NCBI RefSeq assembly: GCF_963676685.1
Contig: NC_092349.1
Coordinates: 87,482,001-87,546,000 of the forward strand
Direction of reading: 5' to 3'
Length of the DNA stretch: 64,000 nucleotides
DNA from: Mytilus edulis
Taxonomy: Eukaryota
A program made the translations under genes and the position numbers. Below the pieces are notes generated by a model. The model had not been told where the DNA came from, searched no databases, and saw only the letters and a program-made list of their open reading frames with translations. This document shows positions 1 through 64,000 of this stretch, piece by piece. Positions within the stretch are counted from its first letter, which is position 1, and each line of letters begins with the position of its first letter.

Positions 1-249
1 AAAACAAGCTCATGTTAGCTCAATTACATTTTACGGGAAAGTTCCTGTTTATTAAGACAAACATTGTGGTACATTTATATTGTTGGTTATTGCAAGCTAA
101 AACTATGCATTTTCGTGACATCAAGACATTATTAAATGTGATGTAATGGGTAAAAACAAACTCGTTCAAATTTCATTAAAAAGTTAGGCAAACTAAGGCT
201 AGTATCTCACCCGGACCTTTCAAGAATTAATTCAACGTGTATGAATTAA

Positions 250-360
250 ATAATCATAGATATCAGTATTACAATTTGGTACGCCAGACGCGCATTCGTC
301 TATACAAGACTCATAAGTGACGCTCGAATCAATGTTGTTAAAGGCAAAATAAAGTACTGA
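250..360 (-). mobile_element. Retrozyme-like repeat fragment with a degenerate type I hammerhead (281-323)
   Basis: Homologous to 61305-61505. Minus strand reads GCGTCA-CTTATGA-GTCT TGTAT AGAC-GAAT-GCGCG-TC-TGGCGT, with the catalytic core mutated. Confidence 0.75.
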
Positions 361-2758
361 GGTAAATTTCTCATTTATCTTGTTATACAAAACGCTTTAT
401 TTATTTCATTTGTACTGTTCTATGTGACTATGATTTATGTTGAATATCGGCTAAAAAGGAGTAGAATCATGTCTTGGCATCAACGGGACAACTATTTTTT
501 TGCCAAATTATTTTTATTCAAAATCGTGTTATAATAAATAAAAATGTACTCGATGCGATCTATCAGCATTTATGGATGAACCTTTGGAATGATTAACGTT
601 CAAATCCTAAAGTTGAAATAGACCAATTAGGAAAAAAATAGGAACACTATATAATTTAATGGGACTTAAAAAATTGCCAAAACTATTTAAGTATAAACTT
701 GCGCTCTGTAGTTTCAAGTTTGATTGTTTTCATAACAAAATTTCTCTAATTCTTACTCGATTTATCCTTTACCCGATCTGTTGATTATTTTTAATTAATC
801 AACGTGTGGTTTATTTGATCTCAGTTCTTCATTGGTCAAAATTCGATTATGACGTCAAACTTTCTTGCCTTCTTCTAAATTTCCAATTGTGACGGCATGA
901 AAAAAAGGCGACCATGCTTGATGACATCACATAGAAAGAACACATCTTGTTGCAGTTCATTTCAAAAGAAAGAATAAGTTTGCCCGCATATTGTTTAAAA
1001 ATCATTAGAGAAACAGATTCCTTAACTAAATCTTGTGTAATACGATCTTTATCCATTCCCGATAATTAAATTATAAATATTTAAAACGCTCGGTGGGCCT
1101 CGCGTTTTAAATTTGAAAAATTTAACTGTCTCGAGTCGATAAATATCGTATCACACTCGATACAGTGGTAGATTATATGTATCAATTATAAATATAATAA
1201 ATGTTTATAATAAACAATGCATCCGACACGCAGTTTCCAATCCATCCTCACGGAAGATCAGAACCATACGTTTGAGAAACATTATATGGATAACTAGTCT
1301 TGAAGCTCCAGAGGCAAAAGGGGATCGGCAACAATAGAAAGGATGGTCTAACTCATTTTGTGTTATGGGAGGTGCAAAGTTTTTGTGATGGTGTATGGCC
1401 TGGTCCATTCTGATAAATATTTAAAAAAAAAAATGAATAAAAACAATAACGATAATAATGTCCTTTCTTTCAACAGAATAACATATATAGTCCAAAGACT
1501 TGTTGACGTATAAGACTAGATTATTTATACCTGTATTAAATCCATCTTTCAACATACACCACCAAACGTGCTAACATGTGTACAAAATTATTAAGTACGC
1601 AAACTTAAGGTCACTGACCAACTAAATGTAAATTGGTTCGAAACTCCATTCACACTAACCATATCTACACAGTCACATGAATGCATTGAAATAAATTTAA
1701 TATAAAAAAAAAGATAGGTAGGCGATTTTTAATTAATTTCACTCTATTATACAATAATTGTTTTACAGGTTTAAGAAAATTAACACTGTTGTTGGAAAGG
1801 GTATTGCTTTTGACAGTAATTAAAGAGAAGTGTGCGGAGGGAATCCTTTTATGAGTAACGACATTTGCAATACAAAATGTAGCTTTGTTGAATTTCAACG
1901 CATACATAAACCGAATTTTAAAATTAAATCAAACTGAATTTTAGAATGTATCAGTTTCTGTTCACCCTTAACGATCACCTGAGGTACTAATCCGTAGATT
2001 CGTTTTATCTTGGGTCTAGTAACCTGATTAATTGTATTTCCATGTTGTATTTGTTAGACATTTGTGTTGATTCCATTGGTCCATTCATTGCCCTTAAATG
2101 ATACAAACTTTAAAATCGGCCATGAATGACAGTTGTAGAATTTACATTTACCAATTCCCCCTTAACAGGACTGAAACAACAACAGTCAAGGTTTCTGGAT
2201 GGGGAAAGGTGCATTGACAAGTAAATAACCGTAGGTAAAACACATAAAGGGTACCAGGCCTATAGTTTACAAAATATATCTTATAAATGATATTTCATGT
2301 CAAGTGGTGACTACTGGGCTGGTTATACCCTCAATGACGAAACCTACGCAGTTGCATCGACCTAGTGACTGTTAAATACGTGAAATATGGAACGCCAGAT
2401 ACAAATTTACTCCTAAAGACTCACCAACGACTCTAAAATCAAAACAGTGGAAAGGAACCGAAATTCCCATTTATATCATTCTAAAGGAAATTTCTTCTCT
2501 TATTAGTTCTTTTCTTTTCTCTCTATTTTAATCACCTTTATGTAGATCATTTGTACTGCTCGTTTATAAGTCCCCCCAAATTTAACTAACATTCATCTTG
2601 ATATGTCTCGTTGTTGTCTAATGATATTGTTTTGTAGTTCTTGGTCTGGCAATTTATGACATTTATTCTGTCTGGTCCAAAATAGTTTATTATTCCAAAC
2701 CTGTGCTATACAATCCATAGATATTCAACTTATGTTTTATATGAAAAGAGATCAATTC

Positions 2759-2900
2759 GGGTCTTTATATAGTTTTCTATAAGGTAAAGGTTTTGTTCAT
2801 TGTTTAAGGCCGTACTATGACCTAGAGTTGTTATTTCCTGTGGTCTTTGATGGAGAATGGTCTCATTGGCAGTCATACGACATCTTCTTTTTTTTTTATA
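2759..2900 (+). repeat. 5'-truncated 3' fragment of the abundant twister-bearing repeat family
   Basis: Aligns to 59690-59836 and ends in ...CATCTTCTTTTTTTTTTATA. It lacks the ribozyme region. Confidence 0.75.
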
Positions 2901-2975
2901 GATATAAAAAAAATAATCCTTTGAATTTACATATAGACCATAAATTTTAATTTGAAACACATTTATCTGTCTGTA

Positions 2976-3245
2976 TTATCCAGACTTAAACAACAATATT
3001 GCAACTTGTCCCATGTAAAAATAAATAAAATGTTTGGTTTCATGTGTAACATAACTTCCAAAATTCCTTCCAACGACACAATGCCATGTTGGGTTATATT
3101 TCTTGTCAAAATCCTTTTTGATGAATGCGGCAATGTCTTTTTCAATATTGAATTTTTCCAAGGCCTGAGTGGAAGCTTCAACAGCATCTTGTTGCATATC
3201 TTCCGACATGTCAGCATTCTTAATAACAGCTTTCCTTTCACTCAT
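2976..3245 (-). CDS. DYNLL: Dynein light chain LC8 (DYNLL1/2-like), copy 1, 89 aa, intronless CDS
   Basis: [19 protein letters not shown]...[24 protein letters not shown]...FKSG is the LC8 signature. True start is the ATG at 3245, preceded by splice acceptor ttcag|CTGACACC-ATG (exon starts 3253). Confidence 0.97.
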
Positions 3246-4236
3246 GGTGTCAGCTGAAGTAAATACAAAACAAGTCCATATCACGTGTATCTCAATCCAA
3301 AAATTTAGCTTTATATCGAAGAATAAATATTGACACCATTGATATCATCTTAAAATCTTTTTCGTATATTTTGATGTATGCAACTAGTAAACAGAACAGT
3401 TCAACCATAATTTAAAAACTATAAATGTCATTTTTCAACAACTATTATAGCAATACATATTTTAAGAGTTGTGAAATTTTAATAAGAACGAGGAATTTGT
3501 CCTATATATTCAAATGCTACATTTAGATAATTTAAACGGAATAATTCTTTCTTTATTTTTATTTTTTAAATCACTATGTGTGAACCATAAAATATGAACT
3601 GAATGTTATATAATATCTCCATTAAAACACATTCACTATTCATGGCTTTTACAAAGTTAATTATATGTTAGAGTAGCATAACCATGTCGCATGACTTAAC
3701 TTTACTGCTTGGAAACGAAATATTGATACTAATTGAATATGTTGAAGCAGAATAAACATTCAGTCTGTTCCTTTAACATATATTTATTTCCTCAACTAAC
3801 ATTGTCGACTAGCTTCGATCCATTCCAAACACTATTTTCCCAATCTTAAAAATATAGATTCTACTACTGTATCGTGTGTGATGCGATATTTTTTTGAGAT
3901 ATTAATTAAAGTCTTTTTGTGTTTACATAAGTCTTTTAGTATATTGATATAAAGTTTAATTGGACATTAATTGGTTCCTAATTGACTTGTCTCAATGATA
4001 TTTTCAGCAAATATTTTAAACATTGATGGACATCCCTTATATAAGAACCTTTATGTTTTACTGGTACACAATGATTTGTGGTATTCCTCAATACCCTATA
4101 TTTAATGTCCGCTTGTGTTAGGAAGATATAACAGTTCTTAAAGGTATATTATCAAATCATGCGAAACAATTGTCATCACTTCGGTTTCTGCGTAATAACA
4201 AATAATAATGATTAAAAAAAGGTTAATAATTTTTTT

Positions 4237-4490
4237 GCGTCCGAAGCACTTTGATTCACCAGGAACACTTAAACCAAAATGAATATAGCAAAGGCTGTAC
4301 CAGTACTTGAATATGGAAAGAGCTATATCACTAAAAGGACATAAAAAAAAATAACTGAATCCATGTCAGGTCAACCTGTCATGAGGGAAAAGGAATCTTC
4401 ATTTACGGAAACACTTAAATCAATCTACTGAGAGTTATTAATCGTGTTAGCACCAAATCACTGACTATTCAACTATTAAAATCCTCGGGC
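4237..4490 (-). mobile_element. Old degenerate retrozyme-like repeat in LC8 copy 1 intron
   Basis: Minus strand GTGTTC-CTGGTGA-...-GTGCTTC-GGACGC is a hammerhead remnant (4237-4268). The body loosely matches 23880-24100 (catgaggga...; agcaccaaatcactgactatt vs agtaccgaagtactggctact). Confidence 0.55.
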
Positions 4491-4710
4491 CTATGATATG
4501 CTTATTATAATAAAGTAGTAGTTGCCCCTAACCTGTGAACATATTTCAAAGGATTGCATAATTGCAAGACATATTGTTACCTAATTGTAAAAATAAATCG
4601 ACAATCAGTGATGACTTAAGGTAGATTTACATTTTAAAATAATGGCCTTTTTCATTTATTTGAACAATACATATACAAAGCATGCAATACACTAATTTTA
4701 CGAGTCCTTA

Positions 4711-5285
4711 CATATTATGAAATATAAAAATTACATTTTATGAATTGTGTGATGATATGCATGAACCAACTGTCGCCTAACAAAGACATACAGTCAGTAG
4801 TTTAACTAACAATACTTTTTTTATGATATTTTATCAATATTTCACCTATAACAGTCTTCTGATGATTTATCATACAATTAGGAATACATCGTATAATTTA
4901 TATTTAAATATTTAAATATATGGAATATTGTCATTATGTCTTACCCGCAAAAGTCCTTCAACATGCACTGTATGTATATGTCTGTAAGTATGGTTAATTA
5001 GTTGCATATTATAAAATATATTTTATGAATTGTGTGATAATATGCATGAACCAACTGTCGCCTAACAAATACATACAGTCATTAGTTTAACTATCAATAC
5101 TTTTTATTTATTATATTTTATCAATATTTCACATATAACAGTATTCTGATGATTTATCATACAATTAGAAATACATCGTATAATTTATATTTAAAAATTT
5201 AAATCTATTGAATATTGTCATTATGTCTTACCCGCAAAAGTCCTTCAACATGCACTGTAAGTATGGTTAATTAGTTGCATATTGA
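4711..5285. repeat. ~287-bp tandem duplication containing the LC8 copy 1 non-coding exon 1 donor twice
   Basis: cttacccgcaaaagtccttcaacatgcactg occurs at 4940 and 5227. The paralogous region (23505-23790) has a single copy. Confidence 0.9.
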
Positions 5286-5381
5286 TTTAATAGCATAATT
5301 TGTCACGGTATTGCATATGCCTATCGTGTGTTTTCACTGGTAGACGAAACGAAAAAAACTTGGATTAGTTTGTCATCCCAG
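5232..5381 (-). promoter_or_regulatory. Putative non-coding exon 1 and proximal promoter of LC8 copy 1
   Basis: Donor GCGG|GTAAG (exon ends 5232). Upstream 23-bp motif CTTGGATTAGTTTGTCATCCCAG (5359-5381) is shared by all four LC8 5' regions. Confidence 0.7.
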
Positions 5382-5629
5382 CATTCATTTTAAACGGATA
5401 TCTATTATTTGCAATTTTAAAACGCTTTGATGTGTGAAAAACATAAAAATTCATAAAATCTATTAAAAGTATTATTAGTTTAAAAGTTATGAAATAAGGT
5501 ACTGTAATAAAACAAAACATGTTGAAGGAAATTATGTTGAAGCATGTAATAAATGAGTAAGAGTTTCGAATATGTAAAATAATTAAAAAAAAAAAATTCT
5601 GGTGTGAAAAAATGTAGGTAATTTGGAAC

Positions 5630-7510
5630 TATGCTGTCAGTCCGATAAACCCGTCGAAAATCGAATATGTTCGCCTCTTCGAACCATAGTTTTTCACTTA
5701 ATACCTCAGACGACAGAAAACTTAAACATTACCCCCTGAATCAACTTTTGCAAATTTTATGAAACGTATGTGACCACATTGCCTTAATTTATTCTACATG
5801 CTTGAGTTTTGATTATGGCTGCCGGAGAGCCACTGACGGTACAACTGAAAGAAATAAGTTCACGAAAGGTTAAAATTGACCCTGAGGTTTTGATGATCAG
5901 GCCAAAATACTACATATTTCACATAGAAATAGCTGTGATATTACTGTTAATACAAAATAAGTTCATTTTGGGACATCACATTAAAAATGACGAAGTATTG
6001 ACTCCTTAAGTGTCCATTATTTGTGTTGTAACGTCAGTTGTGGTAAATTGTTTTTAATAATTCTAAACCGTTTTATAGGGTAATATACATTGGCCGCCCA
6101 TCCATGATCCAGAACGTGTTTATGTCAAGGGATTCAATATCATCATTGGTAAATTTTGATTACAGAATATTTAGGATTTTAACCTGCGGCCAAGAGTTTT
6201 CTCGGGCTTTCAGGTCCGCAAAATGCACAAAATCATCGTATTTTTACAATATATCCCAAATATACTGATTTTGAGGACAAAAATTAACTCTTATTAAGAG
6301 ATTGATTTTAACAAATAAGTTAGGCGTTTGAAATAGATCCATTTAAGAACCAAATTATGGCCGTTTTGAACGTTGATGATAACGTTGAAAATAAAGGCCA
6401 CATTTTGCCTTATGTGAATTTGGTCCTTTGCAGCATGTTATAACTATTTGTGGAAATTGTAAATAATGTGAGATAAACCAGATAACTGGCCACGATTGTT
6501 AACATTACTTAATTTAATGTTATTATATTACAAGACTTGGTATAATTAAGAAATAATGCATGCAAGCCATAGATTTGTTGCAAATTTACACATGGCCTGG
6601 GCAATGATATTCGAATTTAATCCTGATAGCTTTTTTCCTATTCAATTGCATTATTCGCACATTTACGGATTTCAGATAGCCAACATGGCGGCTCCTTAGT
6701 TACAAAATGTCAACAGTGAATTAGACGGTAGCTAACAAGAATAAAAATGTAAATTAAAAATTTCAAATATTAGGTTAGAGAATTAAAAGAATTAAACACA
6801 TTTTATCTAGCAGTTATTTAAGAAATAATTCATGCAAGGTACAGAATTATTTGAATTTTTTAGATTTATCTAACAGGGGGTAAAATAGAACAACCACACA
6901 CACGGCATACCCACCCTTGCTTCAGTTTTTTAAAAACCGTATTAGAGAATTAAAAGAATTAAACACATTTTATCTAGCGGTTATTTAAGAAATAATTCAT
7001 GCAAGCTACAGAATTATTAGAATTTTTAGATTTACCTAACATGGGGTAAAATAGAACAGCCACACACACGGTATACCGACCCTCGCTCCAGTTTTTTAAT
7101 AACCGTATTTGTCCTATTTAAGGCCTTCTTTCAGCTTTGGCGTTTTCATTCGTATGACGTCATGTTTTGCAATGACGTTAATGAGTAAAAAACATTAATG
7201 GAATTTCGCGGCATTTTATTTTATTTTTATTGTGTATATTTATCCGAGCTCTAATGCATAATTTCTTTTTGATATGCATCAGAATAAGAATAAAGGTTCT
7301 GTAGGTTTTTTTTTCAATTTCATTTTTTAACACAGCGAAATCGGCATTGCGTTTGCATATAGGTTACGACACATGTAGATCTATGTTGATGGTATATTTT
7401 AACAGCCATTAGTTTGTACATCTCGGAGTCTGCGCTAAGTATAGATATATCGAGAATTTTATGGTGTTGTTTACAAACCGAAAGAAGCACGTCATATCAG
7501 AACCCTTCAT
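5630..7510. repeat. Unclassified interspersed repeat, probably a decayed DNA transposon, with an internal 167-bp tandem duplication (6775-7105)
   Basis: Its left end (tatgctgtcagtccg...) recurs at 8616, 24444 and 27907. ttagagaattaaaagaatt occurs at 6775 and 6942. Confidence 0.5.
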
Positions 7511-10500
7511 AAAATATACTTAAATGCTGAAATAGTACATTGTTTAATAGATATAGATTCCTAGCTCTGTTCTCAAGGCAAAGGATAGCAATAGTTAAAT
7601 GTATTTACAGTAATATATCGTCGTGCGTTTTCAATCGTCTTTTTTTTATTATAATTGGCCTTCTATAGGGTTTAATATTCTTTAAGAGAGAGGCTAAAGA
7701 TGCCAAAGAGATATTCGAACTAATTAGTCGAAAACAAACTGACAACGCCATGACAAAAAAAGAAATACTACAAAACACAACATAGAAAACTAAAGACTGA
7801 TCAACATATATACCTGTTTGATTTGCTGCTTAATACTTTGTTATACAATAGCCGTTTATAACTTATATACAGTGTTAGATTTGCTTATTGATAAAAGCCG
7901 TACACTAATCTTATTGTTTACCTCCATCGTTCTTATGAGGGATAGTTGTAACATTGACATATATACCATATTTTTATCTTTATAGATACAAACATTGATT
8001 ACATTATCTATAGTTTAATACACCATTAAAAATATTATAATATGCATTTTATTACACTTGTGATCAAGTATATAGTCCATACTTCAATTTTGTCTTTGAA
8101 GGTATCTGGTATTCTAACACATGAAAACATTGAGTTAATCGAGCCCCATTATGAACCGGCATGTGTACACATAAGGTAAACAACTAGGATAATATACCTA
8201 GGGGCAATCAAATACAATAAATCGAGAGGGAGGCAATCACACATCACAATGGAAAATTAAACAAATAAACCGAAAAATAACAGTCCTCAGAACATTAAAA
8301 AGAAAAGACACAAAATTAGTGAATCAATCCCTATTATAAACCGTGATGTGTAAACAGAAGGTCTCGTACTACTATTGACTACACGCATTTATTTGTTATG
8401 CGGTAAATCGGTTTATGCGTATCGTCCTAATTAAGTGAAACCAGTGTGCCATAGGATCTGTATATTGTTCAACTAATTAAAAATAAGTCATTAAAATACA
8501 TGATAATCACTATGTAATTACTAAATAAAATCAGCAAAATGTTGTTTTAACATCATAGTACTTACAAACTAATTAATAAATGACCTATATAAAACAAGTC
8601 AGGGACTTTGGATCTATGCTGTCAGTCCGCGAAACCCGTCGAAAATTGAATGTGTTTGCCCTTGCGAATCATAGTTTTAACTTAATGTCTCAGACGACAA
8701 AACATTTTAACATTTTCCTCTGAATCAACTATTGCAAACTTAAGCAAACGTATGTGGCCACATTGCCATACTTTAGTCTACATGCTTTTGTAATATCTTT
8801 CACTATTTACTGTTGAATACATACTTGCTACTGGTAAAGCAGTATGAAGATTAAAAGATGAAAAACATAAATTTCAGTCAGTTTAAGCCATATTTAATGT
8901 AGGTAAAGACCAAATAAGGTGGTGATGTAAACCATATGTAAATACCACTTACAAGGATATGAACACAGAATCTTCTTTACAAAAAAACCCGCCTCTCCAT
9001 TTAGTAATAGTTCTTAATCTAACGTTGCCCGGCTGTATATGTCTGTAGCTGTTCACTGTATCACTGACGACTGTTCATCTCATTACCTTAACCATGCTTT
9101 TATTCAACGACCAATGACTGTTAATTTGTTGTTTTACTTCTCTTCGCAAGTAAGTTTGAGTTTTAAAAAAATGGTACCAAACATTCTCTATTAAAATTCT
9201 TGTTTTTCTATAATAAATAAATTTGGTGCATTTACTGTCTTCTGATTGGTTAAAAGAATTAGCTTTATTTTCAATGTTATCAATTTGTATGGCGACACGC
9301 CCACTCTAACGTTGTGTATTCATACGCAAACATCTGTGTACGTTGTTATTCGTATTAATATACATCTTTGAGCCTTATTTTTGATAGAAATTTATTTATA
9401 ATGAATGGCAATAATTTATTTTTTTGAATTGATTGAACCATAAAATTAATTTTGACTCTTCACATTTAACATTATCCGCTTCATTTCATTACCACCGTTT
9501 GTTTATTTGTAATTTATTTATCAATTTAACTTTATTTTTTCTATTTTTTATAATGGTACGCCATTAATTTTTATTAAATTAACTGTACAACTGGTTGACC
9601 TCGAAAGAATCTGAAATTTTATTAAATCTTTCTTTTTAGTCGATCCGAACCTAACAATGCATAACCAGTTCTTTTAAACTATTTCGAACCAAAAATGCAT
9701 AATCAATTATTATAAACTATGCAATGAAATCAAATTGTATGTTAAATGTCTGTTCACTGTTTGTCAAAACACAAGTATTCATAAAATTCAATAGAATATC
9801 ACAACTTTTATGATATTGAATATATTTCATATCTTATTATTAAACCACCGATGCTTTTTACTCCGAATAAAATATTTAACTATGTATTACAATATAAAAA
9901 AGCTTATGTAAGTTAAGTCTTGATTTTCAGTTCTATTTTCATCAATAATTTATTATCAAATAGCACCGATAGAATGTCATAAGCTTTGCCATTTAAATCA
10001 AGTACCAATGGAAATAAAACACTATATTGACCATGGATTGGTAATATTTTCTGGTCAGTTCAGTGTACCAATAAAGCATTAAAAAGAGGGTGATGTTATC
10101 CCGTGTGCTCAAAGAAGAAAAGAACAGATACAATAAAATTTACAAAAACAGTACCAAAATACTATATGCTTGATTCATATTATCTGGTATATTAAGTGAC
10201 ATCGGCCACTTTTTGTCATTTGAAATTACAGATAACTAATGTATTTCTTTTAAAATACATATTGTATTTACCTTTGCCATTAGTAATAGATACATTTTAT
10301 AATCAATATTTTCCTCGGATGGATGACTTTTTCCCCTATGTAATCGCCATCAATATGAAATAAGTATGAAATTATGTTCATCCATATCAAAACTGTTATG
10401 TGTGACGACATACAAGGAATGTATTTACATCATTATAAACAGTTTATTCATCTGTGACGGATTTCAATAGCAGTAACTATGTATGCAATTATATTTTATA

Positions 10501-11269
10501 TACTATTTAGATCGTTTATTCAGGATGTGGGTTTGAAAGACAAATTACATTGTGATATTTGCCTTAGTTTCTACTGGTAAAGGTGAAATCATGATTTTGC
10601 TGGCAATAACAGAAATTTTAAAAACGAATAATTTCAATATGCGAAAAAAATACAGAGAGAAATTTTGGAAACGAAAATAAAATGTGTAACGTTTGATATA
10701 ATCGTCATCGCAAGCACTGCCAAAATGTACATGGAATCTCAAAACACGAACACACAATATCGCTTTTTCAAAATCTGTTCAGAAATATATCTGTGGTACT
10801 CCTTTGTTTTAATTTAATCTATTCCACTAAATCTGGTCTGTTTTTTTTCGAAACCTTATTGTTAATAAATATTACCAATAAAATATAAAGGGTGTTTATA
10901 TATACAAGTTTCTATGTACTTTGAATAACCGAAGATTAATTGGTCACATACTTACATATAATATATATTTTCTAAGTACTACTGTTAGTATGTATTTGTT
11001 TATGTGTGCTGAGTTCTACTATGTTTTTTAAAAGTTGTTAAGTTATGATTAATACCTTGTTAATGTAATGTATATAGAACTTTAATAAGCTGTGCGTATT
11101 GCTCAATCATTTTCATATCTTAATTGATAAAATATGTCTAAAATCAAAAACATCCATAACCCAAAAACTGTTCAGGAAAGGTATTGCCGATTAAACTACA
11201 GAACATACAGTGTTTGTTTACTTGTAACTCATTTTTATGTGTTCTGAATCTGAACATAAAATAAAATCA

Positions 11270-11600
11270 TTACCCCGAAATTTTACGCACGCCATCACGA
11301 GTCGGATGGTCGGTATGGAATATATGTTTCACAGATGACGACGGATATGTTCCATTTGTGTTAACTACAATCCCGTCCCCTTTCTCCCGAAAAAGACTTA
11401 TCACTAAGTTGATACTTACATGAGCAATACAACGGATGCCACCAGAATCAGCTTACCCTTCTGGAACACCTGAGATTACCCCCAATTTCTGGAGGCGTTC
11501 GTGTTGCATGCTCAGTATTAAGTTTTCTTGGTTGTGTTTTGTCCACTTTTGTATGTGTCTTTTGGTCTTTTTCTTTTTTAGCAATTGGCCTTCGCCTATG
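11270..11600 (+). mobile_element. Old Penelope-like element 3' fragment (also at ~35120-35430)
   Basis: Diverged match to 12710-13010. Present in both duplication copies. Confidence 0.7.
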
Positions 11601-12016
11601 AATTCTGTGTTGTTTATTTTTTGGTCATGCCTCTATTTAGTATATAGAAATACCATGTAATGATTGTATAATAACCAGATGTGATTAAATGTTGGACAAG
11701 AGATATCAACTAATTTGTTATTGTATCATTAAATCACAAGTAAACATACCTGAGATAAAGTAAACGCAAACTGCGTTTGTGATTGTCACATTTACACGAG
11801 TAAGGATTAAAACAGTTTTTTTTAAGTACTAAGCCTTTCATCATTTTATCTCGCTCAGAGGAATGTAAAGTGTAAAGGGGAGTTGTACAACAAAACTCGC
11901 TCAGAATGCGGAGGAAAACATTTAGGTTCAAGACTTTATTATCTGATGATGACATTATGCCATAAAACAATGTTATATACGGTATATTGTCTGGTGAACT
12001 TCTAGGTAGATTGTAT

Positions 12017-13072
12017 GAAGAATGGCCAACGAAGATACAAGTATTTTGTCTTAGGGAGGGATTAATCATACTTTGTAAAGGATTACTCTGATTCAAACAA
12101 AAAAATCTCTGAAACTGATATTATCAAGATGCTTGATTTCTTGATTGACAACATATTTGTTACGTTCGGACGACGTGTTTTTCAACAAACTGTCGGCATT
12201 CCAATTGGAACAAATTGTGCCCCTCTACTTGCCGACTTGTTTTTTTTATTATTATGAGGCTGATTTCAATCAGGAACTTCTTAGGAAGAAAGACAAGAAG
12301 TTAGCAATATCCTTTAACTCTACTTTCCGCTATATAGAGGATGTTCTTTCACTAAATAATGCAAACTTTGGTGACTATGTGGAATGCATCTATCACATCG
12401 AACTAGAGATAAAGGATACTACAGATACAGTTAAGTCGGCCTCATATCTTGACTTACATCTAGAAATTGACAATGAAGGTCGGCTGAAAACAACTTTACG
12501 ACAAAAGAGATGATTTCAGCTTTCCAATTGTGAACTTTCCATTTCTAAGTAGCAACATTCCAGTAGCAGCTGCATACGTGGTATATATCTCCCAATTGAT
12601 ACGATATTCCCGTGCTTGCATTTCCTATCATGATTTTCTTGATAGAGGGTTGCTGCTCACAAGGACACTATTAAACCAAGAGTTCCAAATGGTGAAGTTG
12701 AAATCATCCCTTCGTTAATTTTACGGACGCCGTCACGAGTTGGTTGACCGTTATTGAATAACCGTTTCACAAATGATATCGAACATGTTCCTTAAGTCGT
12801 AACTACAATCCCCTTACCTTTCATGAATGTGACCTACCGAATTAGACTATTTACCGGATTTGTTATTACATACATCTGCTTACCCTTCCGGAGCACCTGA
12901 AATCGCCCCTAGTTTTTGGTGGGGTTCGTGTTGTTTATTCTTTAGTTTTCTATGTTGCGTCATGTGTACTATTGTTTGTCTGTTTGTCTTTTTCATTTTT
13001 AGCTATGGCGTTGTCAGTTTATTTTAGATTTATGAGTTTGACTGTCCCTTTGGTATCTTTCGTCCCTCTTTT
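12017..13072 (+). mobile_element. 5'-truncated Penelope-like retroelement, decayed reverse transcriptase plus 3' UTR
   Basis: Frameshifted GIPIGTNCAPLLADLF, FRYIEDVLSL (YIDD mutated), SASYLDLHL, YDKRDDFSFPIVNFPFLSSNIP and YISQLIRYSRAC motifs. Absent at the paralogous site (~35846). Confidence 0.85.
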
Positions 13073-13436
13073 AAAAGATAAACAGCGCAAAAAACATCTA
13101 ACGGTAAATTTAAAGTCAGAATTTCAATAACTAAAAAAAATACGGAACAGTTTAGTACATTTCAGCCTGTAAATAAGGTTCATTTTTATAAGGTATCTCT
13201 CAATGCATTTATATATATTTGACAGTTTTAACATTTAGATGATTCTCTCTTCCATGCAACATACGGGTAGGTAAGTAGTCCATCATAGCGACAAACACAT
13301 ATAGGGACATGGAACAAGTCCATGAGCGTATTTGATAATGGAAAATTCAAAAATGCGCACCAACCACAGCACAGAAGAACGAGAATTTGTTTTGTTTGTG
13401 TTACTTATATCATTTGTGTTTTGTTTTTATAATTGG

Positions 13437-13640
13437 TATAAAAAAGAAGATGTGGTATGATTGCCAATGAGACAACTATCCACAAAAGACCGAAATGACA
13501 CAGACATTTACAACTATAGGTCACCATACGACCTTCAACAATGAGCAAAGCCCATACCGCATAGTCAGCTATAAAAGGCCCCAAAAAGACAATGTAAAAC
13601 AATTCAAACGAGAAAACTAACGGCCATATATATGTAAAAA
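13437..13640 (-). repeat. 5'-truncated copy of the twister-bearing repeat family (no ribozyme part)
   Basis: Reverse complement of 59645-59836. Absent from the paralogous site at ~36210. Confidence 0.85.
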
Positions 13641-13748
13641 AAGTATAGTTATTTTCAAATTTGGTCCAAGTTCAAACAAGTTCTGCAAGTATGACAACGA
13701 TTTCTTATGCGTTTTAAATATGTTTAATTGTAAACTGAATTTCCTTTA

Positions 13749-14018
13749 TTAACCAGATTTAAACAACAGAATTGCAACTTGTCCCAAGTAAAAATATATA
13801 AAATGTTTGGTCTCATGTGTAACATAACTGCCAAAATTCCGTCCAACGATACAGTGCCATGTTGGGTTATACTTCCTATCGAATTCCTTTTTAATGTATG
13901 CAGCAATGTCTTTTTCAATGTTGAATTTCTCTAGAGCTTGTGTAGAACAGTCAACAACATCTTGTTGCATATCCTCTGACATATCAGCATTCTTAACAAC
14001 AGCTTTTCGGTCACTCAT
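13749..14018 (-). CDS. DYNLL: Dynein light chain LC8, copy 2, 89 aa
   Basis: Complete LC8 ORF. Acceptor tttag|CTGCATA-ATG (exon starts 14025); exon 1 donor GCAG|GTAAG at 15311. Confidence 0.97.
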
Positions 14019-14579
14019 TATGCAGCTAAAACACGAAACAATTTATACATATTTGTATATTTCCTGTACAGTTTCAGTTAACTTAAGTTTACAAAAACCC
14101 ATTTATCATGACGATAACACTTGTTTCATATTCCACTTGTTACTTAAGAATTGATTTTGTTATCCATTTTAAAAGATTTTGTCATGTATTCCATGACATA
14201 TGGTGTCTGTAAACAAGGAGGCTATATAACCTAGATCAAAATGAAATACTTTAAGCTCTTTTTAAATTGTGCTTGCCATAAGCAATCTGAATGATGCTTA
14301 AGTTGAATGTTGGTCCTATGTGGTTTTTCATAATAACTATAGTTTCGAATGACGTGTACGCTTACGAAAATATTACTAGGAATTCGTTAAATTTGCAAAT
14401 GGAGCTGGAAATACTACATTTTAATACAAACTTATTACATATGAAAAATGTAAATCATGACGTATTTTGCTGGAAGTTCAAAGATGCTTTCATATATAAT
14501 ACTTAAATCACGATAAAATAACGACTAAATGTCTAAATGAATTGCATTCTGTAATACATGTATTTAAGAAAATAGTTTT

Positions 14580-14650
14580 TGAAGAGACATGTATTGTCGA
14601 AATGAGCATCTGGTGCAAGAAAATTGATACCGTAGATTTTATTTCATAAT
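14580..14650 (+). mobile_element. Truncated retrozyme end with a partial hammerhead
   Basis: TGAAGA-GACA TGTAT TGTC-GAAA-TGAGCA-TC-TGGTGC, the same subfamily as 23818-23861, lacking the 5' strand of stem I. Confidence 0.8.
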
Positions 14651-15310
14651 CGGGAGGTATCAACAGGATTTATTTTATGCAATGTGACGTTGCTGAGAGC
14701 AGTATTTCCAGTCCTGACATTTTATATAATATAGTATATGTTCTATATACTCAATACTTTCACTTGGTAAAATATAATTGAACAATAGTTAAGTCAGCAG
14801 GCAATTGAACATAATGTATTTCAGAATTTAAAGTCATTATGCACAATGATGCATGAATAATCTATTCAAAATTCTAAATCCGGCTTGTTGGGTACAGTTT
14901 TCTAAAGAAATATATTAGTCCAATTCCTTGCTCACTTTCTTGTGAATATACGAAAGACAGATTGTAGGTATATGTAAGCCTTTCTAGTCAAACGAAAACA
15001 TTTGAATACTTTTGTCTATTTCTTAACAAACAATCAATAAGATGGTAATTGACCCTAAAAGTTTCTGATGTAAAGGGACTAAATACAACCGGAATATAAA
15101 TAATAATAAAATGGAAATCAATGTAGATATGTCAATGTACGTTAATATCACATTTCAAATACTATAATAATATCCAGAATATATGGTAGATTGATTTAAC
15201 TTAATAATGACGATATGCATTAACTGGTTATCAATGAAATGAACAGGTTATATTGTCTTTAATTCACAATTCAATATTTGAATATTTTGAAAATTATCTA
15301 TTTTCCTTAC

Positions 15311-15477
15311 CTGCAAAAGTCTTTTGTCATACAATGTACATATATGTTTATAGACGCAGTTCCTATAAGTAGCACATTGATTTTTATTACATATTTCTTC
15401 ACGGTTTTGCTTTTGCTTATCTTAGTATACAACTGGTTGACTTAACATAAGTTGCTTGGATTAGTTTGTCATCCCAG
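15311..15477 (-). promoter_or_regulatory. Putative non-coding exon 1 and promoter of LC8 copy 2
   Basis: Donor at 15310-15309. Conserved motif CTTGGATTAGTTTGTCATCCCAG at 15455-15477. Confidence 0.7.
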
Positions 15478-16129
15478 AATACACCGGAATCGGATATATT
15501 AGAAATTTCAATTTAAATACACTTTGACCTGAATCTACATATTACATCTTTGAATGAATATTAGGAACATAAAGTTAAACAACTTAAAACTTTAAATGAC
15601 TTTTTTGGAGGCGTTTATCAAATAGCCTTATGCATTCGAGTCTCTATAACAACTGGCATAGACCCACCTAATATTCGACTTGATTGGCAGCATAAAACAA
15701 AACAAAAATAAAGAAGATTTACAAGATGTGAAGTATTGATTTTGTATTTGAGAACTTATACCTTAATAGGGAAATATTATAAAGAAGGTGTGTTACATAG
15801 TCAGACATGCATTTACAATACTTCATTAACTTTTTCTGTAAAACAAGACCTGATAGTATTCCTTACAAAACATCATTAAATGCTGAAACAGTTTGTTGTT
15901 AATTGGAAATTGGTTCAACTAAATTATCCAAATGGACGTCACATATCACACTTGATCCTACAACTAAACTTGGTAAAAAATATAGGAGACAAGACGAAAA
16001 CATCGGGAGTATTCGGCCATTACGCAAAAGGATTCCAATCCAAGTTCAAATGCTGAAAAAAAATCCCGTTTATACTTTTTTCATATCTCAATATTTGAAG
16101 CAGAAAATAATTATCAGCTTTCTTATTAA

Positions 16130-16351
16130 GAATTAATCAACAAACTGCACTTTTTACGCGTGGGAATTCTTAACAAAATGTATGGTTTCGTGTGAAATAT
16201 AACTTCCAAAATTATAACATGTTGTTGGATACATTTATGTATATATATTCAGCATTGACATTTTCAATAGCTTTCATACTAAAGTCTACACTATATTTTT
16301 AATGTCACCTGACATTACAGCATATCTTATAAAAACTTTTATTTCAGTCAT
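16130..16351 (-). pseudogene. Degenerate LC8 pseudogene (copy A)
   Basis: Translates with frameshifts to MTEIKVFIRYAVMSGDI / VDFSMKAIENVNAE / NFGSYISHETIHFV. It keeps an acceptor 8 nt before the ATG (ttcag|ATAGTATC-ATG), as in copies 1 and 3. Confidence 0.85.
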
Positions 16352-17284
16352 GATACTATCTGAACATAATTACACTAATTTATTAATTATTCTTTGTATA
16401 TGCAAGATAGTGCCACTAGTTGAGGAAGATCTGCACAACCTTCTGTAGCACCCGCGATCATCCCACATTTTTGATTGGGATTGTATTGTTTAATCTTTAG
16501 TTTGCCTGGTAGTTTGTATGAACTTGTATGTCTTTTCGCCGTCTTTCATTTTTGTTTTTGACGTTCAGTAGCTCCTTTGTTTGAATGTTCTCACTTCACC
16601 CCTTTACCATGATGTTGTCCTTTTTTTATTCACTTATTCTTCTTCATTGCCCATATGTAACTGCTTTTTTATTTGTTTTTTTTACGTCTGTAAGAATACA
16701 GAACGATAATTAAAAAGCTCTTATTGGTTATTGTTAAATGCATGATACCTGTACTTTAAATTGTTTTGTTTTGTGTGTTTCTACCCAAATCCGTGTCTGA
16801 TCAATGAAGACGTAACAGTTAAGATGAACAAAACTAAATACGTGAATTCTTGGGTCTGAAGTTCAAGTTTGGACTGCATAGTAAGACCGAAACCGTTATA
16901 TGGGTCGTAACTCGTCGTTAAATAATTTACTGTATTTATCAGCTAAATCATTGTACATTTTAAATCATTTTCACGGCTAGATAACGTCTATATAAACATA
17001 TAATGAAAATGTAAATACTTTCACCCATGTCGAAATTGTTAAGTGTGACTGCATTAAAGTAAGTGTTGTCATCAACAAAAATTATTCATTCATCTGTGAA
17101 AATACAAAATACAGTTAAAGTCATATGAAACAAGTTAAATTATACATTTATAATGTTATCGAACTTATTGAACCAGTGCATGCATCTATACTATTGTTTA
17201 GCCGATTTGTCTCCAAGCCGACGATCGTCTGTTCAAAGTATTGTATAATAATAAATAGTAAGTGTATGTAATGTACTTTATAAT

Positions 17285-17763
17285 TTTTATGCCCCACCTA
17301 CGATAGTAGAGGGGCATTATGTTTTCTGGTCTGTGCCTCCGTTCGTCCGTGCGTCCGTCTGTGCGTCCGTCTGTGCGTCCGTCCGTTCGTTTCAGGTTAA
17401 AGTTTTTGGTCGAGGTAGTTTTTGATGAAGCTGAAGTCCAATCAACTTGAAACTTAATACACATGTTACCTATGATATGATCTTTCTAATTTTAATGCCA
17501 AATTATAGTTTTGACCCCAATTGCATGGTCCACTGAACATAGAAGAAAATGATAGTGCAAAGTTCAGGTTAACGTTTTTGGTCAAGGTAGTTTTTGATGA
17601 AGTTAAAGTTACATCAACTTGAAACTTAGAACACATGTTCCCTATGATATGATCTTTCTAATTTTAATTCCAAATTAAAGTTTTGACCCCAATTTCACGG
17701 TCCACTGAACATAGAAAATGATAGTGGGAGTGGGGCATCCGTGTACTATGGACACATTCTTGT
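17285..17763 (+). mobile_element. Non-autonomous Helentron/DINE-1-like (HINE) element
   Basis: 5' subterminal ATGCCCC...GGGGCAT, (CCGT/CTGT)n microsatellite, two ~172-bp tandem units, 3' GTGGGGCAT plus short hairpin GTGT-actatgg-ACAC, T-rich flanks. Confidence 0.8.
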
Positions 17764-18397
17764 TTGTTTCTTTTTTTGCTTTTTTGTAGCACTGGGTGAA
17801 TATTGGTGGTGGTTAACAATAAAATAAGTTGTTTTAGTAGATTAAACAACCGAACCACAAATATAACAGGCTCTATGTCATGTGTTTGAGAACCACGACC
17901 CATGACCTTGGCATTGAAGTCAAAGTCATATGTCAATTTGATTTAATACATTTTCACATTTGCTATCAAGTCAACCGGAAGTGGTCAATTATAAATCACA
18001 AGTCGTCATAGTTGAATTTCAACAATTTTATGTGAAAAATACCCACTACAATATATTTTTAAATCAGTATGAAATATCATAAGAAACCGGAAGTGACATT
18101 CTTTGAACTAAAAGAAGTAAATCATCTCAATTTTTATTAAAATTAGACATAAACTAACCTTTTTTTCATGACTAAAGTTGTTATTTGACAATTTGCATGA
18201 CTGTGTATTTCCATTAAAAATTACTGTAGAATCAGTATGACGTAACATATCAAATAACACCGGAAGTGATAAATCGGACGGAGTAAATGCTCGCCCTTAT
18301 AATTTACAAAAGTATATGAAAACCAACCATGCATGGAATCACAGTAAAGACTGCTATTATTGACACCTTAAATGACATTGTGTAAAGCGGGAGTCGA

Positions 18398-20490
18398 TAC
18401 TTACTTACTTAATGATACTTAATGATGTTTTCCGGTACTGGATCCTCACGGTTCCTCTTCACCAGACTCATATGTTTGATTGTTATCTCTATTATTTCTA
18501 TTGTTGCTTTCGGTTATTGCAGCTCGATAATCAGAAAAATAGATTTCTTCGTATTCGAAGTACTTATCTAATCTATTTTTTAATGCGTTTATAGATGGCG
18601 CTTTTGTTCCTTTATTCGGTAACTTGTTCCATAATTTGGCAATTCTTATTGAAAAGCTGTTTTTCCTCAGACTTGTTTTGAATCGTTGGTGAATGATTTT
18701 TTCCATTTACTCTTGTGCTATGCCTATTTTCGGTGTTTGAAATAATTTGAGAAATGAACTCGTTTCTGGATCGTATTTACCGTTAAGTATCTTGTATGTC
18801 TCAATCATGTCTTCTTGGACCATTCTATATGACAATGTTGGCAGCTTAAGTTTTTTCAATCTTTCCGGGTAGCTTAATTTATTGAATCCAGGTATCTGGC
18901 GTGTTGCCCTTTTTTGTACATTTTCGATTTTGTAAATGGAAAGGTGCCCGTACTGAACTAGTATAGTCTAAGTGTGTTCTCACTAAGGTTAATGTCCTTC
19001 TGATTGCAGCAAAAATTGAAAGACTTCAAACAGCAGTCTGGGGTGTAGATTATCAGGGCCAGGTGATTTGTCCGTTTTTATTTTCTGGAGGTGTTTCAAA
19101 ACCAAATCAGTGCCAATATTTAATTCCTCTATTTTCTTATCTAGTGAAATATGCTTAGGTTCTGGAATATTGCCTTGTGGTTCATTAGTGAATATGCTTG
19201 TAAAATACTCTGATCATATTTCAGTCTTTTGTTTGTTATCATCTGTTTTTTTTTCGGATTTTACATCTTCTGTGTCTACATGTAGATCTCCTATACCTTC
19301 CCTGGTCTTGGATTTGGATTTTATATAGCTCCATATGGCTTTAGGATTTGTCTTAGCATTTTCAGATAATCCTTTTTCGAGTAATTTCTTTTGTTTGTTG
19401 ACTGATGTTTTGGCCTGGTTTCTGACTTTATTGTATTCAGCTCTTGTTTCTGGATCTTGTTTAGTTATATTTTTTTTGGATAGAATATTTTTCCTTCTAA
19501 TTAACTCTCTCGTTTGTTTGTCTATTGAGAATACATTTTTCTTTTTTCCTATTTGTGTCATAGTTTTGTTTTCTAATTCTTTTAAAATGGTTAAAAAATA
19601 ATTCCAATTAATATCAATGGAAATGTTAGCATTAAGCTTATTATGCCAGTCTATTTTATTCAGCTCTTGTACATGTTGTAGAAAATCTTTGTAATTTTCA
19701 TGATTATACAGTTGAGCTATTCTTGGTGCTCTTTTTATATTTACATAACAGTTAAAATCAAAGGATAGGACGCAGTGGTAACTTTTTCCAAGCGGGCTCA
19801 TATATTCTAAGTTGGAAATCCTCTCTTCTTCGTTTTTAATTAGTAAATCAAGTGTATGGAGTGTGTCAGCTCCTCTCAATCGTGTTGGTTTTGTTGTGTG
19901 TTGGTACAGAAAATTGTCTTGTAGTGCTTCCAGAAATTTATTTTCAATGCTGTTTGGTCTATCCCCCTTTGTGTTCCATGATTCCCAATTGATTTCAGGA
20001 TAATTAAAATCTCCCATAATGAGTATGTTGGAGTACCCCATATCTATTGCCTCTGACATTAGGTTTACTAGCTAATCATTGTACTCCTTGGAACTGTTGG
20101 ATGGGGTTCTATCAGACCTACAAGGAGTTTATCATTTTGATTAAGTTTTACCTTTATAAATATATTTTCTTGAAACTCTGTAGCTTCTAGGTTGGAGTCT
20201 ACATACATTAAAAGGCCTCGTCCTTCATCTGACTTTATGTTTTCTCGAACATTTTGTAATTTCCTACCTCTGGTAATGAGTATTCCGCTGTTGATAGTTT
20301 ATATCTGTTAGCTTTTGGTTTTACTTCTGTTATACCAATTATATTTGGTTTGTTGTCTCTTGTTCCGACGTTCAATTCTGACATTTTGTTGAATAGCTGA
20401 TCTGCATTAGTATAACAACAGTCCAATTTGGATAGAACTGTAAAGTTATTTACATTGCCGTTTAAAACCTTTCCCTTCTTTTGTACATTG
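18398..20490 (-). mobile_element. CR1-clade LINE remnant (APE endonuclease and ORF2 C-terminus; RT core deleted)
   Basis: YTNADQL, IIGITE, GDFNYPEINW, LGKSYH, KSPGPD, LVRTHLDY and LWNKLP...KNRLDKY motifs; (TAAG)n-like tail at 18398-18425. Confidence 0.9.
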
Positions 20491-20599
20491 ATAGTTGTCT
20501 CTTTTGTACGGAGTTTCAGTAAACTACTACGCATCATGTAAACAATATTTCAAGGTAACAAACTTAATGATGTCATAAGAGTTTTTTTTGTCTTTGGAT

Positions 20600-21311
20600 T
20601 GATTGATCGATTTTCGGTGTTTAACGCCACTATAGGCTATACAGTAATGGCCAATTTATTTTGGTGGAGGATGCCGGAGTGACAGAAGAGAACCAGACTT
20701 TTTGCAGGAAAATTGGCAACTCTACTAGTCAATTAGGATTGGAATCGAACGCACCTGTCAGTATATGCGTGTTCTCAGAGTTGTACTTGGTACCTTTTTT
20801 GTTGTAAGGATGTATAAGTACCCTGCCACATCCGGTCTGTGTTGTTGTTAAATGTCTGTCTGCTTTGTATCGATCTGATGAGTTGCACCCTTTTCCACTG
20901 ACTTTAATAGTTTGTTCTTATGTTGTACTGATACACCACTGTCTAGGTTACTTTGAGGGTTCGGCGCCCGCAAACTACTTTAACCCCACCATATTCTGTA
21001 TGTGCCTGTCCCAAGTCGGGAGCCTATAATTCAGTGGTTGTCGTTTGTTGATGTGTATCATATTAGTTTTTCGTTATTATTTGCTTTACAAATCAGGCAT
21101 TAGTTTTCTCGTATGAATTGTTTTACATTTGTCGTTTCGGGGCCGATAATAGTTGACAATGCGGTATGGGTTTTGCTCATTGTTGAAGGCCGTTCGGTGA
21201 CCTATAGTTGTAATTTTCTATCTCATTTGGTCTCTTGTGGAGAGTTGTCTCATTGGTAATAATACCACATCTTTTTATTTTTATACTAAGACCACTCGGT
21301 CAACGAGATCC
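20600..21311 (-). mobile_element. tRNA-derived SINE remnant interrupted by the twister-family insertion
   Basis: A-box-like GGATCTCGTTGACCGAGTGGTCTTA at 21311-21287; the body continues at 20755-20600. Confidence 0.5.
20756..21285 (+). mobile_element. Near full-length, diverged copy of the twister-bearing repeat
   Basis: Colinear with 59325-59836; twister-like domain at 20935-21038. Confidence 0.85.
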
Positions 21312-21882
21312 ATCTTTGTATTGTGGATGCTACATGTATCTTATCGGCATATACCCCATCCTTCTATTCATAAAACTAAGATGAGACTTGTTTTTGTTAT
21401 TGCTAAATAATGCAAAGCAACTAATGGTTTGCAAAAACAAAAATTAACTTGTAAAAGATTGATATTAATTGTATTGAACATGAACTGAAATCATCACTAC
21501 AACGTTGTATGATCGTCATCACGAATTAATCGATCGAATGACTGTAGATGAGTTATCAAAATATTTCATGTCCTTTTAATCATCGTTTGCAACTTTAAAA
21601 AAAATAAAATAAATAGGGGAGGATTACATATATTTAACTTACTGATGAAAAAGACAGGAAGATAATATTCACTTACATATAAACAAAACCTTGTCTAACT
21701 ATAAAAATAAAAAGGTGATAGTATTGACGCAGCTTGATATATCGATTTGAATATCTTAATTTGTCGCTGAAGTAATATTCATTGTTGATATAAACGGGAT
21801 TGTTACGTATCTTATAATAAGTATACAAATAGTTAACAAAATATATATTTCACGATCTTCATTCAGCTTGATATAAGATTAT

Positions 21883-22343
21883 CTAATTTAGTTTCCATCC
21901 TGAAAATATTGTACGTGTATGACCGTCGTTGCTTAAAAGACGACCTTGATGGTTAGATGTATTTTTGAAATAAACAGTTCCACCTTCTCTGACGTATTTC
22001 ATTATGAATCCAGTAGAACAGGCGTCATCACTGTAAGTTTCTGTGTCTGCATGTACTTTTCCACAAATCCGTCCGTCAACAACCAACTCTGTTCCAAATT
22101 CCCCATATCCTCCACCCTCCTTTGTGTTACTGTCTACACAAATTGTCCAGGTAAAGGCATACATTCCACTAGATATTGCTTGGACGATGCCCGTATTGGT
22201 GTTGTAGACACCAAAAGTGTTAGTTTCTGTCTGGTCAAAGATCAGCGTTTTCCCCTGTGACAATGAATTACTATAGCCATTCACAAAACCTTGAGACATA
22301 TTATGTGCCGAAAATCCTATAAACTCTCTCGTTTTTCTATACT
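21883..22343 (-). CDS. C1q-domain-containing protein, terminal exon (globular C1q domain); native signal-peptide exon not found
   Basis: Open frame YRKTREFIGFSAHNMSQ...LIFDQTETN...YNTNTGIVQAISSGMYAFTWT...TIFSGWKLN*; phase-1 acceptor ttttgttttgatctag| at 22344. Confidence 0.85.
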
Positions 22344-23790
22344 CTAGATCAAAACAAAATGGAAAATTTAATTTGTATATTTTTTTTTAGATTAAATTGT
22401 TTTATCTAGTAGGAAGGTAAACGGCTTAAGCTTTCTTTGAAGTTTGCAAGTTTTTATTCGATACTTAAACTTATAATCAGGTTTCAAGCGAATAACCTTT
22501 CTGTTAGTGACAGGTGCAGCGTTAAGCGATTTGTTAGACCTTTATTTTGGCCTGTATTTTTGTTGGTGGAGGAGGGGGTAACTCATTATGGTTTCTATTA
22601 TGTTAAGAAGACTGTTTGTAAATATGCCAATATTACTCAAAACTGAAAGCCAGTAGTCCACGATCGATTTAATCACTGGTAACAACTCATAATCATACAA
22701 CAAGTTGTCTGCCTTGACCAGATAAACAACAGTTAAGTAACCTATTCAATCGCACATCCTTATGTCGAAAAAAATTCAAACCAAACCGATTTGTCATTGT
22801 TTCGAAAAATAAAAGGTCTTTAAGTTAACAAATTTGTGTCACATTTGCTATCAATTCATATCAACCATGATTTTATAAAACTGAAAACAATTGATGATCA
22901 TCGGAAAAAATAACAAAAAAGTATTTAAATATAAAAGCTTACAAAATGAATGCAAATCGTAGAACAATTTATTCTAGGCTGTACTTATATTTATATTCAA
23001 TAAATGTCGGATGTGAAGCAGGAATTGCACAATTTCTTATAGAACCAGTGGAGTTAAAACCTACCTCTAAGCAATGTACTAGTACTCCGATCTAATTACG
23101 ATAAAAATATGTGATAACGCGACGAGTAAGCGAGTTACGGTAACTCTGAATCCATGTCAGGTCAACCTTCCATGAGGGAAAAGAAATCTTAATTAACAGA
23201 AACACTTAAATAAATCAACTGAGAGTTATTAATCGTGTTAGCACCAAATCACTGACTATTCAACTATTAATTTCCTCGGGCCTAGGATATGCTTATTATA
23301 ATAAAGCAGTAATTGTCCCTAGCCTGTGAACATATTTCAAAGGATTGCATAACTGCTGGACATAATGTTACCTAATTGTAAAAAAAAAAAATCGAAAATA
23401 AGTGATGACTTTATGTAGATTTACATTTTAAAATAATGGCCTTTTTCATATATTTGAACAATACATATACAAATCATGTAATACACTAATTTTACGAGTC
23501 CTCACATATTATAAAATATAAAAATTACATTTAATGAATTGTGTGATAATATGCATGAACCAACTGTCGCCTAACAAACACATACAGTCAATTGTTAAAG
23601 TATCAATACTCTTTTATTATATTTTATCAATATTTCACCTGTAACAATATTCTGATGATTTATCATACAATTAGGAATACATCGTACAGTTTATATCTAA
23701 ATATTTAAATATATGGAATAATGTCATTATTTCTTACCCGCAAAAGTCCTTCAATATGCACTGTATGTATATGCTGTAAGTATTGTTAAT

Positions 23791-24114
23791 GATAAAATCA
23801 ACGGTACCAATTGTGTTGCACCAGATGCGCATTTCGACAATACATGTCTCTTCAGTGATGCTCGTGGCCAAAATATTTGAAATCCAAAGCTTATATAAAA
23901 GATGAAGATCAATAATCCAAAAGGTCCAAAAAGTATAGTCAAATTCATGAAAGGAATCAGAGCTTTGCATGAGGGAGATACATTCCTTAATTTATAATAA
24001 GTTCTAATATTTTGTAACAGCAAATTTTAATAACACAAAAAATCCGTATTTTCATGCCAGTACCGAAGTACTGGCTACTGGGCTGGTGATACCCGCGGGG
24101 ACGAATAGTCCACC
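23791..24114 (-). mobile_element. Retrozyme-like non-autonomous retroelement (324 bp)
   Basis: Absent from the paralogous site (gttaattagttgcat, ~5266-5280). Carries an intact hammerhead and a cUUCGg hairpin on the same strand. Confidence 0.85.
23818..23861 (-). ncRNA. Type I hammerhead ribozyme (AUC cleavage triplet)
   Basis: GCAUCA-CUGAAGA-GACA(UGUAU)UGUC-GAAA-U(GCGC)A-UC^UGGUGC. Core complete; stem I 6 bp, stem II 4 bp. Confidence 0.9.
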
Positions 24115-26800
24115 GTTGCATATTGATTTAATAGCATAATTTTTCACGGTCTTGCATATGCTCATCGTGAGTTTTAACTGGTATACGTAACGAAAATATC
24201 TTGGATTAGTTTTTCATCCCAGCATTCATCTTAAACGGATATCTAGTTATCTGCAATTTTAAAACGCTTTGATGTGTGAATCTATTAAAAGTAGTATTTG
24301 TTAAAAAGTTATGAAATAAGGTAATAAAACTAAACATGTTGAAGGAAATTATGTTGAAGCATGTAATAAATGAGTAAGTGTTTCGATTATGTAAACTAAT
24401 AAAACAAAAAATCTGGTGTGAAAAAATTGAGGGAATTTGGAATTATGCTGTCAGTCCACTAAACCCGTCGAAAATTGAATATGTTCGCCATTTGGAACCA
24501 TAGTTTTTCACTTAATAACTTAGACGACAGAAAACTTAAACATTACCCCCTGAATCAACTTTGGAAATTTTAATAAACGTATGTGGCCACATTGCCAACA
24601 TTTAGTCTAAATGCTTTAGTTAAGAGTTTTGATTATGCATGTCGCAGAGCCTCTGACGGTACAACTGAAAGAAGTAAGTTCACGAAGGGTTAAAATTGAC
24701 CCTAAGATTTTGATGATCAGGCCAAAATACTACATATTTCGAATAGAAATAGCTATGATATTACTATTAATACAACACAAGTTCATTTTGGGACATCACA
24801 TTACAAATGACGAAGTATTGACTACTTAAGTGTGCATTATTTGTGTTGTAACGTCAGTTTTGGTAATGTTTTTTAATAATTCTAAACAGTTTTTAGGGTA
24901 ATTACATTAGCCGCCATCCATGATCCAGAACGTGTTTATGTCTAGGGATTCAATATCATCATTGGCAACTTTTGGTTACAGAATATTAAGGATCCTAAGT
25001 TGCGGCCAAGGGTTTCCTCAAGATTTAAGGTCCGCAAAATGCACAAAATCATCGTATTTTTACAATATATCCAAAACATACTGATTTTAAAGACAATAAT
25101 GTACTCCTATGAAGAGATTGGTTTTAACAAAGAAGTAAGGCTTTTGAAATAGATCCATTTAAGAACCAAATTATGGTCTTTTTGAAATTTTATGTTAAAG
25201 TTGAAATTAAAGGCCACATTTGGCCTTAGGTGAACCTTGTCCTTTGCAGCATGTTATAATTCAACTAAGGTGATACCAGAATAAAATGATACATAAATTA
25301 TATGTGATAATATGAAATTGTAAATGATGTGAGGTTGCATTAATTATTTCTTAAATAACCGCTAGATAAAAAGTGTTTAATTCTTTTAATTCTCTAACCC
25401 AATATTGGTAATTTTTATTTTCATTTTTTTTTCTCGTTAGCTACCGTATAATTCACTGTTGACATTTTATAACTAAGGAGCCGCCATGTTGACTGGCTGA
25501 AATCAGTAAATGTGTGAATAAAGCAATATAATAGGAAAAAACCCAACACCTAACTCAAAACTTCATTTTATTGCAATATTATCCGAATTCGGAGGGTTAA
25601 CGCAACGTAAAAACCTTCAGCTTTGGCGTTTTCATTCGTATGACGTCATGTTTTGAAATGACGTTTATGCGCAAAAAAACATTGATGGAATTTCGCGGAA
25701 TTTTGTAACTAAGGAACCACCATGTTGACTTGCTGAAGGGCCTTTTTCAATTGCAATTTTTAACACAGCGAAATCGGCATTGCGTTTGCACATAGGTTAC
25801 GAAACATGTAGATTTACGAGGGAGGTATATTTAAACAGCCATTAGTTTGTACATTTCGGAATCTGCGCTAAGTATAGATATATCGAGAATTTTATCACGG
25901 TTTTGTTTACAAAACGAAAGAAGCACGTCATATTAGAATCCTTCATATAAAAAATCTATTTTTCTGTCAAAGGGATGATGAAAACAAAGATATTAGACAC
26001 TTAAAATATTTAATATGCAAAATACTAGGCTTTAAAGATGCCTTTATTACCTGTATTTATGTATGAAAAAGCTGAATTATGTCCCTTGGGAGCATTAATT
26101 TCCTACAAAAGTCCTCTCAGACAGTACAAAATGACAAATTATATATGCCTGATATAATAAAAGATAGAGACTACAAAATGAAGCACTATTGAAATATTTG
26201 CTGCATGAATTGCCAACAATGTGAGCAATCCTTTACATAGGAGTGTACAAATTCTATCTAAATTTATCCTCAGGTGGGACTCTTTTTTTCTTAAATTAGA
26301 CAATTTTAACACTGAAAATGCTTTTAGTATGATCAAATATTGTCTTACTCCATAAACATTACAAGCTTAACCACACAATTTCCTATTTTAAATGTTATTA
26401 TGCCTAGAGAAATACTCAAGTGATGCATTTCGGGAATTTAACACAGCAAAAAAGGCAAATATATGGTTAAAAATATTTGTCGCGACTTGAATTCTTGGAT
26501 TTTCAATTGAATTAATCATTGCAAAAGGAGAAAACAAATACAAAAGAAGAATAGCTTGGTGCAGTTTATACAATATAGTTAATATTGAAATCCTAGAATA
26601 AAGTTTTATATCAGTATCCATCAATTTGACTTATAATGATGACTCAGCACTTTTCTCAACACAGTACTGTTCTCAGTTAAAAAAATTCTATTCTTTGTGA
26701 TGAAAATCAAAATAGTATAATATGACTGAAGTCTGATTAATTTTGATTTCCCTTGCTATCTTGAGTATAGCTGGGAACAGTATATATATGTTCCTGAGTA

Positions 26801-27240
26801 TAGGGAAAACGGTACTATTTATTCTGCCATAGGCGACAATACTAACATTTTCTAATTTTACCACTTTTTATAATAAAAACCTGGATAAAACAGTACTGTG
26901 TTGTGTTAGTACTTTATTACTCTATTTTAAAAATTGAAGCCAAATAGTATCATGACAAATTTCCAACGGAGCTTATTTATGTTTTCCATGCCCACCGTCA
27001 TTTTGCAGCAAATTTATAAAATTTTGAAAGCCTTTACGAATAATTCTCTAGAAAATATTTCAATAGGTTTTAGAATTTATATCATAAATATAAACACTGC
27101 AGTTATTCATAGATAAATAAAAAAATATATTGTACCCTAACATCAAATCACGGCGCTCCTGAGTTGACTTCCTTCACCTGTCTTGGGTACACAAAAGGCC
27201 AACTTAATGCTGGGAAAATGTAATAGTACCGTTTTCCCTG
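26801..27240. mobile_element. MITE with 18-bp TIRs and TA target duplication (Tc1/mariner-like)
   Basis: AGGGAAAACGGTACTATT (26802-26819) / AATAGTACCGTTTTCCCT (27222-27239), flanked by TA on both sides. Confidence 0.7.
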
Positions 27241-29019
27241 TAACATTGACACGTATACCAGATTTTTATATTCATAGATACAAACATTGATTACATTATC
27301 TATAGTGTAATACACCATTAATAATCCATTTTATTACACTTGTGATCAAGTATATTGTCCATACTTCAATTTTGTCATTGAAAGTATCAGGTATTCTAAA
27401 AGAAAAGAAAACATTGTGTGAATCGAGCCCCATTATGAACCGGCATGTGTAAACAGAAGGTAAACAACTAGGATAATATATCAAGGGGCAATCAAATACA
27501 ATAAATCGAGAGAGAGAAGAAAAAACACATCACAATGAAAAATTAAACAAATGAACCGAAAAACAACAGTCCACAGAACATTAAAAGGAAAAGACTAAAA
27601 TGAGTGAATCAAACCCTATTATAAACCGTGATGTGTGAACAGAGGGTCTCGTACTACTATTGACTACACACATTTATTTGTTATGCGTTATCGTCCTAAT
27701 TAAGTGAAATCAGTGTGCCATATGATCTGTATATTGTTAAACTAATTGAAAATAAGTCATTAAAATACATGATAATCACTATGTGAATACTAAAAAAATC
27801 GACATAATGTTGTTTTAACCTCATAGTACTCACAAACTATTGTGCTACTTAACATAAAAAATATTTAAAAAATGACTCGTTTAAAACAAGTCACTTACTT
27901 TGGATCTATGCTGTCAGTCCGCGAAACCCGTCGAAAACCGAATGTGTTCGCCCTTGCGAACCAGAGTTTTCACTAAATATCTCAGACGACAAAACATTTT
28001 AACATTTTCCTCTGAATCAACTTTAGCAAACGTATATGGCCACATTGCCATAATTTAGTCTACATGCTTTTGTAATATCTTTCACTACTTATTGTTTAAT
28101 ACATACTTGCTACTGGTAAAGCAGTATGTAGATTAAAAGATGGCAAAATTAAATTTCAAACAGTTTAAGCCATATTTAATGTAGGTAAAGACCAAAGAAG
28201 GTGATGAGGCAAACTAGGTTTAAATACCACATTGTATCACTTACAAGGATCTGAACACAGACTCTTTCTTAAGAAAAAACGCTTCTGCTTTTAGTAATAG
28301 TTCTAAATTTAACGGTGTGCGGCTGTAGATGTCTGTAGCTGTTTATCACTGACGACTGTTCATCTCATTACCTTAACCATGCTTTTATTCAACAACCAAT
28401 GACTGTTAATTGGTTGTTTTACTTCTCTTCGAAAGCAAGCTTGAGTTTAAAAAAAATTGGTACCAAACATTCTGTATTAAAATTTTTGTTTTTCTATAAT
28501 AAGTTTTTCTATAATATCTGTTATCGATGCTCTTCAACCTTGTCTTTGATCTCGCTTTCCAACTCCTTGATTCGATTACATTATTCATAATTTATTTATC
28601 AATTTAACTTTAATTTTTAGACTAATTTTTTTATATTACATTTTATTAAATTGACTGTACAACTGGTTGGCCTCAAAAGTATCTTAAATTTTATTTAATC
28701 TTTTTTATTAGTCGATCGGAACAAAAAAATACATAACCAGCTCTTTTAAACTATTTCGAACCAAGAATGCATAATCAATTATTTTAAACTATGCAATGAA
28801 ATAGTTGCTTCAAATTGTATGTTAAATGTCTGTTAATGTTTGTGAAATCACAAGTATTCATATAGTTTAAATAGAATATCACAACTTTTATGATATCGAA
28901 TATATTTCTTATCTTATTATTAAACTGTTCTACCACCGATGCTTTTTACTCCGAATAAAAATATTAAACAGGTATTATAATAATAAAAAAAAACTCATGT
29001 AAGTTAAGTCTTGAATGTT

Positions 29020-29119
29020 NNNNNNNNNNNNNNNNNNNNNNNNNNNNNNNNNNNNNNNNNNNNNNNNNNNNNNNNNNNNNNNNNNNNNNNNNNNNNNNNN
29101 NNNNNNNNNNNNNNNNNNN
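29020..29119. other. Assembly gap (100 N)
   Basis: Run of N. It hides the LINE 5' end and probably the paralogue of ~9920-10600. Confidence 0.99.
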
Positions 29120-29785
29120 ACTCATGGTCATCCAAGTAGAAATCATGTTAGACCATCACAGGCTTCATATCAGAACCAAAATAGACAAGCAAATGGGCAA
29201 ATCCCACCACCGCCAACATACCATCAAGCCAATCTACAAAGGTCATCTCATTATCATCAAAATAGAAACAACAACCAAACAATGATGACTCAACATACCA
29301 ATGCAAACGCTAAAGCATCAAGTAATACATTGGAAAAACAACAAGCAAATACTACACATGTATTATATGCTGACAATTCAACAAAAGTCGTAGCTCAAGT
29401 CCCAACAAGTATATGCTCTGATGGACAAAACAAAATGGTGCATAGAAATAACGTAAAAACTCACCACATACCAGTTAGACAACCAACAACAGAAAGCAAG
29501 CAGTCAGAAGTAACAATAACTGAGAACTTTCAAGTATCAGCTTCATTAGTACAATCAGAAGTAGCACCTTTGCCTGGTGAAACGATCAAGGAATCAAACC
29601 AAATAGTTCATCAGGAGGAAAATTCAATCAAACAAATGACGGGAAACAATCAAGATGCAATTGATGAAGGAAGACAGAACCAATCGAACTCTTTTTTAGA
29701 AATTCCGAGCCTCAAGAACAAACCACCAGACATCCTCAGAATAGGCATGGCAACAGAAACACTCAACAGTCACGGCAGAGATTAA
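29120..29785 (+). CDS. LINE ORF1, C-terminal low-complexity (Q/N/T-rich) part
   Basis: Open from the gap to TAA at 29783-29785; overlaps ORF2 in the -1 frame. Confidence 0.7.
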   Translation, partial: THGHPSRNHVRPSQASYQNQNRQANGQIPPPPTYHQANLQRSSHYHQNRNNNQTMMTQHTNANAKASSNTLEKQQANTTHVLYADNSTKVVAQVPTSICSDGQNKMVHRNNVKTHHIPVRQPTTESKQSEVTITENFQVSASLVQSEVAPLPGETIKESNQIVHQEENSIKQMTGNNQDAIDEGRQNQSNSFLEIPSLKNKPPDILRIGMATETLNSHGRD

Positions 29786-32700
29786 ATATAGTTACCAGCA
29801 ACATAGAGGGTGTAAAGGGAAATGCAGCCTATCTTTCAGATCTAAGTAAAGAACAAGATATTATCTGTTTACAAGAACACTGGTTATGGTCTTTTGAACT
29901 TCAAAAACTGGACGAAAAATTGGCAGACTATAAGATATTTGGCCGGAGTCACGATTGTAATGAACCAATAACTAACTACCAAATTCCAAGGGGAAGAGCA
30001 GGCGTAGCTATTGCCTGGCCGCAAAAATTTGACAAAGTGATTTCAAAATTGGATGACGGGAATGAAAGAATTATAGCAATAGAGATCATGTCAGTACCTA
30101 AACCAACATGCCTCATAAATGCATACATGCCAACAAATGCAGCACAATCTCTGGATGAATATAAGGAATGCCTAGACATCATATTTAACATCAAGAGCAA
30201 ATATGATCAGTCACACAACATCATCTTATGTGGAGATCTAAATGGAACATTGATATCAACAAGAAACAACAAACATGATATTAGTCTCAAACAATTTACT
30301 TCCGATAATGGATTAAAACCAACTCGAGACATCCAATCAAAACCTACATATTTTCACACAGATGGAAAGGCTACTTCTCAAATTGACTATATTCTGTCTA
30401 ACAATGACATCCTACTATCAACCAGTATTTACTGTCAAGATCCAGTAAACACATCAACCCACGTACCAGTAAAAGAAGAACAGTAAATCTAAAGCAAACT
30501 CAGTAGCATATAAATTAATATGGGAAGAAATGGATAAAGACATATACATAAATGAGATTGATAAACATCTTCAATACCTTCGAATTCCATCCGATGAAAC
30601 TACAGTTGATGATAAGATAAAATGTGTCATGGGAATTCTACACAAAGCTACCAAACTAGCAGTACCATCAAGAATTATCAAACTAAATGGACCCAAAAGA
30701 AAAGCTTCCCCTGATGTTAAAAGACTAATAGGAATTAGCAAAAACAAACATAGGCTCTGGAACGATGCAGGAAGACCACGAGACGACCATCCTCTATTTA
30801 AAGACAAAAAGGAAGCCAAAAGAAATCTCAGAAAACAACAAAGAAAAGAAACTGCACTAGAAAAAGAACAATTCATTCAAAAACTTGAAGAAAATCAAAA
30901 TGACCAAATATTCCACCAACTTATCCGAAGAAATAGATCAGAAACTTCAAAATCTGACACTAATTTTCTAAAGATGGGAGAGGAAGAAGCTATATCCAAA
31001 AAAGAACAATGTGAATTACTAGCAAAATACTTTAAAGATTTGGCCCAACCAAAAGACAACGTTAATTTCAACAACGAAAAACTTCTGAACTGTAAGAAAA
31101 GATGTAAAATCATAAAAGAAATCACAAAGGCTTCAACCGACACAGAAGTTATCATAACTAAGGAAGATGTCCGGAAAGCTATAAACCAACTCAATACTAA
31201 GAAAGCAGCAGACGAATATGATTTAGCCTCAGAACATTTGCAACACTCAGGGGAAAGCTTGCATGAAATACTACAAGAAACATTTAACCAAATTCTATTA
31301 GAGGAAAAAGTACCATTAACGTTTAAAACCGGAACAGTATCTCCGATTCTGAAGAAAGGAAAGGCATTCTATGAGGTAGAAAATTACCGTGGTATAACAG
31401 TCACATCAGTTATTGGAAAAGTATTTGAATATATCATTTTGGATAAATCTAACTTAATGAAATCGGGTCAATCTCCTTTACAGTTTGGTTTTACACAAGG
31501 AATATCTCCAAACATGGCAGCCCTTATACTTTCGGAGGTATGCTCAGAGATCACAGGAACACAAACCATCTTCGTCACAACACTCGACAGTCAAAAAGCA
31601 TTTGATGTTGTAAGTCACGTGATACTGATGGACAGGCTATATCACTACGGACTAAATCTGAATTTGTGGAACATTATCGAGGAGCTATATAGCGGCGTAA
31701 CATCAACAGTAAAATGGAAAGGAGAAACAAGTACAAGCTATGAAATACACCAGGGCGTGCGACAAGGAGGTGTCCTATCTACTCACATATATAAGCCTAC
31801 ATAAACGAACTGCTTCTTGATCTGCAAAAACGAAATCTAGGGTCTCATATAGGCAACAATTATGTTGGATGTCCTACTTGCGCAGATGATATCGTACTTT
31901 TATCCCTCAATAGAGAAGAAATGCAAGAAATGCTGAATATTGTCGATAACTACTCAAAAGACCATCGATTTAACATCCATCCTCAAAAGGGTAATGTTAT
32001 AATAAAGTCTGGAAATAAACGTAAAGATCCTGAAGATAGCGATGCTTTTAAAATGGGGAACAATGATTTAAATTGTACGGATCGTACAACCCATCTAGGG
32101 CTAACAAGATCAACAAAAGATGAAACCCGAATAAATGTAGATGATCGCATCAGTTTAGCCAGAAGAACATTATACTCGCTCATAAAGACTGGTGTACATG
32201 GCTCAAATGGTTTAAATCCTAAAACTTCATATGGGATCTATCAAGCATACGTCCTACCAAGGCTACTGTACGGGCTTGAAACTCTACATGTGAATTCTAA
32301 AGAAATGTCGCTTCTTTCAAGCTTCCACCTCGATACCTTGAGAAAACTTCAGTCTCTTCCGAAAAGGACAGCATGTGCATCAGTATACCTACTTCTGGGA
32401 GCTCTACCGCTTATTGCTGAAATTCACAAAAGACAACTTAGCCTCTTATTTTGATGTTCTCAATAGCGACAATGAAACTATTAGATCACTAGCTTTGCGT
32501 CAATATATGTCCGGAAGATGAACAAGCTTCTTCACCAAAACAGCAGAAATTTTAGAGATGTACAACCTACCTTTCTTTCTGGAATTATGCGAAAAGAAGT
32601 ATTCAAAAATAGAATGGAAAAAACGGACAAAATCAGCAATAAACGGTCATTGGACTAACAAACTACGCCTAGAATGTGAAGAAAAATCAACTCTACAAAA

Positions 32701-33175
32701 TTTAACAATTTCGAACTTAACAATAGGTGTCACACATCCTGTTTGGGCTACAGTTTCGTCATCAGTCTCGGACATTAGAAAAGCAATTACAAAAAGCCGC
32801 ATGTTAACGCGAACCTATCTATTACAAGCTCATAGACACAGATTTAAACAGGCCGAAGTAGACCCGATTTGTCCAAACTGTAGAACTGAAAACGAAGACC
32901 TATGTCATGTTTTAACAACTTGTCCGTTGTATATGAACATCAGGATAGCATTATATACTCCAATTAAGAACTTTATAGTGAGTATTATATCTGAATCAAC
33001 ATGGGGAACTCACTTCAGTAACCGTGAGGCAATATGTACACTGATAGTAGACTGTCAAAGCTTCGCAAATCTGAACATTATACCGAACAACCCAGAAATA
33101 CTTGGAAAGATTGAAAATCTGTCCAGAATATACTGCTATGAAATTCACAAAAAGAGACTATCAGCCGAGATATAA
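29698..33175 (+). pseudogene. LINE ORF2 (endonuclease/reverse transcriptase), broken by stops and frameshifts near 30485, 31795 and 32451-32520
   Basis: ORF-track pieces 29920-30486, 30530-31804, 31921-32454 and 32558-33175 are consecutive domains of one protein. Confidence 0.9.
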
Positions 33176-34307
33176 CACTTCCCTGGGTATCACAGCTCCC
33201 CATAAAGACACTAATGACAATATTTACCACCATGTGTCTATATCTGATATATATCATAAATAGTAAAATAGTTGCCGTAATTAAAATACTTTAGTGTGAT
33301 GTTTATACATAAATATTTAGAACATTAACATCTGCTTGCTTAACTATAATATACACCATATATACAAGCCTGAACGTGTGTACCGTGCAAGACTTTAAAA
33401 TTTGAGTACAATGTAGAACTAACTCTTATAACGCAAAAATATATCATTGCTTATTAACAAAGACATCAACATTAGATAGAAAATAACCATCTGTAGCATC
33501 CTCTAAATGCATAGTATTTTGGCTTACACTTCTTGGCTCCCATATGAATGAAGACCTTTTAATTCATTAACTCTATCCAGTGAATTCAACAGCCAAAATA
33601 GTTAATTGATCTTATTTAACTAGACATTACTTTTATCGCCGTATCTACATCCTGGATAACGGAGGAATCTACCTGAACAGAACAGAACCTGGATAATGAA
33701 TGGGTAATCCGTGTATATAATATGTACATTTCTGTAAATAAATTTTGTGCATGTGCAACGTTCTGGTGGAGGATTTCATTGTGGATATGTTTACATTTTT
33801 AAAAACTAATCCGTTAAGGAAACACAGCTAGCTGTGTGTGCTCCAACACGGAGGGATTTACATAAAGAAGAAGAAGAAGAAGTTGGCGGAAAAAGAAATT
33901 TTGGGAGCTCTACCGCTTATTGCTGAAATTCACAAAAAGACAACTTAGCCTCTTATTTGGTGTTCTCAATAGCGACAATGAAACTATTAGATCACTAGCT
34001 ATGCGTCAATATATGTCCGGAAGATCAACAAGCTATAGAAGAAGAAGACGTTGGCGGAAAAAGAAGGCCCCTGAAATCGAATACTTTCAAAACGCGAAAA
34101 AAAAAAACAACCGAGAGAACTTTTGGAAAAGAAAAAAATGAAGTGTGTAACGTTTGATATAATCGTCATCACAAGCACTGCTAAGATATACATGGAATCT
34201 CATAACACTAACACACACAGTATCGCTATTTTAAAATCTGTTTAGAAATTTATCTGTGATACTCTTCGGTTTGTTTGAAAAATACATTTTTACATTGTTT
34301 GTTTGTT

Positions 34308-34638
34308 TATAAAAATGAGATGTGGTATAATTGCCAATGAGAAAATTCTTCACAAGACACCAAATAACACCGTACGGCCTTCAACAATGAGCAAAGCAAA
34401 TACCGCATAGTCAGCTATAGAAGGCCCCGAAATGACAAATGTAAAACAATTCAAACGTGAAAACTATTTGGCCCAATCTATGTACAAAATAATGAACGAA
34501 TAACAAATATGTAACACAGTAACAATTGACAACCACTGAATTACAGGCTCCTGACTTGGGACAGGCACGTACATACAGAATGTGGCGAGGTTAAACATGT
34601 TGGTGGACGCCCAATCATCCCTCTAACCTGGGACAGTG
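34308..34638 (-). mobile_element. 5'-truncated copy of the twister-bearing repeat
   Basis: Reverse complement of 59486-59836; twister-like domain at 34532-34638; absent at the paralogous site (~10810). Confidence 0.85.
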
Positions 34639-36315
34639 CTGTTTTTTTTTCTTCTTTCTCATAAACTATTTAATCTATTCTTCTAAATCTGATCTGTTTA
34701 GTTCTAAACCTAATTGTTAATAAATATTACCAATAACATATAAATGGTGCTGATATATACAGGTTTCAATGTAGTTTGAATATCTGATGATTACGTGCTT
34801 ACATACTTTTATATAAAATACATTTTATAAATAATACTGTTAATATGTATTTGCTTATGTGTGCTGAGTTCTACTGTTTGAAATAAAGTTGTTAAGCTAT
34901 TATTAATACCTTGTTTATGTAATGTGGAGAGAGCTTTTATAAGCTGTGCCTATTGCTCAATCCTTTCCATATCTTAATAAATAAAATATGTCTACCATCA
35001 AAAGCATCTTTAAACCAAAAAATGTTCAGGAAAGGTATTGTTGATTAAACTACAGAAAATACAGTGTGTGTATACTTGTAACGCGTTTTAATGTGTTCTG
35101 ACTCAAACATCAAGTTAAAATCATTACTTCGAATTTTCACGAGTAGGATGACCGGTATGGAATATATGTTTCACAGATGACGACGGATATGTTCCATTTG
35201 TGCTAACTACAATCCCGTCCACCTTTCAGCAAATAAGACTTATCACTAAGTTGATACTTACAGGAGTAATACAACGGGTGCCACCAGAATCTGCTTACCC
35301 TTCCGGAGCACATGAAATTAACCCAAGTTTCTGGAGGCGTTCGAGTTGCATGCTAAGTATTAAGTTTTCTATGTTGTGTTTTGTGTACTTTTGTTTGTCT
35401 TTTGGCCTTTTTTTTAGCCATTGGTGTTCGCCTATAATCTCTGTGTTGTTTAGTTTTTCGTTATGTATTTATTAAGTATATAGAAATATCATGTAATGAT
35501 TGTATGTTAACCAGATGTGTTTAAATGTTAGAAAAGATATATCAATCAATTTGCATTTGTATCATTAAGTAATGAGTAAACCCACCTTAGATAAAGGCAA
35601 ACGTTTACTATGTTCGTGATTGGCACATTTACATGAGTAAGGATTAAAACATGTTTTCTAGTATTAAGCTTTCCATCCTTTTATCTCGCTCATAGGAATG
35701 AAAAGTGTAAAAAGGAGTTGTACAACAAAACTCGGTTAGAATTTGGAGAAAAACATTATGGTTCAAGACTTTATTATATGATGTTAACACTATGCCGTAA
35801 AACAATGTAATACATATCGTCTGATGAACTTCAAAGTAGATTGTATACATTAAAAATAAACAGTGCAAAAAACATCTAAGGGTAAATTTTAAATCAGAAT
35901 TTCAATAATGAATAGAAAATTACCGAACAGTTTAGTACAATTCAACCTGTAAATAAGGTTCATGTTTATTATGTATCTCCGTATTTGACAGTTTAAACAT
36001 TTAGATAATTCTCTCTTCCTTGCAACATACGGGTAAGTAAGTCATCCGTCCTAGCGACAAACACATATAAGGACATGGAACCAGTCCATGAGCGTCCTTG
36101 ATGATAGAAAATTCAAACATGCGCACCAAACGCAGCGCAGAAGAACGAGGATTTGTTTTGTTTGTGTTATTTGTGTTATTTATGTTATTTGTGTATTGTT
36201 TTTATATTAGTATAGTAAACTTCAAATTTGGTCTAAGTTCAAACAAGTTCTGCAAGTATGACAACGATTCCTTATGTTTTTCAAATGTGTTTAATTGTTA
36301 ACTTAATTTCCTTTA

Positions 36316-36585
36316 CTATCCAGATTTGAACAATAAAATTGCAACTTGTCCCAAGTAAAAATATATAAAATGTTTGGTTTCATGTGTAACATAACTGCCA
36401 TAATTCCGTCCAACGATACAGTGCCATGTTGGGTTATACTTTTTATCAAATTCCTTTTTGATGTATGCGGCAATATCTTTTTCGATGTTGAATTTCTCTA
36501 GAGCTTGTGTAGAACAGTCAACAGCATCTTGTTGCATATCTTCTGACATATCAGCACTTTTAACAACGGCTTTTTGATCACTCAT
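36316..36585 (-). CDS. DYNLL: Dynein light chain LC8, copy 3, 89 aa (duplicate of copy 2)
   Basis: Complete LC8 ORF; acceptor tttag|CTGACACC-ATG (exon starts 36593); donor TCAG|GTAAG at 37058. Confidence 0.97.
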
Positions 36586-37057
36586 GGTGTCAGCTAAAAT
36601 AAATTAAAAAAAACACTAAAGAAATATCTGTTGTACAATTGCAATTTGCCTCAGATAGAACAGAACATATAGTGTTATGATAACATTCGTTTCATATTGC
36701 CAATGCACAAGATGGTAATTGGACCTTAACGTTACAGATATCAAATATTAATAAAATTGCAAGCAATTATAAGATGCCAATGTACGTAAATATAACATTT
36801 TCAATGACTTCAACAATATCCAGACTGTGTTAACTGTATAGTGACGATATGCATGAACTGGTTATTTATCTTACCGATACATACTTATAGTAATAGATAT
36901 TATAAATTCAATGAATGTTTGCTATATCTTATTACGAAATTGACTCCTGTTTCAGAAAATATTTCATCTGATGATATCTGCCTGGTTGATAAAATGAACA
37001 GTATACATTGTATTTAATTTATAATTCAATATTTGAAAAAATGTCAATATCGCTTAC

Positions 37058-37222
37058 CTGAATAAGTCTTTTAACATACACTATAATATTTTTGTTTAAA
37101 AGCGCAGTTACTAAGTAGCACATTGATTTTAAAACATATTTCTTCACGGTTTTGCGTTTGCTTATCATGGTATACAACTGGTTGACTTAACATAAGTTGC
37201 TTGGATTAGTTTTTCATCCCAG
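37058..37222 (-). promoter_or_regulatory. Putative non-coding exon 1 and promoter of LC8 copy 3
   Basis: Donor at 37057-37056; motif CTTGGATTAGTTTTTCATCCCAG at 37200-37222. Confidence 0.7.
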
Positions 37223-37839
37223 AATACACCAGAATCGGATATATTTCACTTTGACCTGAATCTACATATTACATCTTTGAATGAATATTAATAAAATGAA
37301 TTAGTACAACTTAAAACTTTAAATATTTTTTTTGATGTGTTTATTGACTAGCTTGATATATTCGAGTCTCTAAAACATAGGGCATATATTCACCGAATGT
37401 TCAACTTGATTCGCAGCATAACACAGAAGAAGAGTAAATAAAAGAATATTTGCAACATATGGGTTATTGATTTTGTTTATGAGAAGTTATACTTTAGCAG
37501 GAAAGTATCACATAGTCAAACATACATTTGCAATACTTCATTTACTTTTTATGTAAAACAAGATCTGATAATTTTCCTTATAAAGTATCATTAAATGCTG
37601 AATTAGTTTGTTGTTAATTGAAAATTGGTTCAACATAATTATCAAAATGGACTTCACATATCACAATTAACCCTACAACTAAACCTGTTAAATAATATAG
37701 GAGACAAGACGAAAACAGCGGAGGATATTCGCCCATAACCGGAGGGGATCCCAAAAGTAGTTTTAAAAAAACCTGTCTGTACTTTTTGTTTTATATTTCT
37801 GTATTGAACGAGCAAATTATTCATTTTTATCTTATTAAA

Positions 37840-38043
37840 AATTTACAAACAAACTGCACGTTTTACCAGTGAGAAAAAATTATTGTTTCATTTGAAATAT
37901 AACCTCCAAATTCTAAAATGTTGGATTTTTTATGTATGCAGCATTGACAATGAAAATTTCCATAGCTTTCATAACAAAGTCTACACTGTATTTGTAATGT
38001 CACCTGACATAAACACCTATTAAAAAACTGTAATTCCTGTCAT
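37840..38043 (-). pseudogene. Degenerate LC8 pseudogene (copy B)
   Basis: Paralogue of 16130-16351; ATG at 38043 with acceptor tttag|ATAGTATC-ATG. Confidence 0.75.
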
Positions 38044-38335
38044 GATACTATCTAAACAAATTACATAACTGATTATTCTTTATAAATGGAAGATAGTGCC
38101 ACTAGATAAGGAAGATCTGTCTCCCATTCTGGAGCACTAGAGATAATCCAACACAATTGATTAAGATTGTATTGTTTAATCTTTAGTTTGACTGGTAGTT
38201 TTTGTTGTCATTCGTTTTTGACATTCAGAAGCTCCTCCTTTATTTTTTGTCTTGTGTTTGAATTTCATCACTTCATCCCTTTACCATGGTGTTGCCTTAT
38301 TAAATCACTTATTCTTATTTACTGCCAATTTGTAA

Positions 38336-38804
38336 AAGAGGGGCGAAAGATACCAAAGGGACAGTCAAACTCATAAATCGAAAATAAACTGACAACGCCA
38401 TGGCTAAGAATGAAAAAGACAAACATACATATAATAGTACACATGACACAACATAGGAAATTAAAGACGAAGCAGCACGAACCCCAACAAAAACTGGGGG
38501 TGATCTCAGGTGCTTCAGAAGGGTAGTCAGACCCTGCTCTACATGTGGCACCCGTCGCGTTGCTCATGTTATTACAAACCCGATAAATAGTCTAATTTCT
38601 GGGTCACATTCGTGAAAGAGAAGGGGATTGTAGTTACGACGTGAGGAACATATCAAATATCATCTGTGAAACGGTTTTTCCATAACGGTCAACCAACTCG
38701 TGATGGCGTCCGTAAAATTTACGAAGGGATGATTTCAACTTCACTATTTGGAACTCTTGGTTTTATAGCTTCCTTGTGAGCAACGAGTAAGCTATTAAAC
38801 CAAG
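38336..38804 (-). mobile_element. Penelope-like element 3' fragment with TGTAA target duplication and 5' fold-back
   Basis: Reverse complement of ~12650-13072. TGTAA at 38331-38335 and 38805-38809; a single TGTAA at the empty paralogous site (~16656). Confidence 0.85.
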
Positions 38805-41093
38805 TGTAACTTCTTTTTTTTATTTTGTTTTTTACACCGAACGACGATTAGTGTTATATATATTATACCTTACATTCTTTTGTCTTGTATGCTTCCCCCA
38901 AATCGCCGTCTGTACAATGAAGAGGTGAAAATTTAGTATAACAAAATTAAATACGTAAATTCCTCGTCTGAAGAATTAGTTTTGACTGCTAGGCAAGGCC
39001 GAAACCGTAATACACAGGAAAAATTGCAACATATGATTTTCATATGTTTTATAAAACATATGAAAAACATATGATTTTTATATGTTTTTCATATGTTTTG
39101 TTCAACATATGATAATCATATGTTTTAAAACATATGTTTTCTGTCTGTTTTGAAACATATGAAAAACATATTCATATGAAAAACATATGTTTCATAAATC
39201 TTATGAAAAACATATGTTTTTCACGAAACATATGAAAAACAGCTGTTGAAAATCTTATGAAAAACATGTTTTTTATGAATCATATGATAAACATATGTTT
39301 TTCTTTATGTTGAAAATTACGTGAAAAAGGTATTTTTGTGGTATTTGAAGAGCATATTTAGCCTATTATACTCCCAGATTCAGCATATTAATCTATAATC
39401 TAACACCATATATTAGTGATAAACCCTGATAGTTTTGCATGGTTCACAAATCTCATTAGTGATCTTAGATCGAAGATGTTGAATAAATGTGTAAACATAC
39501 ATATGTTTTGCCTATGTATAACTATGATATTACAACAAATGCATAAGATAATGCATGAATCTTTAAAGAAATGATATATGCCAATGCTAAGGAAAATGCA
39601 TACTTAATATTATTAACTTAAAAGTACTTGTTTCAGTCAGACTCACAATATAATCATAAACTTAAGTTATGAAAATATTGCAAAGTCAATAAAGTCAATC
39701 AACAACGCATAAGGGTTGTAGTAAAAAATCTCCACAGAAATGAGATGTGCAGACGCTTATATAATAACATGTCAAATACCATAGACTTACCATACATTAA
39801 GTGATCCCTCGTAAACCAATTCATCAGAAACTTTAACATGTAAGCTATAGAAAACTTCAAAGTCAATAGACCATGACTGAAGGGCCTTGGACCAAGTTAT
39901 CTTCATTGAAATGATGAGTTTCAATACTATTATTTTCTAAAAGAAGTCATTTGTATGTATTTCCCATAGGGTCCTATGTTAAAGTAAGTCCCCTGCTGGT
40001 GGCCATTTTGGATGATGGCTACAAAGTAACAGCACTTCGTCAGCACCTCATAAGGAACATTTATGCTATGTTTGGTTAGCACCTCATAAGGAACATTCAT
40101 GCTATGTTTGGTTTGATTCCATTCAGTGGTTCTCCAGAAGAAGTTCAAAATGTAAAAAGTTTACACCGCCTGATGCCAAGTGATGAGAAAAGCTCATTGG
40201 AAATGAGATGTGCCTACGTCAGAAACAGTATTCCTTAGTCCTGTTTTTTGATTCAAGGTGACACAAAAACCAGAAAAGAAGGATTTTATTTTTTTTATAT
40301 ATTGATTAAACAAGACACCATTGTAATATGTATGATTAGACATGGTGAATGTGTCCAAGAAATAACAACATGAAATCTACACAATTCAACTCAAGCATAT
40401 GAAAGTGTAACTTGATAGAGTATATACGTTTCTGTCTCGTGGAATTGTGAAATAGAAGGCAATACATTCTTGCTCAATCCTGTGTCGCTTTTTTATCCAT
40501 GTGTTTCTGTAATTTGAATTTCAAAATGACTGAGTGACGTTTTTACGGCGAACTGGTCAACTCCACTATAGCGAATCACACGACTTTAACATAATCAGTA
40601 AATACCAGCAAAAAACATCATTTAAGGTAAAGAATTGTCGTATGAAAAAAAATACACGGGAAATGGCAAAGTTCTCGAAGTCTTGTCTGATTAATCAGTT
40701 TACAAAAAAAAATGTCCAAGCAAAGGGGGCGTATGACCCTCTACGCCCCCCTGTTTTGCCCCCACCCTCTGGAACCGCCACTGACAGTGATACTCAAATT
40801 GCAGACTCTTATTAGTAATAACAAAAATCTGTGTTTTCTGTGACCTCATTTTGTAAAATATATGTACATGATATTTTATTTATTACACTCTAACTGTCTA
40901 ACAGTTACATTTAATTATTCTCTGATTTAGAATAATTCTCGTTTGTCAATTTTCCAAACTTCACCATCATGCCCCCTTCAGCACAGTTATTTAATAATGA
41001 ATGGAACAAAATGTGAATGAGTTATAAATAATAGATAATTGATTGAATATCTGTTATTTAGTTTTTCTTTATTCTCATGATTCTTCCAGAGAC

Positions 41094-41148
41094 CAAGGAT
41101 TTGTATAGTAAGAAGGATTGGAATCTCGTCTTACTATACAAATCCTTG
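41094..41148. mobile_element. 55-bp P-element-like MITE
   Basis: Perfect 20-bp TIRs CAAGGATTTGTATAGTAAGA; 7-bp TSD CAGAGAC at 41087-41093 and 41149-41155. Confidence 0.85.
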
Positions 41149-43971
41149 CAGAGACACTATATATGCTCTGAGAATAATGATTCTTTATTCTATATTTTTG
41201 CTTTTTAACTAACTTTGTTGGTTTTTTGTCCTTATTTAATTCCCCATTCTCGATTCCAGACTAAGTTAACTCTCACAATAAATGATATGATATTATACGT
41301 AAATGTACGAAAGATACGGAAAACCGGAAATCTTTTCACCGTAGTCGTTTTTGTGTAATATGACGCGGAAGGACGCTCGTCTGCTGGTGTTTGAAATGGT
41401 CAGACGTTGACACAAAGAACTTTGGTTTTTCAAACAGATGGTTAAAAAAGCTATTGTAAACAGATATACTGAAATGGGTTACATTACTGATTAACTGGAA
41501 GAAACCGGAGAACGAAACATACATTTAAAAAAGTCATCGCAACAAAAGTGTATCTGGATAACCATGATAACTTTTTTGTACTTGTCCAATGAAAGGTAAA
41601 TATAATCATGCACATTTTTAGGACGATGTTAGACTAGTTTTATACTTTCATGAAAAAATATATAGTCACTTTATCCACGTCATGCATGTAAACCCCGAAA
41701 ATCAGTCAAAAATTGACTGGCACTGGTAAAACGCCAAACGCCTCACTTTTTTTAACAACACGGCCTGTTTTTTAAATTGCTCCACTCTTTTTTAGGGAGC
41801 TCAGTCTCATTCATCTACCATTTGAATTGTATGGGAGAAAAGGGAGTGGTTGGATGTTGGATGAAATTGAAATATCGAGGACGAGTTTTGAGTAAAAATC
41901 TAAAAGCCAGGACCCCCCAGTCTTCACGCTGAGTGACAGCCCAGGCTAGTAGAATTGCTCTCGGGCCTGTTAAATTCATATCTATAGGCCAACAGAATCT
42001 AACTAAAAAAAAATTAAAAATTGAGCTCCGGGCCTGTAGATTTAATACTTCATCGTGAAGACTGCCCCCCCCCCCCAAAAAAAAAAGTAACGACAATGCA
42101 GGATAACATTTCCATCATAGCCCCCCCCCTAAACCCTTGAAATAAATATAATTTGAACTTCAGCTTTTATCCGACAGCTTATATGTCGAATAAAAGCTCT
42201 ACAGAGCTTAATTATGTTGTATTGTTATATGACGTATAACTGACTTTAAATAAATCTTTTATGCTCATACTTTAATCCCTAATTATACTCCTGCCAACAG
42301 TCATGACAGTGGCAACTCACCTTACTTGGGAAAAATCTAAATGAATACAACATCAATATACAGTGCTCCAGCTAGAAATCAAAAGGGGCAGGGTGCCAGT
42401 GGAGGGCAGGGCACTTTTTTATGATAGGAAAAGGCACTGCTCATTTCTTTCGTTAACGTTTCTGTGTGTATCACAAGTTCATATTCTTTTTTTTTACTGT
42501 ATACATGGTATATGTTGTCAATAAAGATGCATAAGGTCCGAGACCGCAATTATCGTGCCTTGATTTTCGTTATTCACGAATATAGTCCCTAGTCATGCTA
42601 GTGTTGACAGTGGGTTACTTGCCATTAATTTTTATTCCCCTTCCAAAACTATTTCTCCATGTTTAATGCCTCAAATTGCAAGAAAGGGGGTGAAATTATA
42701 GTGTAAAAAAATTTGGGTCCCTAATTTTTTTTTAGGAAAGTAGAGTTTGGTCCAGCTGAAAAAGGTTAAAAATTAGCACCTCGGAAGCTGTCAAAAGATT
42801 TCAAGACGCCCTATATATAAAATTGTCCATATTTTGAGTTAGAGATGATGAAGTTTTCTATAATTTTGATATAATTTGTCCCAAAAGTAGTACAGCACAC
42901 TGTAAAAATTTCATTGAGAAAGCGCAGGTGGGATTTTAAAAATTATATATATATGTTATAAAGGTCTGCCAACTTGCCCTGCCCTACTTTAAAAAATGAA
43001 AACTTATCTACCCAGATTTTAAAAAAAATGTGACTGTCACCAGTAAAACTGCATTTGCAACTGTCAAATCCACAATTGACGATGACAACTCTTCAACTAC
43101 AGTACTGGTATTCCGATTCTAATTCATAACAAAAAGATATAATACGATGGAGTTTGAAAAAATGTATAAATTTGACATACAAAAAAAATCTGTGAAACTT
43201 CATGAATGATTTTTGCGCAAAGACGTCATGGCTAAATATGACTTCATGCAAATGAAAACTGACAAATTGGAGGTTAATAAGTTGCCTCTTCGATTCAAAT
43301 TTGGATAAAATCACTGTAAAACAGTGAATTGGAGAAGGTGTTGTTCTATTAATGACAACATTGTAGTAAATCGAACCTTTGTTGATCCAATCAATTCAAT
43401 ATTGCGGCCCCCTCCTTAGTTTTGCCTTGTCAACTGGGGAAATGTATGTATTTATTAGAGAATACATTTATTTAACTACTCGTATATGCTTAATATTTTT
43501 AGTGATTTGCCAGATAATTGCAAAGAAAACTGTTAATTGTATCATAATATATCTTATAGGTTTTTTAGCCAACTCAAAATCATGCTTTTAGGACCCCCTT
43601 GTTGTACTGAGGAAGTGGACCGCTCAAGAAGATGAAAGGTAATGTAAATATAAAAATAAGAAAATGTAGTATGATTGCCAATAAGAAAAGAGAGGAATTT
43701 GTAAAAGTGAAAATTCACTTGTTTTCCAATCCTAATACTAATAAAAGTGTCTTATATTGTAATGTTTAAATTACCTAATTATCTAAAAAAAAAAAAATTG
43801 TTTACACTAATGAGAAAAGACAACTCTCCATCAGAGATCAAATGACTTCAAAGTTAACAACTATAGGTCACCATACATCCTTCAACAATGAGCAAAGCTC
43901 AAACATTATACCATATATACTGTAAATTCTGAAATATTGTGTGGATTTATTATTGCCACCATTGCCATTTT

Positions 43972-44120
43972 CAGTGGCAGATCCAGAAATTTTCATAAGT
44001 GAGGGCCCACTGACTGCCTAAGAGGGGGCCTGCTCCAGTCATGATTCAGTGATCCCTATATAATCAACCAAATTTTTCCCAGAAAAAGGGGGCCCTGGCC
44101 CCCACCTAAATCCGCCTCTG
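43972..44120. mobile_element. Short hAT-like MITE
   Basis: CAGTGGCAGATCCAG / CTAAATCCGCCTCTG imperfect TIRs; ATTTT on both flanks; related solo ends near 40783 and 56347. Confidence 0.6.
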
Positions 44121-44183
44121 ATTTTATCATTTAAGACTTAAATGCAAGTTTAATTTTTAGGATTTTGAGAAAAATCCTGTTAA

Positions 44184-44731
44184 GGGGGCTCGCAGGTCTA
44201 AATCATTTTTTTTATTTAATATAAGATTTCGCTATATTTTTCTATCAATTAACTTTATCTTATACCTAATAGAAAAATGAAATAAAAAAATGGGGTCACC
44301 GTTCATTTACGCTCACAATCTGCCTTCGAAAAAAGCATACATTTTGGCTAATGTCCTTTTTTTCTGTTGAACTAATAGGAGAAAAAGCGGTAATATAGAA
44401 ATTAAAAAAGAATTAAATTACAGAAATCGCTAAAATTTTACAATTAATTAGTTTATGTACAGCTTTTTCGAAAACAATAATAAAAAAGATAGGTCACCGA
44501 TGAGTTAAAAAAGATATTTAAATTTTAATGCAAAAAAATGGCATTTTTGCACCAAAGGGAGATAATTTGGAGCTTTTTCAATAATATCTACATTTTAAAA
44601 GTCACCTGGGGCCAACACGTATTGATTTTTTGGAATAATTTTTGTACCATATAATAAAGTAACAACTTCTTAAGGCAATTAATAAAAATTTGTAAAGAAA
44701 AATAAACGTTTGATTTTTTTCGCGAGCCTCC
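44184..44731. mobile_element. Kolobok-like MITE with TTAA TSD
   Basis: TTAA-GGGGGCTCGC...GCGAGCCTCC-TTAA. Confidence 0.8.
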
Positions 44732-44799
44732 TTAAATTCATAAAAAATATTTCAAAATGCGAGTTTGAATTATTGCCTTTACAACTAAACTCTGTCCCA

Positions 44800-45862
44800 T
44801 TTTTGTCAAGCCTTTCGAAAAAGGCAAGACTAAGCAATCCTACATTCCGTCGTTGTCGGTGTCGTCAGCGGCGGCGTCCACACAAATATTCACTCTTGTG
44901 ATTAAAGTTTTTGAAATTTTAATAACTTTCTTAAACCATACTGGATTTCTACCAAACTTGACAGAAGCTTGTTTATGATCATAAGATAGTATCCAGAAGT
45001 AAATTTTGTGAAAATAAAATTCCATTTTTTTCCGTATTTTACCTATAAACATGATAAATGGACTTAGTTTTTCTGCGGGAAAACATTACATACACTCTGT
45101 GGTTAATGTTTTTAAAATTTAAATAACTTTCTTAAACTATCCTGGATTTCTATCAAACTTGGACAGAAGCTTATTTATCATCATAAGATAGTATCCAGAA
45201 GTAAATTTTGTGAAAATAAAATTCAATTTTTTCCGTATTTTACTTATAAATGCACTTAGTTTTTCTGCGGGAAAATATTACATCACTCTGTGGTTGTAGT
45301 TTTTTAAATTTTAATAACTCTCTTAAACTATCCATGGTTTGTACCAAACTTGGACAGAAGCTTGTTTATGATCATAAGATAGTATCCAGAAGTAAATTTT
45401 GTAAAATGACAAATCCATTTTTTCCATATTTTACTTTAAATGGACTTTTTTTCTGCCAGGAAACAACACATTCACTCTGGTTAAATTTTTAAAAATTTTA
45501 ATAACTTTCTTATACTATTTTTTATTTGTACCAAACTAAGACAAGCTTGTTTATGATCAAAAGCTAGTATCTAGAAGGAAATTTTGTTAATATTTTGTAC
45601 CTGTGTATCTGTATTTTACTTATAAATGGACTTAGTTTTTCTTCCAGTTAACATTACATCCAGTCTGCAGTTTAAGTTTTTAAAACATTTATTAGATTCA
45701 TAAACTATCCAGGATTTTTTACCAAACTTGGACAGAAGCTTCCTACAATCCAAATATGGTATCAAGCAGAATATTTTTATTGATTTTTTCCCTCATTTTT
45801 GTTGATCTTGCAATTTACAGCAAAAGTAGGCGAGACACTGGGTTCCACGGAATCCTTACAAA
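44800..45862 (+). mobile_element. Helentron/DINE-like element with about five ~190-200-bp tandem units
   Basis: 5' subterminal inverted repeat, (CGT/CGG)n microsatellite, units starting ~44890, 45092, 45283, 45472, 45660; 3' hairpin GGGTTCC-ac-GGAATCC. Related reverse 5' fragment at ~61657-61822. Confidence 0.8.
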
Positions 45863-48800
45863 TTTTTAGCAATAATCATGCTAATAAAAACCTCACAACA
45901 ATTTCTGAATTTACAGTAGTCTGGTATATAAAAAGACCCTAAATGAAAACGAAAAATATGTAAAACAATTCAAACTGAATTACAGGCTTCTGACATGGGA
46001 CAGGCACATACTAATTGAAGGATGTGATGGCCATTATGGGGCTATTGGGGGCTAGACTATATAGCTAGCAGTTTGTGGTGCCAAACCCACTTAACCTGGT
46101 ACATGTATATTGATGTGAAAAGGGCTTCACTCACAAGATCTATATACAGTATACAAAAAAGAAATGCATCTAACAAAAACTCACACAAGACATGTTTTTT
46201 GACAGTAAATTTATTCACACATTGACATTGGCAAGATACATGTACATTGAAAGGTTGTTCTGTTTGTTAAATGCCTGAAGTACAAATTATAACACAAATG
46301 ACAACAGGCCCGAGAACACAGTTCTTTCGTAGTGCATTAAATTCAAATTAAAAAAATCGCACCTGCTCTTTCTCAGAAAGATTTTTACAGTGTAGTGTAC
46401 TACCAGTGAGACAAATAATATCAAAATTATAGAAACTTCTACCAGCTCTAATGTTCACGAGTTTAGTCTTTCCTATATCAAAATGGTGTATTTTAACATG
46501 TTGGCCTATTAACTTAAAACAGCAAAACAAAATCTAATAAACATCTGACAGTAATTAATGCCTAGAATGATTTTTTTAACTGTATACAGTAGAATAGATA
46601 AATTAAAACCAGAAAGTTCATACTGTACATATATTTATTAGCTAAGCTGTTGATCTTCTTTCTGTTGTTTGCTTACATGTTCTTTGCATTCACTCAAAAG
46701 TAAAAGTACATATAGTTCTGTAAAGGTATAAAATAGTGAGCATCAGTTCAATATGTTCATACTAATTACTACATCTAGTTTTTGTGTGGACTTCATGGAC
46801 TTCTTGATTAAATAATTTAGATTTTATTCAATTTTAGCTTGTTACCAAAAGAATGGAAAGTACAGTATTAAAACCACTGGTGAACATGTACTGTACATGT
46901 AGGTGTGAATGTCCTGCAAAAAGAACTGATATCAAAGTATGTTCATCTCCAGAATTGCAGTAAATATAAATAATTTGATGCACTCTGTTCTCAAGTATAA
47001 TTGTACATGTACACTTGCTTATTTTTCTCTCTTTCCAATGTCAAGTCGGGGGTTAAGAAATTTTGTTATAGCTCACTAGACCAGGGCTAATTGGTAGCAG
47101 GATTTTACTAGCCCTGTTGGAAGAGCTGCTAGCCCAACAAAACTGACCTGCTGGCCCGAGTATGACTTACAAATTCAAAGTTTGCTGCAAAATACAATGA
47201 ATTCTATAAACTTTACAATTTTTATCCGTTGTACAGTAATTTTTAGCTAATTGGATAATCAAAACTATGTCAGCAAAAAAATATCCCATTAGCAGATATA
47301 TTCAATTGCTTTGATACATGTGATAATTGAATATTCCTTGACTATTCTGTAATAATGAGTTGACCAAATCCCGATATGGTACAACTCTTGACCACTGCTA
47401 TAGTATATTGGTATATAAAAGGATTGGGGTGATTTTTATCAAATACATCATTACGTTTGTGTATTAAAAAGAATTATGAAATGCTCATATTTGTTTTCAG
47501 TTTTAAAAATTCTCTTTATTAAAATAAATCAAATGACCTCAAATATTTATGTGAATAAATATCACCATCCATAGTTTGTGTCTTTTATAATTGTTTTATA
47601 AAGGAAGTACAGTAATATTTATATATAAAACGTATACATTTATCACAGGTAAGCTAATTGTGGGCTATAAATTGACTACAAACTGGGCATGAGTCTCTAA
47701 ACTGAAATAGTATTTGTTAGAAATTTTATTTCTTTAAAATCGAATTCAATTGAATATCAATGAAGATAATCGCTAAGATAGAACATGTAGAATGGTGATG
47801 AGGGGATTTTCCACTTTCTATTTTGAAAACGCCAAGAATTTTTTGTTTCTAGTCCGTCGGGCATATTAAGTTACAAGTTTTGGTTGCTCGAGGCCCAAAC
47901 GCTGTAGTAAAGAGTCAAAAATTAGTTTTATGGTTCAATAAATTCAAAATAAATAATAGCCGTTCATTAAAATGACATTTTATATTTAAATATTTTATGA
48001 TGTATTTAAATGAGTAGTTATTGTTGCAAACTCCATTAGAATTTTGAATTGAGATCATTTTTGGAATAAGAGAAAGGGGGACGTGGAAAAAAAATAGGGG
48101 TGGGGGTCATTTTAGATTTCAGAATTTAAAAAGAAAATTTCTTCAAATATTTTTTCTTTGAGAGGATTAATATTCAACAGCAAAGTAAATTGCTCAAAAG
48201 CAAAAAAAAAAAAATTAAGTTCATTAGACCACATTTATTCTGTGTCAGAAACCTATGATGTGTCAACTGTTTAATCACAATCCAAATTCAGAGCTGTATT
48301 CAGCTTGAATGTTGTGTCCATACTTGCCTCAACCTTCAGGGTTCGACCTCTGCAGTCGTATAAAGCTGCACCCTGTGGAGTATCTGGTTAAATTGGTCGC
48401 CATTTAGGTCCAAATGCCATACATATTATATACACAGGTAATGTGTAGTACACATGCATGAATAGAGTTAGTTTTCATTATTTAAAAAAAGAGGAAAATA
48501 TGTAGTATCATTGCCAATGAGACAACTATTCATCAGGTCAAAATGACTGAATGTTAGCAACTAAAGATACAAAAATAAACAGAGTTTTTCATTCATTTAA
48601 TTAAAAGCATTCACATAAGTATATTTTTTTACATTTTCTATTTTACATTATAGGTAATGAGATGTAGTAAAGAAGAAACAATGAGATGGAGTTAAGGAAT
48701 GAATTATAAAGAATGAACATGATGAAAGAAGGAACATAGCCAAAAAGATACTGAAATAAAAATAAATAAATACATTTGTTAATACATAAATTTGTATGTT

Positions 48801-50639
48801 TTTAATTAGATATGACATTTGATAGTGATATTAGATATTCACATTTAGGACATATAAGAAGATGTGCTATGAGTGCCTATGAGACAACTCTCTATCCAAG
48901 TCACAATATAGTTCAAGATACAGTCCTCAATACGAAGTGTAGAGTTATATAAGATAACTGGTACAGATGATTGCCAATGATACAACTCAAGTGATTATTA
49001 GTAATTCTATGGCCTTGAAATGGGAGTAAAAACCAACTTATTAGCAAGCTATGATGGACCAGTTTATAGAATTTATAATTTCTTTCAACCTTATTAATCA
49101 TTTTGTTATTCGACTTACAAGTTCAAGGTACATAGACAGCTAGATGTATTTCTTGCATGCTTGATTATAATTCTGTTGATAATGATTTTGTGAGAAATTT
49201 TGCTTCTCAAAAGTTGCTTGGACATGGCTATGAGTAAGTCAAATGAAAGTCAGCTTTCAAGAAATTTCAAGGTCGCCATAATGTCTGACAGTTAAAATGA
49301 TTGTCAGTGCTTTAGAAATTATATCTCATATTTTCCATGTGTTGTTCAAGTACATGGCATGCTATATACAGTGTCTAAAACTTAACTTGTACTTCAAAAG
49401 TATGCTTTCTATTGAATAGATATGTAATTTCATATTTACTCTCACATGAAATTCATATTTATATCATTATGAGTATCAAATTAGAAAAAAAAACCAACAT
49501 ATGAAAAACATATGTTGAGATCCTCATATGAAATCATATGATTTGATGGCATGAAAAACATATGTTTAACATATGTTTATCATATGATTTTTTAAAAACA
49601 TGTGTTTATCATATGTTAAACATATGTTTCTCATGTAGTAAAAACATATGTTTTTCATGAGTGGTTCTCAACATACGTTTGACATATGTTTTTGAACATA
49701 TGAAAAACACATGAAAAACATATGAAAACATATGTTGCAATTTTTCATGTGTAGGGGTCGTAAACTTGACGTTTAATGATTTTGTGATTCAGAAGCAATG
49801 TATTTACCATTGACAACTAATTATTATACATTTTTAAATTATTTTTTTCAATGCCTGATAACGGCTATACAAACATATAATGAAAATGTAAATACTTTTA
49901 CCCATGTCGAAATTGTAAAGTGTTGTCATCAACAAAGAGTATTAATTCATCTGTAAAAATACAAAATATCAGTTAAAATCATATACAACGAGATTCTAGT
50001 ATTTATAATGTTATCGAAATTATTGAACCAATGCATGGATATATACTACACTGAGTCTTGTATATACACGTTTTTTTTTTAACATTTTCTACGACTCATT
50101 AACGCATATCGACAAATGATATTCCTTTAATGGTTGAAGCAAATCAATAATCGAGTTTTTTTACGAAACTTGCAGAATTATGACATTGACACACAATCAA
50201 CTCAGAGCACGTAGACCACAAAAGAAATGTGAAGGAAGAGAGTCACGATATTTTTTTGTTCGAGAGGTCTCGTTGAAAAAATCAATGCATACGGTAAAAT
50301 ATCGGCAATTAGTGTACGAGAAAACAATAATGCAATATCAGTACATTAATGAAAATTCAATATATACAGGATTTTTTTTACAGGAAAGTTCATGTATACT
50401 TGTTGTATGGTAAAACTTTGCCGTTCAAGTATTGCAAACATATTTATAAACTACATTTAACTTTAAACTGTTATACAAGTAAATTTTCACTCAATCGATG
50501 TTTTTATAAGCAAAACATATACAGATATATAACAAGTGAACAGTGATGATGGTTGTTATTGTTAAGTTGTATGTTTCTAGTACAATTACATACATATTAG
50601 GTATATCTATAATAAAATGTTCGAACGCCTAAAATCTAT

Positions 50640-50880
50640 ATAGTGTTTATTTGATTTTGTTGAATTTGGAGGTAGAACTCATCAACAAATTGTCGGCATT
50701 CATTTGAGATCGAACTGTGCATCTCTCCTAGACGACCTTTTCTTATTTTGATATGAGTCGGAGTTTCTGCAGAAACATGTCAGAAACAAGAACATTAAAA
50801 AAGCCAGATCATAAATTTCTCATAATGCACTAATGATGATTTTCTTTTCAATAACAATCAAAATTGATTGGGTTCCATTT
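50640..50880 (+). mobile_element. Highly decayed Penelope-like RT fragment (second subfamily)
   Basis: EFGGRTHQQIVGIHLRSNCASLLDDLFLF*YESEFLQ resembles the GIP.GTNCAPLLADLFL..YE motif. Confidence 0.7.
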
Positions 50881-53800
50881 ACATAAGAAAATGGCTGTAC
50901 CACATCAGGAATATGACAGTTGTTGTCTACTCGTTAAATGTGTTTGAGCTTTAGATATTGCTTGGGGACTTTCCGTTTGGAATTTTTGGAAATTTTATTT
51001 TCTTCATCCTCATCTGTATGTTCAAATTATCATTTTTGGCATTTCACATATGTGATATGACGTTATATCTTTAAAAAAAACGTAGTTCGTATAGACATAG
51101 ATTCTCTTGAAAAGATATATATGTTTCATTAGCAGAACATATATAGAATCAAGGTTAAATATCGAGGTCATATTGTTTTGTTTTAGATGTTTTTCTTTTG
51201 CACACCCAAGAAACCGTCCGATGTATCGACGAAATGACGATAAGGTGCGTTACGACATGACATAACTTTAATCATTAGTTGTTCTAGTGATTAAACTACT
51301 GAACCACAAATATAACAGGCTTTTTGTCAAATGTTTGAAAACCACGACCCATGACCTTGGCATTAATATAAAAGTTATATGTCAACTTTACTTTCTACAT
51401 TTTGACATTTTCTAAAAAGTCAACCGAAAGTGGCCACTTATTAATCACAACACTAGTAGCCAGATTTAAGTCTGAAACGGTCATTTTGGTCTGATCAAGT
51501 CTTAATCGACTTAATTTACCGCTAGAAAAAAACGTTAAGACCTGTTTAGACACTCAGACTCTGTTAAGATAAATTGTGTTCAGTCAGATCAGTCGTGTCA
51601 AGATACACAAGACAGATTCATCTAGCATTCAAATAAGACTTGATTAGATCACGTTCAGATCAAATAAGACCAAAGGTGAACAACTTGTTTAGTTGCAGTA
51701 AGATCGTGTTCAGTTGTGTTAAGATTTTAAATATTTTGAATAAAACGGGCGACACTTTATCTGTTTTTATCAGGGGTTACTCCCCCTTTATGAATATAAT
51801 CTCTATATCTTGGATGATATTCTTTTGTGATCTTTTAATATGACTGTATATCTATTTAATTAAATAAAGTATGCAAACTTTAAAAACAATTCATTTATTT
51901 CCGATAGAATCTTTAACATTCCATTGGTTATATGAAAAAAGATTAATTGTTGTAACCGGAAAATTTGTCATAAAAACTTTGCAGTCTGACATAAAGTAGT
52001 CCTGCATGTATGCATTCCGCCTCTAAAGATATAATGATCAGTATTAAATATATCTCAAAGATGTTCTTAAACATGTTTTGTTTCTAATGTAGAGTGATAG
52101 TTTTTATCTATATTTTAAGTATATAATTTACTTTTTATTTTAAAATTGTACACAGATGACAGATGCTTTGTGAAAGTTATTTACATTTTAATAAACGGAT
52201 TATTTAAGCAGTCAACCGAAACGGATGAGCATAAACTACCTAAATAATTACGCATTCGTGTCACTGGACGTATAATGAATGAAGTTCCATGTTTTATCTT
52301 TAATATAAGATGTATAAAGTTAAACCGGGTTATATTATTACATTTACAAATAAAACATTATTTTATATTTTTTTAAATAAATGCAACAATTATATTAGCA
52401 TATTTTAAAAATTTAATTGATAGTTTATATTGACCATTATATACATATAAAGACCGATGTCGATAACTCATTTGAATTTTTTTTTTTCGCCATTTTTTTT
52501 TTTATAGCACGAATTAAATACAAGAGTAAATCATATCATAGAAAAATACCAAACAACGTTAGTTAAGACACGATTGATAAAATCTAATTTACGGTTTATA
52601 TTTCTGTTTCGTATCAGATTTGTTGAAGCACCAGTGTTACTACTCATTTTGAAAAACAGCGAGACGCTTACTTGCTATTTCGGAATTGACCAAAAAGCTA
52701 TAAAATAACGTAGCGAAATGACCGTATTTATAGATTAGACTTTTGTTTTTCATTTTTAATTGTTTAATTGTTACGATTGCATTCAGGCAGAGAGAAATAT
52801 GTTTTATTTTATTTCAGATGATTTAGTACAGATATAAAAATATTCTTACTGATCTTTTACAATCTACAAATATAACTTGATAATGTATTTTATACACATG
52901 GTATATAAAATGCTTGTAGTATTCCGTTACCGGTTGTACGCTCATATCTAAATACCTTTCTATTTAATAAGAAAGTGTGAAAAAAACAGATATTGAAATT
53001 CACCTGAAAAAGAGTAAACGAATAGCGGCTATCTAAATTATTTTTCAAATATCGAATAAACAAATAAATCGGCCACGCTTGCAATTTGTTTTTTTAATGA
53101 CAGGTGTCTGCTGTTATTCGATTGGACATCAGTATCAATGTAGGCGTAACAACCTATCATATTTATCCAATCAGCTGTCTTGTATAAGGTAAAATGTATT
53201 CGATGACATACGGTCCACATAGTTTAGTTTTTTTTAAGTTGATTGCAATAAAAATTATTCATACACTCTAAAACAAACAATATCCTGCCCAAAAATTACT
53301 TACAAGACACTATATTATACTTTTAAAAATAACTATATTAAATTACAAATTAAGACAGCGTAAAAATAAAAACATTAATAACAATTACAGTACTATTTAA
53401 CGGTAGAGCTCTGATTTAACGGGGACTATTGTACTATTAGAATGATAGTCCCAGCAAGTTAACAAATTGATCATCAAAAGGACGGTTGTGCTATTGTGAG
53501 CGAGGGACTTGCCGGTACGTCAAAAAACCACCTAGGCCGCTTTGGTACACTAAGCTCTCGAATCTGCACTAAGACATTGACGGAATACTATAGAGACTAA
53601 TGAAAAGTCCATGTGTGGACATGTCAGATAAAAATAGAAAACGCTTATATTTAAGAATAAACAAGTCATGAAAAGAAATATTACTATACATTGTACGGAC
53701 ATTTAGACTAATTCACTTGCTTTGATACAGCGATTATGAAAACATGACACATTTTTATCAAGTTTTTATTTTATTTACTTGTGCACTCTATTGTGGGACC

Positions 53801-56693
53801 TCGTGTCATCATGAATGATACATTTTATTGTGTATTAAAATTGATTAAGGAATAACGCAAGATTGCAGAGAAGCCAATTAGAATAACGTATTATAATGAA
53901 ACATATATCTAATGTTATTATAACATTGTACATGTCCTCCTAATGATACATCTAATAGTTACCACTGGACATTAAACAGCTAACTATAAATTCATCCGTC
54001 ATATTCTTAGTTTTGTTATAATGTGAAAATCCAACAACATGATGATATAATAATTTTTGCAGATTTCACTATGGAAATACGTGGGAAATAATTGTAAACA
54101 AAACCACTCAATAACATCCCTACGGCACAAATTAAAGTCTAGCCTTTTCACATTAAAATACGTTATTTTCATTAATCTATTCTAAATAATTTTAAACAAT
54201 TTTAAATCAAACGGTATTTTTTCTTATTTGCCATAAAAAAAACCAATTATTTGCATTACTTATTTTAATCAGATCGATTGTTTTTCAATGGTCGGTGCCT
54301 GTCAGCATTTATAAAACCGTGTTTGCCAGACAGAAAGCTACATAAAACAGGAAAACAACAATGTATTAGAAATACTTCAAGGTCCTACGTGTATATTCTA
54401 TTTTCTGTTGTAATGTGGTGTAATGCAAAAAAAGTTAATTCCTGAATACTGATTTGTACCCATCAAGCATTTGTGGTTAATAACAAATCTTTGGTAGTCT
54501 CTTCTTCTTTACTCGCAAAGTATTCGACTAAATCATGTTTTATTAATGAAAATTGCTCATTGCTGGCGAATGTTAAACATTGATCTCTAGGTTTTCAATT
54601 TTTTAGTTGTTAGGTTACTGTCTGATCTCGCAAACCTGATATTTTATGGTCATTATTGTTTGCATCCAATTGCACCAATGCATTAAAAAGATATAAACGC
54701 GACACCGTACGAGAGTCGTTAATCGTTATTTTACATAAACTATTAGTATTTTCTTTCTTTAACGAAATACGAAACCACTTCTCGCAATTCGCTTTGGGGT
54801 TATTGTGCTTGTCTTTTGACAAAAAATAGCCTTGTTTCAAAAACAAAACGTATAAGAGTAATATTTAAAACTGAACTAGAGTGCAGAGATAGGAAGTAGG
54901 AATTTTGAATTTTAATTGAATGTTCTAAATCTTAGTGTATTTCTGATATATGATTGTACAGACTCAAAAATATCTTTGTTTTTCTGAAATAGATAAATAG
55001 ATAGATAGATAGATACTTTATTCGTAGATACTTTATATTTGTTGAAATGAAAGGTCACCGTCACCAGCCATTGAAAGCAAAATGGATATAGTAGATCTTT
55101 CAAATTTTAAAAACAATATTTCTCTTGCTTCGTTGATAAAAGGGCACTTAAGAAATAGTGAATACTATCCTCAACAGGATGACCACAGCTGCTTGCGGGA
55201 TTGGGTTTAATATTGATAAGGTTTATATCTGCATTTGAATAAATGTACCATATTTCTCAACTGCACTGGTATTAAACTGATAACCGTAACTGGAATTACG
55301 ACTATCCCAATATGGCGACGGCAGATATATGTAAAATTTTTACAGCCATTTTTTCTCAAATGTAGCATGTTTTTGTCAAAAGTTACTCAGCTGCAAGGTT
55401 TTTCTATACCATTACATCATATTTGAATCGTAACGGTGCACTGGAATTGTCTAAGCGCTTTGAACATTGCCGTTGAAAATTTTTGCCAACATCTGTTACA
55501 GAAGAAGGTTGTCAAAGTTGAGAAAAACGCTTGGTACTTTTATATACTTTGTGGAAAGATAGAAAAACACTATAATTTTCGTCAGAACTCAAAGACTCGT
55601 CACCAGAGAACAATAGATAAATTGTAATATTGACAACAAAACATTGATTTCATTTATCATTATAAGCCTTTGTGAATAAAAATTGTTATAATATAATAGA
55701 TGAATAATGATTCTTTGATATGTCCCATTGTCTACTGAATATTTCTAAGATCAATAATTTAAAATTTGTATACCAAACATTTAAAATTTTCCCCGGCGTT
55801 TATAAATAGCATTGAAAGTACAACATCTTATAAACGATAATCATTGATAAATGTAAATGAGCCACTCTTTCTCAGGTTGAGATGGAATATGTTCGTTATT
55901 TGATTTAACGAGTTTAACAATCAAAACCCCTGAAATATCGTCTTATGACAAGCACGAAAAATGGCGAAACAGAACTTCCAACAGCGGACAAGGATTTCTT
56001 ATTATACAATATTCTTTCAATGGATGTTTTAAATGCAATGTAGAACTTATCCATTAAGACATTTCGTATCCATTTTGAAATATGAAGTTACATGCATGAA
56101 GAAGTTTGTCTGACGTATAAAAATTGAAATAAAGCATGACGGGAGTTAAGAGAAAAAGGGAAGTATGGCCATTTTGCGAAAAAGAAAAGTCATGATGACT
56201 TAATGAAAAACAAGTCAGGATAAATTAATAACTAAGAAATGCAGGACAGAATAGAGTGTAAAATAAAAAAAAGCAGGACTACATTTACATTGAGATTACA
56301 TTGAAGAGGGGCGTACATCCTCTACGCCCCCTCTGAATCTGCCACTGGATATCTAGTTTCGCTGAAAAAGAATGAATTTGCGCAACAACTTAATTACGCC
56401 AATTCTTATTTTACATGCTTTATTGTAAAAACTGCAGCATTCATTTGCGCCAATAAAACAACCATTTAATTGTGCAAATATTATAGACCTGTTTTCAGAT
56501 GTTTGTTCTTAGTGCACTGAGGAGGTCCTTTCCGGCATTGACAGGTACAAGCAAAGGGTCTCCTTAGTGCACTTAGAACAAACTAGTGCACTTAGGACCT
56601 GATGGGATGATAGAACACAAAAACATGACATAAAAATGGAGACTTTCTTAAAGTACTTTATTTCAAATTTTATAATCATATCTTTAGTAATTA

Positions 56694-57195
56694 CCTGATT
56701 AAATCAAATATGTAATAAAAAATATATCTTCATGTTCTACTTTTTGAGTTAAATGAGGTCGAAATTTTGTATTTTTGCTCAAAATTCGGATTTGTGGCCG
56801 TATTTTCCCTTTCGAAAGAAAGACATAACTTTTTTATTTTAAAAGATAAACACAAATTGTTTTTTGTGAAATAATTTGTAATTTCTGTTTTGTATACGTA
56901 GTCTAAAGAGTTATGCATTTTTTGTTCAATAATAACTCATATTTATCAAATGGTCAAGAATTGAGAAAAACAAACGTCATTTTTTGCTGTATATTTTTCA
57001 AAATTAAAAAAAAATTGCACTATTTACAGTTTTATAAAATATGGTCCACATAATCTCCCTGCAAAATGAAACAAAATGTCGTTTTAAAAAATGTGGGTCC
57101 ATGTACTCGTTTTCAAATTAAATCAGTTTGAATGATAAAAATCAGTCGAAAAATGCATCTTTTCCCGATATGTCACAGTTTGACGTCGCGAAAAT
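56694..57195 (-). repeat. Inverted, TIR-less copy of the Kolobok-like element at 57201-57819
   Basis: Reverse complement of 57254-57751 with scattered mismatches. Confidence 0.9.
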
Positions 57196-57200
57196 TTTAA

Positions 57201-57819
57201 GGGCATACGATACAGTTACAGGGCAGGTAAAGACGTTGCTAACGTAAAATGATATTTTCGCGACGTCAAACTATGACATATCGGGAAAAGGTGCATTTTT
57301 CGACTATTTTTCATCATTCAAACTGATTTCATTTGAAAACGAGTGCATAGACCCCTATTTTTTAAAACGACATTTTGTTTCATTTTGCAGGGAGATTATG
57401 TGGACCAAATTTTATTAAACTGTAAATAGAGGAATTTTTTTAATTTTGATAAATATACAGCAAAAAAATACGATTTTTTCTTAATTCATGACCATTTGAT
57501 AAATATGAGTTATTTCTGGATAAAAAATGCATAATTTTTTAGGATACTTATAAAATACAAAAATTACAAATTATCTAACAAAAAACAATTTGTGTTTATC
57601 TTTTAAAACAAAAAAGTTATGGCTTTCTTTCGAAAGAGAAAATACGGCCACAAATCCGAATTTTGAGCAAATATACAAAATTTCGACCTCATTTAACTCA
57701 AAAAGTAGCTCATGAAGGTATATTTTTCATTACATATTTGATTTAATCAGGCAAAAACTAGCCTATATGGAAATTTTCATCAAACTGTAAATACAGGATC
57801 AAAACTGTATCGTATGCCC
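57201..57819. mobile_element. Kolobok-like MITE, 17-bp TIRs, TTAA TSD
   Basis: TTAA-GGGCATACGATACAGTT...AACTGTATCGTATGCCC-TTAA. Confidence 0.9.
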
Positions 57820-59299
57820 TTAACAGTTCAAGTCAGTATTCTAATGTAACATGTACGTGTAAATAAGTAAATCGTTTCGAGGTAAATATGACACAACTAA
57901 TAAAATTGAAAATGGAAATGAGGAATGTTTAATGTTCCATTTATTGGCGCAATTCATATTATAAAAAAAGAAAGAAGAGATGGGCACGATTCAAACCTTT
58001 ACAATTTGACAAATTACAACTGACCGTTTTGACAAACCAGTAAATTCTTCGTCCGGGGATATGCAGCTGACATTAATCTTCCTTCGGTAACTTTACAATA
58101 CCCAGCCGTGTCATTTCCGTATATTGTACATGTAGATAGCTCGTGTGATACATGTATATACACCAGAAATACCCATCATTCAAGTGATTTTTATTTTTAG
58201 AAGAACTCCATATCGGGTAACATTAAATATACATACACATAAAATTACAGTTGAAAAAAAAAATGTTAATAATAAGTTCAAATGTTGTTTTTATTAAATG
58301 CACCTAGGTACGTATTTGTAAACTTATGTTGTTACTTTATTTCATATAAATTTTATTTTTCTCGTTGTGTTGCTTGTCCATTAATTGACGTTTACGCTAT
58401 ATTTTTTGTTCGGTATTTGTGAAAACCTGCTCATCTATCAATTTCACAAGAAATATAAAACAGTCGTAAGTCATGAACACTGAAGTTTAACTTGTTATCA
58501 ATTTTTTGTATACGCAAAAAGATAAAATTAAATGAAACACTTTAAAGCTGTTTAAATCATGCAGTGAGTTTTGAAAATATAGTTTTGAAAAACCGTTTAT
58601 TTTTGTTTAATACTTTTTCTGTCCCTTTTCTTAAAAATTATGACACGTGTCACTGGTAAATATAGAACTAGTCCACTATGAATAATCACAAACAACAAAT
58701 TTTTGAATCTTTTATCATAAATTTTGTTCTGTTAAATCAAAGACATGTAGTACATGTATTCTATTATCCGGGATAAATTATTCACAATGATAAAGACATA
58801 AGGGATGATTTAGAAATTAGCATGTTGTGTATACACATACACCTATCTATTGGTGAACACTTATATGTTGCCCACTAGCTGTCCTTATGTGATTTTTATT
58901 GTTTGGTTGCGAGTGTCTCGTTGTCGTTCAACCCACTATGATCTCCTACAGTTTCAATATATATTTTTCATAAGACTTTGCTCAGAGGAAAGTAATAGAA
59001 TAGGTTTGGATATACATTTTAAATCCCCAAAATTTTATTTTAAACTATTAATTTTGAAGACGTGTGTTATCTAAACGAAGTCTATATGGTCACCAAATCA
59101 CCTGTTTATTGTCTGTTTTGGTTTATTATTTTAAGCATAAAGTTTATAAATCCATCTCTGAACACACATTATACATGTATAGCATTAAGTCAAAGTAAAC
59201 ATTAAACTTATGAATGGCGGAAAAGAAATATCTGAAAACGATAGATGGATGTTGGATGTGTACGGATTGATAGTTTAGTCTTAGTTGCATGATTTTTTT

Positions 59300-59836
59300 A
59301 TTAGTTGTTAGTGACTTTGAACTAGCTGTCAGATAACTGCGAGTACTCTCAGATTTGTTCATTGTGTCTTTTTGTGTCGGGATGTATAAGTACCGGGCCG
59401 CGTCCACTTGTACTTTTGTCCATCTGATGAGTTAAGCCTTTTTCATCTGATTTTTATAGTTCGTTCTTATGTTGTACTGTTATACCACTGTCCCAGGTTA
59501 GGTGGAGGGTGGGGATCCCCTTAACATGTTTAACCCCGCCACATAATTTATGTATGTGCCTGTCCCAAGTCAGGAGCCTGTAATTCAGTGGTTGTCATTT
59601 GTTTATGTGTTACATATTTGTTTTTCGTTAATTTTTTACATAAATAAGGCCGTTAGTTTTCTCGTTTGAATTGTTTTACATTGTCTTATCGGGGCCTTTT
59701 ATAGCTCACTATGCGGTATGGGCTTTGCTCATTGTTGAAGGCCGTACGGTGACCTATAGTTGTTAATGTCTGTGTCATTTTGGTCTTTTGTGGATAGTTG
59801 TCTCATTGGCAATCATACCACATCTTCTTTTTTATA
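59300..59836 (+). mobile_element. Longest copy of an abundant non-coding retroposon-like repeat carrying a twister ribozyme fold
   Basis: At least five copies in the window share the 3' end CACATCTTCTTTTTTATA and differ in 5' truncation. Confidence 0.85.
59484..59592 (+). ncRNA. Candidate P5-type (circularly permuted) twister ribozyme
   Basis: P5 CAGGU/GCCUG extended by ACCACUG/CAGUGGU; P2' GGUG-GA-GGG; U^AA-CCCC-GC; P3 CACAUA/UAUGUG; P4 CCUG-UCCCAAGU-CAGG-A. Confidence 0.78.
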
Positions 59837-61304
59837 CTATCAGTACACTATTCTATCAACATGTGTTTGGTGTCCATTTTACAATATATTGTTTAAAAAT
59901 TTAGTGTTTTCTTATTCATTCTGACATCTGTGTCCATGGCTGTTAACAAGAAATTGCGAAGACGTTATGCTTATCTGTTCACCTTTAAAAAGGATTTTTC
60001 AACAGAATATTATATCTATAAAATTAATTGTTTAATTTTTGTTTTTCTCTGCGAAAACAAAATGGCCCTCAAGCTAAATGTCATCGTCATCGGCATGTAT
60101 AATAGAAGACGATAAACACTTTAGAATATACACCACCTGCTGGATCTTTTTACTTGTGCACATATCTCGTTACGTAACAAGTATGAATGTAAAATTCTCG
60201 ATATGGTACATGTATATTCAGCCGAATATACACGGTATCTCTGGACTGGGGTATTTAAGATATTTTGATCTGATAATGAAACATGTAAATATATTTGTGC
60301 TTTATGTAAAAAAAATGCATTTAACCATTTTATTTTTAAAACTTCTTTAAAATAAGTTGACTTTGAGCAAATATTAGGTGAATATTAGATTAAATTTGGG
60401 AAGTCGTGTATATCCCATTTGTTAGGTGAGAAATAAAAAAAATATCAGCTGGGTTTAAGAGTTGCAAATCTTAACAAATTAAATTTATTTTGTATTTGTG
60501 TACCTCAATAGTGTTTGCTAAATATATGTTTTCTCGAATGCCGAAAAGTGAAGAGTTTTTAATACGTGTAAATCACGAATTCACACAAACGACGTTTATA
60601 AATGGTCTGTTCAAAAGTTTAGCTACACTTTTCAAAATATTTCAGACACGTAAATAATATAGGTTATTAGTGCTAGCTTCACAAAGAAAATATCCACTGA
60701 CATGCATAATATCTAATGTCATGGGCCACGGATGGACTGTCTTTATTATAGGGATGCCCATGTGGCACATCAAAGATAAGATTGATTTAACCATTGTACT
60801 TTAGAATTGCAACAAATCTTAAATTCTGAAAATCACTTGAATACATTAACCTGTTATCTTGTCGACTTTACAGCTTATTTCCTAATGCTTGTAGAGTAAA
60901 ATTTTGGTAGGCTTGCTTGCTCTGTTGGTATAAACACGAATTCAAGCTTTGTAAATAACATTGACATCTTCAAACAATGTAGAGGCACATTTTAATCTGT
61001 ATATATTATATTTAAATTTGATTGGACATTATCCCAATTACAATTGTAAAATATACAAACTAAGCAATCAAGCTAACAAAAGTCTCGCTTTACATGCATT
61101 GGGAAATTAGCTGTAAAACCAACATATAGATAGCCGTTATATCATGAGAAGAGATCACGATGAAATTTGAAAGTTAAACAAATCTTATAGTTTTCACGGG
61201 AACGAATATTTTGTTTAAACGTTGTAGTGATCAGCCCATCAATGACGTAATTTAAAAAATAAGACGACAAGGTCGAAAATAGTTATAGACGTCTTATAGC
61301 AAAT

Positions 61305-61505
61305 AAACTCACCATAGATACCAGGACTAAATTTTGTATATACGCCAGACGCGCGTTTCGTCTACAAAAGACTCATCAGTGACGCTCGCATCCAAAAAGT
61401 TAAAAAGGCCAAATAAAGTACGACGTTGAAGAGCATTGAGGACCAAAATTCCTAAAGGTTTTGCCAAATACAGCTAAGGTAATCTATGCCTGAGGTAGAA
61501 AAGCA
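61305..61505 (-). mobile_element. Retrozyme-like repeat (second subfamily), partial
   Basis: Same layout as 23791-24114; homologous to 250-360. Confidence 0.8.
61342..61385 (-). ncRNA. Type I hammerhead ribozyme (GUC cleavage triplet)
   Basis: GCGUCA-CUGAUGA-GUCU(UUUGU)AGAC-GAAA-C(GCGC)G-UC^UGGCGU; core complete. Confidence 0.92.
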
Positions 61506-64000
61506 ATTATAGGCAACAATACGGCCTTCAATAACGAGAAAAACATTACCATATAGTCGACCGATCATTAAAAGGCCCCGACATAAAAATGTGATTTTTA
61601 TTAAAAACTTTACAGAGTGAATTCATATAAACTTACAGAAAAACAAAAAAGTCAGCTATCTTATGATCAAAAACAAGCTTCTGTCCTAGTTTAGTAGAAA
61701 TCCAGGATAGTTTAAGAAAGTTATTAGAGTTTCAAACACTTCAACCACAAAGTGAATATGTATTTGTGGTTTGTGGATCGCTATGTCTCGCTTTTGCAAC
61801 AAAAGTCGCAGGCTGAACAAAAATGTAATAAACTGTTATACTTTGCGAAACATGTGTATCTTCTATGTCAGTAATGAGTATGTGTTGGTAAACAAACTCT
61901 ATGCATTTTTTACTATTTTAAAATATCTTTATAAAATATTACTAGAGAACTTAAAAAAGTGAACTTACGGAACAAGCAAACGAAATTAAAAGAAACAAAA
62001 CATAAGTAGAAAATACACTTTTACATAGAAGTAAAAACTATAGCAGACAGAAAAGCAAAATAGATACGGCAGTAATAACTATGCCATAAAAAAACCCAAG
62101 AACAACATAAAATAACATAATATATACATTTTTAATAAGTATACTAGTGTATTCAAAACGGGTCATGGTTGAACGAACATGAATTTCTATAGATTACAAT
62201 CAACTGAGTGTGGCGCGTGTCGATAGAACATTAAATAACTTTCTAATTACTTAAGATATGATTATAAAACTTGAAATTATTTATTTTTAAAACGTTAACT
62301 TAGATATGGACTGTCCTTTGTGTCAATTTTATCATTCCATCAGGTCCTTAGTGCAATTTTTTGTTCTTAAAGGGGTCTTTTGCACTAAAGGGGTCTTTTG
62401 CGGTATTTCTACGGACCCCCAAAAAAGATTTAAAGGACAAAACGTTAATATATGGATTGGTTTTTTTTCGGAAAATGTTTCTTTTGGCAAATATTTGAAA
62501 AAAAAATCTTAACTTTTACATATTCAATACATTTTAGGTAAACACCTAGAGTTACAAATATACGACCATACATTTTTGATAGAAAATAAATTCATTTTCA
62601 ATATCGTTTATCTTTTTAACTATACTAAATTTGCGGTTTTGTGACATGAGCATGTAGTTTAAACAATGTCGTCAATAGTGTTAGAAAGAAGCTATCAAAA
62701 ATGATTTAGAACCTTATACTACACATACGGAGGTACATGTATGATACCATGACAGGTGAACTTATGATATAACTGTGAAATAGCCATTGTAATTGCCACG
62801 TTATTTTATGGATCGTTGATTTTATTACCTTTGGATTATTGGCACGTGCCATCGAACTTAATCTTTATAGACCGAATATTAACGCATACATACGTTACTT
62901 CTACAGTTTAGAAGGAGAAGACGAAGAAGAATTATTTATAATAGTGCAATCTTAAAAAACAAATAAATACATATTTTATATCAAATAAGTTTTTTATTCA
63001 AATGAAAGAAAGGATAAGCGCATTTACAAACAGATGTACTAAGACATATACTCGATGCTCGAACTTAAAATTAGGTTATGATTGTTTTAATCTATGAGGA
63101 TCTGGAGGGGGTCCTTCATTTCTGTATTCTTTAATGTTTAGTAGGTCGGGTTTTTTCTTTATACTTTTTGTCTATTATTATCAATTCTTTATATTCAAGC
63201 ACCTTATTATTCTCAATTCTTTATATTTTTTTTCCATTTTCTCTATTATTCATATTTATAGCCGATCATTCTCTATTCTGTAAAACCTATCGACATCCTT
63301 CTCTTTCCGATGGTATGTTATTTAAAGTTTTAACACTCTCACTTCACGGCCTTAGAGCAGTTTCGGAAGCTTAGTTCAAACGGAGACATGGTTCCCTGAT
63401 GCGGCCTGATGAGGATAACGAAATTAACGATATAAATTATCTGTGATATAAAATATTTGTATTTTGCGTTGATCGTTCCAGATGAAGTAAAATCCAGAAA
63501 CGTGATTTGGACGTATGAAATTTATAAGATGTTGTTGTCACTCTTTTGTTAGTGTTATGTTTAAAATTTGCAATTACTTTTTTAAAAGAATAAGTAGATA
63601 AATACATAAATTAACACCAGAAAATAAAAAAAATAAAAATAAAATCAGAAACAGTTATTGGCGAATAATTTATTTCTACAACAAAACAAGCTAACAAAAC
63701 TGTATAATATATATATATAATTTATTCTCTTATACCTTAAACAAAGATCAACAGAAATAAAAAGCCAACGAATGATTTTATGTTTAATAATTCAAAATAA
63801 TATACGTTTTTTATTCTAGCATTTATAATACAATGTATCATCCACATAAAGGGGCGTAACTCCTAATATCATTCTAACACACTAAACGGATCTTAACCCG
63901 ATCTGAAAGTTTTGAAAGTTACTTTTTATGATTGGTCTTAATTTGTCCAAAACAGTCTTAACAGACTTGATTGAACGCTAGAGCCTTCCATCTGGATTAA

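Follow-up and report, generated by a model that had tools for sequence, protein, structure and literature searches.

Mussel Naiad elements carry a conserved twister-type fold, predicted to self-cleave, beside hammerhead retrozymes, probable parasites of a Naiad

We analysed a 64-kb stretch of Mytilus edulis DNA (hereafter, the window) in which a sequence-only reading had described two ribozyme classes on parallel non-autonomous retroelements. We consider it probable that the window instead holds truncated tails of autonomous Naiads, with a conserved and, by prediction, likely self-cleaving twister fold in their 3' UTR, and, separately, hammerhead retrozymes for which a Naiad is the likely host. 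As had been proposed, the two ribozyme classes are genuine, each has ties to Penelope-like elements (PLEs), and the hammerhead carriers are non-autonomous. The supposed parallel twister family is not: its members are 5'-truncated 3' ends of autonomous elements. The two motif classes are thus likely related as host and parasite rather than as twin parasites. The twister-type fold in the Naiad tail had been overlooked.

Twister-type folds in the tails of Naiad elements

All three full twister-type loci of the sequence-only reading were recovered. The first (20934-21043, +) lies in a Naiad A-like 3' end (20864..21285, +), has a variant palindrome, GGCGCC, and has lost P2 (CTTT against CCCC). The second (34528-34643, -) lies in a family A 3' end (34308..34643, -), its T1 broken (TGA against CCC). 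Among the window twisters only the third, at 59485-59597 (+), retains the core, with one P2 mismatch; it belongs to a 5'-truncated family A 3' UTR (59246..59836, +; 92% identical to genomic copy L185) that starts inside a SECIS-like hairpin. A fragment reported near 45975-46010 proved to be a family A twister reduced to its 3' half (45974..46012, -; P3-P4-L4 only, 92% over 39 nt). A fifth, degenerate 3' half (~50894-50910, core with three mismatches) is joined to an RT piece in an internally deleted family D remnant (50656..50986, +; 76-78% to L353 in two pieces), and a family A 3' tail at 13437..13642 (-; 91% to L185) is truncated downstream of the twister.

The Penelope-like RT fragments held up at 12117-12778 and 50656-50775; at 29-33 kb, the large RT belongs to an AP-endonuclease LINE and not to a PLE. 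The 12117 copy is a broken Naiad-type RT piece with the 3' UTR of family C (12117..13076, +; E 1e-28 in tblastn with a family B protein query). Naiads of family C have spread despite having no twister: no twister core was found in the 2.2 kb downstream of this copy or of L213, and no ribozyme was found in a second family C 3' UTR at 38330..38782 (-; 82% to 12654-13076).

Beyond the window, too, the twisters sit in the 3' UTR or pseudo-LTR of autonomous Naiad PLEs, and the window copies are 5'-truncated tails of such elements. Copies selected by their RT had a twister downstream in 30/30 cases for family B, 25/30 for A and 20/25 for D; in D' the twister is contiguous with the RT, and family E showed RT remnants upstream in 3/30. 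Stop codon and twister are a fixed distance apart (~360 nt for family B, 410 for A, 950-1,000 for D and 1,040 for D'), and the twister lies 130-360 nt ahead of the fixed 3' end. Every pseudo-LTR that reaches this fixed position therefore has a copy. One element, L407, is arranged pLTR-ORF-pLTR with 3,968 bp between its twisters, and 226 pseudo-LTR junctions were found.

The intact element L412 has a 1,002-aa frame with an N-terminal GIY-YIG-type motif, CxC, DKA, a C-terminal RT and four in-frame UGA codons; the GIY-YIG, CxC, DKA and RT motifs were also read in the L207 frame. Since Pfam and PDB searches with the intact protein gave no significant match, the Naiad assignment rests on these motifs. 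They agree with the published account of Naiads, as far as available to us, as do the pseudo-LTRs and 5' truncation (PMC8557442). Family B has the features of a selenoprotein Naiad, namely four UGA codons at the conserved cysteines named for clam selenoprotein Naiads in that account, plus a 3' UTR SECIS; the two Mytilus entries there are, in the portion available, unmarked as selenoproteins, unlike family B. In L412 the SECIS_1 match (32.3 bits against a cut-off of 35, E 2e-4) lies 55 nt past the stop codon. The single family A copy reaching the homologous sites has two UGA and one TAA, and the SECIS-like hairpin of this family folds and has no Rfam hit.

Family D matches Naiad_Mgal in its 3' end and twister, and we equate it with that element of PMC8557442. 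The consensus of Naiad_Mgal, Bpla, Mphi, Scon and Mmer all end in this fold when judged by eye, and Mcor and the record before Naiad_Pmar show no such fold at the 3' end in the portions covered (7 of 11 bivalve consensus 3' ends). In the parts of that paper at hand no canonical hammerhead is reported in Naiads and the word 'twister' is absent. An RT tree of nine fragments gave two changes with weak support and does not separate a single twister origin from loss in family C.

The model of paired, non-autonomous RT-parasitic RNAs whose ribozymes are interchangeable is largely refuted, and we now regard it as very improbable. Most twister copies are indeed short and non-coding, a three-unit 207-bp twister array exists (L275-L277), and in the D' 3' UTR a dead retrozyme is fixed upstream of the twister, all of which speak for that model. 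The twister copies, however, have ragged 5' ends that extend into the RT frame and a single fixed 3' end, 0/30 A/B loci are short tandem units, and intact coding elements exist. As to interchangeability, the L275-L277 array was the only retrozyme unit with a twister that we found, and behind the Naiad RT no canonical hammerhead was found at a fixed place, apart from the dead retrozyme remnant in D'.

Conservation of the fold and its predicted activity

The 59485..59597 copy reads, in order, P5, P2', GA-GGG, palindrome 1, palindrome 2, U-AA, P2, T2, P3, P4 with L4, and P5, with a predicted cut between 59531 and 59532. Arranged in this way, the fold corresponds to the P5-open permutation of the twister. 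In the portions of the twister literature available (PMC10085705, PMC6765202, PMC8501958), type P5 shares with it the U/AA cut, P2, T2, P3, P4 with a UCCCAAG loop, and T1 with GAGGG. It differs from that type in having no P1, two covarying palindromes, a T2 pair of G-U, A-U or C-G, and a score far below the Rfam cut-off: the Rfam twister-P1 model gave 19.5 bits (E 0.3, cut-off 67.2) and covered the 3' two-thirds, there was no twister-P5 hit, and neither family B nor L185 gave any twister hit.

The N/AA cleavage loop and the GA-GGG strand of L1 occur in all families, with U or C before the cut; little or no variation was seen in the adenosine pair that follows the cut, in the G-A ahead of T1 or in the AAG within L4. 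Pairing was kept in 88.8% of cells, against 30-43% in slid controls, and 11 of 22 pairs showed two-sided changes, a covariation that reflects about six families and not 144 events. P2, P3, P4 and P5 were 75-100% paired, with two-sided changes in P2, P3 and P5; P4 is invariant in the mussel families here, and both its sides are altered in the Mphi, Scon and Mmer consensus. The T1 triplets were CCC/GGG (63), ACC/GGT (50) and CCT/AGG (18), together 131 of 144 parsed copies, and one T1 position is U-U in those same three published consensus. T2 is G-U or A-U here, as compared to G-C in Rfam and C-G in the clam consensus, and P2 of families D and D' is 3 bp with a bulge. RNAalifold returned P5, P3, P4 and a palindrome-1 stem unprompted. 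The five published consensus, as far as available, bring further palindrome, P2, P4 and T2 variants, again with the adenosines, G-A and L4 AAG (nearly) invariant.

In these alignments the predicted P2, P3, P4, P5, T1 and T2 pairings are retained across families despite sequence change. We are confident that the fold is under selection, and with somewhat less assurance we predict that it is catalytically active at family level. The sequence-only reading had envisaged that the twister repeats might be catalytically dead at consensus level; as judged from sequence, the family is not.

Next to the cut, where P1 would lie, UU faces UU and no helix was found. Two palindromes occupy the place, and their sequence, centre included, differs among families. 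The palindrome AACATGTT near the cleavage site had been correctly noted, and a second, better-conserved one directly 5' of AACATGTT had been missed. Palindrome 1 has the majority forms TGAGATCTCA, GGGATCCC, TAGCTAGCTA, TAGCGCTA, TGGCATGCCA and TGGTACCA, and at a length of at least 6 nt it was present in 122/144 copies (background 7.8%). Its centre changes between GATC, CTAG, CATG, GCGC and GTAC, always self-complementary, and these central bases are unable to pair within a single strand.

Since self-complementary stretches stand in for the first helix, the fold is predicted to cut best once two RNA copies have paired. The partners would join through their palindromes, within a tandem transcript or in trans, and the pairing would stabilise the cleavage-site junction and so make cutting dependent on it. 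Self-dimer energies of -12.5 to -24 kcal/mol, compared to about 0 to -3.7 as monomers, are consistent with this, although for D2 (p 0.13) and the 21 kb copy (p 0.07) they did not exceed those of shuffled sequences. On balance we slightly favour cleavage that is dimer-stimulated.

One alternative is an active monomer, whose palindromes form two small hairpins or pair RNAs for packaging or reverse transcription and not for catalysis. Twisters with poor or absent P1 still cleave, according to the available part of PMC8501958, RNAalifold gives palindrome 1 as a 3-bp hairpin, and palindrome 2 is imperfect in D and D' (odd centre; 1/55 perfect). Such hairpins, however, would be worth just the monomer energies given above, and a hairpin loop would not require a centre that is self-complementary in every family. 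We judge this alternative possible, though less likely than not.

Evidence on cutting itself came from the 5' ends of genomic copies. The near-full-length copies L412 and L431 begin exactly at the predicted twister cut, and 5' pseudo-LTR ends avoid positions -340 to -16 (2/23, as compared to 11/25 for solo copies; Fisher p 0.009). There was no excess of 5' ends at the cut: true ends numbered 9 at position 0, 8 at -4 and 6 at -7, and near-full-length copies made up 2/9 of the ends at the cut and 1/14 of the others (p 0.54). Raw 5'-end matches at the cut numbered 15, as compared to 14 and 15 in two controls and 44 in a third that is confounded by point mutations. None of 40 sampled pseudo-LTRs started within 3 nt of the cut. 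With 5' ends no commoner at the cut and none of these pseudo-LTRs starting so close to it, cutting is not an obligatory step, and stalling of the RT could mimic the pattern; the genomic footprint is suggestive only. Four RNA runs, compared with family B and with window positions 58800-61650, showed no accumulation of read termini at either cut; most reads derive from diverged passenger copies, and we gave this result no weight in either direction.

In a further alternative, the fold would be a twister derivative of little or no catalytic power, retained as a structural signal for RT binding, stalling or RNA stability, its palindromes possibly maintained at the DNA level. The Rfam score below threshold, the lack of a read-end signal, the many pseudo-LTRs that run through the cut site and the clustering of 5' ends at -14 to -4 rather than 0 would all fit. 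We nevertheless consider this unlikely, as the adenosines, G-A and L4 AAG are near-invariant across the families and the five published consensus and as the 5' ends of two long copies coincide exactly with the cut.

For an active twister, we propose that read-through RNA from an upstream pseudo-LTR would be cut at U/AA, freeing a unit-length template; template release is the role that hammerheads are thought to play in other PLEs. Those hammerheads (PMC4209133, available in part) likewise combine a pseudo-LTR position, a weak cleavage-site helix, a palindromic loop and a proposed dimer activity, and they differ in ribozyme class and in having one palindrome rather than two. A dimer-type design of weak cleavage-site helix plus palindrome would thereby occur in two unrelated folds. 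The twister variants of Perere-3 and RTE LINEs (PMC8501958, PMC7761336, both in part) resemble ours in their defective P1, retrotransposon setting and 5' ends at the cut as a footprint; they are P1-type, an AP-endonuclease LINE carries them at its 5' end and the target site provides P1, whereas ours are P5-type in a PLE 3' UTR. PMC8557442, in the part available, describes Naiads as a PLE clade that thrives without canonical hammerheads and sees in this a sign that hammerheads may be mere parasites of PLEs. A second ribozyme class at the same position in mussels and clams argues instead that pseudo-LTR self-cleavage is a function of the element.

Hammerhead retrozymes and their presumed helper

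Six hammerhead loci had been claimed, two of them intact. Four belong to real families, and the intact pair was confirmed. The family H1 copy at 61303..61504 (-; 5'-truncated, 92-94% to L098) has an intact type I hammerhead at 61342-61385 (-), with a predicted cut after 61348 and an Rfam Hammerhead_1 score of 32.5 bits (E 3e-4, cut-off 34). The near-complete H2 unit at 23784..24114 (-; 90-96% to L136) has the other, at 23810-23860 (-), with a predicted cut after 23824. Both remaining cores are damaged: an H1 remnant at 244..357 (-; 77% to the 61.3 kb copy) reads CUUAUGA..GAAU, and an H2 remnant at 14580..14643 (+; 95% to the L136 unit) is truncated within the core. A retrozyme body fragment at 2272..2367 (-; blastn against retrozyme units, E 5e-10 to 7e-14) is without a hammerhead. 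At the Rfam gathering threshold there was no match in the whole 64-kb window.

The claimed locus at 63406..63424 (+) has CUGAUGA..GAAA, and we read it as a chance motif outside the system because no credible stems were found in the window or in nine paralogous copies. A CUGAAGA..GAAAC-like pair (~16860 and ~38968) has no hammerhead fold, and a genome DNA search, of a kind that can miss repeats, found no further copy of the motif at ~16.8 kb. The half-core CTGATGAG, located 5' to the family A twister, lacks a GAAA partner and was left uncounted. The GCGC palindrome reported near the hammerhead cleavage site was confirmed in helix III, retained as a perfect 8-nt palindrome in 85/101 distinct copies; palindromes adjoining the cleavage site are thus conserved in both ribozyme classes.

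The retrozymes are tandem units of 350-367 bp with no coding frame. A neighbour at 331-367 bp was found for 11/30 H1 and 15/30 H2 loci, none of which runs into an RT; short tandem units thus occur among the hammerhead loci and not among the 30 A/B twister loci. By description (unit size, tandem arrangement, absence of ORFs) the window hammerheads belong to retrozymes matching those published for Mytilus. The non-LTR retrozymes of M. galloprovincialis comprise two similar type I hammerhead families, ~350-390 bp, tandem and ORF-free, and a monomer construct cleaved at ~0.1/min, a point against dimer activation (PMC7229834, available in part). The hammerhead half of the finding is in that sense ordinary. 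In three runs, RNA reads over the 61.3 kb copy favoured the hammerhead strand 1.6-6 fold, and in a fourth there was no strand bias; this measure cannot separate circles from tandem DNA.

The available part of PMC7229834 leaves the helper open and names PLEs as strong candidates. Retrozyme units extend 33-45 nt beyond the cut site of their hammerhead and stop immediately ahead of a head motif, CTGCTGGTGGA..CCCCGAGGG, which in tandem units comes right after the retrozyme end. The same motif occurs at the 5' end of Naiad family D: a genome pattern search placed it upstream of the family D start codon in 23 copies (control 0). The 5' UTR of family B showed no such motif. The shared head may allow the Naiad RT to copy retrozymes; going by this sequence likeness, the hammerhead retrozymes likely parasitise a full-size Naiad and borrow its enzyme, and family D is quite probably the helper. 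Vertebrate retrozymes (bioRxiv 10.64898/2026.07.22.740005) also depend on PLEs and derive there from PLE pseudo-LTRs. In that case the hammerhead is common to host and derivative, whereas the likely host in mussels carries a twister and has only the 5' head in common with the retrozymes. Twisters, Mytilus and molluscs go unmentioned in the part of that preprint at hand.

We tentatively put forward a joint reading, which we think has somewhat less than an even chance: bivalve Naiads would have swapped the Penelope hammerhead for an obligately dimeric twister, its cores joined by two palindromes and its RNA cut only on copy pairing, that senses tandem or high-copy transcription, and a circular hammerhead parasite would use the same RT via a copied 5' head. 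The system provides a natural candidate for a dimeric twister, intact young elements and a named helper for the mussel retrozymes.

Genomic abundance and the CACTA carrier

Exact cores numbered 10,100 for the twister and 15,127 and 4,492 for the hammerheads genome-wide, with 0 in all reversed controls; twister-type remnants number ~100,000 by extrapolation. Evenly spaced genome samples (400 kb) held 31 twister cores and 22 hammerheads, or 5.0 and 3.5 expected per 64 kb. The motifs exceed chance, and their co-occurrence in one 64-kb window does not.

The sequence-only reading had also raised derivation of the twister repeats from DNA transposons. As an origin of the ribozyme repeats this is refuted, and we give it next to no weight: copies selected by pattern have unrelated flanks and the anatomy of Naiads or retrozymes. 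It is true locally. The 59.5 kb twister, the best copy, and the intact 61.3 kb hammerhead are both cargo of a young DNA transposon, and most of the best 30 matches to the 59.5 kb copy have its flanks on both sides. The carrier (51451..64000) is a 12.7-kb element of what we take to be the CACTA family. It is non-autonomous, as no transposase gene (no frame >121 aa) was present in the one copy examined. It ends 151 bases beyond the window, and copies 91-99% identical occur on several chromosomes, with CACTAG..CTAGTG ends and a 3-bp target duplication in 6/6 copies examined.

Ribozyme motifs in the window and across the genome

The sequence-only reading had counted six hammerhead loci in the window, two of them intact. 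Motif scans and self-comparison recovered the two intact copies but only four retrozyme-type loci in all. The three full twister-type motifs that it had listed, and a twister fragment (45974-46012), were found again by the same means, together with a fifth twister remnant near 50.9 kb. Rfam gave no match in the window at gathering level and a single sub-threshold hammerhead at 61342-61385. The earlier observation was partly confirmed, and its interpretation was partly supported.

Across the 1.37 Gb of genome searched, exact twister cores numbered 10,100 for Naiad families A and B, 5,110 for D and D', and 160 for E, while exact hammerhead cores numbered 15,127 for retrozyme family H1 and 4,492 for H2 (reversed controls 0). 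In forty 10-kb samples spaced evenly along the genome, 31 twister cores (control 0) and 22 hammerheads were counted, and extrapolation from them gives ~100,000 twister remnants in the whole genome. Because these samples predict 5.0 twister cores and 3.5 hammerheads per 64 kb, the ribozyme motif density of the window (C6:87,482,001-87,546,000) is the genome average.

Twister-type motifs on Naiad elements

The twisters had been placed on non-autonomous parasites of a reverse transcriptase (RT), and this did not hold. When the boundaries of 30 twister copies chosen by pattern were compared, they showed a single fixed 3' end, 280-310 nt past the core, and ragged 5' ends of up to 1.5 kb running into an RT frame of the same sense. 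In the reverse test, where copies were picked by RT and then checked for a twister downstream, one was present in 30/30 copies of family B, 25/30 of family A (the window type) and 20/25 of family D. The D' twister was contiguous with the D' RT, and RT remnants lay upstream of the family E twister in 3/30 copies. No twister was found for family C (RT at 12.1-12.8 kb).

An intact family B element (L412) encodes a 1,002-aa frame in the order GIY-YIG-type motif, CxC, DKA and RT. Because these are the marks of Naiads in PMC8557442, we assign L412, and by its motif layout the twister carriers, to these Penelope-like elements. The end of family D matches the published Naiad_Mgal consensus, with an identical twister stretch. 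Another locus (L407) has an ORF between two pseudo-LTRs (partial copies in tandem with a full one), each with one twister.

The order of parts in the predicted fold is P5, P2', GA-T1', linker, N/AA, P2, T2, P3, P4 with L4, and P5, an arrangement that the parts table of PMC8501958 gives as P5-open. The predicted cut lies at U/AA, or at C/AA in family D, and the motif is about 110 nt long (in family B, L208:6745-6860). Parsing succeeded for 144 of the 245 distinct contexts, and T1 triplets, for which the parser favoured the better-pairing choice where several were possible, were CCC/GGG in 63, ACC/GGT in 50 and CCT/AGG in 18. Among 15 representatives, 88.8% of cells were paired, compared to 30-43% in a slid-partner control, with two-sided change at 11/22 pairs; a shuffle control was inflated by the relatedness of the sequences. 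RNAalifold recovered P5, P3 and P4 unprompted. Rfam scored a window twister copy at 19.5 bits only and returned no twister match for family B or for family A (L185). As judged by eye in the PMC8557442 supplement, the Naiad_Mgal, Bpla, Mphi, Scon and Mmer consensus sequences all terminate in the same twister-type fold, with two-sided changes in P2, P4 and T2; a T1 position is U-U in three of the five. Structural and comparative support is good for reading the motif as a variant form of the twister ribozyme, at a site from which none had been reported.

Twisters are known at the 5' ends of RTE-type LINEs (PMC8501958, PMC7761336). Titles and abstracts, with few subscription papers among them, yielded no Naiad twister, Penelope-like-element twister or palindrome-paired twister, and the word "twister" is absent from the main text of PMC8557442. 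The accessible part of a 2026 preprint (bioRxiv 10.64898/2026.07.22.740005) derives vertebrate retrozymes from PLE pseudo-LTRs and mentions neither twisters nor molluscs. The hammerhead half of the observation is already known; the twister in the Naiad 3' position is unreported in the literature so surveyed.

Several further features of these elements were noted. Family B, a young, high-copy Mytilus Naiad, has four in-frame UGA codons at cysteines named for clam selenoprotein Naiads and a SECIS match 55 nt past the stop codon (L412:2135-5143, L208:6500-6564); PMC8557442 marks neither of its two Mytilus entries as a selenoprotein. In family A, UGA stands at two of these sites, and a SECIS-like hairpin has a different sequence. 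A whole family D twister is present in each of three 207-bp units that lie head-to-tail at C1:5.262 Mb (L275-L277), and twister repeats at L278 are spaced about 600-630 bp; these are possibly twister-based retrozyme seeds or local duplications. Naiad tails and retrozymes often sit beside or within the ends of another Naiad copy (L207:3635-3960, L210, L171 and L175, oriented), which suggests an insertion preference.

Linker palindromes and possible traces of cleavage

The sequence-only reading had given the twister a minimal stem with a palindrome near the cleavage site. The P1 helix cannot form, and two palindromes occupy the linker. Palindrome 1 has six majority forms and reaches at least 6 nt in 122/144 copies, compared to a background of 7.8%; palindrome 2 occurs as AACATGTT, AAACATGTTT and AAACGTTT, with an odd centre in D and D'. 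Since the centres vary between families yet remain self-complementary, within-strand pairing is no explanation. Predicted self-dimer energies of the linkers were -12.5 to -24 kcal/mol, with p below 0.05 against shuffles in 7/9. Further palindromes, such as TGATGCATCA, TGGAGCGCTCCA, GGTGCGCACC and AAACCGGTTT, were seen by eye in the bivalve Naiad consensus sequences of the PMC8557442 supplement.

Two long copies (L412 and L431) start exactly at the predicted twister cut. True 5' ends showed no excess there, with 9 at the cut, 8 at 4 nt upstream and 6 at 7 nt upstream, and they led into the 5' UTR in 2/9 cases at the cut versus 1/14 upstream (p 0.54). Pseudo-LTR junctions were collected at 226 loci; in the first 40 of these, no start fell within 3 nt of the cut; 17 lay downstream (counting two too short for alignment), three at -14 to -6, two between -340 and -16, and 18 beyond the stretch fetched (counting eleven scored at -343). 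Starts in the gap upstream of the cut were found for 2/23 pseudo-LTRs versus 11/25 solo copies (p 0.009, in a test picked post hoc), a difference compatible with cleavage, with a start site or with RT stalling. Most RNA reads from four runs came from diverged passenger copies, and the reads gave no signal at cut sites of family B or of window 58800-61650.

Hammerhead retrozymes and other repeats

For the hammerheads, 30 H1 and 30 H2 loci were picked in genome order. The tandem arrays expected of this class were present, with a neighbouring unit 331-367 bp away in 11/30 H1 and 15/30 H2 loci. All 60 had a 3' end 33-45 nt past the cut, and none extended into RT. As likened by description, H1 and H2 agree in family number and repeat size with the M. 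galloprovincialis retrozymes of PMC7229834: there, two families of hammerhead are carried by repeats of 350-390 bp, a monomer construct cleaved at about 0.1/min and the RNA builds up as circles. The window hammerheads therefore fit known retrozymes.

Helix III was a perfect 8-nt palindrome in 85/101 distinct copies, in agreement with the palindrome proposed at the minimal stem. It took three forms, ACGCGCGT, ATGCGCAT and ATCCGGAT, the last from a single H2-like array (L347) where it replaces ATGCGCAT. In animal hammerheads, a helix III that is short and palindromic is established, as is cleavage by dimers (PMC4209133). Paralogous CUGAAGA..CGAAACCGT motifs at about 16850-16900 and 38960-39010, of which further copies were not found, are possibly an old minimal hammerhead.

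The two ribozyme classes are linked by sequence. CTGCTGGTGGA..CCCCGAGGG occurs both directly past the fixed end of the retrozymes and in the Naiad D 5' head; this head precedes the D start codon in 23 genomic copies and occurs in Naiad_Mgal and Bpla of the PMC8557442 supplement. In addition, a dead hammerhead retrozyme is fixed in the D' 3' UTR, upstream of the twister, in most D' copies reaching that far (L251, L254-L256, L264, L267, L271 and L273, at about 1105-1390). Because of the shared head and this fixed copy, the twister Naiad is likely the host and the hammerhead retrozyme its parasite.

The best twister of the window and one intact hammerhead are cargo of a young, non-autonomous, 12.7-kb CACTA-type element, which begins at 51451 and extends 151 bases beyond the window. 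Target duplications of 3 bp flanked 6/6 copies, and no transposase frame was found in the element. It is built mainly from captured repeats (a Naiad tail, a retrozyme and a piece of a 191-bp satellite), with other copies at L061-L072 and L076-L080; in the window copy, an inverted-repeat insertion of 1.1 kb has been added at about 56685-57820.

The window is a duplicated region filled with repeats, with a tandem duplication of about 4.3-16.9 kb versus 23.1-39.0 kb. Three coding frames for dynein light chain (LC8) are intact in it (2976-3250, 13744-14031 and 36311-36613, all on the minus strand). It also holds a C1q-domain frame (21883-22386, minus strand, Pfam E 2e-9), a LINE with AP-endonuclease and RT in several frames (29.0-33.2 kb, plus strand), at whose start the assembly has a 100-base gap, and another AP-endonuclease remnant (19.0-20.5 kb, minus strand). 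Spurious Rfam miRNA matches were due to CATATG-rich palindromic minisatellites at 39011-39303 and 49498-49753. The 191-bp tandem repeat spans 44890-45741 in 4.4 copies, with one further copy inverted at 61656-61762.

Follow-up and report, generated by a model that had tools for sequence, protein, structure and literature searches.

Do a promoter and first exon of the dynein gene LC8 drive a C1q-domain exon in the stretch of Mytilus edulis DNA analysed here (the window, 64,000 nt)? A first-pass annotation of the letters had proposed such a promoter capture, with LC8 exon 1 spliced to a C1q exon and early decay as the fallback. The DNA architecture stands and its breakpoint has been mapped, but for the words "spliced to" no joining read or contig was found in six runs. 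We consider it probable that a 7-nt microhomology is where the non-coding 5' half of a duplicate LC8 gene (LC8A') became linked to a C1q-domain-containing (C1qDC) gene, of which the intron and last exon are present, likely by a young deletion inside an older duplication, and that the result is likely a pseudogene.

The chimeric LC8/C1q layout of the DNA is real. Positions 23146-23790 are 91.7% identical over 647 nt to the intron of LC8A (4355-4998), and positions 22872-23152 are 81% identical over 291 nt to the intron of the next C1q paralogue. That the two homologies meet at a single 7-nt overlap, GATTCAG, puts the layout beyond chance (rough chance of an overlap of at least 7 nt, 7e-4). The 3' part of the native C1qDC intron is also about 96% identical to sequencing run X19. 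The LC8 5' regulatory exons lie in cis, on the same strand and upstream of the C1q coding exon, with intact splice sites; both donors, both acceptors, exon 2 and the frame are all undamaged (Table 1).

Table 1. Features of the LC8/C1qDC locus, in window coordinates
Feature	Position	Strand	Remarks
LC8A coding exon, undamaged counterpart of truncated LC8A'	2976..3245	-	its 5' exons at 4792-5404
LC8B coding exon, in block 1 of the older duplication	13749..14018	-	
Last exon of C1qDC gene, whole gC1q domain, stop TAG 21885-21883	21883..22343	-	open frame 21883-22386
138-aa ORF (P0001) from first AUG	21883..22299	-	no signal peptide, no coiled stretch, no strand 10-14
Native C1qDC intron, 3' part, acceptor AG 22345-22344	22344..23145	-	70-89% to introns of two neighbouring paralogues
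Fusion breakpoint, microhomology GATTCAG	23146..23152	-	LC8 homology gives way to C1q homology; C1q side of X19 enters native C1q intron behind 23152
Hybrid intron, LC8-derived 5' part	23153..23585	-	inside the stretch 91.7% identical to LC8A intron 4355-4998
Second non-coding LC8 exon, 53 nt, donor GTATGT 23585	23586..23638	-	run X6 contig of paralogue Z
Intron, 99 nt, GT..AG	23639..23737	-	contig joint skipping 99 nt, CT..AC
LC8A' non-coding exon 1, 3' part, donor GT 23737	23738..23791	-	corresponding splice site used in an RNA-guess contig of paralogue Z
Repeat fragment (323 nt; tandem/dispersed repeat of 350 nt), inside exon 1 or immediately before it	23792..24114	.	absent from LC8A
LC8 promoter-like conserved block of duplicate LC8A' (putative)	24115..24245	-	119/131 identical to LC8A 5274-5404
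LC8C coding exon, block 2	36316..36585	-	dS 0.34 to LC8B

All coordinates given by the first-pass annotation hold: the donor of the duplicate exon 1 (TTTTGCGG followed by GTAAGA), the C1q acceptor with its open frame, and the first AUG, located at 22299 and carrying an A in position -3, which opens a 138-aa form that has the deviant motif GIVQAI and is without a signal peptide and the first strand. It had also stated that the LC8 coding exon is gone from the duplicate and that no native upstream C1q exon is visible. Between 22344 and LC8C at 36316 we found neither a remnant of LC8 coding sequence nor a C1q signal exon, and the closest signal exons in the genome lie 47 and 54 kb off, each with a C1q exon of its own. 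The claim that the promoter was kept held in part. The promoter-like block, conserved in the four intact LC8 copies, may act as a promoter in the duplicate, but the repeat insertion separates it from the exon-1 donor. The inserted fragment, from a repeat with a period of 350 that is matched at least 104 times genome-wide, mostly at 97%, has no target-site duplication and carries six AUGs on the minus strand. It appears to have entered exon 1 after the duplication, because it is absent from LC8A.

The captured exons are probably genuine LC8 5'UTR exons, as was seen for paralogue Z and would hold by homology for LC8A and LC8A'. A contig from X6, an RNA run by guess only that yielded an LC8-Z transcript, joins exon 1 to exon 2 and to a coding start unique to LC8-Z, with a clean GT..AG skip. 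The first-pass annotation had missed this second UTR exon. Because genes of this LC8 type carry it, the main joint is probably not the proposed 23738>22343, and 23586>22343 is the one to expect. Any transcript is thus predicted to run from exon 1 through exon 2 to the C1q exon. No upstream in-frame start was found via either joint or via cryptic exons in the hybrid intron; the exon-2 joint brings an in-frame TAG, and the exon-1 joint a TGA five codons before. The predicted leader of about 480 nt holds 6-7 upstream AUGs, none in frame, and would hold at most one without the repeat insertion. Such a transcript would be poorly translated and probably a target of nonsense-mediated decay (NMD), its sole C1q product being a 138-aa cytosolic domain without a core strand.

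The orphan C1q exon derives from a secreted C1qDC gene of two exons, the second of which it represents; that gene is whole in M. trossulus. There the relative P0023 encodes 210 aa, is 87% identical, and shares one chromosome-length contig with P0003, the orthologue of the next paralogue. The tie to P0023 is one of identity, the corresponding fork of the tree being unsupported. Direct derivation of the orphan exon from the next paralogue was rejected, as the tree groups it with P0002 and P0024 (94/89), apart from P0003 and P0026. The same C1q exon is found unfused, at about 96% identity, in X19, a DNA run with another species label, where a contig of depth 178 covers 22477-23152 and then runs straight into the native C1q intron. 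With these unfused parents in existence, the fusion is the derived state.

The age of the join can be set against that of the surrounding duplication. A block [LC8, LC8, C1qDC] is present in two collinear copies, one at 4355-23152 and the other from 23146 to about 69015 (extended coordinates), and would have been duplicated first; LC8B and LC8C differ by a dS of 0.34, and the orphan exon and the next paralogue by 0.23. Since a mere 4% or so separates the fused exon from its unfused relative (about 5 synonymous changes in 105 sites in X19), the join appears younger than the duplication. The fusion is thus likely young and nested in the older tandem duplication, with deletion, a step deduced from one unfused run, as the most likely route. 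A microhomology-mediated deletion would then have removed the promoter and signal-peptide exon of the C1qDC gene together with the coding exon of LC8A'. The join may instead have been made directly, by tandem duplication or unequal exchange between deeply diverged haplotypes with no later deletion, and have left an equally non-functional hybrid. Such breakpoints would leave block 1 ending within the C1q intron and block 2 starting within the LC8A intron, as is seen, and large hemizygous structural variation in mussels is described in PMC7653742. We nevertheless find a direct join rather doubtful, given the small distance to the unfused relative compared with that between the blocks, the two whole C1q genes on one M. 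trossulus contig, and the listed LC8-side contigs of X19, which are 96-99% like the fused copy and so closer to it than LC8A of this genome.

The exon itself is readily recognised as C1q (Pfam E=1.3e-9; 38.8 bits against a curated cut-off of 23.7). An AlphaFold model of the whole exon (153 aa) has a pLDDT of 92 and TM-scores of 0.76/0.87 to the C1q head 1PK6_B, an agreement with the jelly-roll fold that is a prediction driven by alignment. The 138-aa form reaches a pLDDT of 94.5; the high confidence for both forms is no gauge of stability. Residue F11, a Phe in 113 of 114 homologues that probably corresponds to C1qB F97, lies in strand 10-14, upstream of the AUG and so outside the 138-aa product. 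Residue 54, F or Y in 126 of 128 homologues, is V, and residue 57, P in 122 of 128, is I. Among the conserved core aromatics of C1qB (F97, F115, Y126, F133, Y141, F143 and F215; PMC10672478), the position of F133 is by alignment taken by V54 in the 138-aa product. As regards the secreted globular-head class (sghC1q), a signal exon is neither present in the window nor assignable to this exon in the genome; as regards the cellular globular-head class (cghC1q), for which a whole domain is required, the domain is truncated, and expression was not found in six RNA or RNA-guess runs.

Decay, the fallback of the first-pass annotation, is the better fit to the sequence evidence. The exon differs from X19 by 3.7-5.2% and the intron by 4.2% (Fisher p 0.47-1.0), and 9 of the 14 listed codon differences are non-synonymous, with up to 7 differences beyond that list. 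A dN/dS comparison with X19 gave 0.6-0.8, statistically compatible both with 1 (p 0.28-0.62) and with 0.35, the usual value between paralogues (p 0.09-0.35). At 61 positions invariant in 10 full-length relatives the orphan exon departs five times, still inside the range of intact genes (0-5), which speaks against decay. Its open frame, on the other hand, is what chance would leave after 10-12 substitutions in 64-70% of simulated cases. Because F54V is common to other haplotypes of the same C1q gene, and the unfused X19 copy has a TGA stop at codon 95, a decay that started before the fusion fits better; the C1qDC gene may already have been under relaxed selection.

No read or contig joining an LC8 exon to the C1q exon, the suggested junction 23738>22343 included, was found in six RNA or RNA-guess runs (four raw, two RNA-guess contig sets). 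This is a weak negative: 12-19% of each raw run was read without a positive control, all but one of the four raw runs come from small-RNA libraries, and the reads, from unspecified tissues, may stem from animals that do not carry the locus. In all, 8 of 24 indexed runs were compared with the locus, leaving out X1-X4, X7-X17 and X20, whose low word shares were given no weight. Run X24 placed 361 reads, 0 of them over exon 2 or the exon-1 donor. In X24 and the three small-RNA runs, about 12 partial reads on the C1q exon continue into HIP-like paralogue sequence and all others lie on the repeat alone, and X5 gave only short pieces of paralogue and repeat.

A functional capture, in which the LC8A' promoter yields a spliced mRNA translated from 22299 into a cytosolic, signal-less C1q protein with a new expression pattern, is in our judgement unlikely. 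It would draw on the well-kept promoter block, the intact splice sites and frame, and a leader that, but for the repeat, would have at most one upstream AUG. Within the exon the sole indel seen is an insertion of 3 nt directly ahead of the AUG; it is absent from X19 and changes the -3 base from C to A, an observation made after the fact. A 138-aa protein from this contig is recorded in NCBI/UniRef, and X18, a run from another study, carries an identical 454-nt stretch of the C1q exon; 53% of X18 was read, the junction was uncovered, and the run says nothing on the fusion. Against function stand the six AUGs brought by the insertion, the loss of F11 and the F54V change in the hydrophobic core, an exon no more conserved than its own intron, and the RNA result; the best RNA runs in the index share 0.06-0.08 of the words, a fraction for which the repeat by itself can account. 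Equally unlikely is its fuller version, a newborn gene in which the deletion placed a dying secreted C1q lectin under the LC8 promoter and the 3-nt insertion strengthened the AUG, so that carriers would make a cytosolic, N-truncated C1q in LC8-expressing cells, possibly ciliated or germ-line. If that were true, unfused, fused and repeat-inserted haplotypes would make each step comparable in living mussels.

An assembly artefact, two haplotypes joined in tandem, seems very unlikely. There is an N gap at 29020-29119, and among the pieces listed no run bridges 23146-23152 in fused form; the join, however, sits 5.9 kb from this gap in gap-free sequence and at a 7-nt microhomology, the collinearity of the blocks continues across the gap, and three DNA-like runs, possibly source material, share 0.84-0.88 of the words of the stretch. 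Use of the exon as an alternative last exon of a secreted protein, spliced from the signal-peptide exon of the paralogue 47 kb upstream, is barely credible, for despite the same strand and a matching phase-1 intron it needs read-through past that paralogue's last exon, poly(A) signals and LC8C, and no such read was seen in the runs examined.

The locus is likely a pseudogenic promoter-capture structure of a known kind. In aromatase excess syndrome, a deletion-type case, DMXL2 exon 1 is likewise set by rearrangement before the acceptor of another gene, CYP19A1, and start codons that the borrowed exon brings in upstream are reported to lessen the effect by way of NMD (PMC3272822); there the whole coding region is kept and a chimeric mRNA was shown, whereas the mussel locus has lost the signal exon and first strand and no mRNA was found. 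Drosophila Sdic likewise arose by duplication of the neighbours AnnX and Cdic and a fusing deletion, with a repeat near its 5' end (PMC3395120). For Sdic the promoter has been tested, expression is in the testis and the N-terminus is new, whereas the mussel dynein gene supplies UTR exons only, to a coding part in decay. Tandem-duplication chimeras of D. yakuba also combine the 5' end of one gene with the 3' end of another, 24 of 76 being upregulated, with a tendency to low frequency (PMC5460883); their join is the duplication breakpoint, whereas the mussel join appears younger than the duplication. Among the papers listed by a literature search on Mytilus, none concerns an LC8/C1q chimera, judged by titles and abstract starts.

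Mytilus two-exon secreted C1qDC genes (MgC1q96, M. trossulus LOC134681738-40, HIP-like) share the last exon, intron phase and C1q fold with the orphan, which differs from them in having no signal peptide or coiled stretch and in F54V, P57I and a one-codon insertion. The C1qDC family is reported as enriched among mussel presence-absence genes (PMC7653742), and the locus offers a base-resolved example of structural variation breaking and reshuffling such genes. Were it both transcribed and translated, the locus would provide a rare bivalve case of gene birth by promoter capture, open to testing, with an extracellular recognition domain moved to the cytosol. It also calls for caution with database entries: what looks in NCBI/UniRef like a 138-aa "cytoplasmic C1qDC" lacking a signal peptide can be all that is left of a secreted gene.

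The first-pass annotation had proposed that an LC8 promoter and exon 1 are spliced to a C1q-domain exon, and its donor, acceptor, frame and AUG coordinates were all correct on recheck. Positions 23146-23790, at the 5' end of the truncated LC8 duplicate LC8A', are 91.7% identical to the intron and exon 1 of LC8A (4355-4998), and 24115-25259 is 87.4% identical to the upstream region of that gene. The C1q side, 22872-23152, is 81% identical to the intron of the first C1qDC paralogue; this homology ends about 140 nt before that gene's signal exon. The two homologies share seven bases, GATTCAG, at 23146-23152. As had been stated, the LC8A' coding exon is lost and no native upstream C1q exon is visible: neither an LC8 coding remnant nor a signal-exon remnant is present between the orphan C1q exon and LC8C. 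Searching the genome with the first 58 residues of the nearest complete relative gave seven matches, none inside the window. Judged from its sequence, the locus has the structure that defines a putative promoter-capture chimera. This is the architecture of known deletion or duplication chimeras such as DMXL2-CYP19A1 (PMC3272822), Sdic (PMC3395120) and those of D. yakuba (PMC5460883). C1qDC is one of the mussel presence-absence gene families, according to PMC7653742.

A 128-nt contig from run X6, whose RNA nature is a guess, links 23767-23736 with 23636-23602 over a 99-nt GT..AG skip and continues into sequence that, within the extended region, matches only the LC8-Z coding start. Since this contig splices exon 1 to exon 2 and on to LC8-Z, exon 1 is a real LC8 exon, as annotated, and Z-type LC8 genes have a second UTR exon of 53 nt. 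This exon had been overlooked; the fused copy retains it whole (23638-23586), and the expected main joint is therefore 23586>22343 instead of the proposed 23738>22343. The duplicate does keep both donor and promoter motif, but a 323-nt insertion between them had escaped notice. This fragment (23792-24114) of a 350-nt repeat is absent in LC8A, separates the conserved promoter block from the exon-1 donor, and has at least 104 genome matches, mostly at 97%. Short tandem arrays of this repeat occur on many chromosomes, and it attracts many RNA-seq and small-RNA reads with common start sites. If transcription starts near 24122, the leader would span 482 nt and contain seven AUGs, six of them insertion-borne and none in frame with C1q. 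Both possible joints are closed by in-frame stops, and a search for a cryptic in-frame exon for the C1q ORF found none; the predicted 138-aa ORF is the only C1q product possible.

The best RNA runs in the run index share 0.06-0.08 of the window words, which the repeat alone could account for. In four raw runs (one of RNA-seq and three of small RNA, each sampled at 12-19%), reads mapped to the repeat, besides about 12 partial ones that derive from a paralogue. No read from these runs, of unspecified tissues and unverified carriers, fell on exon 2 or spanned either joint. Two contig sets guessed to be RNA contained nothing from the fusion locus. The negative result is weak, because carrier status and tissues are unspecified. 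NCBI/UniRef contain the 138-aa product as a protein from this contig. Run X18 covers 454 nt of the orphan exon without a difference, stopping short of the join; the allele is thus not private to this assembly. An assembly artefact is very improbable, and long-range splicing even more so.

Collinearity links block 4355-23152 to the stretch from 23146 to about 69015, the matching patches being about 71-92% identical. With a dS of 0.34 between LC8B and LC8C, and of 0.23 between the orphan exon and the copy at the corresponding position, the block duplication is old. In run X19 (DNA under a different species label, read whole), contigs are about 96% identical to the window over exon and intron, and one, at depth 178, crosses 23152 into a match to the paralogues' native C1q intron; this holds for the contig pieces listed, with 71 more beyond the listing. 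Since this unfused relative is so similar, the join is younger than about 4% divergence and far younger than the duplication, which makes it unlikely that the duplication produced the fusion directly. A deletion would link the end of block 1 (C1q intron) to the start of block 2 (LC8A' intron). We infer such an origin from X19 and an annotated protein, P0023 (M. trossulus LOC134681739; 210 aa, with signal peptide), the closest whole protein to the orphan (87%), which shares a contig with the orthologue of the first C1qDC paralogue.

The fusion is likely pseudogenic. Compared with X19, the orphan exon has at least 17 substitutions. Those listed fall in 14 codons, of which 5 changed synonymously and 9 non-synonymously, one of the nine being a TGA at codon 95 of the X19 version; up to 7 more differences lie in the two X19 contigs concerned. 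The dN/dS is 0.6-0.8, the other pairs computed giving 0.20-0.48 (stop-bearing L017 copy excluded), and on these counts neither neutrality (p 0.28-0.62) nor a dN/dS of 0.35 (p 0.09-0.35) can be rejected. Divergence is 3.7-5.2% in the exon versus 4.2% (28/669) in the intron. In simulations with 10-12 substitutions the frame remains open in 64-70%; an intact reading frame is therefore not evidence of function here. Across 130 aligned homologues, F/Y occupies position 54 in 126 of 128 and P occupies position 57 in 122 of 128, where the orphan has V and I. By contrast, its deviations at 5 of 61 invariant positions are within the range of intact genes (0-5). F54V appears older than the fusion, since it occurs in P0002 and P0024, C1qDC proteins that cluster with P0023 at 90%, and the X19 differences listed do not include it.

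AlphaFold models the whole exon as a C1q head (pLDDT 92; TM 0.76/0.87 to 1PK6_B). Strand 10-14 (GFSAH) is upstream of the AUG and so outside the 138-aa form; its F11, present in 113 of 114 homologues, probably corresponds to F97, and V54 aligns with core F133 (numbering as in PMC10672478). The short form has a pLDDT of 94.5, a confidence that says nothing on stability. One point in favour of a functional chimera is the sole exon indel, a 3-nt insertion absent in X19 that places A at -3 of the AUG (22299), although this was noticed post hoc and is simple slippage within an AT repeat. The 138-aa product fails the core-residue test (V at the F133 position, F11 lost), and we consider function improbable.

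Decay is common in this C1qDC subfamily: in this genome an in-frame stop interrupts the MgC1q96-like paralogue (L017:823-1275, minus strand), and L replaces the conserved P57 in the first of the neighbouring paralogues (L011). In a relic C1qDC signal exon (L013, G000:C6:87568617-87568715) the ATG has become ATA, and no accompanying C1q exon was found. In both neighbouring paralogues a phase-1 intron separates a 55-codon signal/coiled exon from the C1q exon.

Features of the 1.37 Gb genome in and around the window, which is G000:C6:87482001-87546000, with flanks of 20 kb (left) and 40 kb (right) added; extended window numbering
Feature	Position	Strand	Remark
LC8-Z	coding exon from -18234	-	whole 89-aa protein
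LC8A	coding exon from 3245, 2976-3245	-	whole 89-aa protein
LC8B	coding exon from 14018, 13749-14018	-	whole 89-aa protein
LC8C	coding exon from 36585, 36316-36585	-	whole 89-aa protein
First C1qDC paralogue (L011)	67817-69318		just outside window
Second C1qDC paralogue	74480-76426		just outside window
Broken LINE-like ORF	18446-20549	-	endonuclease/reverse transcriptase
Broken LINE-like ORF	29668-33175	+	endonuclease/reverse transcriptase; begins right behind N gap 29020-29119
AT-rich short-period array	39012-39302
Tandem array	44886-45777		unit ~190-200 nt
Inverted-repeat (MITE-like) element	56685-57760		1.1 kb

The LC8 tandem array holds four intact genes (LC8A, LC8B, LC8C and L016:1497-1766; dS 0.34-1.36, dN 0.02-0.06), and three of the four exact proteins are absent from the protein collection searched. 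In LC8A, exons 1 and 2 are duplicated internally in tandem (4723-5283): the promoter block persists in the distal copy, whose exon-2 acceptor is however AT, not AG, and the proximal copy has an intact acceptor without the promoter block. The broken LINE-like ORFs, assigned by eye on translations without a family scan, occur one per duplicated block.

Follow-up and report, generated by a model that had tools for sequence, protein, structure and literature searches.

A hammerhead ribozyme in a truncated retrozyme copy, probably a passenger in a rearranged LC8/C1q pseudogene of Mytilus edulis

What does a hammerhead ribozyme do when it stands just upstream of a splice donor, in the sense orientation, at the head of a chimeric gene? 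This question is raised by a 64,000-nucleotide stretch of the Mytilus edulis genome (contig NC_092349.1, positions 87,482,001 to 87,546,000; the whole stretch is called ‘the window’ below), in which such a motif occurs on the minus strand within an insertion between a first exon and an upstream region derived from an LC8-type gene. A sequence-only reading of the window had proposed that the RNA could remove its own cap and so silence an LC8-C1q chimera, or that retrozyme RNA could be released from a host promoter. We consider it likely, instead, that the hammerhead is a passenger in a 5′-truncated copy of a high-copy retrozyme, which lies in a rearranged and likely silent LC8/C1q pseudogene. 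Were the locus transcribed, slow cleavage would leave a capped 5′ piece and an uncapped piece with a 5′-OH, and there is no sign that either is put to selective use. The features on which the argument turns are collected in Table 1.

Table 1. Features of the hammerhead-bearing insertion and of its host locus (window coordinates).
Feature	Position	Strand	Basis or remark
5′-truncated retrozyme monomer, 323 bp	23792..24114	minus	positions 27-349 of the 350-bp tandem unit, 96.6% identity
Type I hammerhead ribozyme	23818-23861	minus	helices and core; 40-nt stretch with 3,010 exact genome copies
Predicted cleavage site after C17	23823..23824	minus	hammerhead geometry
Self-complementary 8-nt stretch	23825..23832	minus	candidate intermolecular stem III of a double hammerhead; duplex -10.5 kcal/mol
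Putative distal helix I	23810..23874 (23874-23869 with 23810-23815)	minus	complementarity
Orphan LC8-type first exon, 3′ part (inferred)	23738..23790	minus	alignment with four paralogous copies; donor GT 23737-23736
LC8-derived 5′ part of intron 1	23146..23737	minus	23146-23790 matches 4355-4998 (LC8A) at 91.7%
LC8-derived upstream region	24115..25259	minus	87.4% to 5274-6443; separated from the exon by the insertion
C1q-gene-derived segment	21450..23152	minus	source about 46 kb away: 3′ part of intron, last exon, 3′ flank
C1q-domain exon, open frame	21883..22343	minus	PF00386, E 1.8e-09

The hammerhead observation itself is confirmed. Stem I pairs 23861-23856 with 23823-23818 over six base pairs, one of them U-G; the core stretches CUGAAGA and GAAA occupy 23855-23849 and 23835-23832; stem II (23848-23845 with 23839-23836) has four base pairs and a 5-nt loop; and stem III is formed by two pairs, A15.1-U16.1 and one U-A, beneath a GCGC cap. 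The cleavage triplet is AUC, with C17 at 23824. The motif therefore has the CUGANGA, GAAA and NUH core elements, the three helices and the open helix I that define type I. The predicted cut falls 86 nt above the splice donor (GT from 23737) and 32 nt above the 3′ end of the element, and the predicted 3′ cleavage product carries those 86 nt of the inferred exon. The sequence-only reading had described a complete hammerhead in sense orientation, cut between 23824 and 23823 at this distance from the donor, and the anatomy bears it out on each point. Its word ‘intact’ applies, as far as base complementarity can tell, to the hammerhead core: the putative distal helix I appears to be mismatched in the window copy (U-C at 23871/23813), at a position paired in 24 of 26 family copies picked by position, and no compensatory changes in this helix were seen among those 26. 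The core pairs are retained in 25–26 of 26 family copies, a figure partly forced by the search pattern.

A chance origin of the motif is ruled out, because its 40-nt stretch occurs in 3,010 exact copies across the 1.37-Gb genome, where a reversed control has none. A descriptor scan for hammerheads returned two sites in the window, compared with 0.005 on average in 200 shuffled versions, with thresholds chosen post hoc for a hit that was already known. No hammerhead model of Rfam matched the window at the gathering score; the published mussel motif is likewise without most of the canonical loop contacts (PMC7229834). Like the canonical metazoan type I hammerheads (Cervera and de la Pena 2014, PMC4209133), the window motif has helices I, II and III of 6, 4 and 2 bp, a palindromic 4-nt loop and the capacity, in principle, to form a double hammerhead. 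It differs in its 2-bp helix III from the minimal helix III-less form and from the single-pair amphibian form, the latter of which is said in that source to need dimers.

The element that carries the hammerhead (24114-23792, in the direction of transcription) is an insertion, absent from four aligned paralogous copies of exon 1, and no target-site duplication flanks it. Elsewhere in the genome, members of its family form head-to-tail arrays with 350-bp spacing; host DNA flanks the arrays on either side, and the longest comprise at least nine matches. The 350-bp unit is non-coding, has a GC content below 50% and contains no long terminal repeat (LTR), PBS or PPT. A tandem unit of between 150 and 450 bp, one type I hammerhead in each unit and many dispersed copies are the marks of a non-LTR retrozyme, and the family has all three. 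Likened by such features, rather than by sequence identity to clones, it fits the published mussel non-LTR retrozymes, for which about 5,000 motifs that fall into two families, repeat lengths of 350–390 bp and abundant circular RNA have been described (Cervera and de la Pena 2020, PMC7229834). The two have in common one type I hammerhead per unit, a unit length within the range just given, two related hammerhead families, thousands of copies, presence of the family in RNA, a low GC content, and the lack of an ORF, LTR or poly(A).

Several further observations concern the retrozymes of the window and their relatives. Most RNA reads, and most genomic copies picked by position, carry a subfamily variant 3′ of stem I (23815, 23799) that is absent in the window copy. 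A 64-bp fragment from the 3′ part of the family lies antisense in an intron of the second LC8 gene (14580-14643, plus strand); its loop III is altered, and it terminates at the fixed 3′ end of the family that is described below. A second hammerhead family is represented at 61302-61421, 244-357 and 2302-2367 (all minus strand) and by 15,698 exact 23-mers in the genome. The core is complete in its copy at 61379, which sits inside a different multi-copy repeat; the resulting composite recurs at about 30 places or more.

Could a host promoter free a retrozyme monomer or circular RNA from the window copy, as the sequence-only reading had it? The sense orientation behind a promoter-like region speaks for such a release. 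However, two cuts are required per monomer (PMC7229834), and 26 nt of the unit are missing from the 5′ end of the window copy, the 3′ part of which contains its single hammerhead. An active retrozyme locus has at least two tandem hammerheads; this copy has one, within 323 bp, and is in that respect, as a truncated monomer, unlike the published mussel retrozymes (PMC7229834). Because there is only one hammerhead, excision of a monomer or circle from this copy is impossible: a unit-length circle is excluded by anatomy, the release proposed earlier fails on the same single, 5′-truncated unit, and we give the idea as a whole next to no chance. RNA reads with head-to-tail joints of the family do occur, and these fit circles or read-through of tandem arrays alike. 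The window copy resembles the solo retrozyme monomers of vertebrates, which are dispersed and have been read as non-transposing offspring, with a Penelope origin proposed (bioRxiv 10.64898/2026.07.22.740005). In the same source, exonic solo copies in vertebrates are rare (0.24–0.32%) and mostly found in 3′ UTRs; the window copy stands at the 5′ exon of a broken gene copy.

The host locus is the product of duplication and rearrangement. Three intact LC8 coding exons are present in the window (2976-3245, 13749-14018 and 36316-36585; PF01221), and the name ‘exon 1’ is given on the strength of a conserved donor upstream of such coding exons, no splice joint having been seen. What remains of LC8 in the orphan copy is the upstream region, the inferred exon 1 and 590 bp of intron; the chimera then switches, at 23146-23152, to sequence derived from a C1q gene. 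The retrozyme separates the exon from an upstream block that is conserved in the paralogues, and its distance to the donor is 53 nt. The signal-peptide-like exon of the source C1q gene ends 137 bp above the breakpoint and was left out of the duplicated segment; the PF00386 match starts at model position 10; and with its first ATG at 22299, a spliced product would have 138 aa and no signal peptide. An assembly artefact was considered for the chimeric junction and rejected, since contigs of two other runs bridge the join without differences, at a depth of 3–5 (a further contig, crossing it by fewer than 31 bases, was not counted). The LC8-C1q join in the earlier description has thus been upheld by both sequence comparison and bridging contigs.

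Other traces of duplication surround this locus. A two-gene LC8 unit has been duplicated in tandem as a segment (2971-16900 versus 23146-39012), and a sixth exon-1-like copy is situated outside the window, about 16 kb before its start. In the first LC8 gene (4723-5283, minus strand), the inferred exon 1 region is itself tandemly duplicated (about 290 bp, 90%), which gives two donors. All other exon-1 copies have an ATG 20 nt above the donor (approximately 4946-4966, 5233-5253, 15312-15332 and 37059-37079, minus strand), and the orphan copy has lost it (23757-23755). This ATG was considered as a coding start and rejected: one paralogue has it in the LC8 frame, whereas two have it out of frame.

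Whether the chimera is transcribed was examined with reads on 21700-24400 from three RNA-seq runs of one study and one small-RNA run (13–25% of each read used; tissue not stated, libraries apparently unstranded, and animals that may lack the locus or the insertion). Read depth is concentrated on the repeat and comes from other copies: at 23791, all 42 of 42 RNA reads carry a base other than that of the window locus (0/42 support it), as do 786 of 798 at 23813. In the three RNA-seq runs, there is no read depth on 22246-23701 or 21700-22063 and no splice joint at the LC8-C1q locus; reads that fall on 22064-22245 have loose ends, which suggests an origin from paralogues. About one read falls at 24157-24247, and four RNA reads over 23755 have a base that is absent here and in five paralogous loci checked. 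The scarcity of reads is not decisive, because efficient self-cleavage would also leave few of them. One DNA run yielded a contig that joins 23790 directly to 24115, at a depth of 57.6 versus 106.3 for unique flank. This junction is absent from all five paralogous loci, and the contig has LC8A-like bases at 24162-24163; it is probably an empty-site allele of the insertion and may instead be an allele of LC8A.

These data bear on an explanation that involves no catalysis, namely, that an LC8-promoter-driven chimera was knocked out by the 323-bp insert itself, which would part upstream elements from the exon and add six upstream ATGs. The position of the insert, 53 nt above the donor and between the exon and the conserved block, is as this explanation would have it; the element does contain six ATGs; and the C1q frame is still open. 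Yet three runs gave no chimeric reads despite the apparent existence of an empty allele, and the product would be without a signal peptide and without the start of the C1q domain. We regard an insertional knock-out as unlikely.

The same locus was read earlier as a self-silencing gene: the LC8 promoter would fire upstream of the cut, and the hammerhead would cut the capped 5′ end off the transcript, so that the chimera is silenced, possibly in a manner that depends on RNA concentration through dimers. The sense orientation, the complete core and the distance of 86 nt to the donor agree with this model. The insert has left the conserved block on its 5′ side, so that transcripts driven from this block would probably include the hammerhead, and the absence of reads is compatible as well. 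Folding predictions (nearest-neighbour energies, with tertiary contacts ignored) are less favourable. In the isolated 44-nt motif, stem I is predicted to pair at about 0.87, with stem III unpaired; in six longer contexts, by contrast, stem I pairing is at most 0.07 in all, and the active fold costs 5–10 kcal/mol. Further points against cap removal are the mismatch in the putative distal helix, the slow co-transcriptional cleavage of a cloned mussel repeat (about 0.1 per min; PMC7229834) and the lack of a partner hammerhead in cis in the window copy. Family reads do not pile up with their ends at the predicted cut site; the libraries are of fragmented cDNA and do not serve as a test of cleavage.

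The dimer component of the model calls for separate treatment. Two copies are predicted to associate as a double hammerhead at -27.3 kcal/mol, versus -7.8 kcal/mol per monomer, and a double hammerhead with a short palindromic helix III has been described (PMC4209133). The tendency to dimerise that had been proposed from the short stem III and its palindromic loop is thus supported by prediction; dependence on dimers is not established, most invertebrate hammerheads being said to cleave as monomers (PMC7761336). In Xenopus, moreover, eight of nine tested dimers did not cleave (bioRxiv 10.64898/2026.07.22.740005). On this balance, we find cap removal distinctly unlikely, and silencing of the chimera by self-cleavage is unsupported.

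Two more uses of cleavage deserve consideration. In the first, solitary sense hammerheads in host RNAs would be nearly inactive alone and would be activated in trans by abundant retrozyme RNA, through a double hammerhead formed on the 8-nt palindrome. We judge this very unlikely. If it were true, the level of retrozyme RNA would set the cleavage of many host RNAs, a selfish circle would thereby regulate them, and at the LC8-C1q chimera the polymorphic insertion would offer a natural on/off test; the present data give no support for such regulation. In the second, cleavage would aid cap-independent translation of a 138-aa cytosolic C1q fragment, since five of the six upstream ATGs and the ATG of stem III would be cut away. 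All six ATGs of the element are indeed 5′ of the cut, and the next ATG opens the C1q frame; self-cleavage in viral 5′ UTRs has also been found to promote translation, as it does weakly in plants (PMC13725137). In the same source, however, constructs with the ribozyme alone mostly gave an effect below 1%, and output fell with a human hammerhead. No spliced RNA was seen here, and any of thousands of copies may by chance precede an open frame. This second use is barely credible.

If the hammerhead is a passenger, the remaining question is how its carrier arrived, and on this the ends of the family are informative. Among 18 family arrays picked by position on one contig, the end falls at unit 348-350 in 17; the remaining array is in two pieces, the second of which ends at 350. 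A mid-body query picked 14 other loci, of which 13 share this end; two of these 13 represent one duplicated insertion. At the 5′ end, by contrast, insertions vary, starting anywhere between 1 and 328, and the length exceeds a single unit in 29 of 47. The fixed 3′ end lies 33 nt past the cut site. RNA reads that run past 23792 likewise continue into mixed flanks (48, 244 and 128 reads, with agreement under 0.5). Copies of the second family stop at the equivalent point, about 39–46 nt past their cut, as read by eye from copies without a next unit behind (arrays with a next unit were left out). In both families, the end is directly followed by a hairpin, the block that is best conserved (unit 4-79, 83% between the two). 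The host base after the fixed end is A in 31 of 47 insertions. Matches of at least 6 nt that resemble target-site duplications were counted in 11 of 47 insertions against 2.5 expected (maximum 6 in 200 shuffles), the count being confined to arrays that end at 348-350 and have both flanks available; short target-site duplications are thus present in a minority of family insertions.

A fixed 3′ end, variable 5′ truncation and partial tandems make up the pattern of Penelope mobilisation, and a Penelope origin of animal retrozymes has already been proposed (PMC7229834; bioRxiv 10.64898/2026.07.22.740005). Following that proposal, we suggest that tandem copies elsewhere in the genome are transcribed, cut by their own hammerheads and circularised, as has been described in mussel. 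Nicked AT-rich DNA would then serve as primer for a Penelope-type reverse transcriptase, which would begin at the fixed point 33 nt past the cut, immediately 5′ of the conserved hairpin, and would copy a circle or uncut multimer until a random stop, reached in the case of 23792-24114 after 323 nt. The template would have to be a circle or an uncut multimer because a linear monomer that starts at the cut site gives only 33 nt of cDNA. No statement of the fixed 3′ end was found in the parts consulted of the retrozyme literature, PMC7229834 included.

A close parallel is the Penelope-like element PAc of Anolis (Frangieh et al. 2024, PMC11167929), in which a hammerhead is likewise followed by an internal, fixed start of reverse transcription. 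In PAc, RNA 3′ of this start is needed, a layout that the retrozyme family parallels, and AT-rich targets, 5′ truncation and tandem copies are common to both. Unlike PAc, the retrozyme family is without an ORF for a reverse transcriptase or endonuclease, and neither a second start site nor a tail of 30–40 nt was seen in it. A search for a mobilising partner covered the Naiad-like copies of the genome (15,722 candidates) rather than the hammerhead-bearing clades. Naiad-like copies and retrozyme ends have only a 10-nt motif near the 3′ end in common (post hoc shuffle p 0.008–0.064), and none of 14 long Naiad loci reaches its own 5′ end. In the window, Naiad-like Penelope fragments with a fixed 3′ end are found at 11264-11585, 12066-13076, 35137-35412 and 38330-38782.

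The window has other repeats as well. Broken non-LTR retrotransposons with endonuclease and reverse-transcriptase frames occupy 29668-33175 (plus strand; it begins at an assembly gap, 29020-29119) and 18446-20549 (minus strand). An imperfect palindrome of 1.08 kb (87.6%) spans 56685-57760, two related palindromic repeats are located at 39011-39303 and 49496-49736, and a tandem array with units of about 195 bp extends over 44888-45777.

As one among thousands of copies, in a broken gene copy and with no RNA support, the locus itself carries little weight. The family to which its insertion belongs carries more. A fixed 3′ end that stands before a hairpin common to both hammerhead families, although the distance to the cut differs between them (33 nt versus about 39–46 nt), is likely to mark the start of reverse transcription. 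The conserved hairpin is thereby a candidate for the element that the enzyme binds, and the Penelope route proposed for the retrozymes becomes testable.

Follow-up and report, generated by a model that had tools for sequence, protein, structure and literature searches.

A candidate type-P5 twister module in the 3′-UTR of Naiad-type Penelope-like retroelements of Mytilus edulis

Naiad-type Penelope-like retroelements of Mytilus edulis very probably carry an RNA fold of the twister class in their 3′-UTR. The copy described here lies at positions 59484-59592 of the window (the whole 64,000-nt stretch of DNA that was analysed). The explanation that we consider probable is that this module is a type-P5 twister whose intact copies cleave themselves and whose palindromes pair two copies with one another. 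The parts of this explanation differ in strength. We incline towards self-cleavage of the intact copies, and the dependence of the cut on dimer formation is proposed tentatively. The evidence comes from the letters of the module, from compensatory changes across four repeat families, from the host element in which the module resides and from RNA-seq reads and genomic copy starts.

The module and its host element

Each structural element that the initial annotation had listed was found in its place when the letters were read directly (Table 1). All the nucleotides of the twister core are present, namely 59505-59509, 59531-59533, 59538-59539 and 59563-59569, the last of these being UCCCAAG within the P4 loop. 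The type-P5 class proposed in the initial annotation agrees with these core invariants, with both pseudoknots and with the compensatory changes that four families show in P5, P3, P2 and T1, but it was matched neither by an Rfam score at threshold nor by RNA-seq ends at the site. A pseudoknot-free minimum free energy (MFE) fold of the window copy recovered P5, P3, P4 and part of P2, with an MFE z-score of −1.09, which is not unusual (−0.12 for the opposite strand).

Helix P2 of the window copy forms three of its four pairs. The single mismatch noticed in the initial annotation, U59503, is real and faces C59535, and about two thirds of the RNA reads of the family carry a G at 59503. This is one of four positions at which the family majority derived from the reads differs from the window copy (G at 59503, U at 59511, G at 59520 and C at 59521). 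Owing to the central P2 mismatch, the window copy is probably weak or inactive as a ribozyme. Helix P1 is absent: nucleotides 59510-59514 have no complementarity to 59526-59530, and the same applies to all families. The interval from GGG to UAA consists of a 21-nt stretch that holds two palindromes.

Table 1. Coordinates of the module, its host repeat and the further copies in the window.
Feature	Position	Strand	Description	Basis
Diverged Family 1 copy	20941..21031	+	P2 broken; P5 UAGGU/GCCUA; T2 A-U; palindromes GGCGCC and AAACUACUUU	
Family 1 copy	34539..34637	-	5′-truncated just inside the outer P5 strand; P2 GAGG/CCUC compensatory; T1 broken	
Fragment	45942..46011	-	only P4 and the 3′ P5 strand left	
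3′-UTR and tail of Naiad-type Penelope-like element, Family 1 copy	59276..59836	+	5′-truncated or non-autonomous derivative	
P5 5′ strand	59484..59499	+	outer ACCACUG 59484-59490, internal loop, inner CAGGU 59495-59499	direct reading and fold
P2 3′ strand, conserved G-A and T1	59501..59509	+	GGUG 59501-59504; G59505-A59506; T1 GGG 59507-59509	direct reading
Palindrome 1	59511..59520	+	GGGGAUCCCC; occupies the place of the P1 3′ strand	
Palindrome 2	59523..59530	+	AACAUGUU; immediately 5′ of the predicted cleavage site	
Predicted cleavage site, P2 5′ strand and T2	59531..59539	+	predicted scissile bond U59531/A59532; A59533; CCCC 59534-59537; T2 GC 59538-59539	direct reading; aligned to UAA-P2-GC of the twister consensus
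P3 hairpin	59540..59558	+	CACAUA 59540-59545 / UAUGUG 59553-59558	direct reading and fold
P4 and loop	59559..59575	+	CCUG 59559-59562 / CAGG 59571-59574; loop UCCCAAGU 59563-59570 with the T1 and T2 partners; A59575	direct reading, cmscan alignment
P5 3′ strand	59576..59592	+	inner GCCUG 59576-59580, loop, outer CAGUGGU 59586-59592	direct reading and fold

The longest form of the repeat that carries the module measures about 560 nt (59276-59836), and its 5′ edge is the same as that of an independent copy, L039:4889-5456. Copies were compared within the window and across a genome sample of twenty 10-kb pieces at random positions. Their 5′ starts varied and their 3′ end was common, with query starts of the matches spread from 1 to 501 and ends all near 530-539. 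A common 3′ end combined with scattered starts is typical of target-primed reverse transcription. The window copy sits within a composite repeat of more than 3 kb, of which there are at least 40 copies with 96-99% identity.

The host element was traced at locus L042, where a Family 2 module is found 311 nt downstream of the stop codon of a reverse transcriptase (RT) ORF on the same strand; a like arrangement exists in L034 and L040. The L042 ORF carries the RT motifs GIPMG... and YLDD and ends without an endonuclease. The region L042:2-895 covers the C-terminal part of the RT only and shares 57% identity with the matching C-terminal portion of its homologue P0198. Both P0198 and P0199 contain a KR-rich block, GPKY and ADKA, which are Naiad marks according to PMC8557442, and P0198 also has a CxC motif (SCDC) and, at the N-terminus, the end of a GIY-YIG-like domain. 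The marks given for Naiads in that work are a C-terminal RT, CxC, GxKF/Y, DKA, a KR-rich block and an N-terminal GIY-YIG domain (PMC8557442). Pfam and PDB sequence searches gave the RT fragment no name, Atlas returned merely a loose RT-associated lead, and a search for a Naiad RT in viral contigs found none.

The 560-nt Family 1 repeat aligns over its whole length to the Family 2 3′-UTR and tail that follow the RT stop in L042. On the strength of this end-to-end alignment and of the RT-linked 3′-UTR, we read the repeat as the 3′ end of a Naiad and not as a stand-alone SINE. The module is placed on the sense strand, about 310 nt past the RT stop and about 240 nt ahead of the 3′ end of the element. 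From the “retroposon-like repeat” of the initial annotation, the retroelement origin and the high copy number are retained, but the repeat is described more exactly as the 3′-UTR and tail of a Naiad-type Penelope-like element. Short unknown repeat models in genomes of this kind have been reported to capture abundant Naiad 3′ ends (PMC8557442). A tRNA-derived SINE was discarded since the repeat has no tRNA head. Naiads are reported to be without hammerheads (PMC8557442), and a hammerhead reading of CUGAUGAG at 59424-59431 was also rejected, as it gave no Rfam match and the motif is not kept in Family 2.

Conservation of the fold across families

The module is common to four repeat families that share nothing else. 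Between Family 1 and Family 2, identity was 79% in the module and 56-57% in the remaining UTR, no other part of the 3′-UTR being conserved as well. UAA is kept across families, except for a CAA in a diverged Family 4 copy, and the G-A before T1 and the A-A of the loop are kept too.

Covariation was analysed in a MAFFT alignment of 15 copies (14 distinct) from the four families, with decayed copies kept in. In this small sample, from whose own sequences the structure had been derived, 84.2% of the cells were paired in the named structure compared to 31-46% when the partners were slid by 1-3 columns. In the same set, 15 pairs had changes on both sides compared to 4.3 ± 1.5 in shuffles, none of the 500 shuffles reaching 15. 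In P3, all five counted pairs showed double changes and 93.5% of the cells were paired. In P2, three of the four pairs showed double changes among the 14 distinct copies, GGGG/CCCC being the family majority. Pairing reached 89.5% of the cells in T1, where one pair covaries (G-C to U-A in Family 4) and G-U occurs in Family 3, and 96.3% in T2, which is formed as G-U plus C-G, the standard G-C being replaced by G-U and, in the diverged copy at 20941-21031(+), by A-U. For P4, the value was 96.4%. A de novo RNAalifold prediction returned P3 and P4 only. The two other copies in the window that the initial annotation had described as covarying do so, the one at 34539-34637(-) in P2 and the one at 20941-21031(+) in P5 and T2 (Table 1).

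The sequence of helix P5 differs from family to family. In Family 1, the strands CAGGU/GCCUG and ACCACUG/CAGUGGU gave a duplex energy of −17.8 kcal/mol, as calculated on the window copy, compared to −7.3 ± 2.6 kcal/mol for shuffles. The corresponding values were about −20 to −23 against about −8.3 to −9.4 kcal/mol in Family 2 (GGCUAGAGGU/GCCUCUGGCC), −8.6 against −4.4 kcal/mol in Family 3 (CAGA/UCUG) and −13.6 against −4.8 kcal/mol in Family 4 (AUGGCCAUA/UAUGGUCAU). Overall, P5 was more stable than every shuffle (0 of 200) in 7 of the 12 scored copies.

With respect to abundance, the word of the P4 loop, with at most one mismatch, had 32,660 matches in the genome and 7 in the reversed control. 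A core descriptor of 18 bases (GAGGG, 15-30 nt, UAA, 4 nt, GC, 8-30 nt, GUCCCAAG) had 12,985 matches and none in the reversed control of 1.37 Gb, and when a perfect GGGG/CCCC P2 was added, 8,165 matches remained, again with none in the control. The high copy number claimed in the initial annotation is thus confirmed, both for the P4 loop and for copies with all core invariants. Because Family 2 is young and almost uniform, these copy numbers indicate that an intact source was amplified recently and are not a measure of independent conservation. Counting P2 patterns genome-wide, UCCC occurred with ..GGA 16 times and with ..GGG 192 times, and CCCC occurred with ..GGA 234 times and with GGGG 8,165 times, which makes the U-A/C-G contingency weak (odds ratio about 3), neutral decay of young families being dominant. 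Around the first 100 places of the P4-loop word, 6 same-strand neighbours within 5 kb were seen, compared to about 3 expected.

The covariance models that the initial annotation had suggested gave no twister match at threshold in the window, the intact copies or the genome sample. The scan of the whole window at the gathering level yielded 0 matches. At the E-value level, the best score came from the type-P1 twister model, which reached 19.5 bits where the cut-off is 67.2 (E-value 0.17 for 501 bases); in that cmscan alignment UAA, CCCC, GC, P3, P4 and the loop are well placed, and P2 is forced and non-pairing. The Twister-P5 model (RF02684) had no match in the genome sample, in which 79 of 31,236 candidates were scored, nor on the intact copies L042 and L118. 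A canonical type-P5 twister from a metagenome, which has a P3 insertion and an 8-bp P1 (L140:64-141), reached 50.8 bits with this model. We ascribe the failure of the model on the family copies to the missing P1, though by score their membership still failed. A pattern scan of metagenomes retrieved mostly chance matches. Two canonical type-P5 twisters stood out from these, as did a mussel contig of Family 2 and a pair of related JYMV01 contigs.

Two other readings of these data concern the nature of the fold itself, and both seem to us very improbable. The single cmscan twister match, being to the type-P1 model, would fit a decayed type-P1 twister similar to the variants known at RTE 5′ ends (PMC8501958; PMC7761336), in which GUAAU-UCAG-UGG after P4 is set against GUAAA-P2-GAGGG and the upstream GGUG-GA-GGG is a coincidence. 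In such an arrangement, however, P2 does not pair, and the 3′ segment is missing in Families 2 to 4, precisely where the upstream P2 strand, GA and GGG persist; we disfavour it on these two grounds. Moreover, the module is internal, within a 3′-UTR, and genomic copies do not begin at the cut site. The weak Rfam scores and the MFE z-score, which is not significant, could also be expected if one ancestral repeat resembled a twister by chance and was multiplied by retrotransposition, the more so as copy number by itself is no sign of function. Against this hardly credible coincidence stand the pairings and invariants kept in four families with different helices, a conservation of the module far above that of its flanks and the empty reversed control.

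Palindromes, cleavage and alternative readings

The palindromes occupy the region in which a twister would have P1. Palindrome 1 was found as GGGAUCCC (GGGGAUCCCC in the window subfamily), UGAGAUCUCA, UGGUACCA, UGGCAUGCCA, GGCGCC and CGAGCGCUCG, and palindrome 2 as AACAUGUU, AAACAUGUUU, AAACUAGUUU, AAAACGUUUU and AACCGGUU. In both cases the letters change between lineages and self-complementarity is kept. The initial annotation had remarked on the lack of a standard P1 and on a small hairpin and a palindrome in its stead; the missing P1, together with a hairpin or palindrome and a second palindrome, proved to be a feature of the whole family. In the window, the self-duplex of palindrome 1 has −21.6 kcal/mol and its hairpin −2.5 kcal/mol, and palindrome 2 has a self-duplex of −6.4 kcal/mol and no hairpin. 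Overall, self-duplexes ranged from −6 to −22 kcal/mol and hairpins from 0 to −2.5 kcal/mol. Since the loop letters of a hairpin need not stay self-complementary, pairing between copies is the simpler reading, and the retention of palindromes with lineage-specific letters suggests that two molecules may pair. A related metagenomic copy, L133, has a true looped hairpin where palindrome 1 would be.

Two published observations are relevant to this arrangement. Twisters without P1 are reported to cut, although inefficiently (PMC8501958), in line with what the initial annotation had stated, and in the hammerheads of Penelope-like elements, which act as dimers, the loops of stem III are palindromic (PMC6765202). 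In the mechanism that we propose, intact copies would cut between U and A of UAA (59531/59532 in the window), and the two palindromes would join two module copies, located either in the same tandem (pLTR-type) transcript or in separate RNAs. Cutting would depend on the dimer, as for the hammerheads of other Penelope-like elements, and solitary copies within host transcripts would mostly stay uncut. In its most complete form, this proposal implies that Naiads, described as the only large Penelope-like clade lacking a hammerhead, carry a P1-less type-P5 twister that is gated by dimerisation through the two palindromes, so that tandem pseudo-LTR transcripts would be cut and tens of thousands of solitary tails in host RNAs would be spared, a scenario that we put forward as possible but rather doubtful.

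Signs of cleavage were looked for in the raw reads of four ordinary RNA-seq runs that carry the same species label. Reads cross 59531/59532 in both orientations, and depth climbs towards the 3′ end. Molecule ends did not pile up at 59531/59532 or anywhere else on the element in these four runs. Most reads probably derive from solitary copies in host transcripts, so that the RNA-seq result amounts to an absence of support and not to a refutation. The initial annotation had also suggested testing for circular or multimeric RNAs; the reads contained no joints of unit length linking the end of the 3′ product to the start of the 5′ product, and the only “goes back” joints were short ones near the tail. 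In this respect the element does not behave like a retrozyme-like circular RNA.

If cleaved 3′ products were frequently reverse-transcribed, the A that follows the cut should be the first base of many genomic copies. Copies with four unrelated bases before the cut-site A numbered 37, many of them resembling internal deletions, and a control junction lying 6 nt upstream gave 14; after correction for pattern stringency, the figures were about 117 and 66. We conclude that there is no clear excess of genomic copies starting at the predicted cut.

These results bear on the possibility that the twister fold, or a descendant of it, has been kept as a non-cleaving structure of the 3′-UTR. It could act as a handle for the RT when target-primed reverse transcription begins, or in RNA dimerisation or packaging with the palindromes as the dimer linkage site. 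The RNA-seq reads without a sign of cleavage, the copies that are not in excess at the cut-site start, the missing P1 and the covariance models without a match are all compatible with such an element, and the module also belongs to a part of the RNA that must remain joined to the 3′ end for retrotransposition. Yet a handle for a protein alone does not need an exact twister core, and here the catalytic nucleotides are kept in all families, as is the core in 12,985 copies while the helix sequences change. We regard a non-cleaving element as unlikely, though it deserves more weight than the two readings discussed above, and continue to favour a type-P5 twister whose intact copies would cut.

Comparison with known systems

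In the library of papers that was searched, none connects the twister class with Naiads or other Penelope-like elements, with Mytilus or with bivalves, in agreement with the initial annotation, to whose author no description of a twister-carrying short repeat family in bivalves was known. If the preferred reading is true, a ribozyme would be gained by the Naiad clade, which was thought to lack one and which ranks with the most abundant retroelements in bivalves and many other invertebrates. Two unrelated classes of ribozymes would then have been recruited to one job in Penelope-like elements, and eukaryotes would have tens of thousands more twisters, which escape the present covariance models for want of a P1. 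If, in addition, the palindromes act as proposed, no earlier twister would share this dependence of activity on the pairing of two molecules, and the role of ribozymes in Penelope-like elements, a long-open question, could be tested with a second independent motif. The module also explains the conserved core of several “unknown” high-copy repeats of mussels.

The closest counterparts in structure are the type-P5 twisters (RF02684, clan CL00120; Roth et al. 2014), with which the mussel module shares the order of elements, that is, P5 strand, P2 strand, GA, GGG, UAA, P2 strand, GC, optional P3, P4 with its UCCCAAG loop and P5 strand, as well as the T1 and T2 partners and the expected cut at U-A. 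It differs from them in having the 21-nt stretch with two palindromes, and not a P1 hairpin, between GGG and UAA, in a T2 made of G-U and C-G instead of two G-C pairs, in being missed by the Rfam model, and in its host, an animal retroelement with tens of thousands of copies.

A twister core within retrotransposon RNA has a precedent in the T-variants of Perere-3, an RTE element of Schistosoma mansoni (PMC8501958), which likewise have a high copy number and a P1 that is weak or not encoded by the element. Those variants are of type P1 and are located at the extreme 5′ end, with target-site duplications beside the cut, whereas the mussel module is of type P5, lies in the 3′-UTR of a Penelope-like host and shows no excess of cut-site starts.

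As for the host, the description of Naiads by Craig et al. 2021 (PMC8557442) describes no ribozyme, and the word “twister” is absent from that paper. The mussel elements resemble those Naiads in their C-terminal RT, in the KR-rich, GxKY, DKA and CxC marks of the homologue P0198, and in the massive 5′ truncation that leaves abundant short 3′ ends in Mytilus-type genomes. Finally, the hammerheads of Penelope-like pseudo-LTRs and of metazoan retrozymes (PMC6765202; PMC7229834) belong to another ribozyme class, and they differ further in that dimer action in mussel is a proposal and the mussel reads hold no circular-RNA joints. What both have in common is the Penelope-like host superfamily and the replacement of one helix by a palindrome able to pair two copies.

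Predicted alternative pairing of T1

RNAalifold, applied to the multiple alignment of module copies, paired columns 22-24 with columns 32-34, which correspond to window positions 59507-59509 and 59517-59519. The predicted partner of the T1 GGG is the 3′ half of palindrome 1, one of the two palindromes that stand in place of P1. Such a pairing would make T1 inaccessible in a monomer, and a switch-like role is conceivable.

Genomic arrangement of the module and surrounding repeats

Three identical modules, all on the minus strand, were found in the whole-genome search at G000:C1:6233547, 6238296 and 6243046. Their spacing of 4,749 and 4,750 bp suggests a head-to-tail array of full-length units. 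Among the first 100 genomic matches to the P4-loop word, same-strand module neighbours at most 5 kb apart were overall slightly more numerous than expected. A read joint that goes back 47 nt, from 59599 to 59553 of the window, was present in RNA-seq run X21 only (49 reads, 27 starts), and its likely source is a copy in which a short internal segment is duplicated.

The Naiad tail copy itself is enclosed in a larger composite repeat (window 57940-61120), which exceeds 3 kb and has edges near 58859/58886. This composite repeat has at least 40 copies in the genome, with 96-99% identity, and some of them carry an extra insertion of ∼440 bp downstream.

Separately, CUGAUGAG at window 59424-59431 resembles a hammerhead core and is retained among Family 1 copies; it showed no conservation in the Family 2 UTR, and it gave neither an Rfam hammerhead match nor a SECIS match at E ≤ 10.

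Related modules and canonical type-P5 twisters

The related modules, the Naiad-like reverse transcriptase (RT) fragments and the canonical type-P5 twisters are listed below.

Location of related modules, Naiad-like RT fragments and canonical twisters
Feature	Location	Strand	Remark
Family 2 module	L118:60-249	-	ERZ887851, metagenome-labelled contig
Related module, further lineage	L087:1635-1824	-	JYMV01, metagenome-labelled contig
Related module, further lineage	L133:2088-2277	-	JYMV01, metagenome-labelled contig
Naiad-like RT fragment	window 12117-12754	+	30-61% identity to query ORFs (range for both window fragments)
Naiad-like RT fragment	window 50656-50769	+	30-61% identity to query ORFs (range for both window fragments)
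Second, distinct Naiad-like RT fragment	L042:1881-2420		47% identical
Diverged twister-like module, Family 4	L042:3452-3545		∼1 kb after the L042 RT fragment
Canonical type-P5 twister	L063:14271-14460	-	Metagenome contig
Canonical type-P5 twister	L140:64-141	+	Metagenome contig

The further lineage on the two JYMV01 contigs is marked by the palindrome AACCGGUU, and in L133 the position of palindrome 1 is occupied by a real hairpin. In the Family 4 module, CAA replaces UAA, GAGGU occurs with the loop UACCAAGU, T1 is U-A, and the palindromes are UGGCAUGCCA and AACC-A-GGUU. Both canonical type-P5 twisters contain P3 and a normal P1 of 7-8 bp, and the one in L140 reached an Rfam Twister-P5 score of 50.8 bits.
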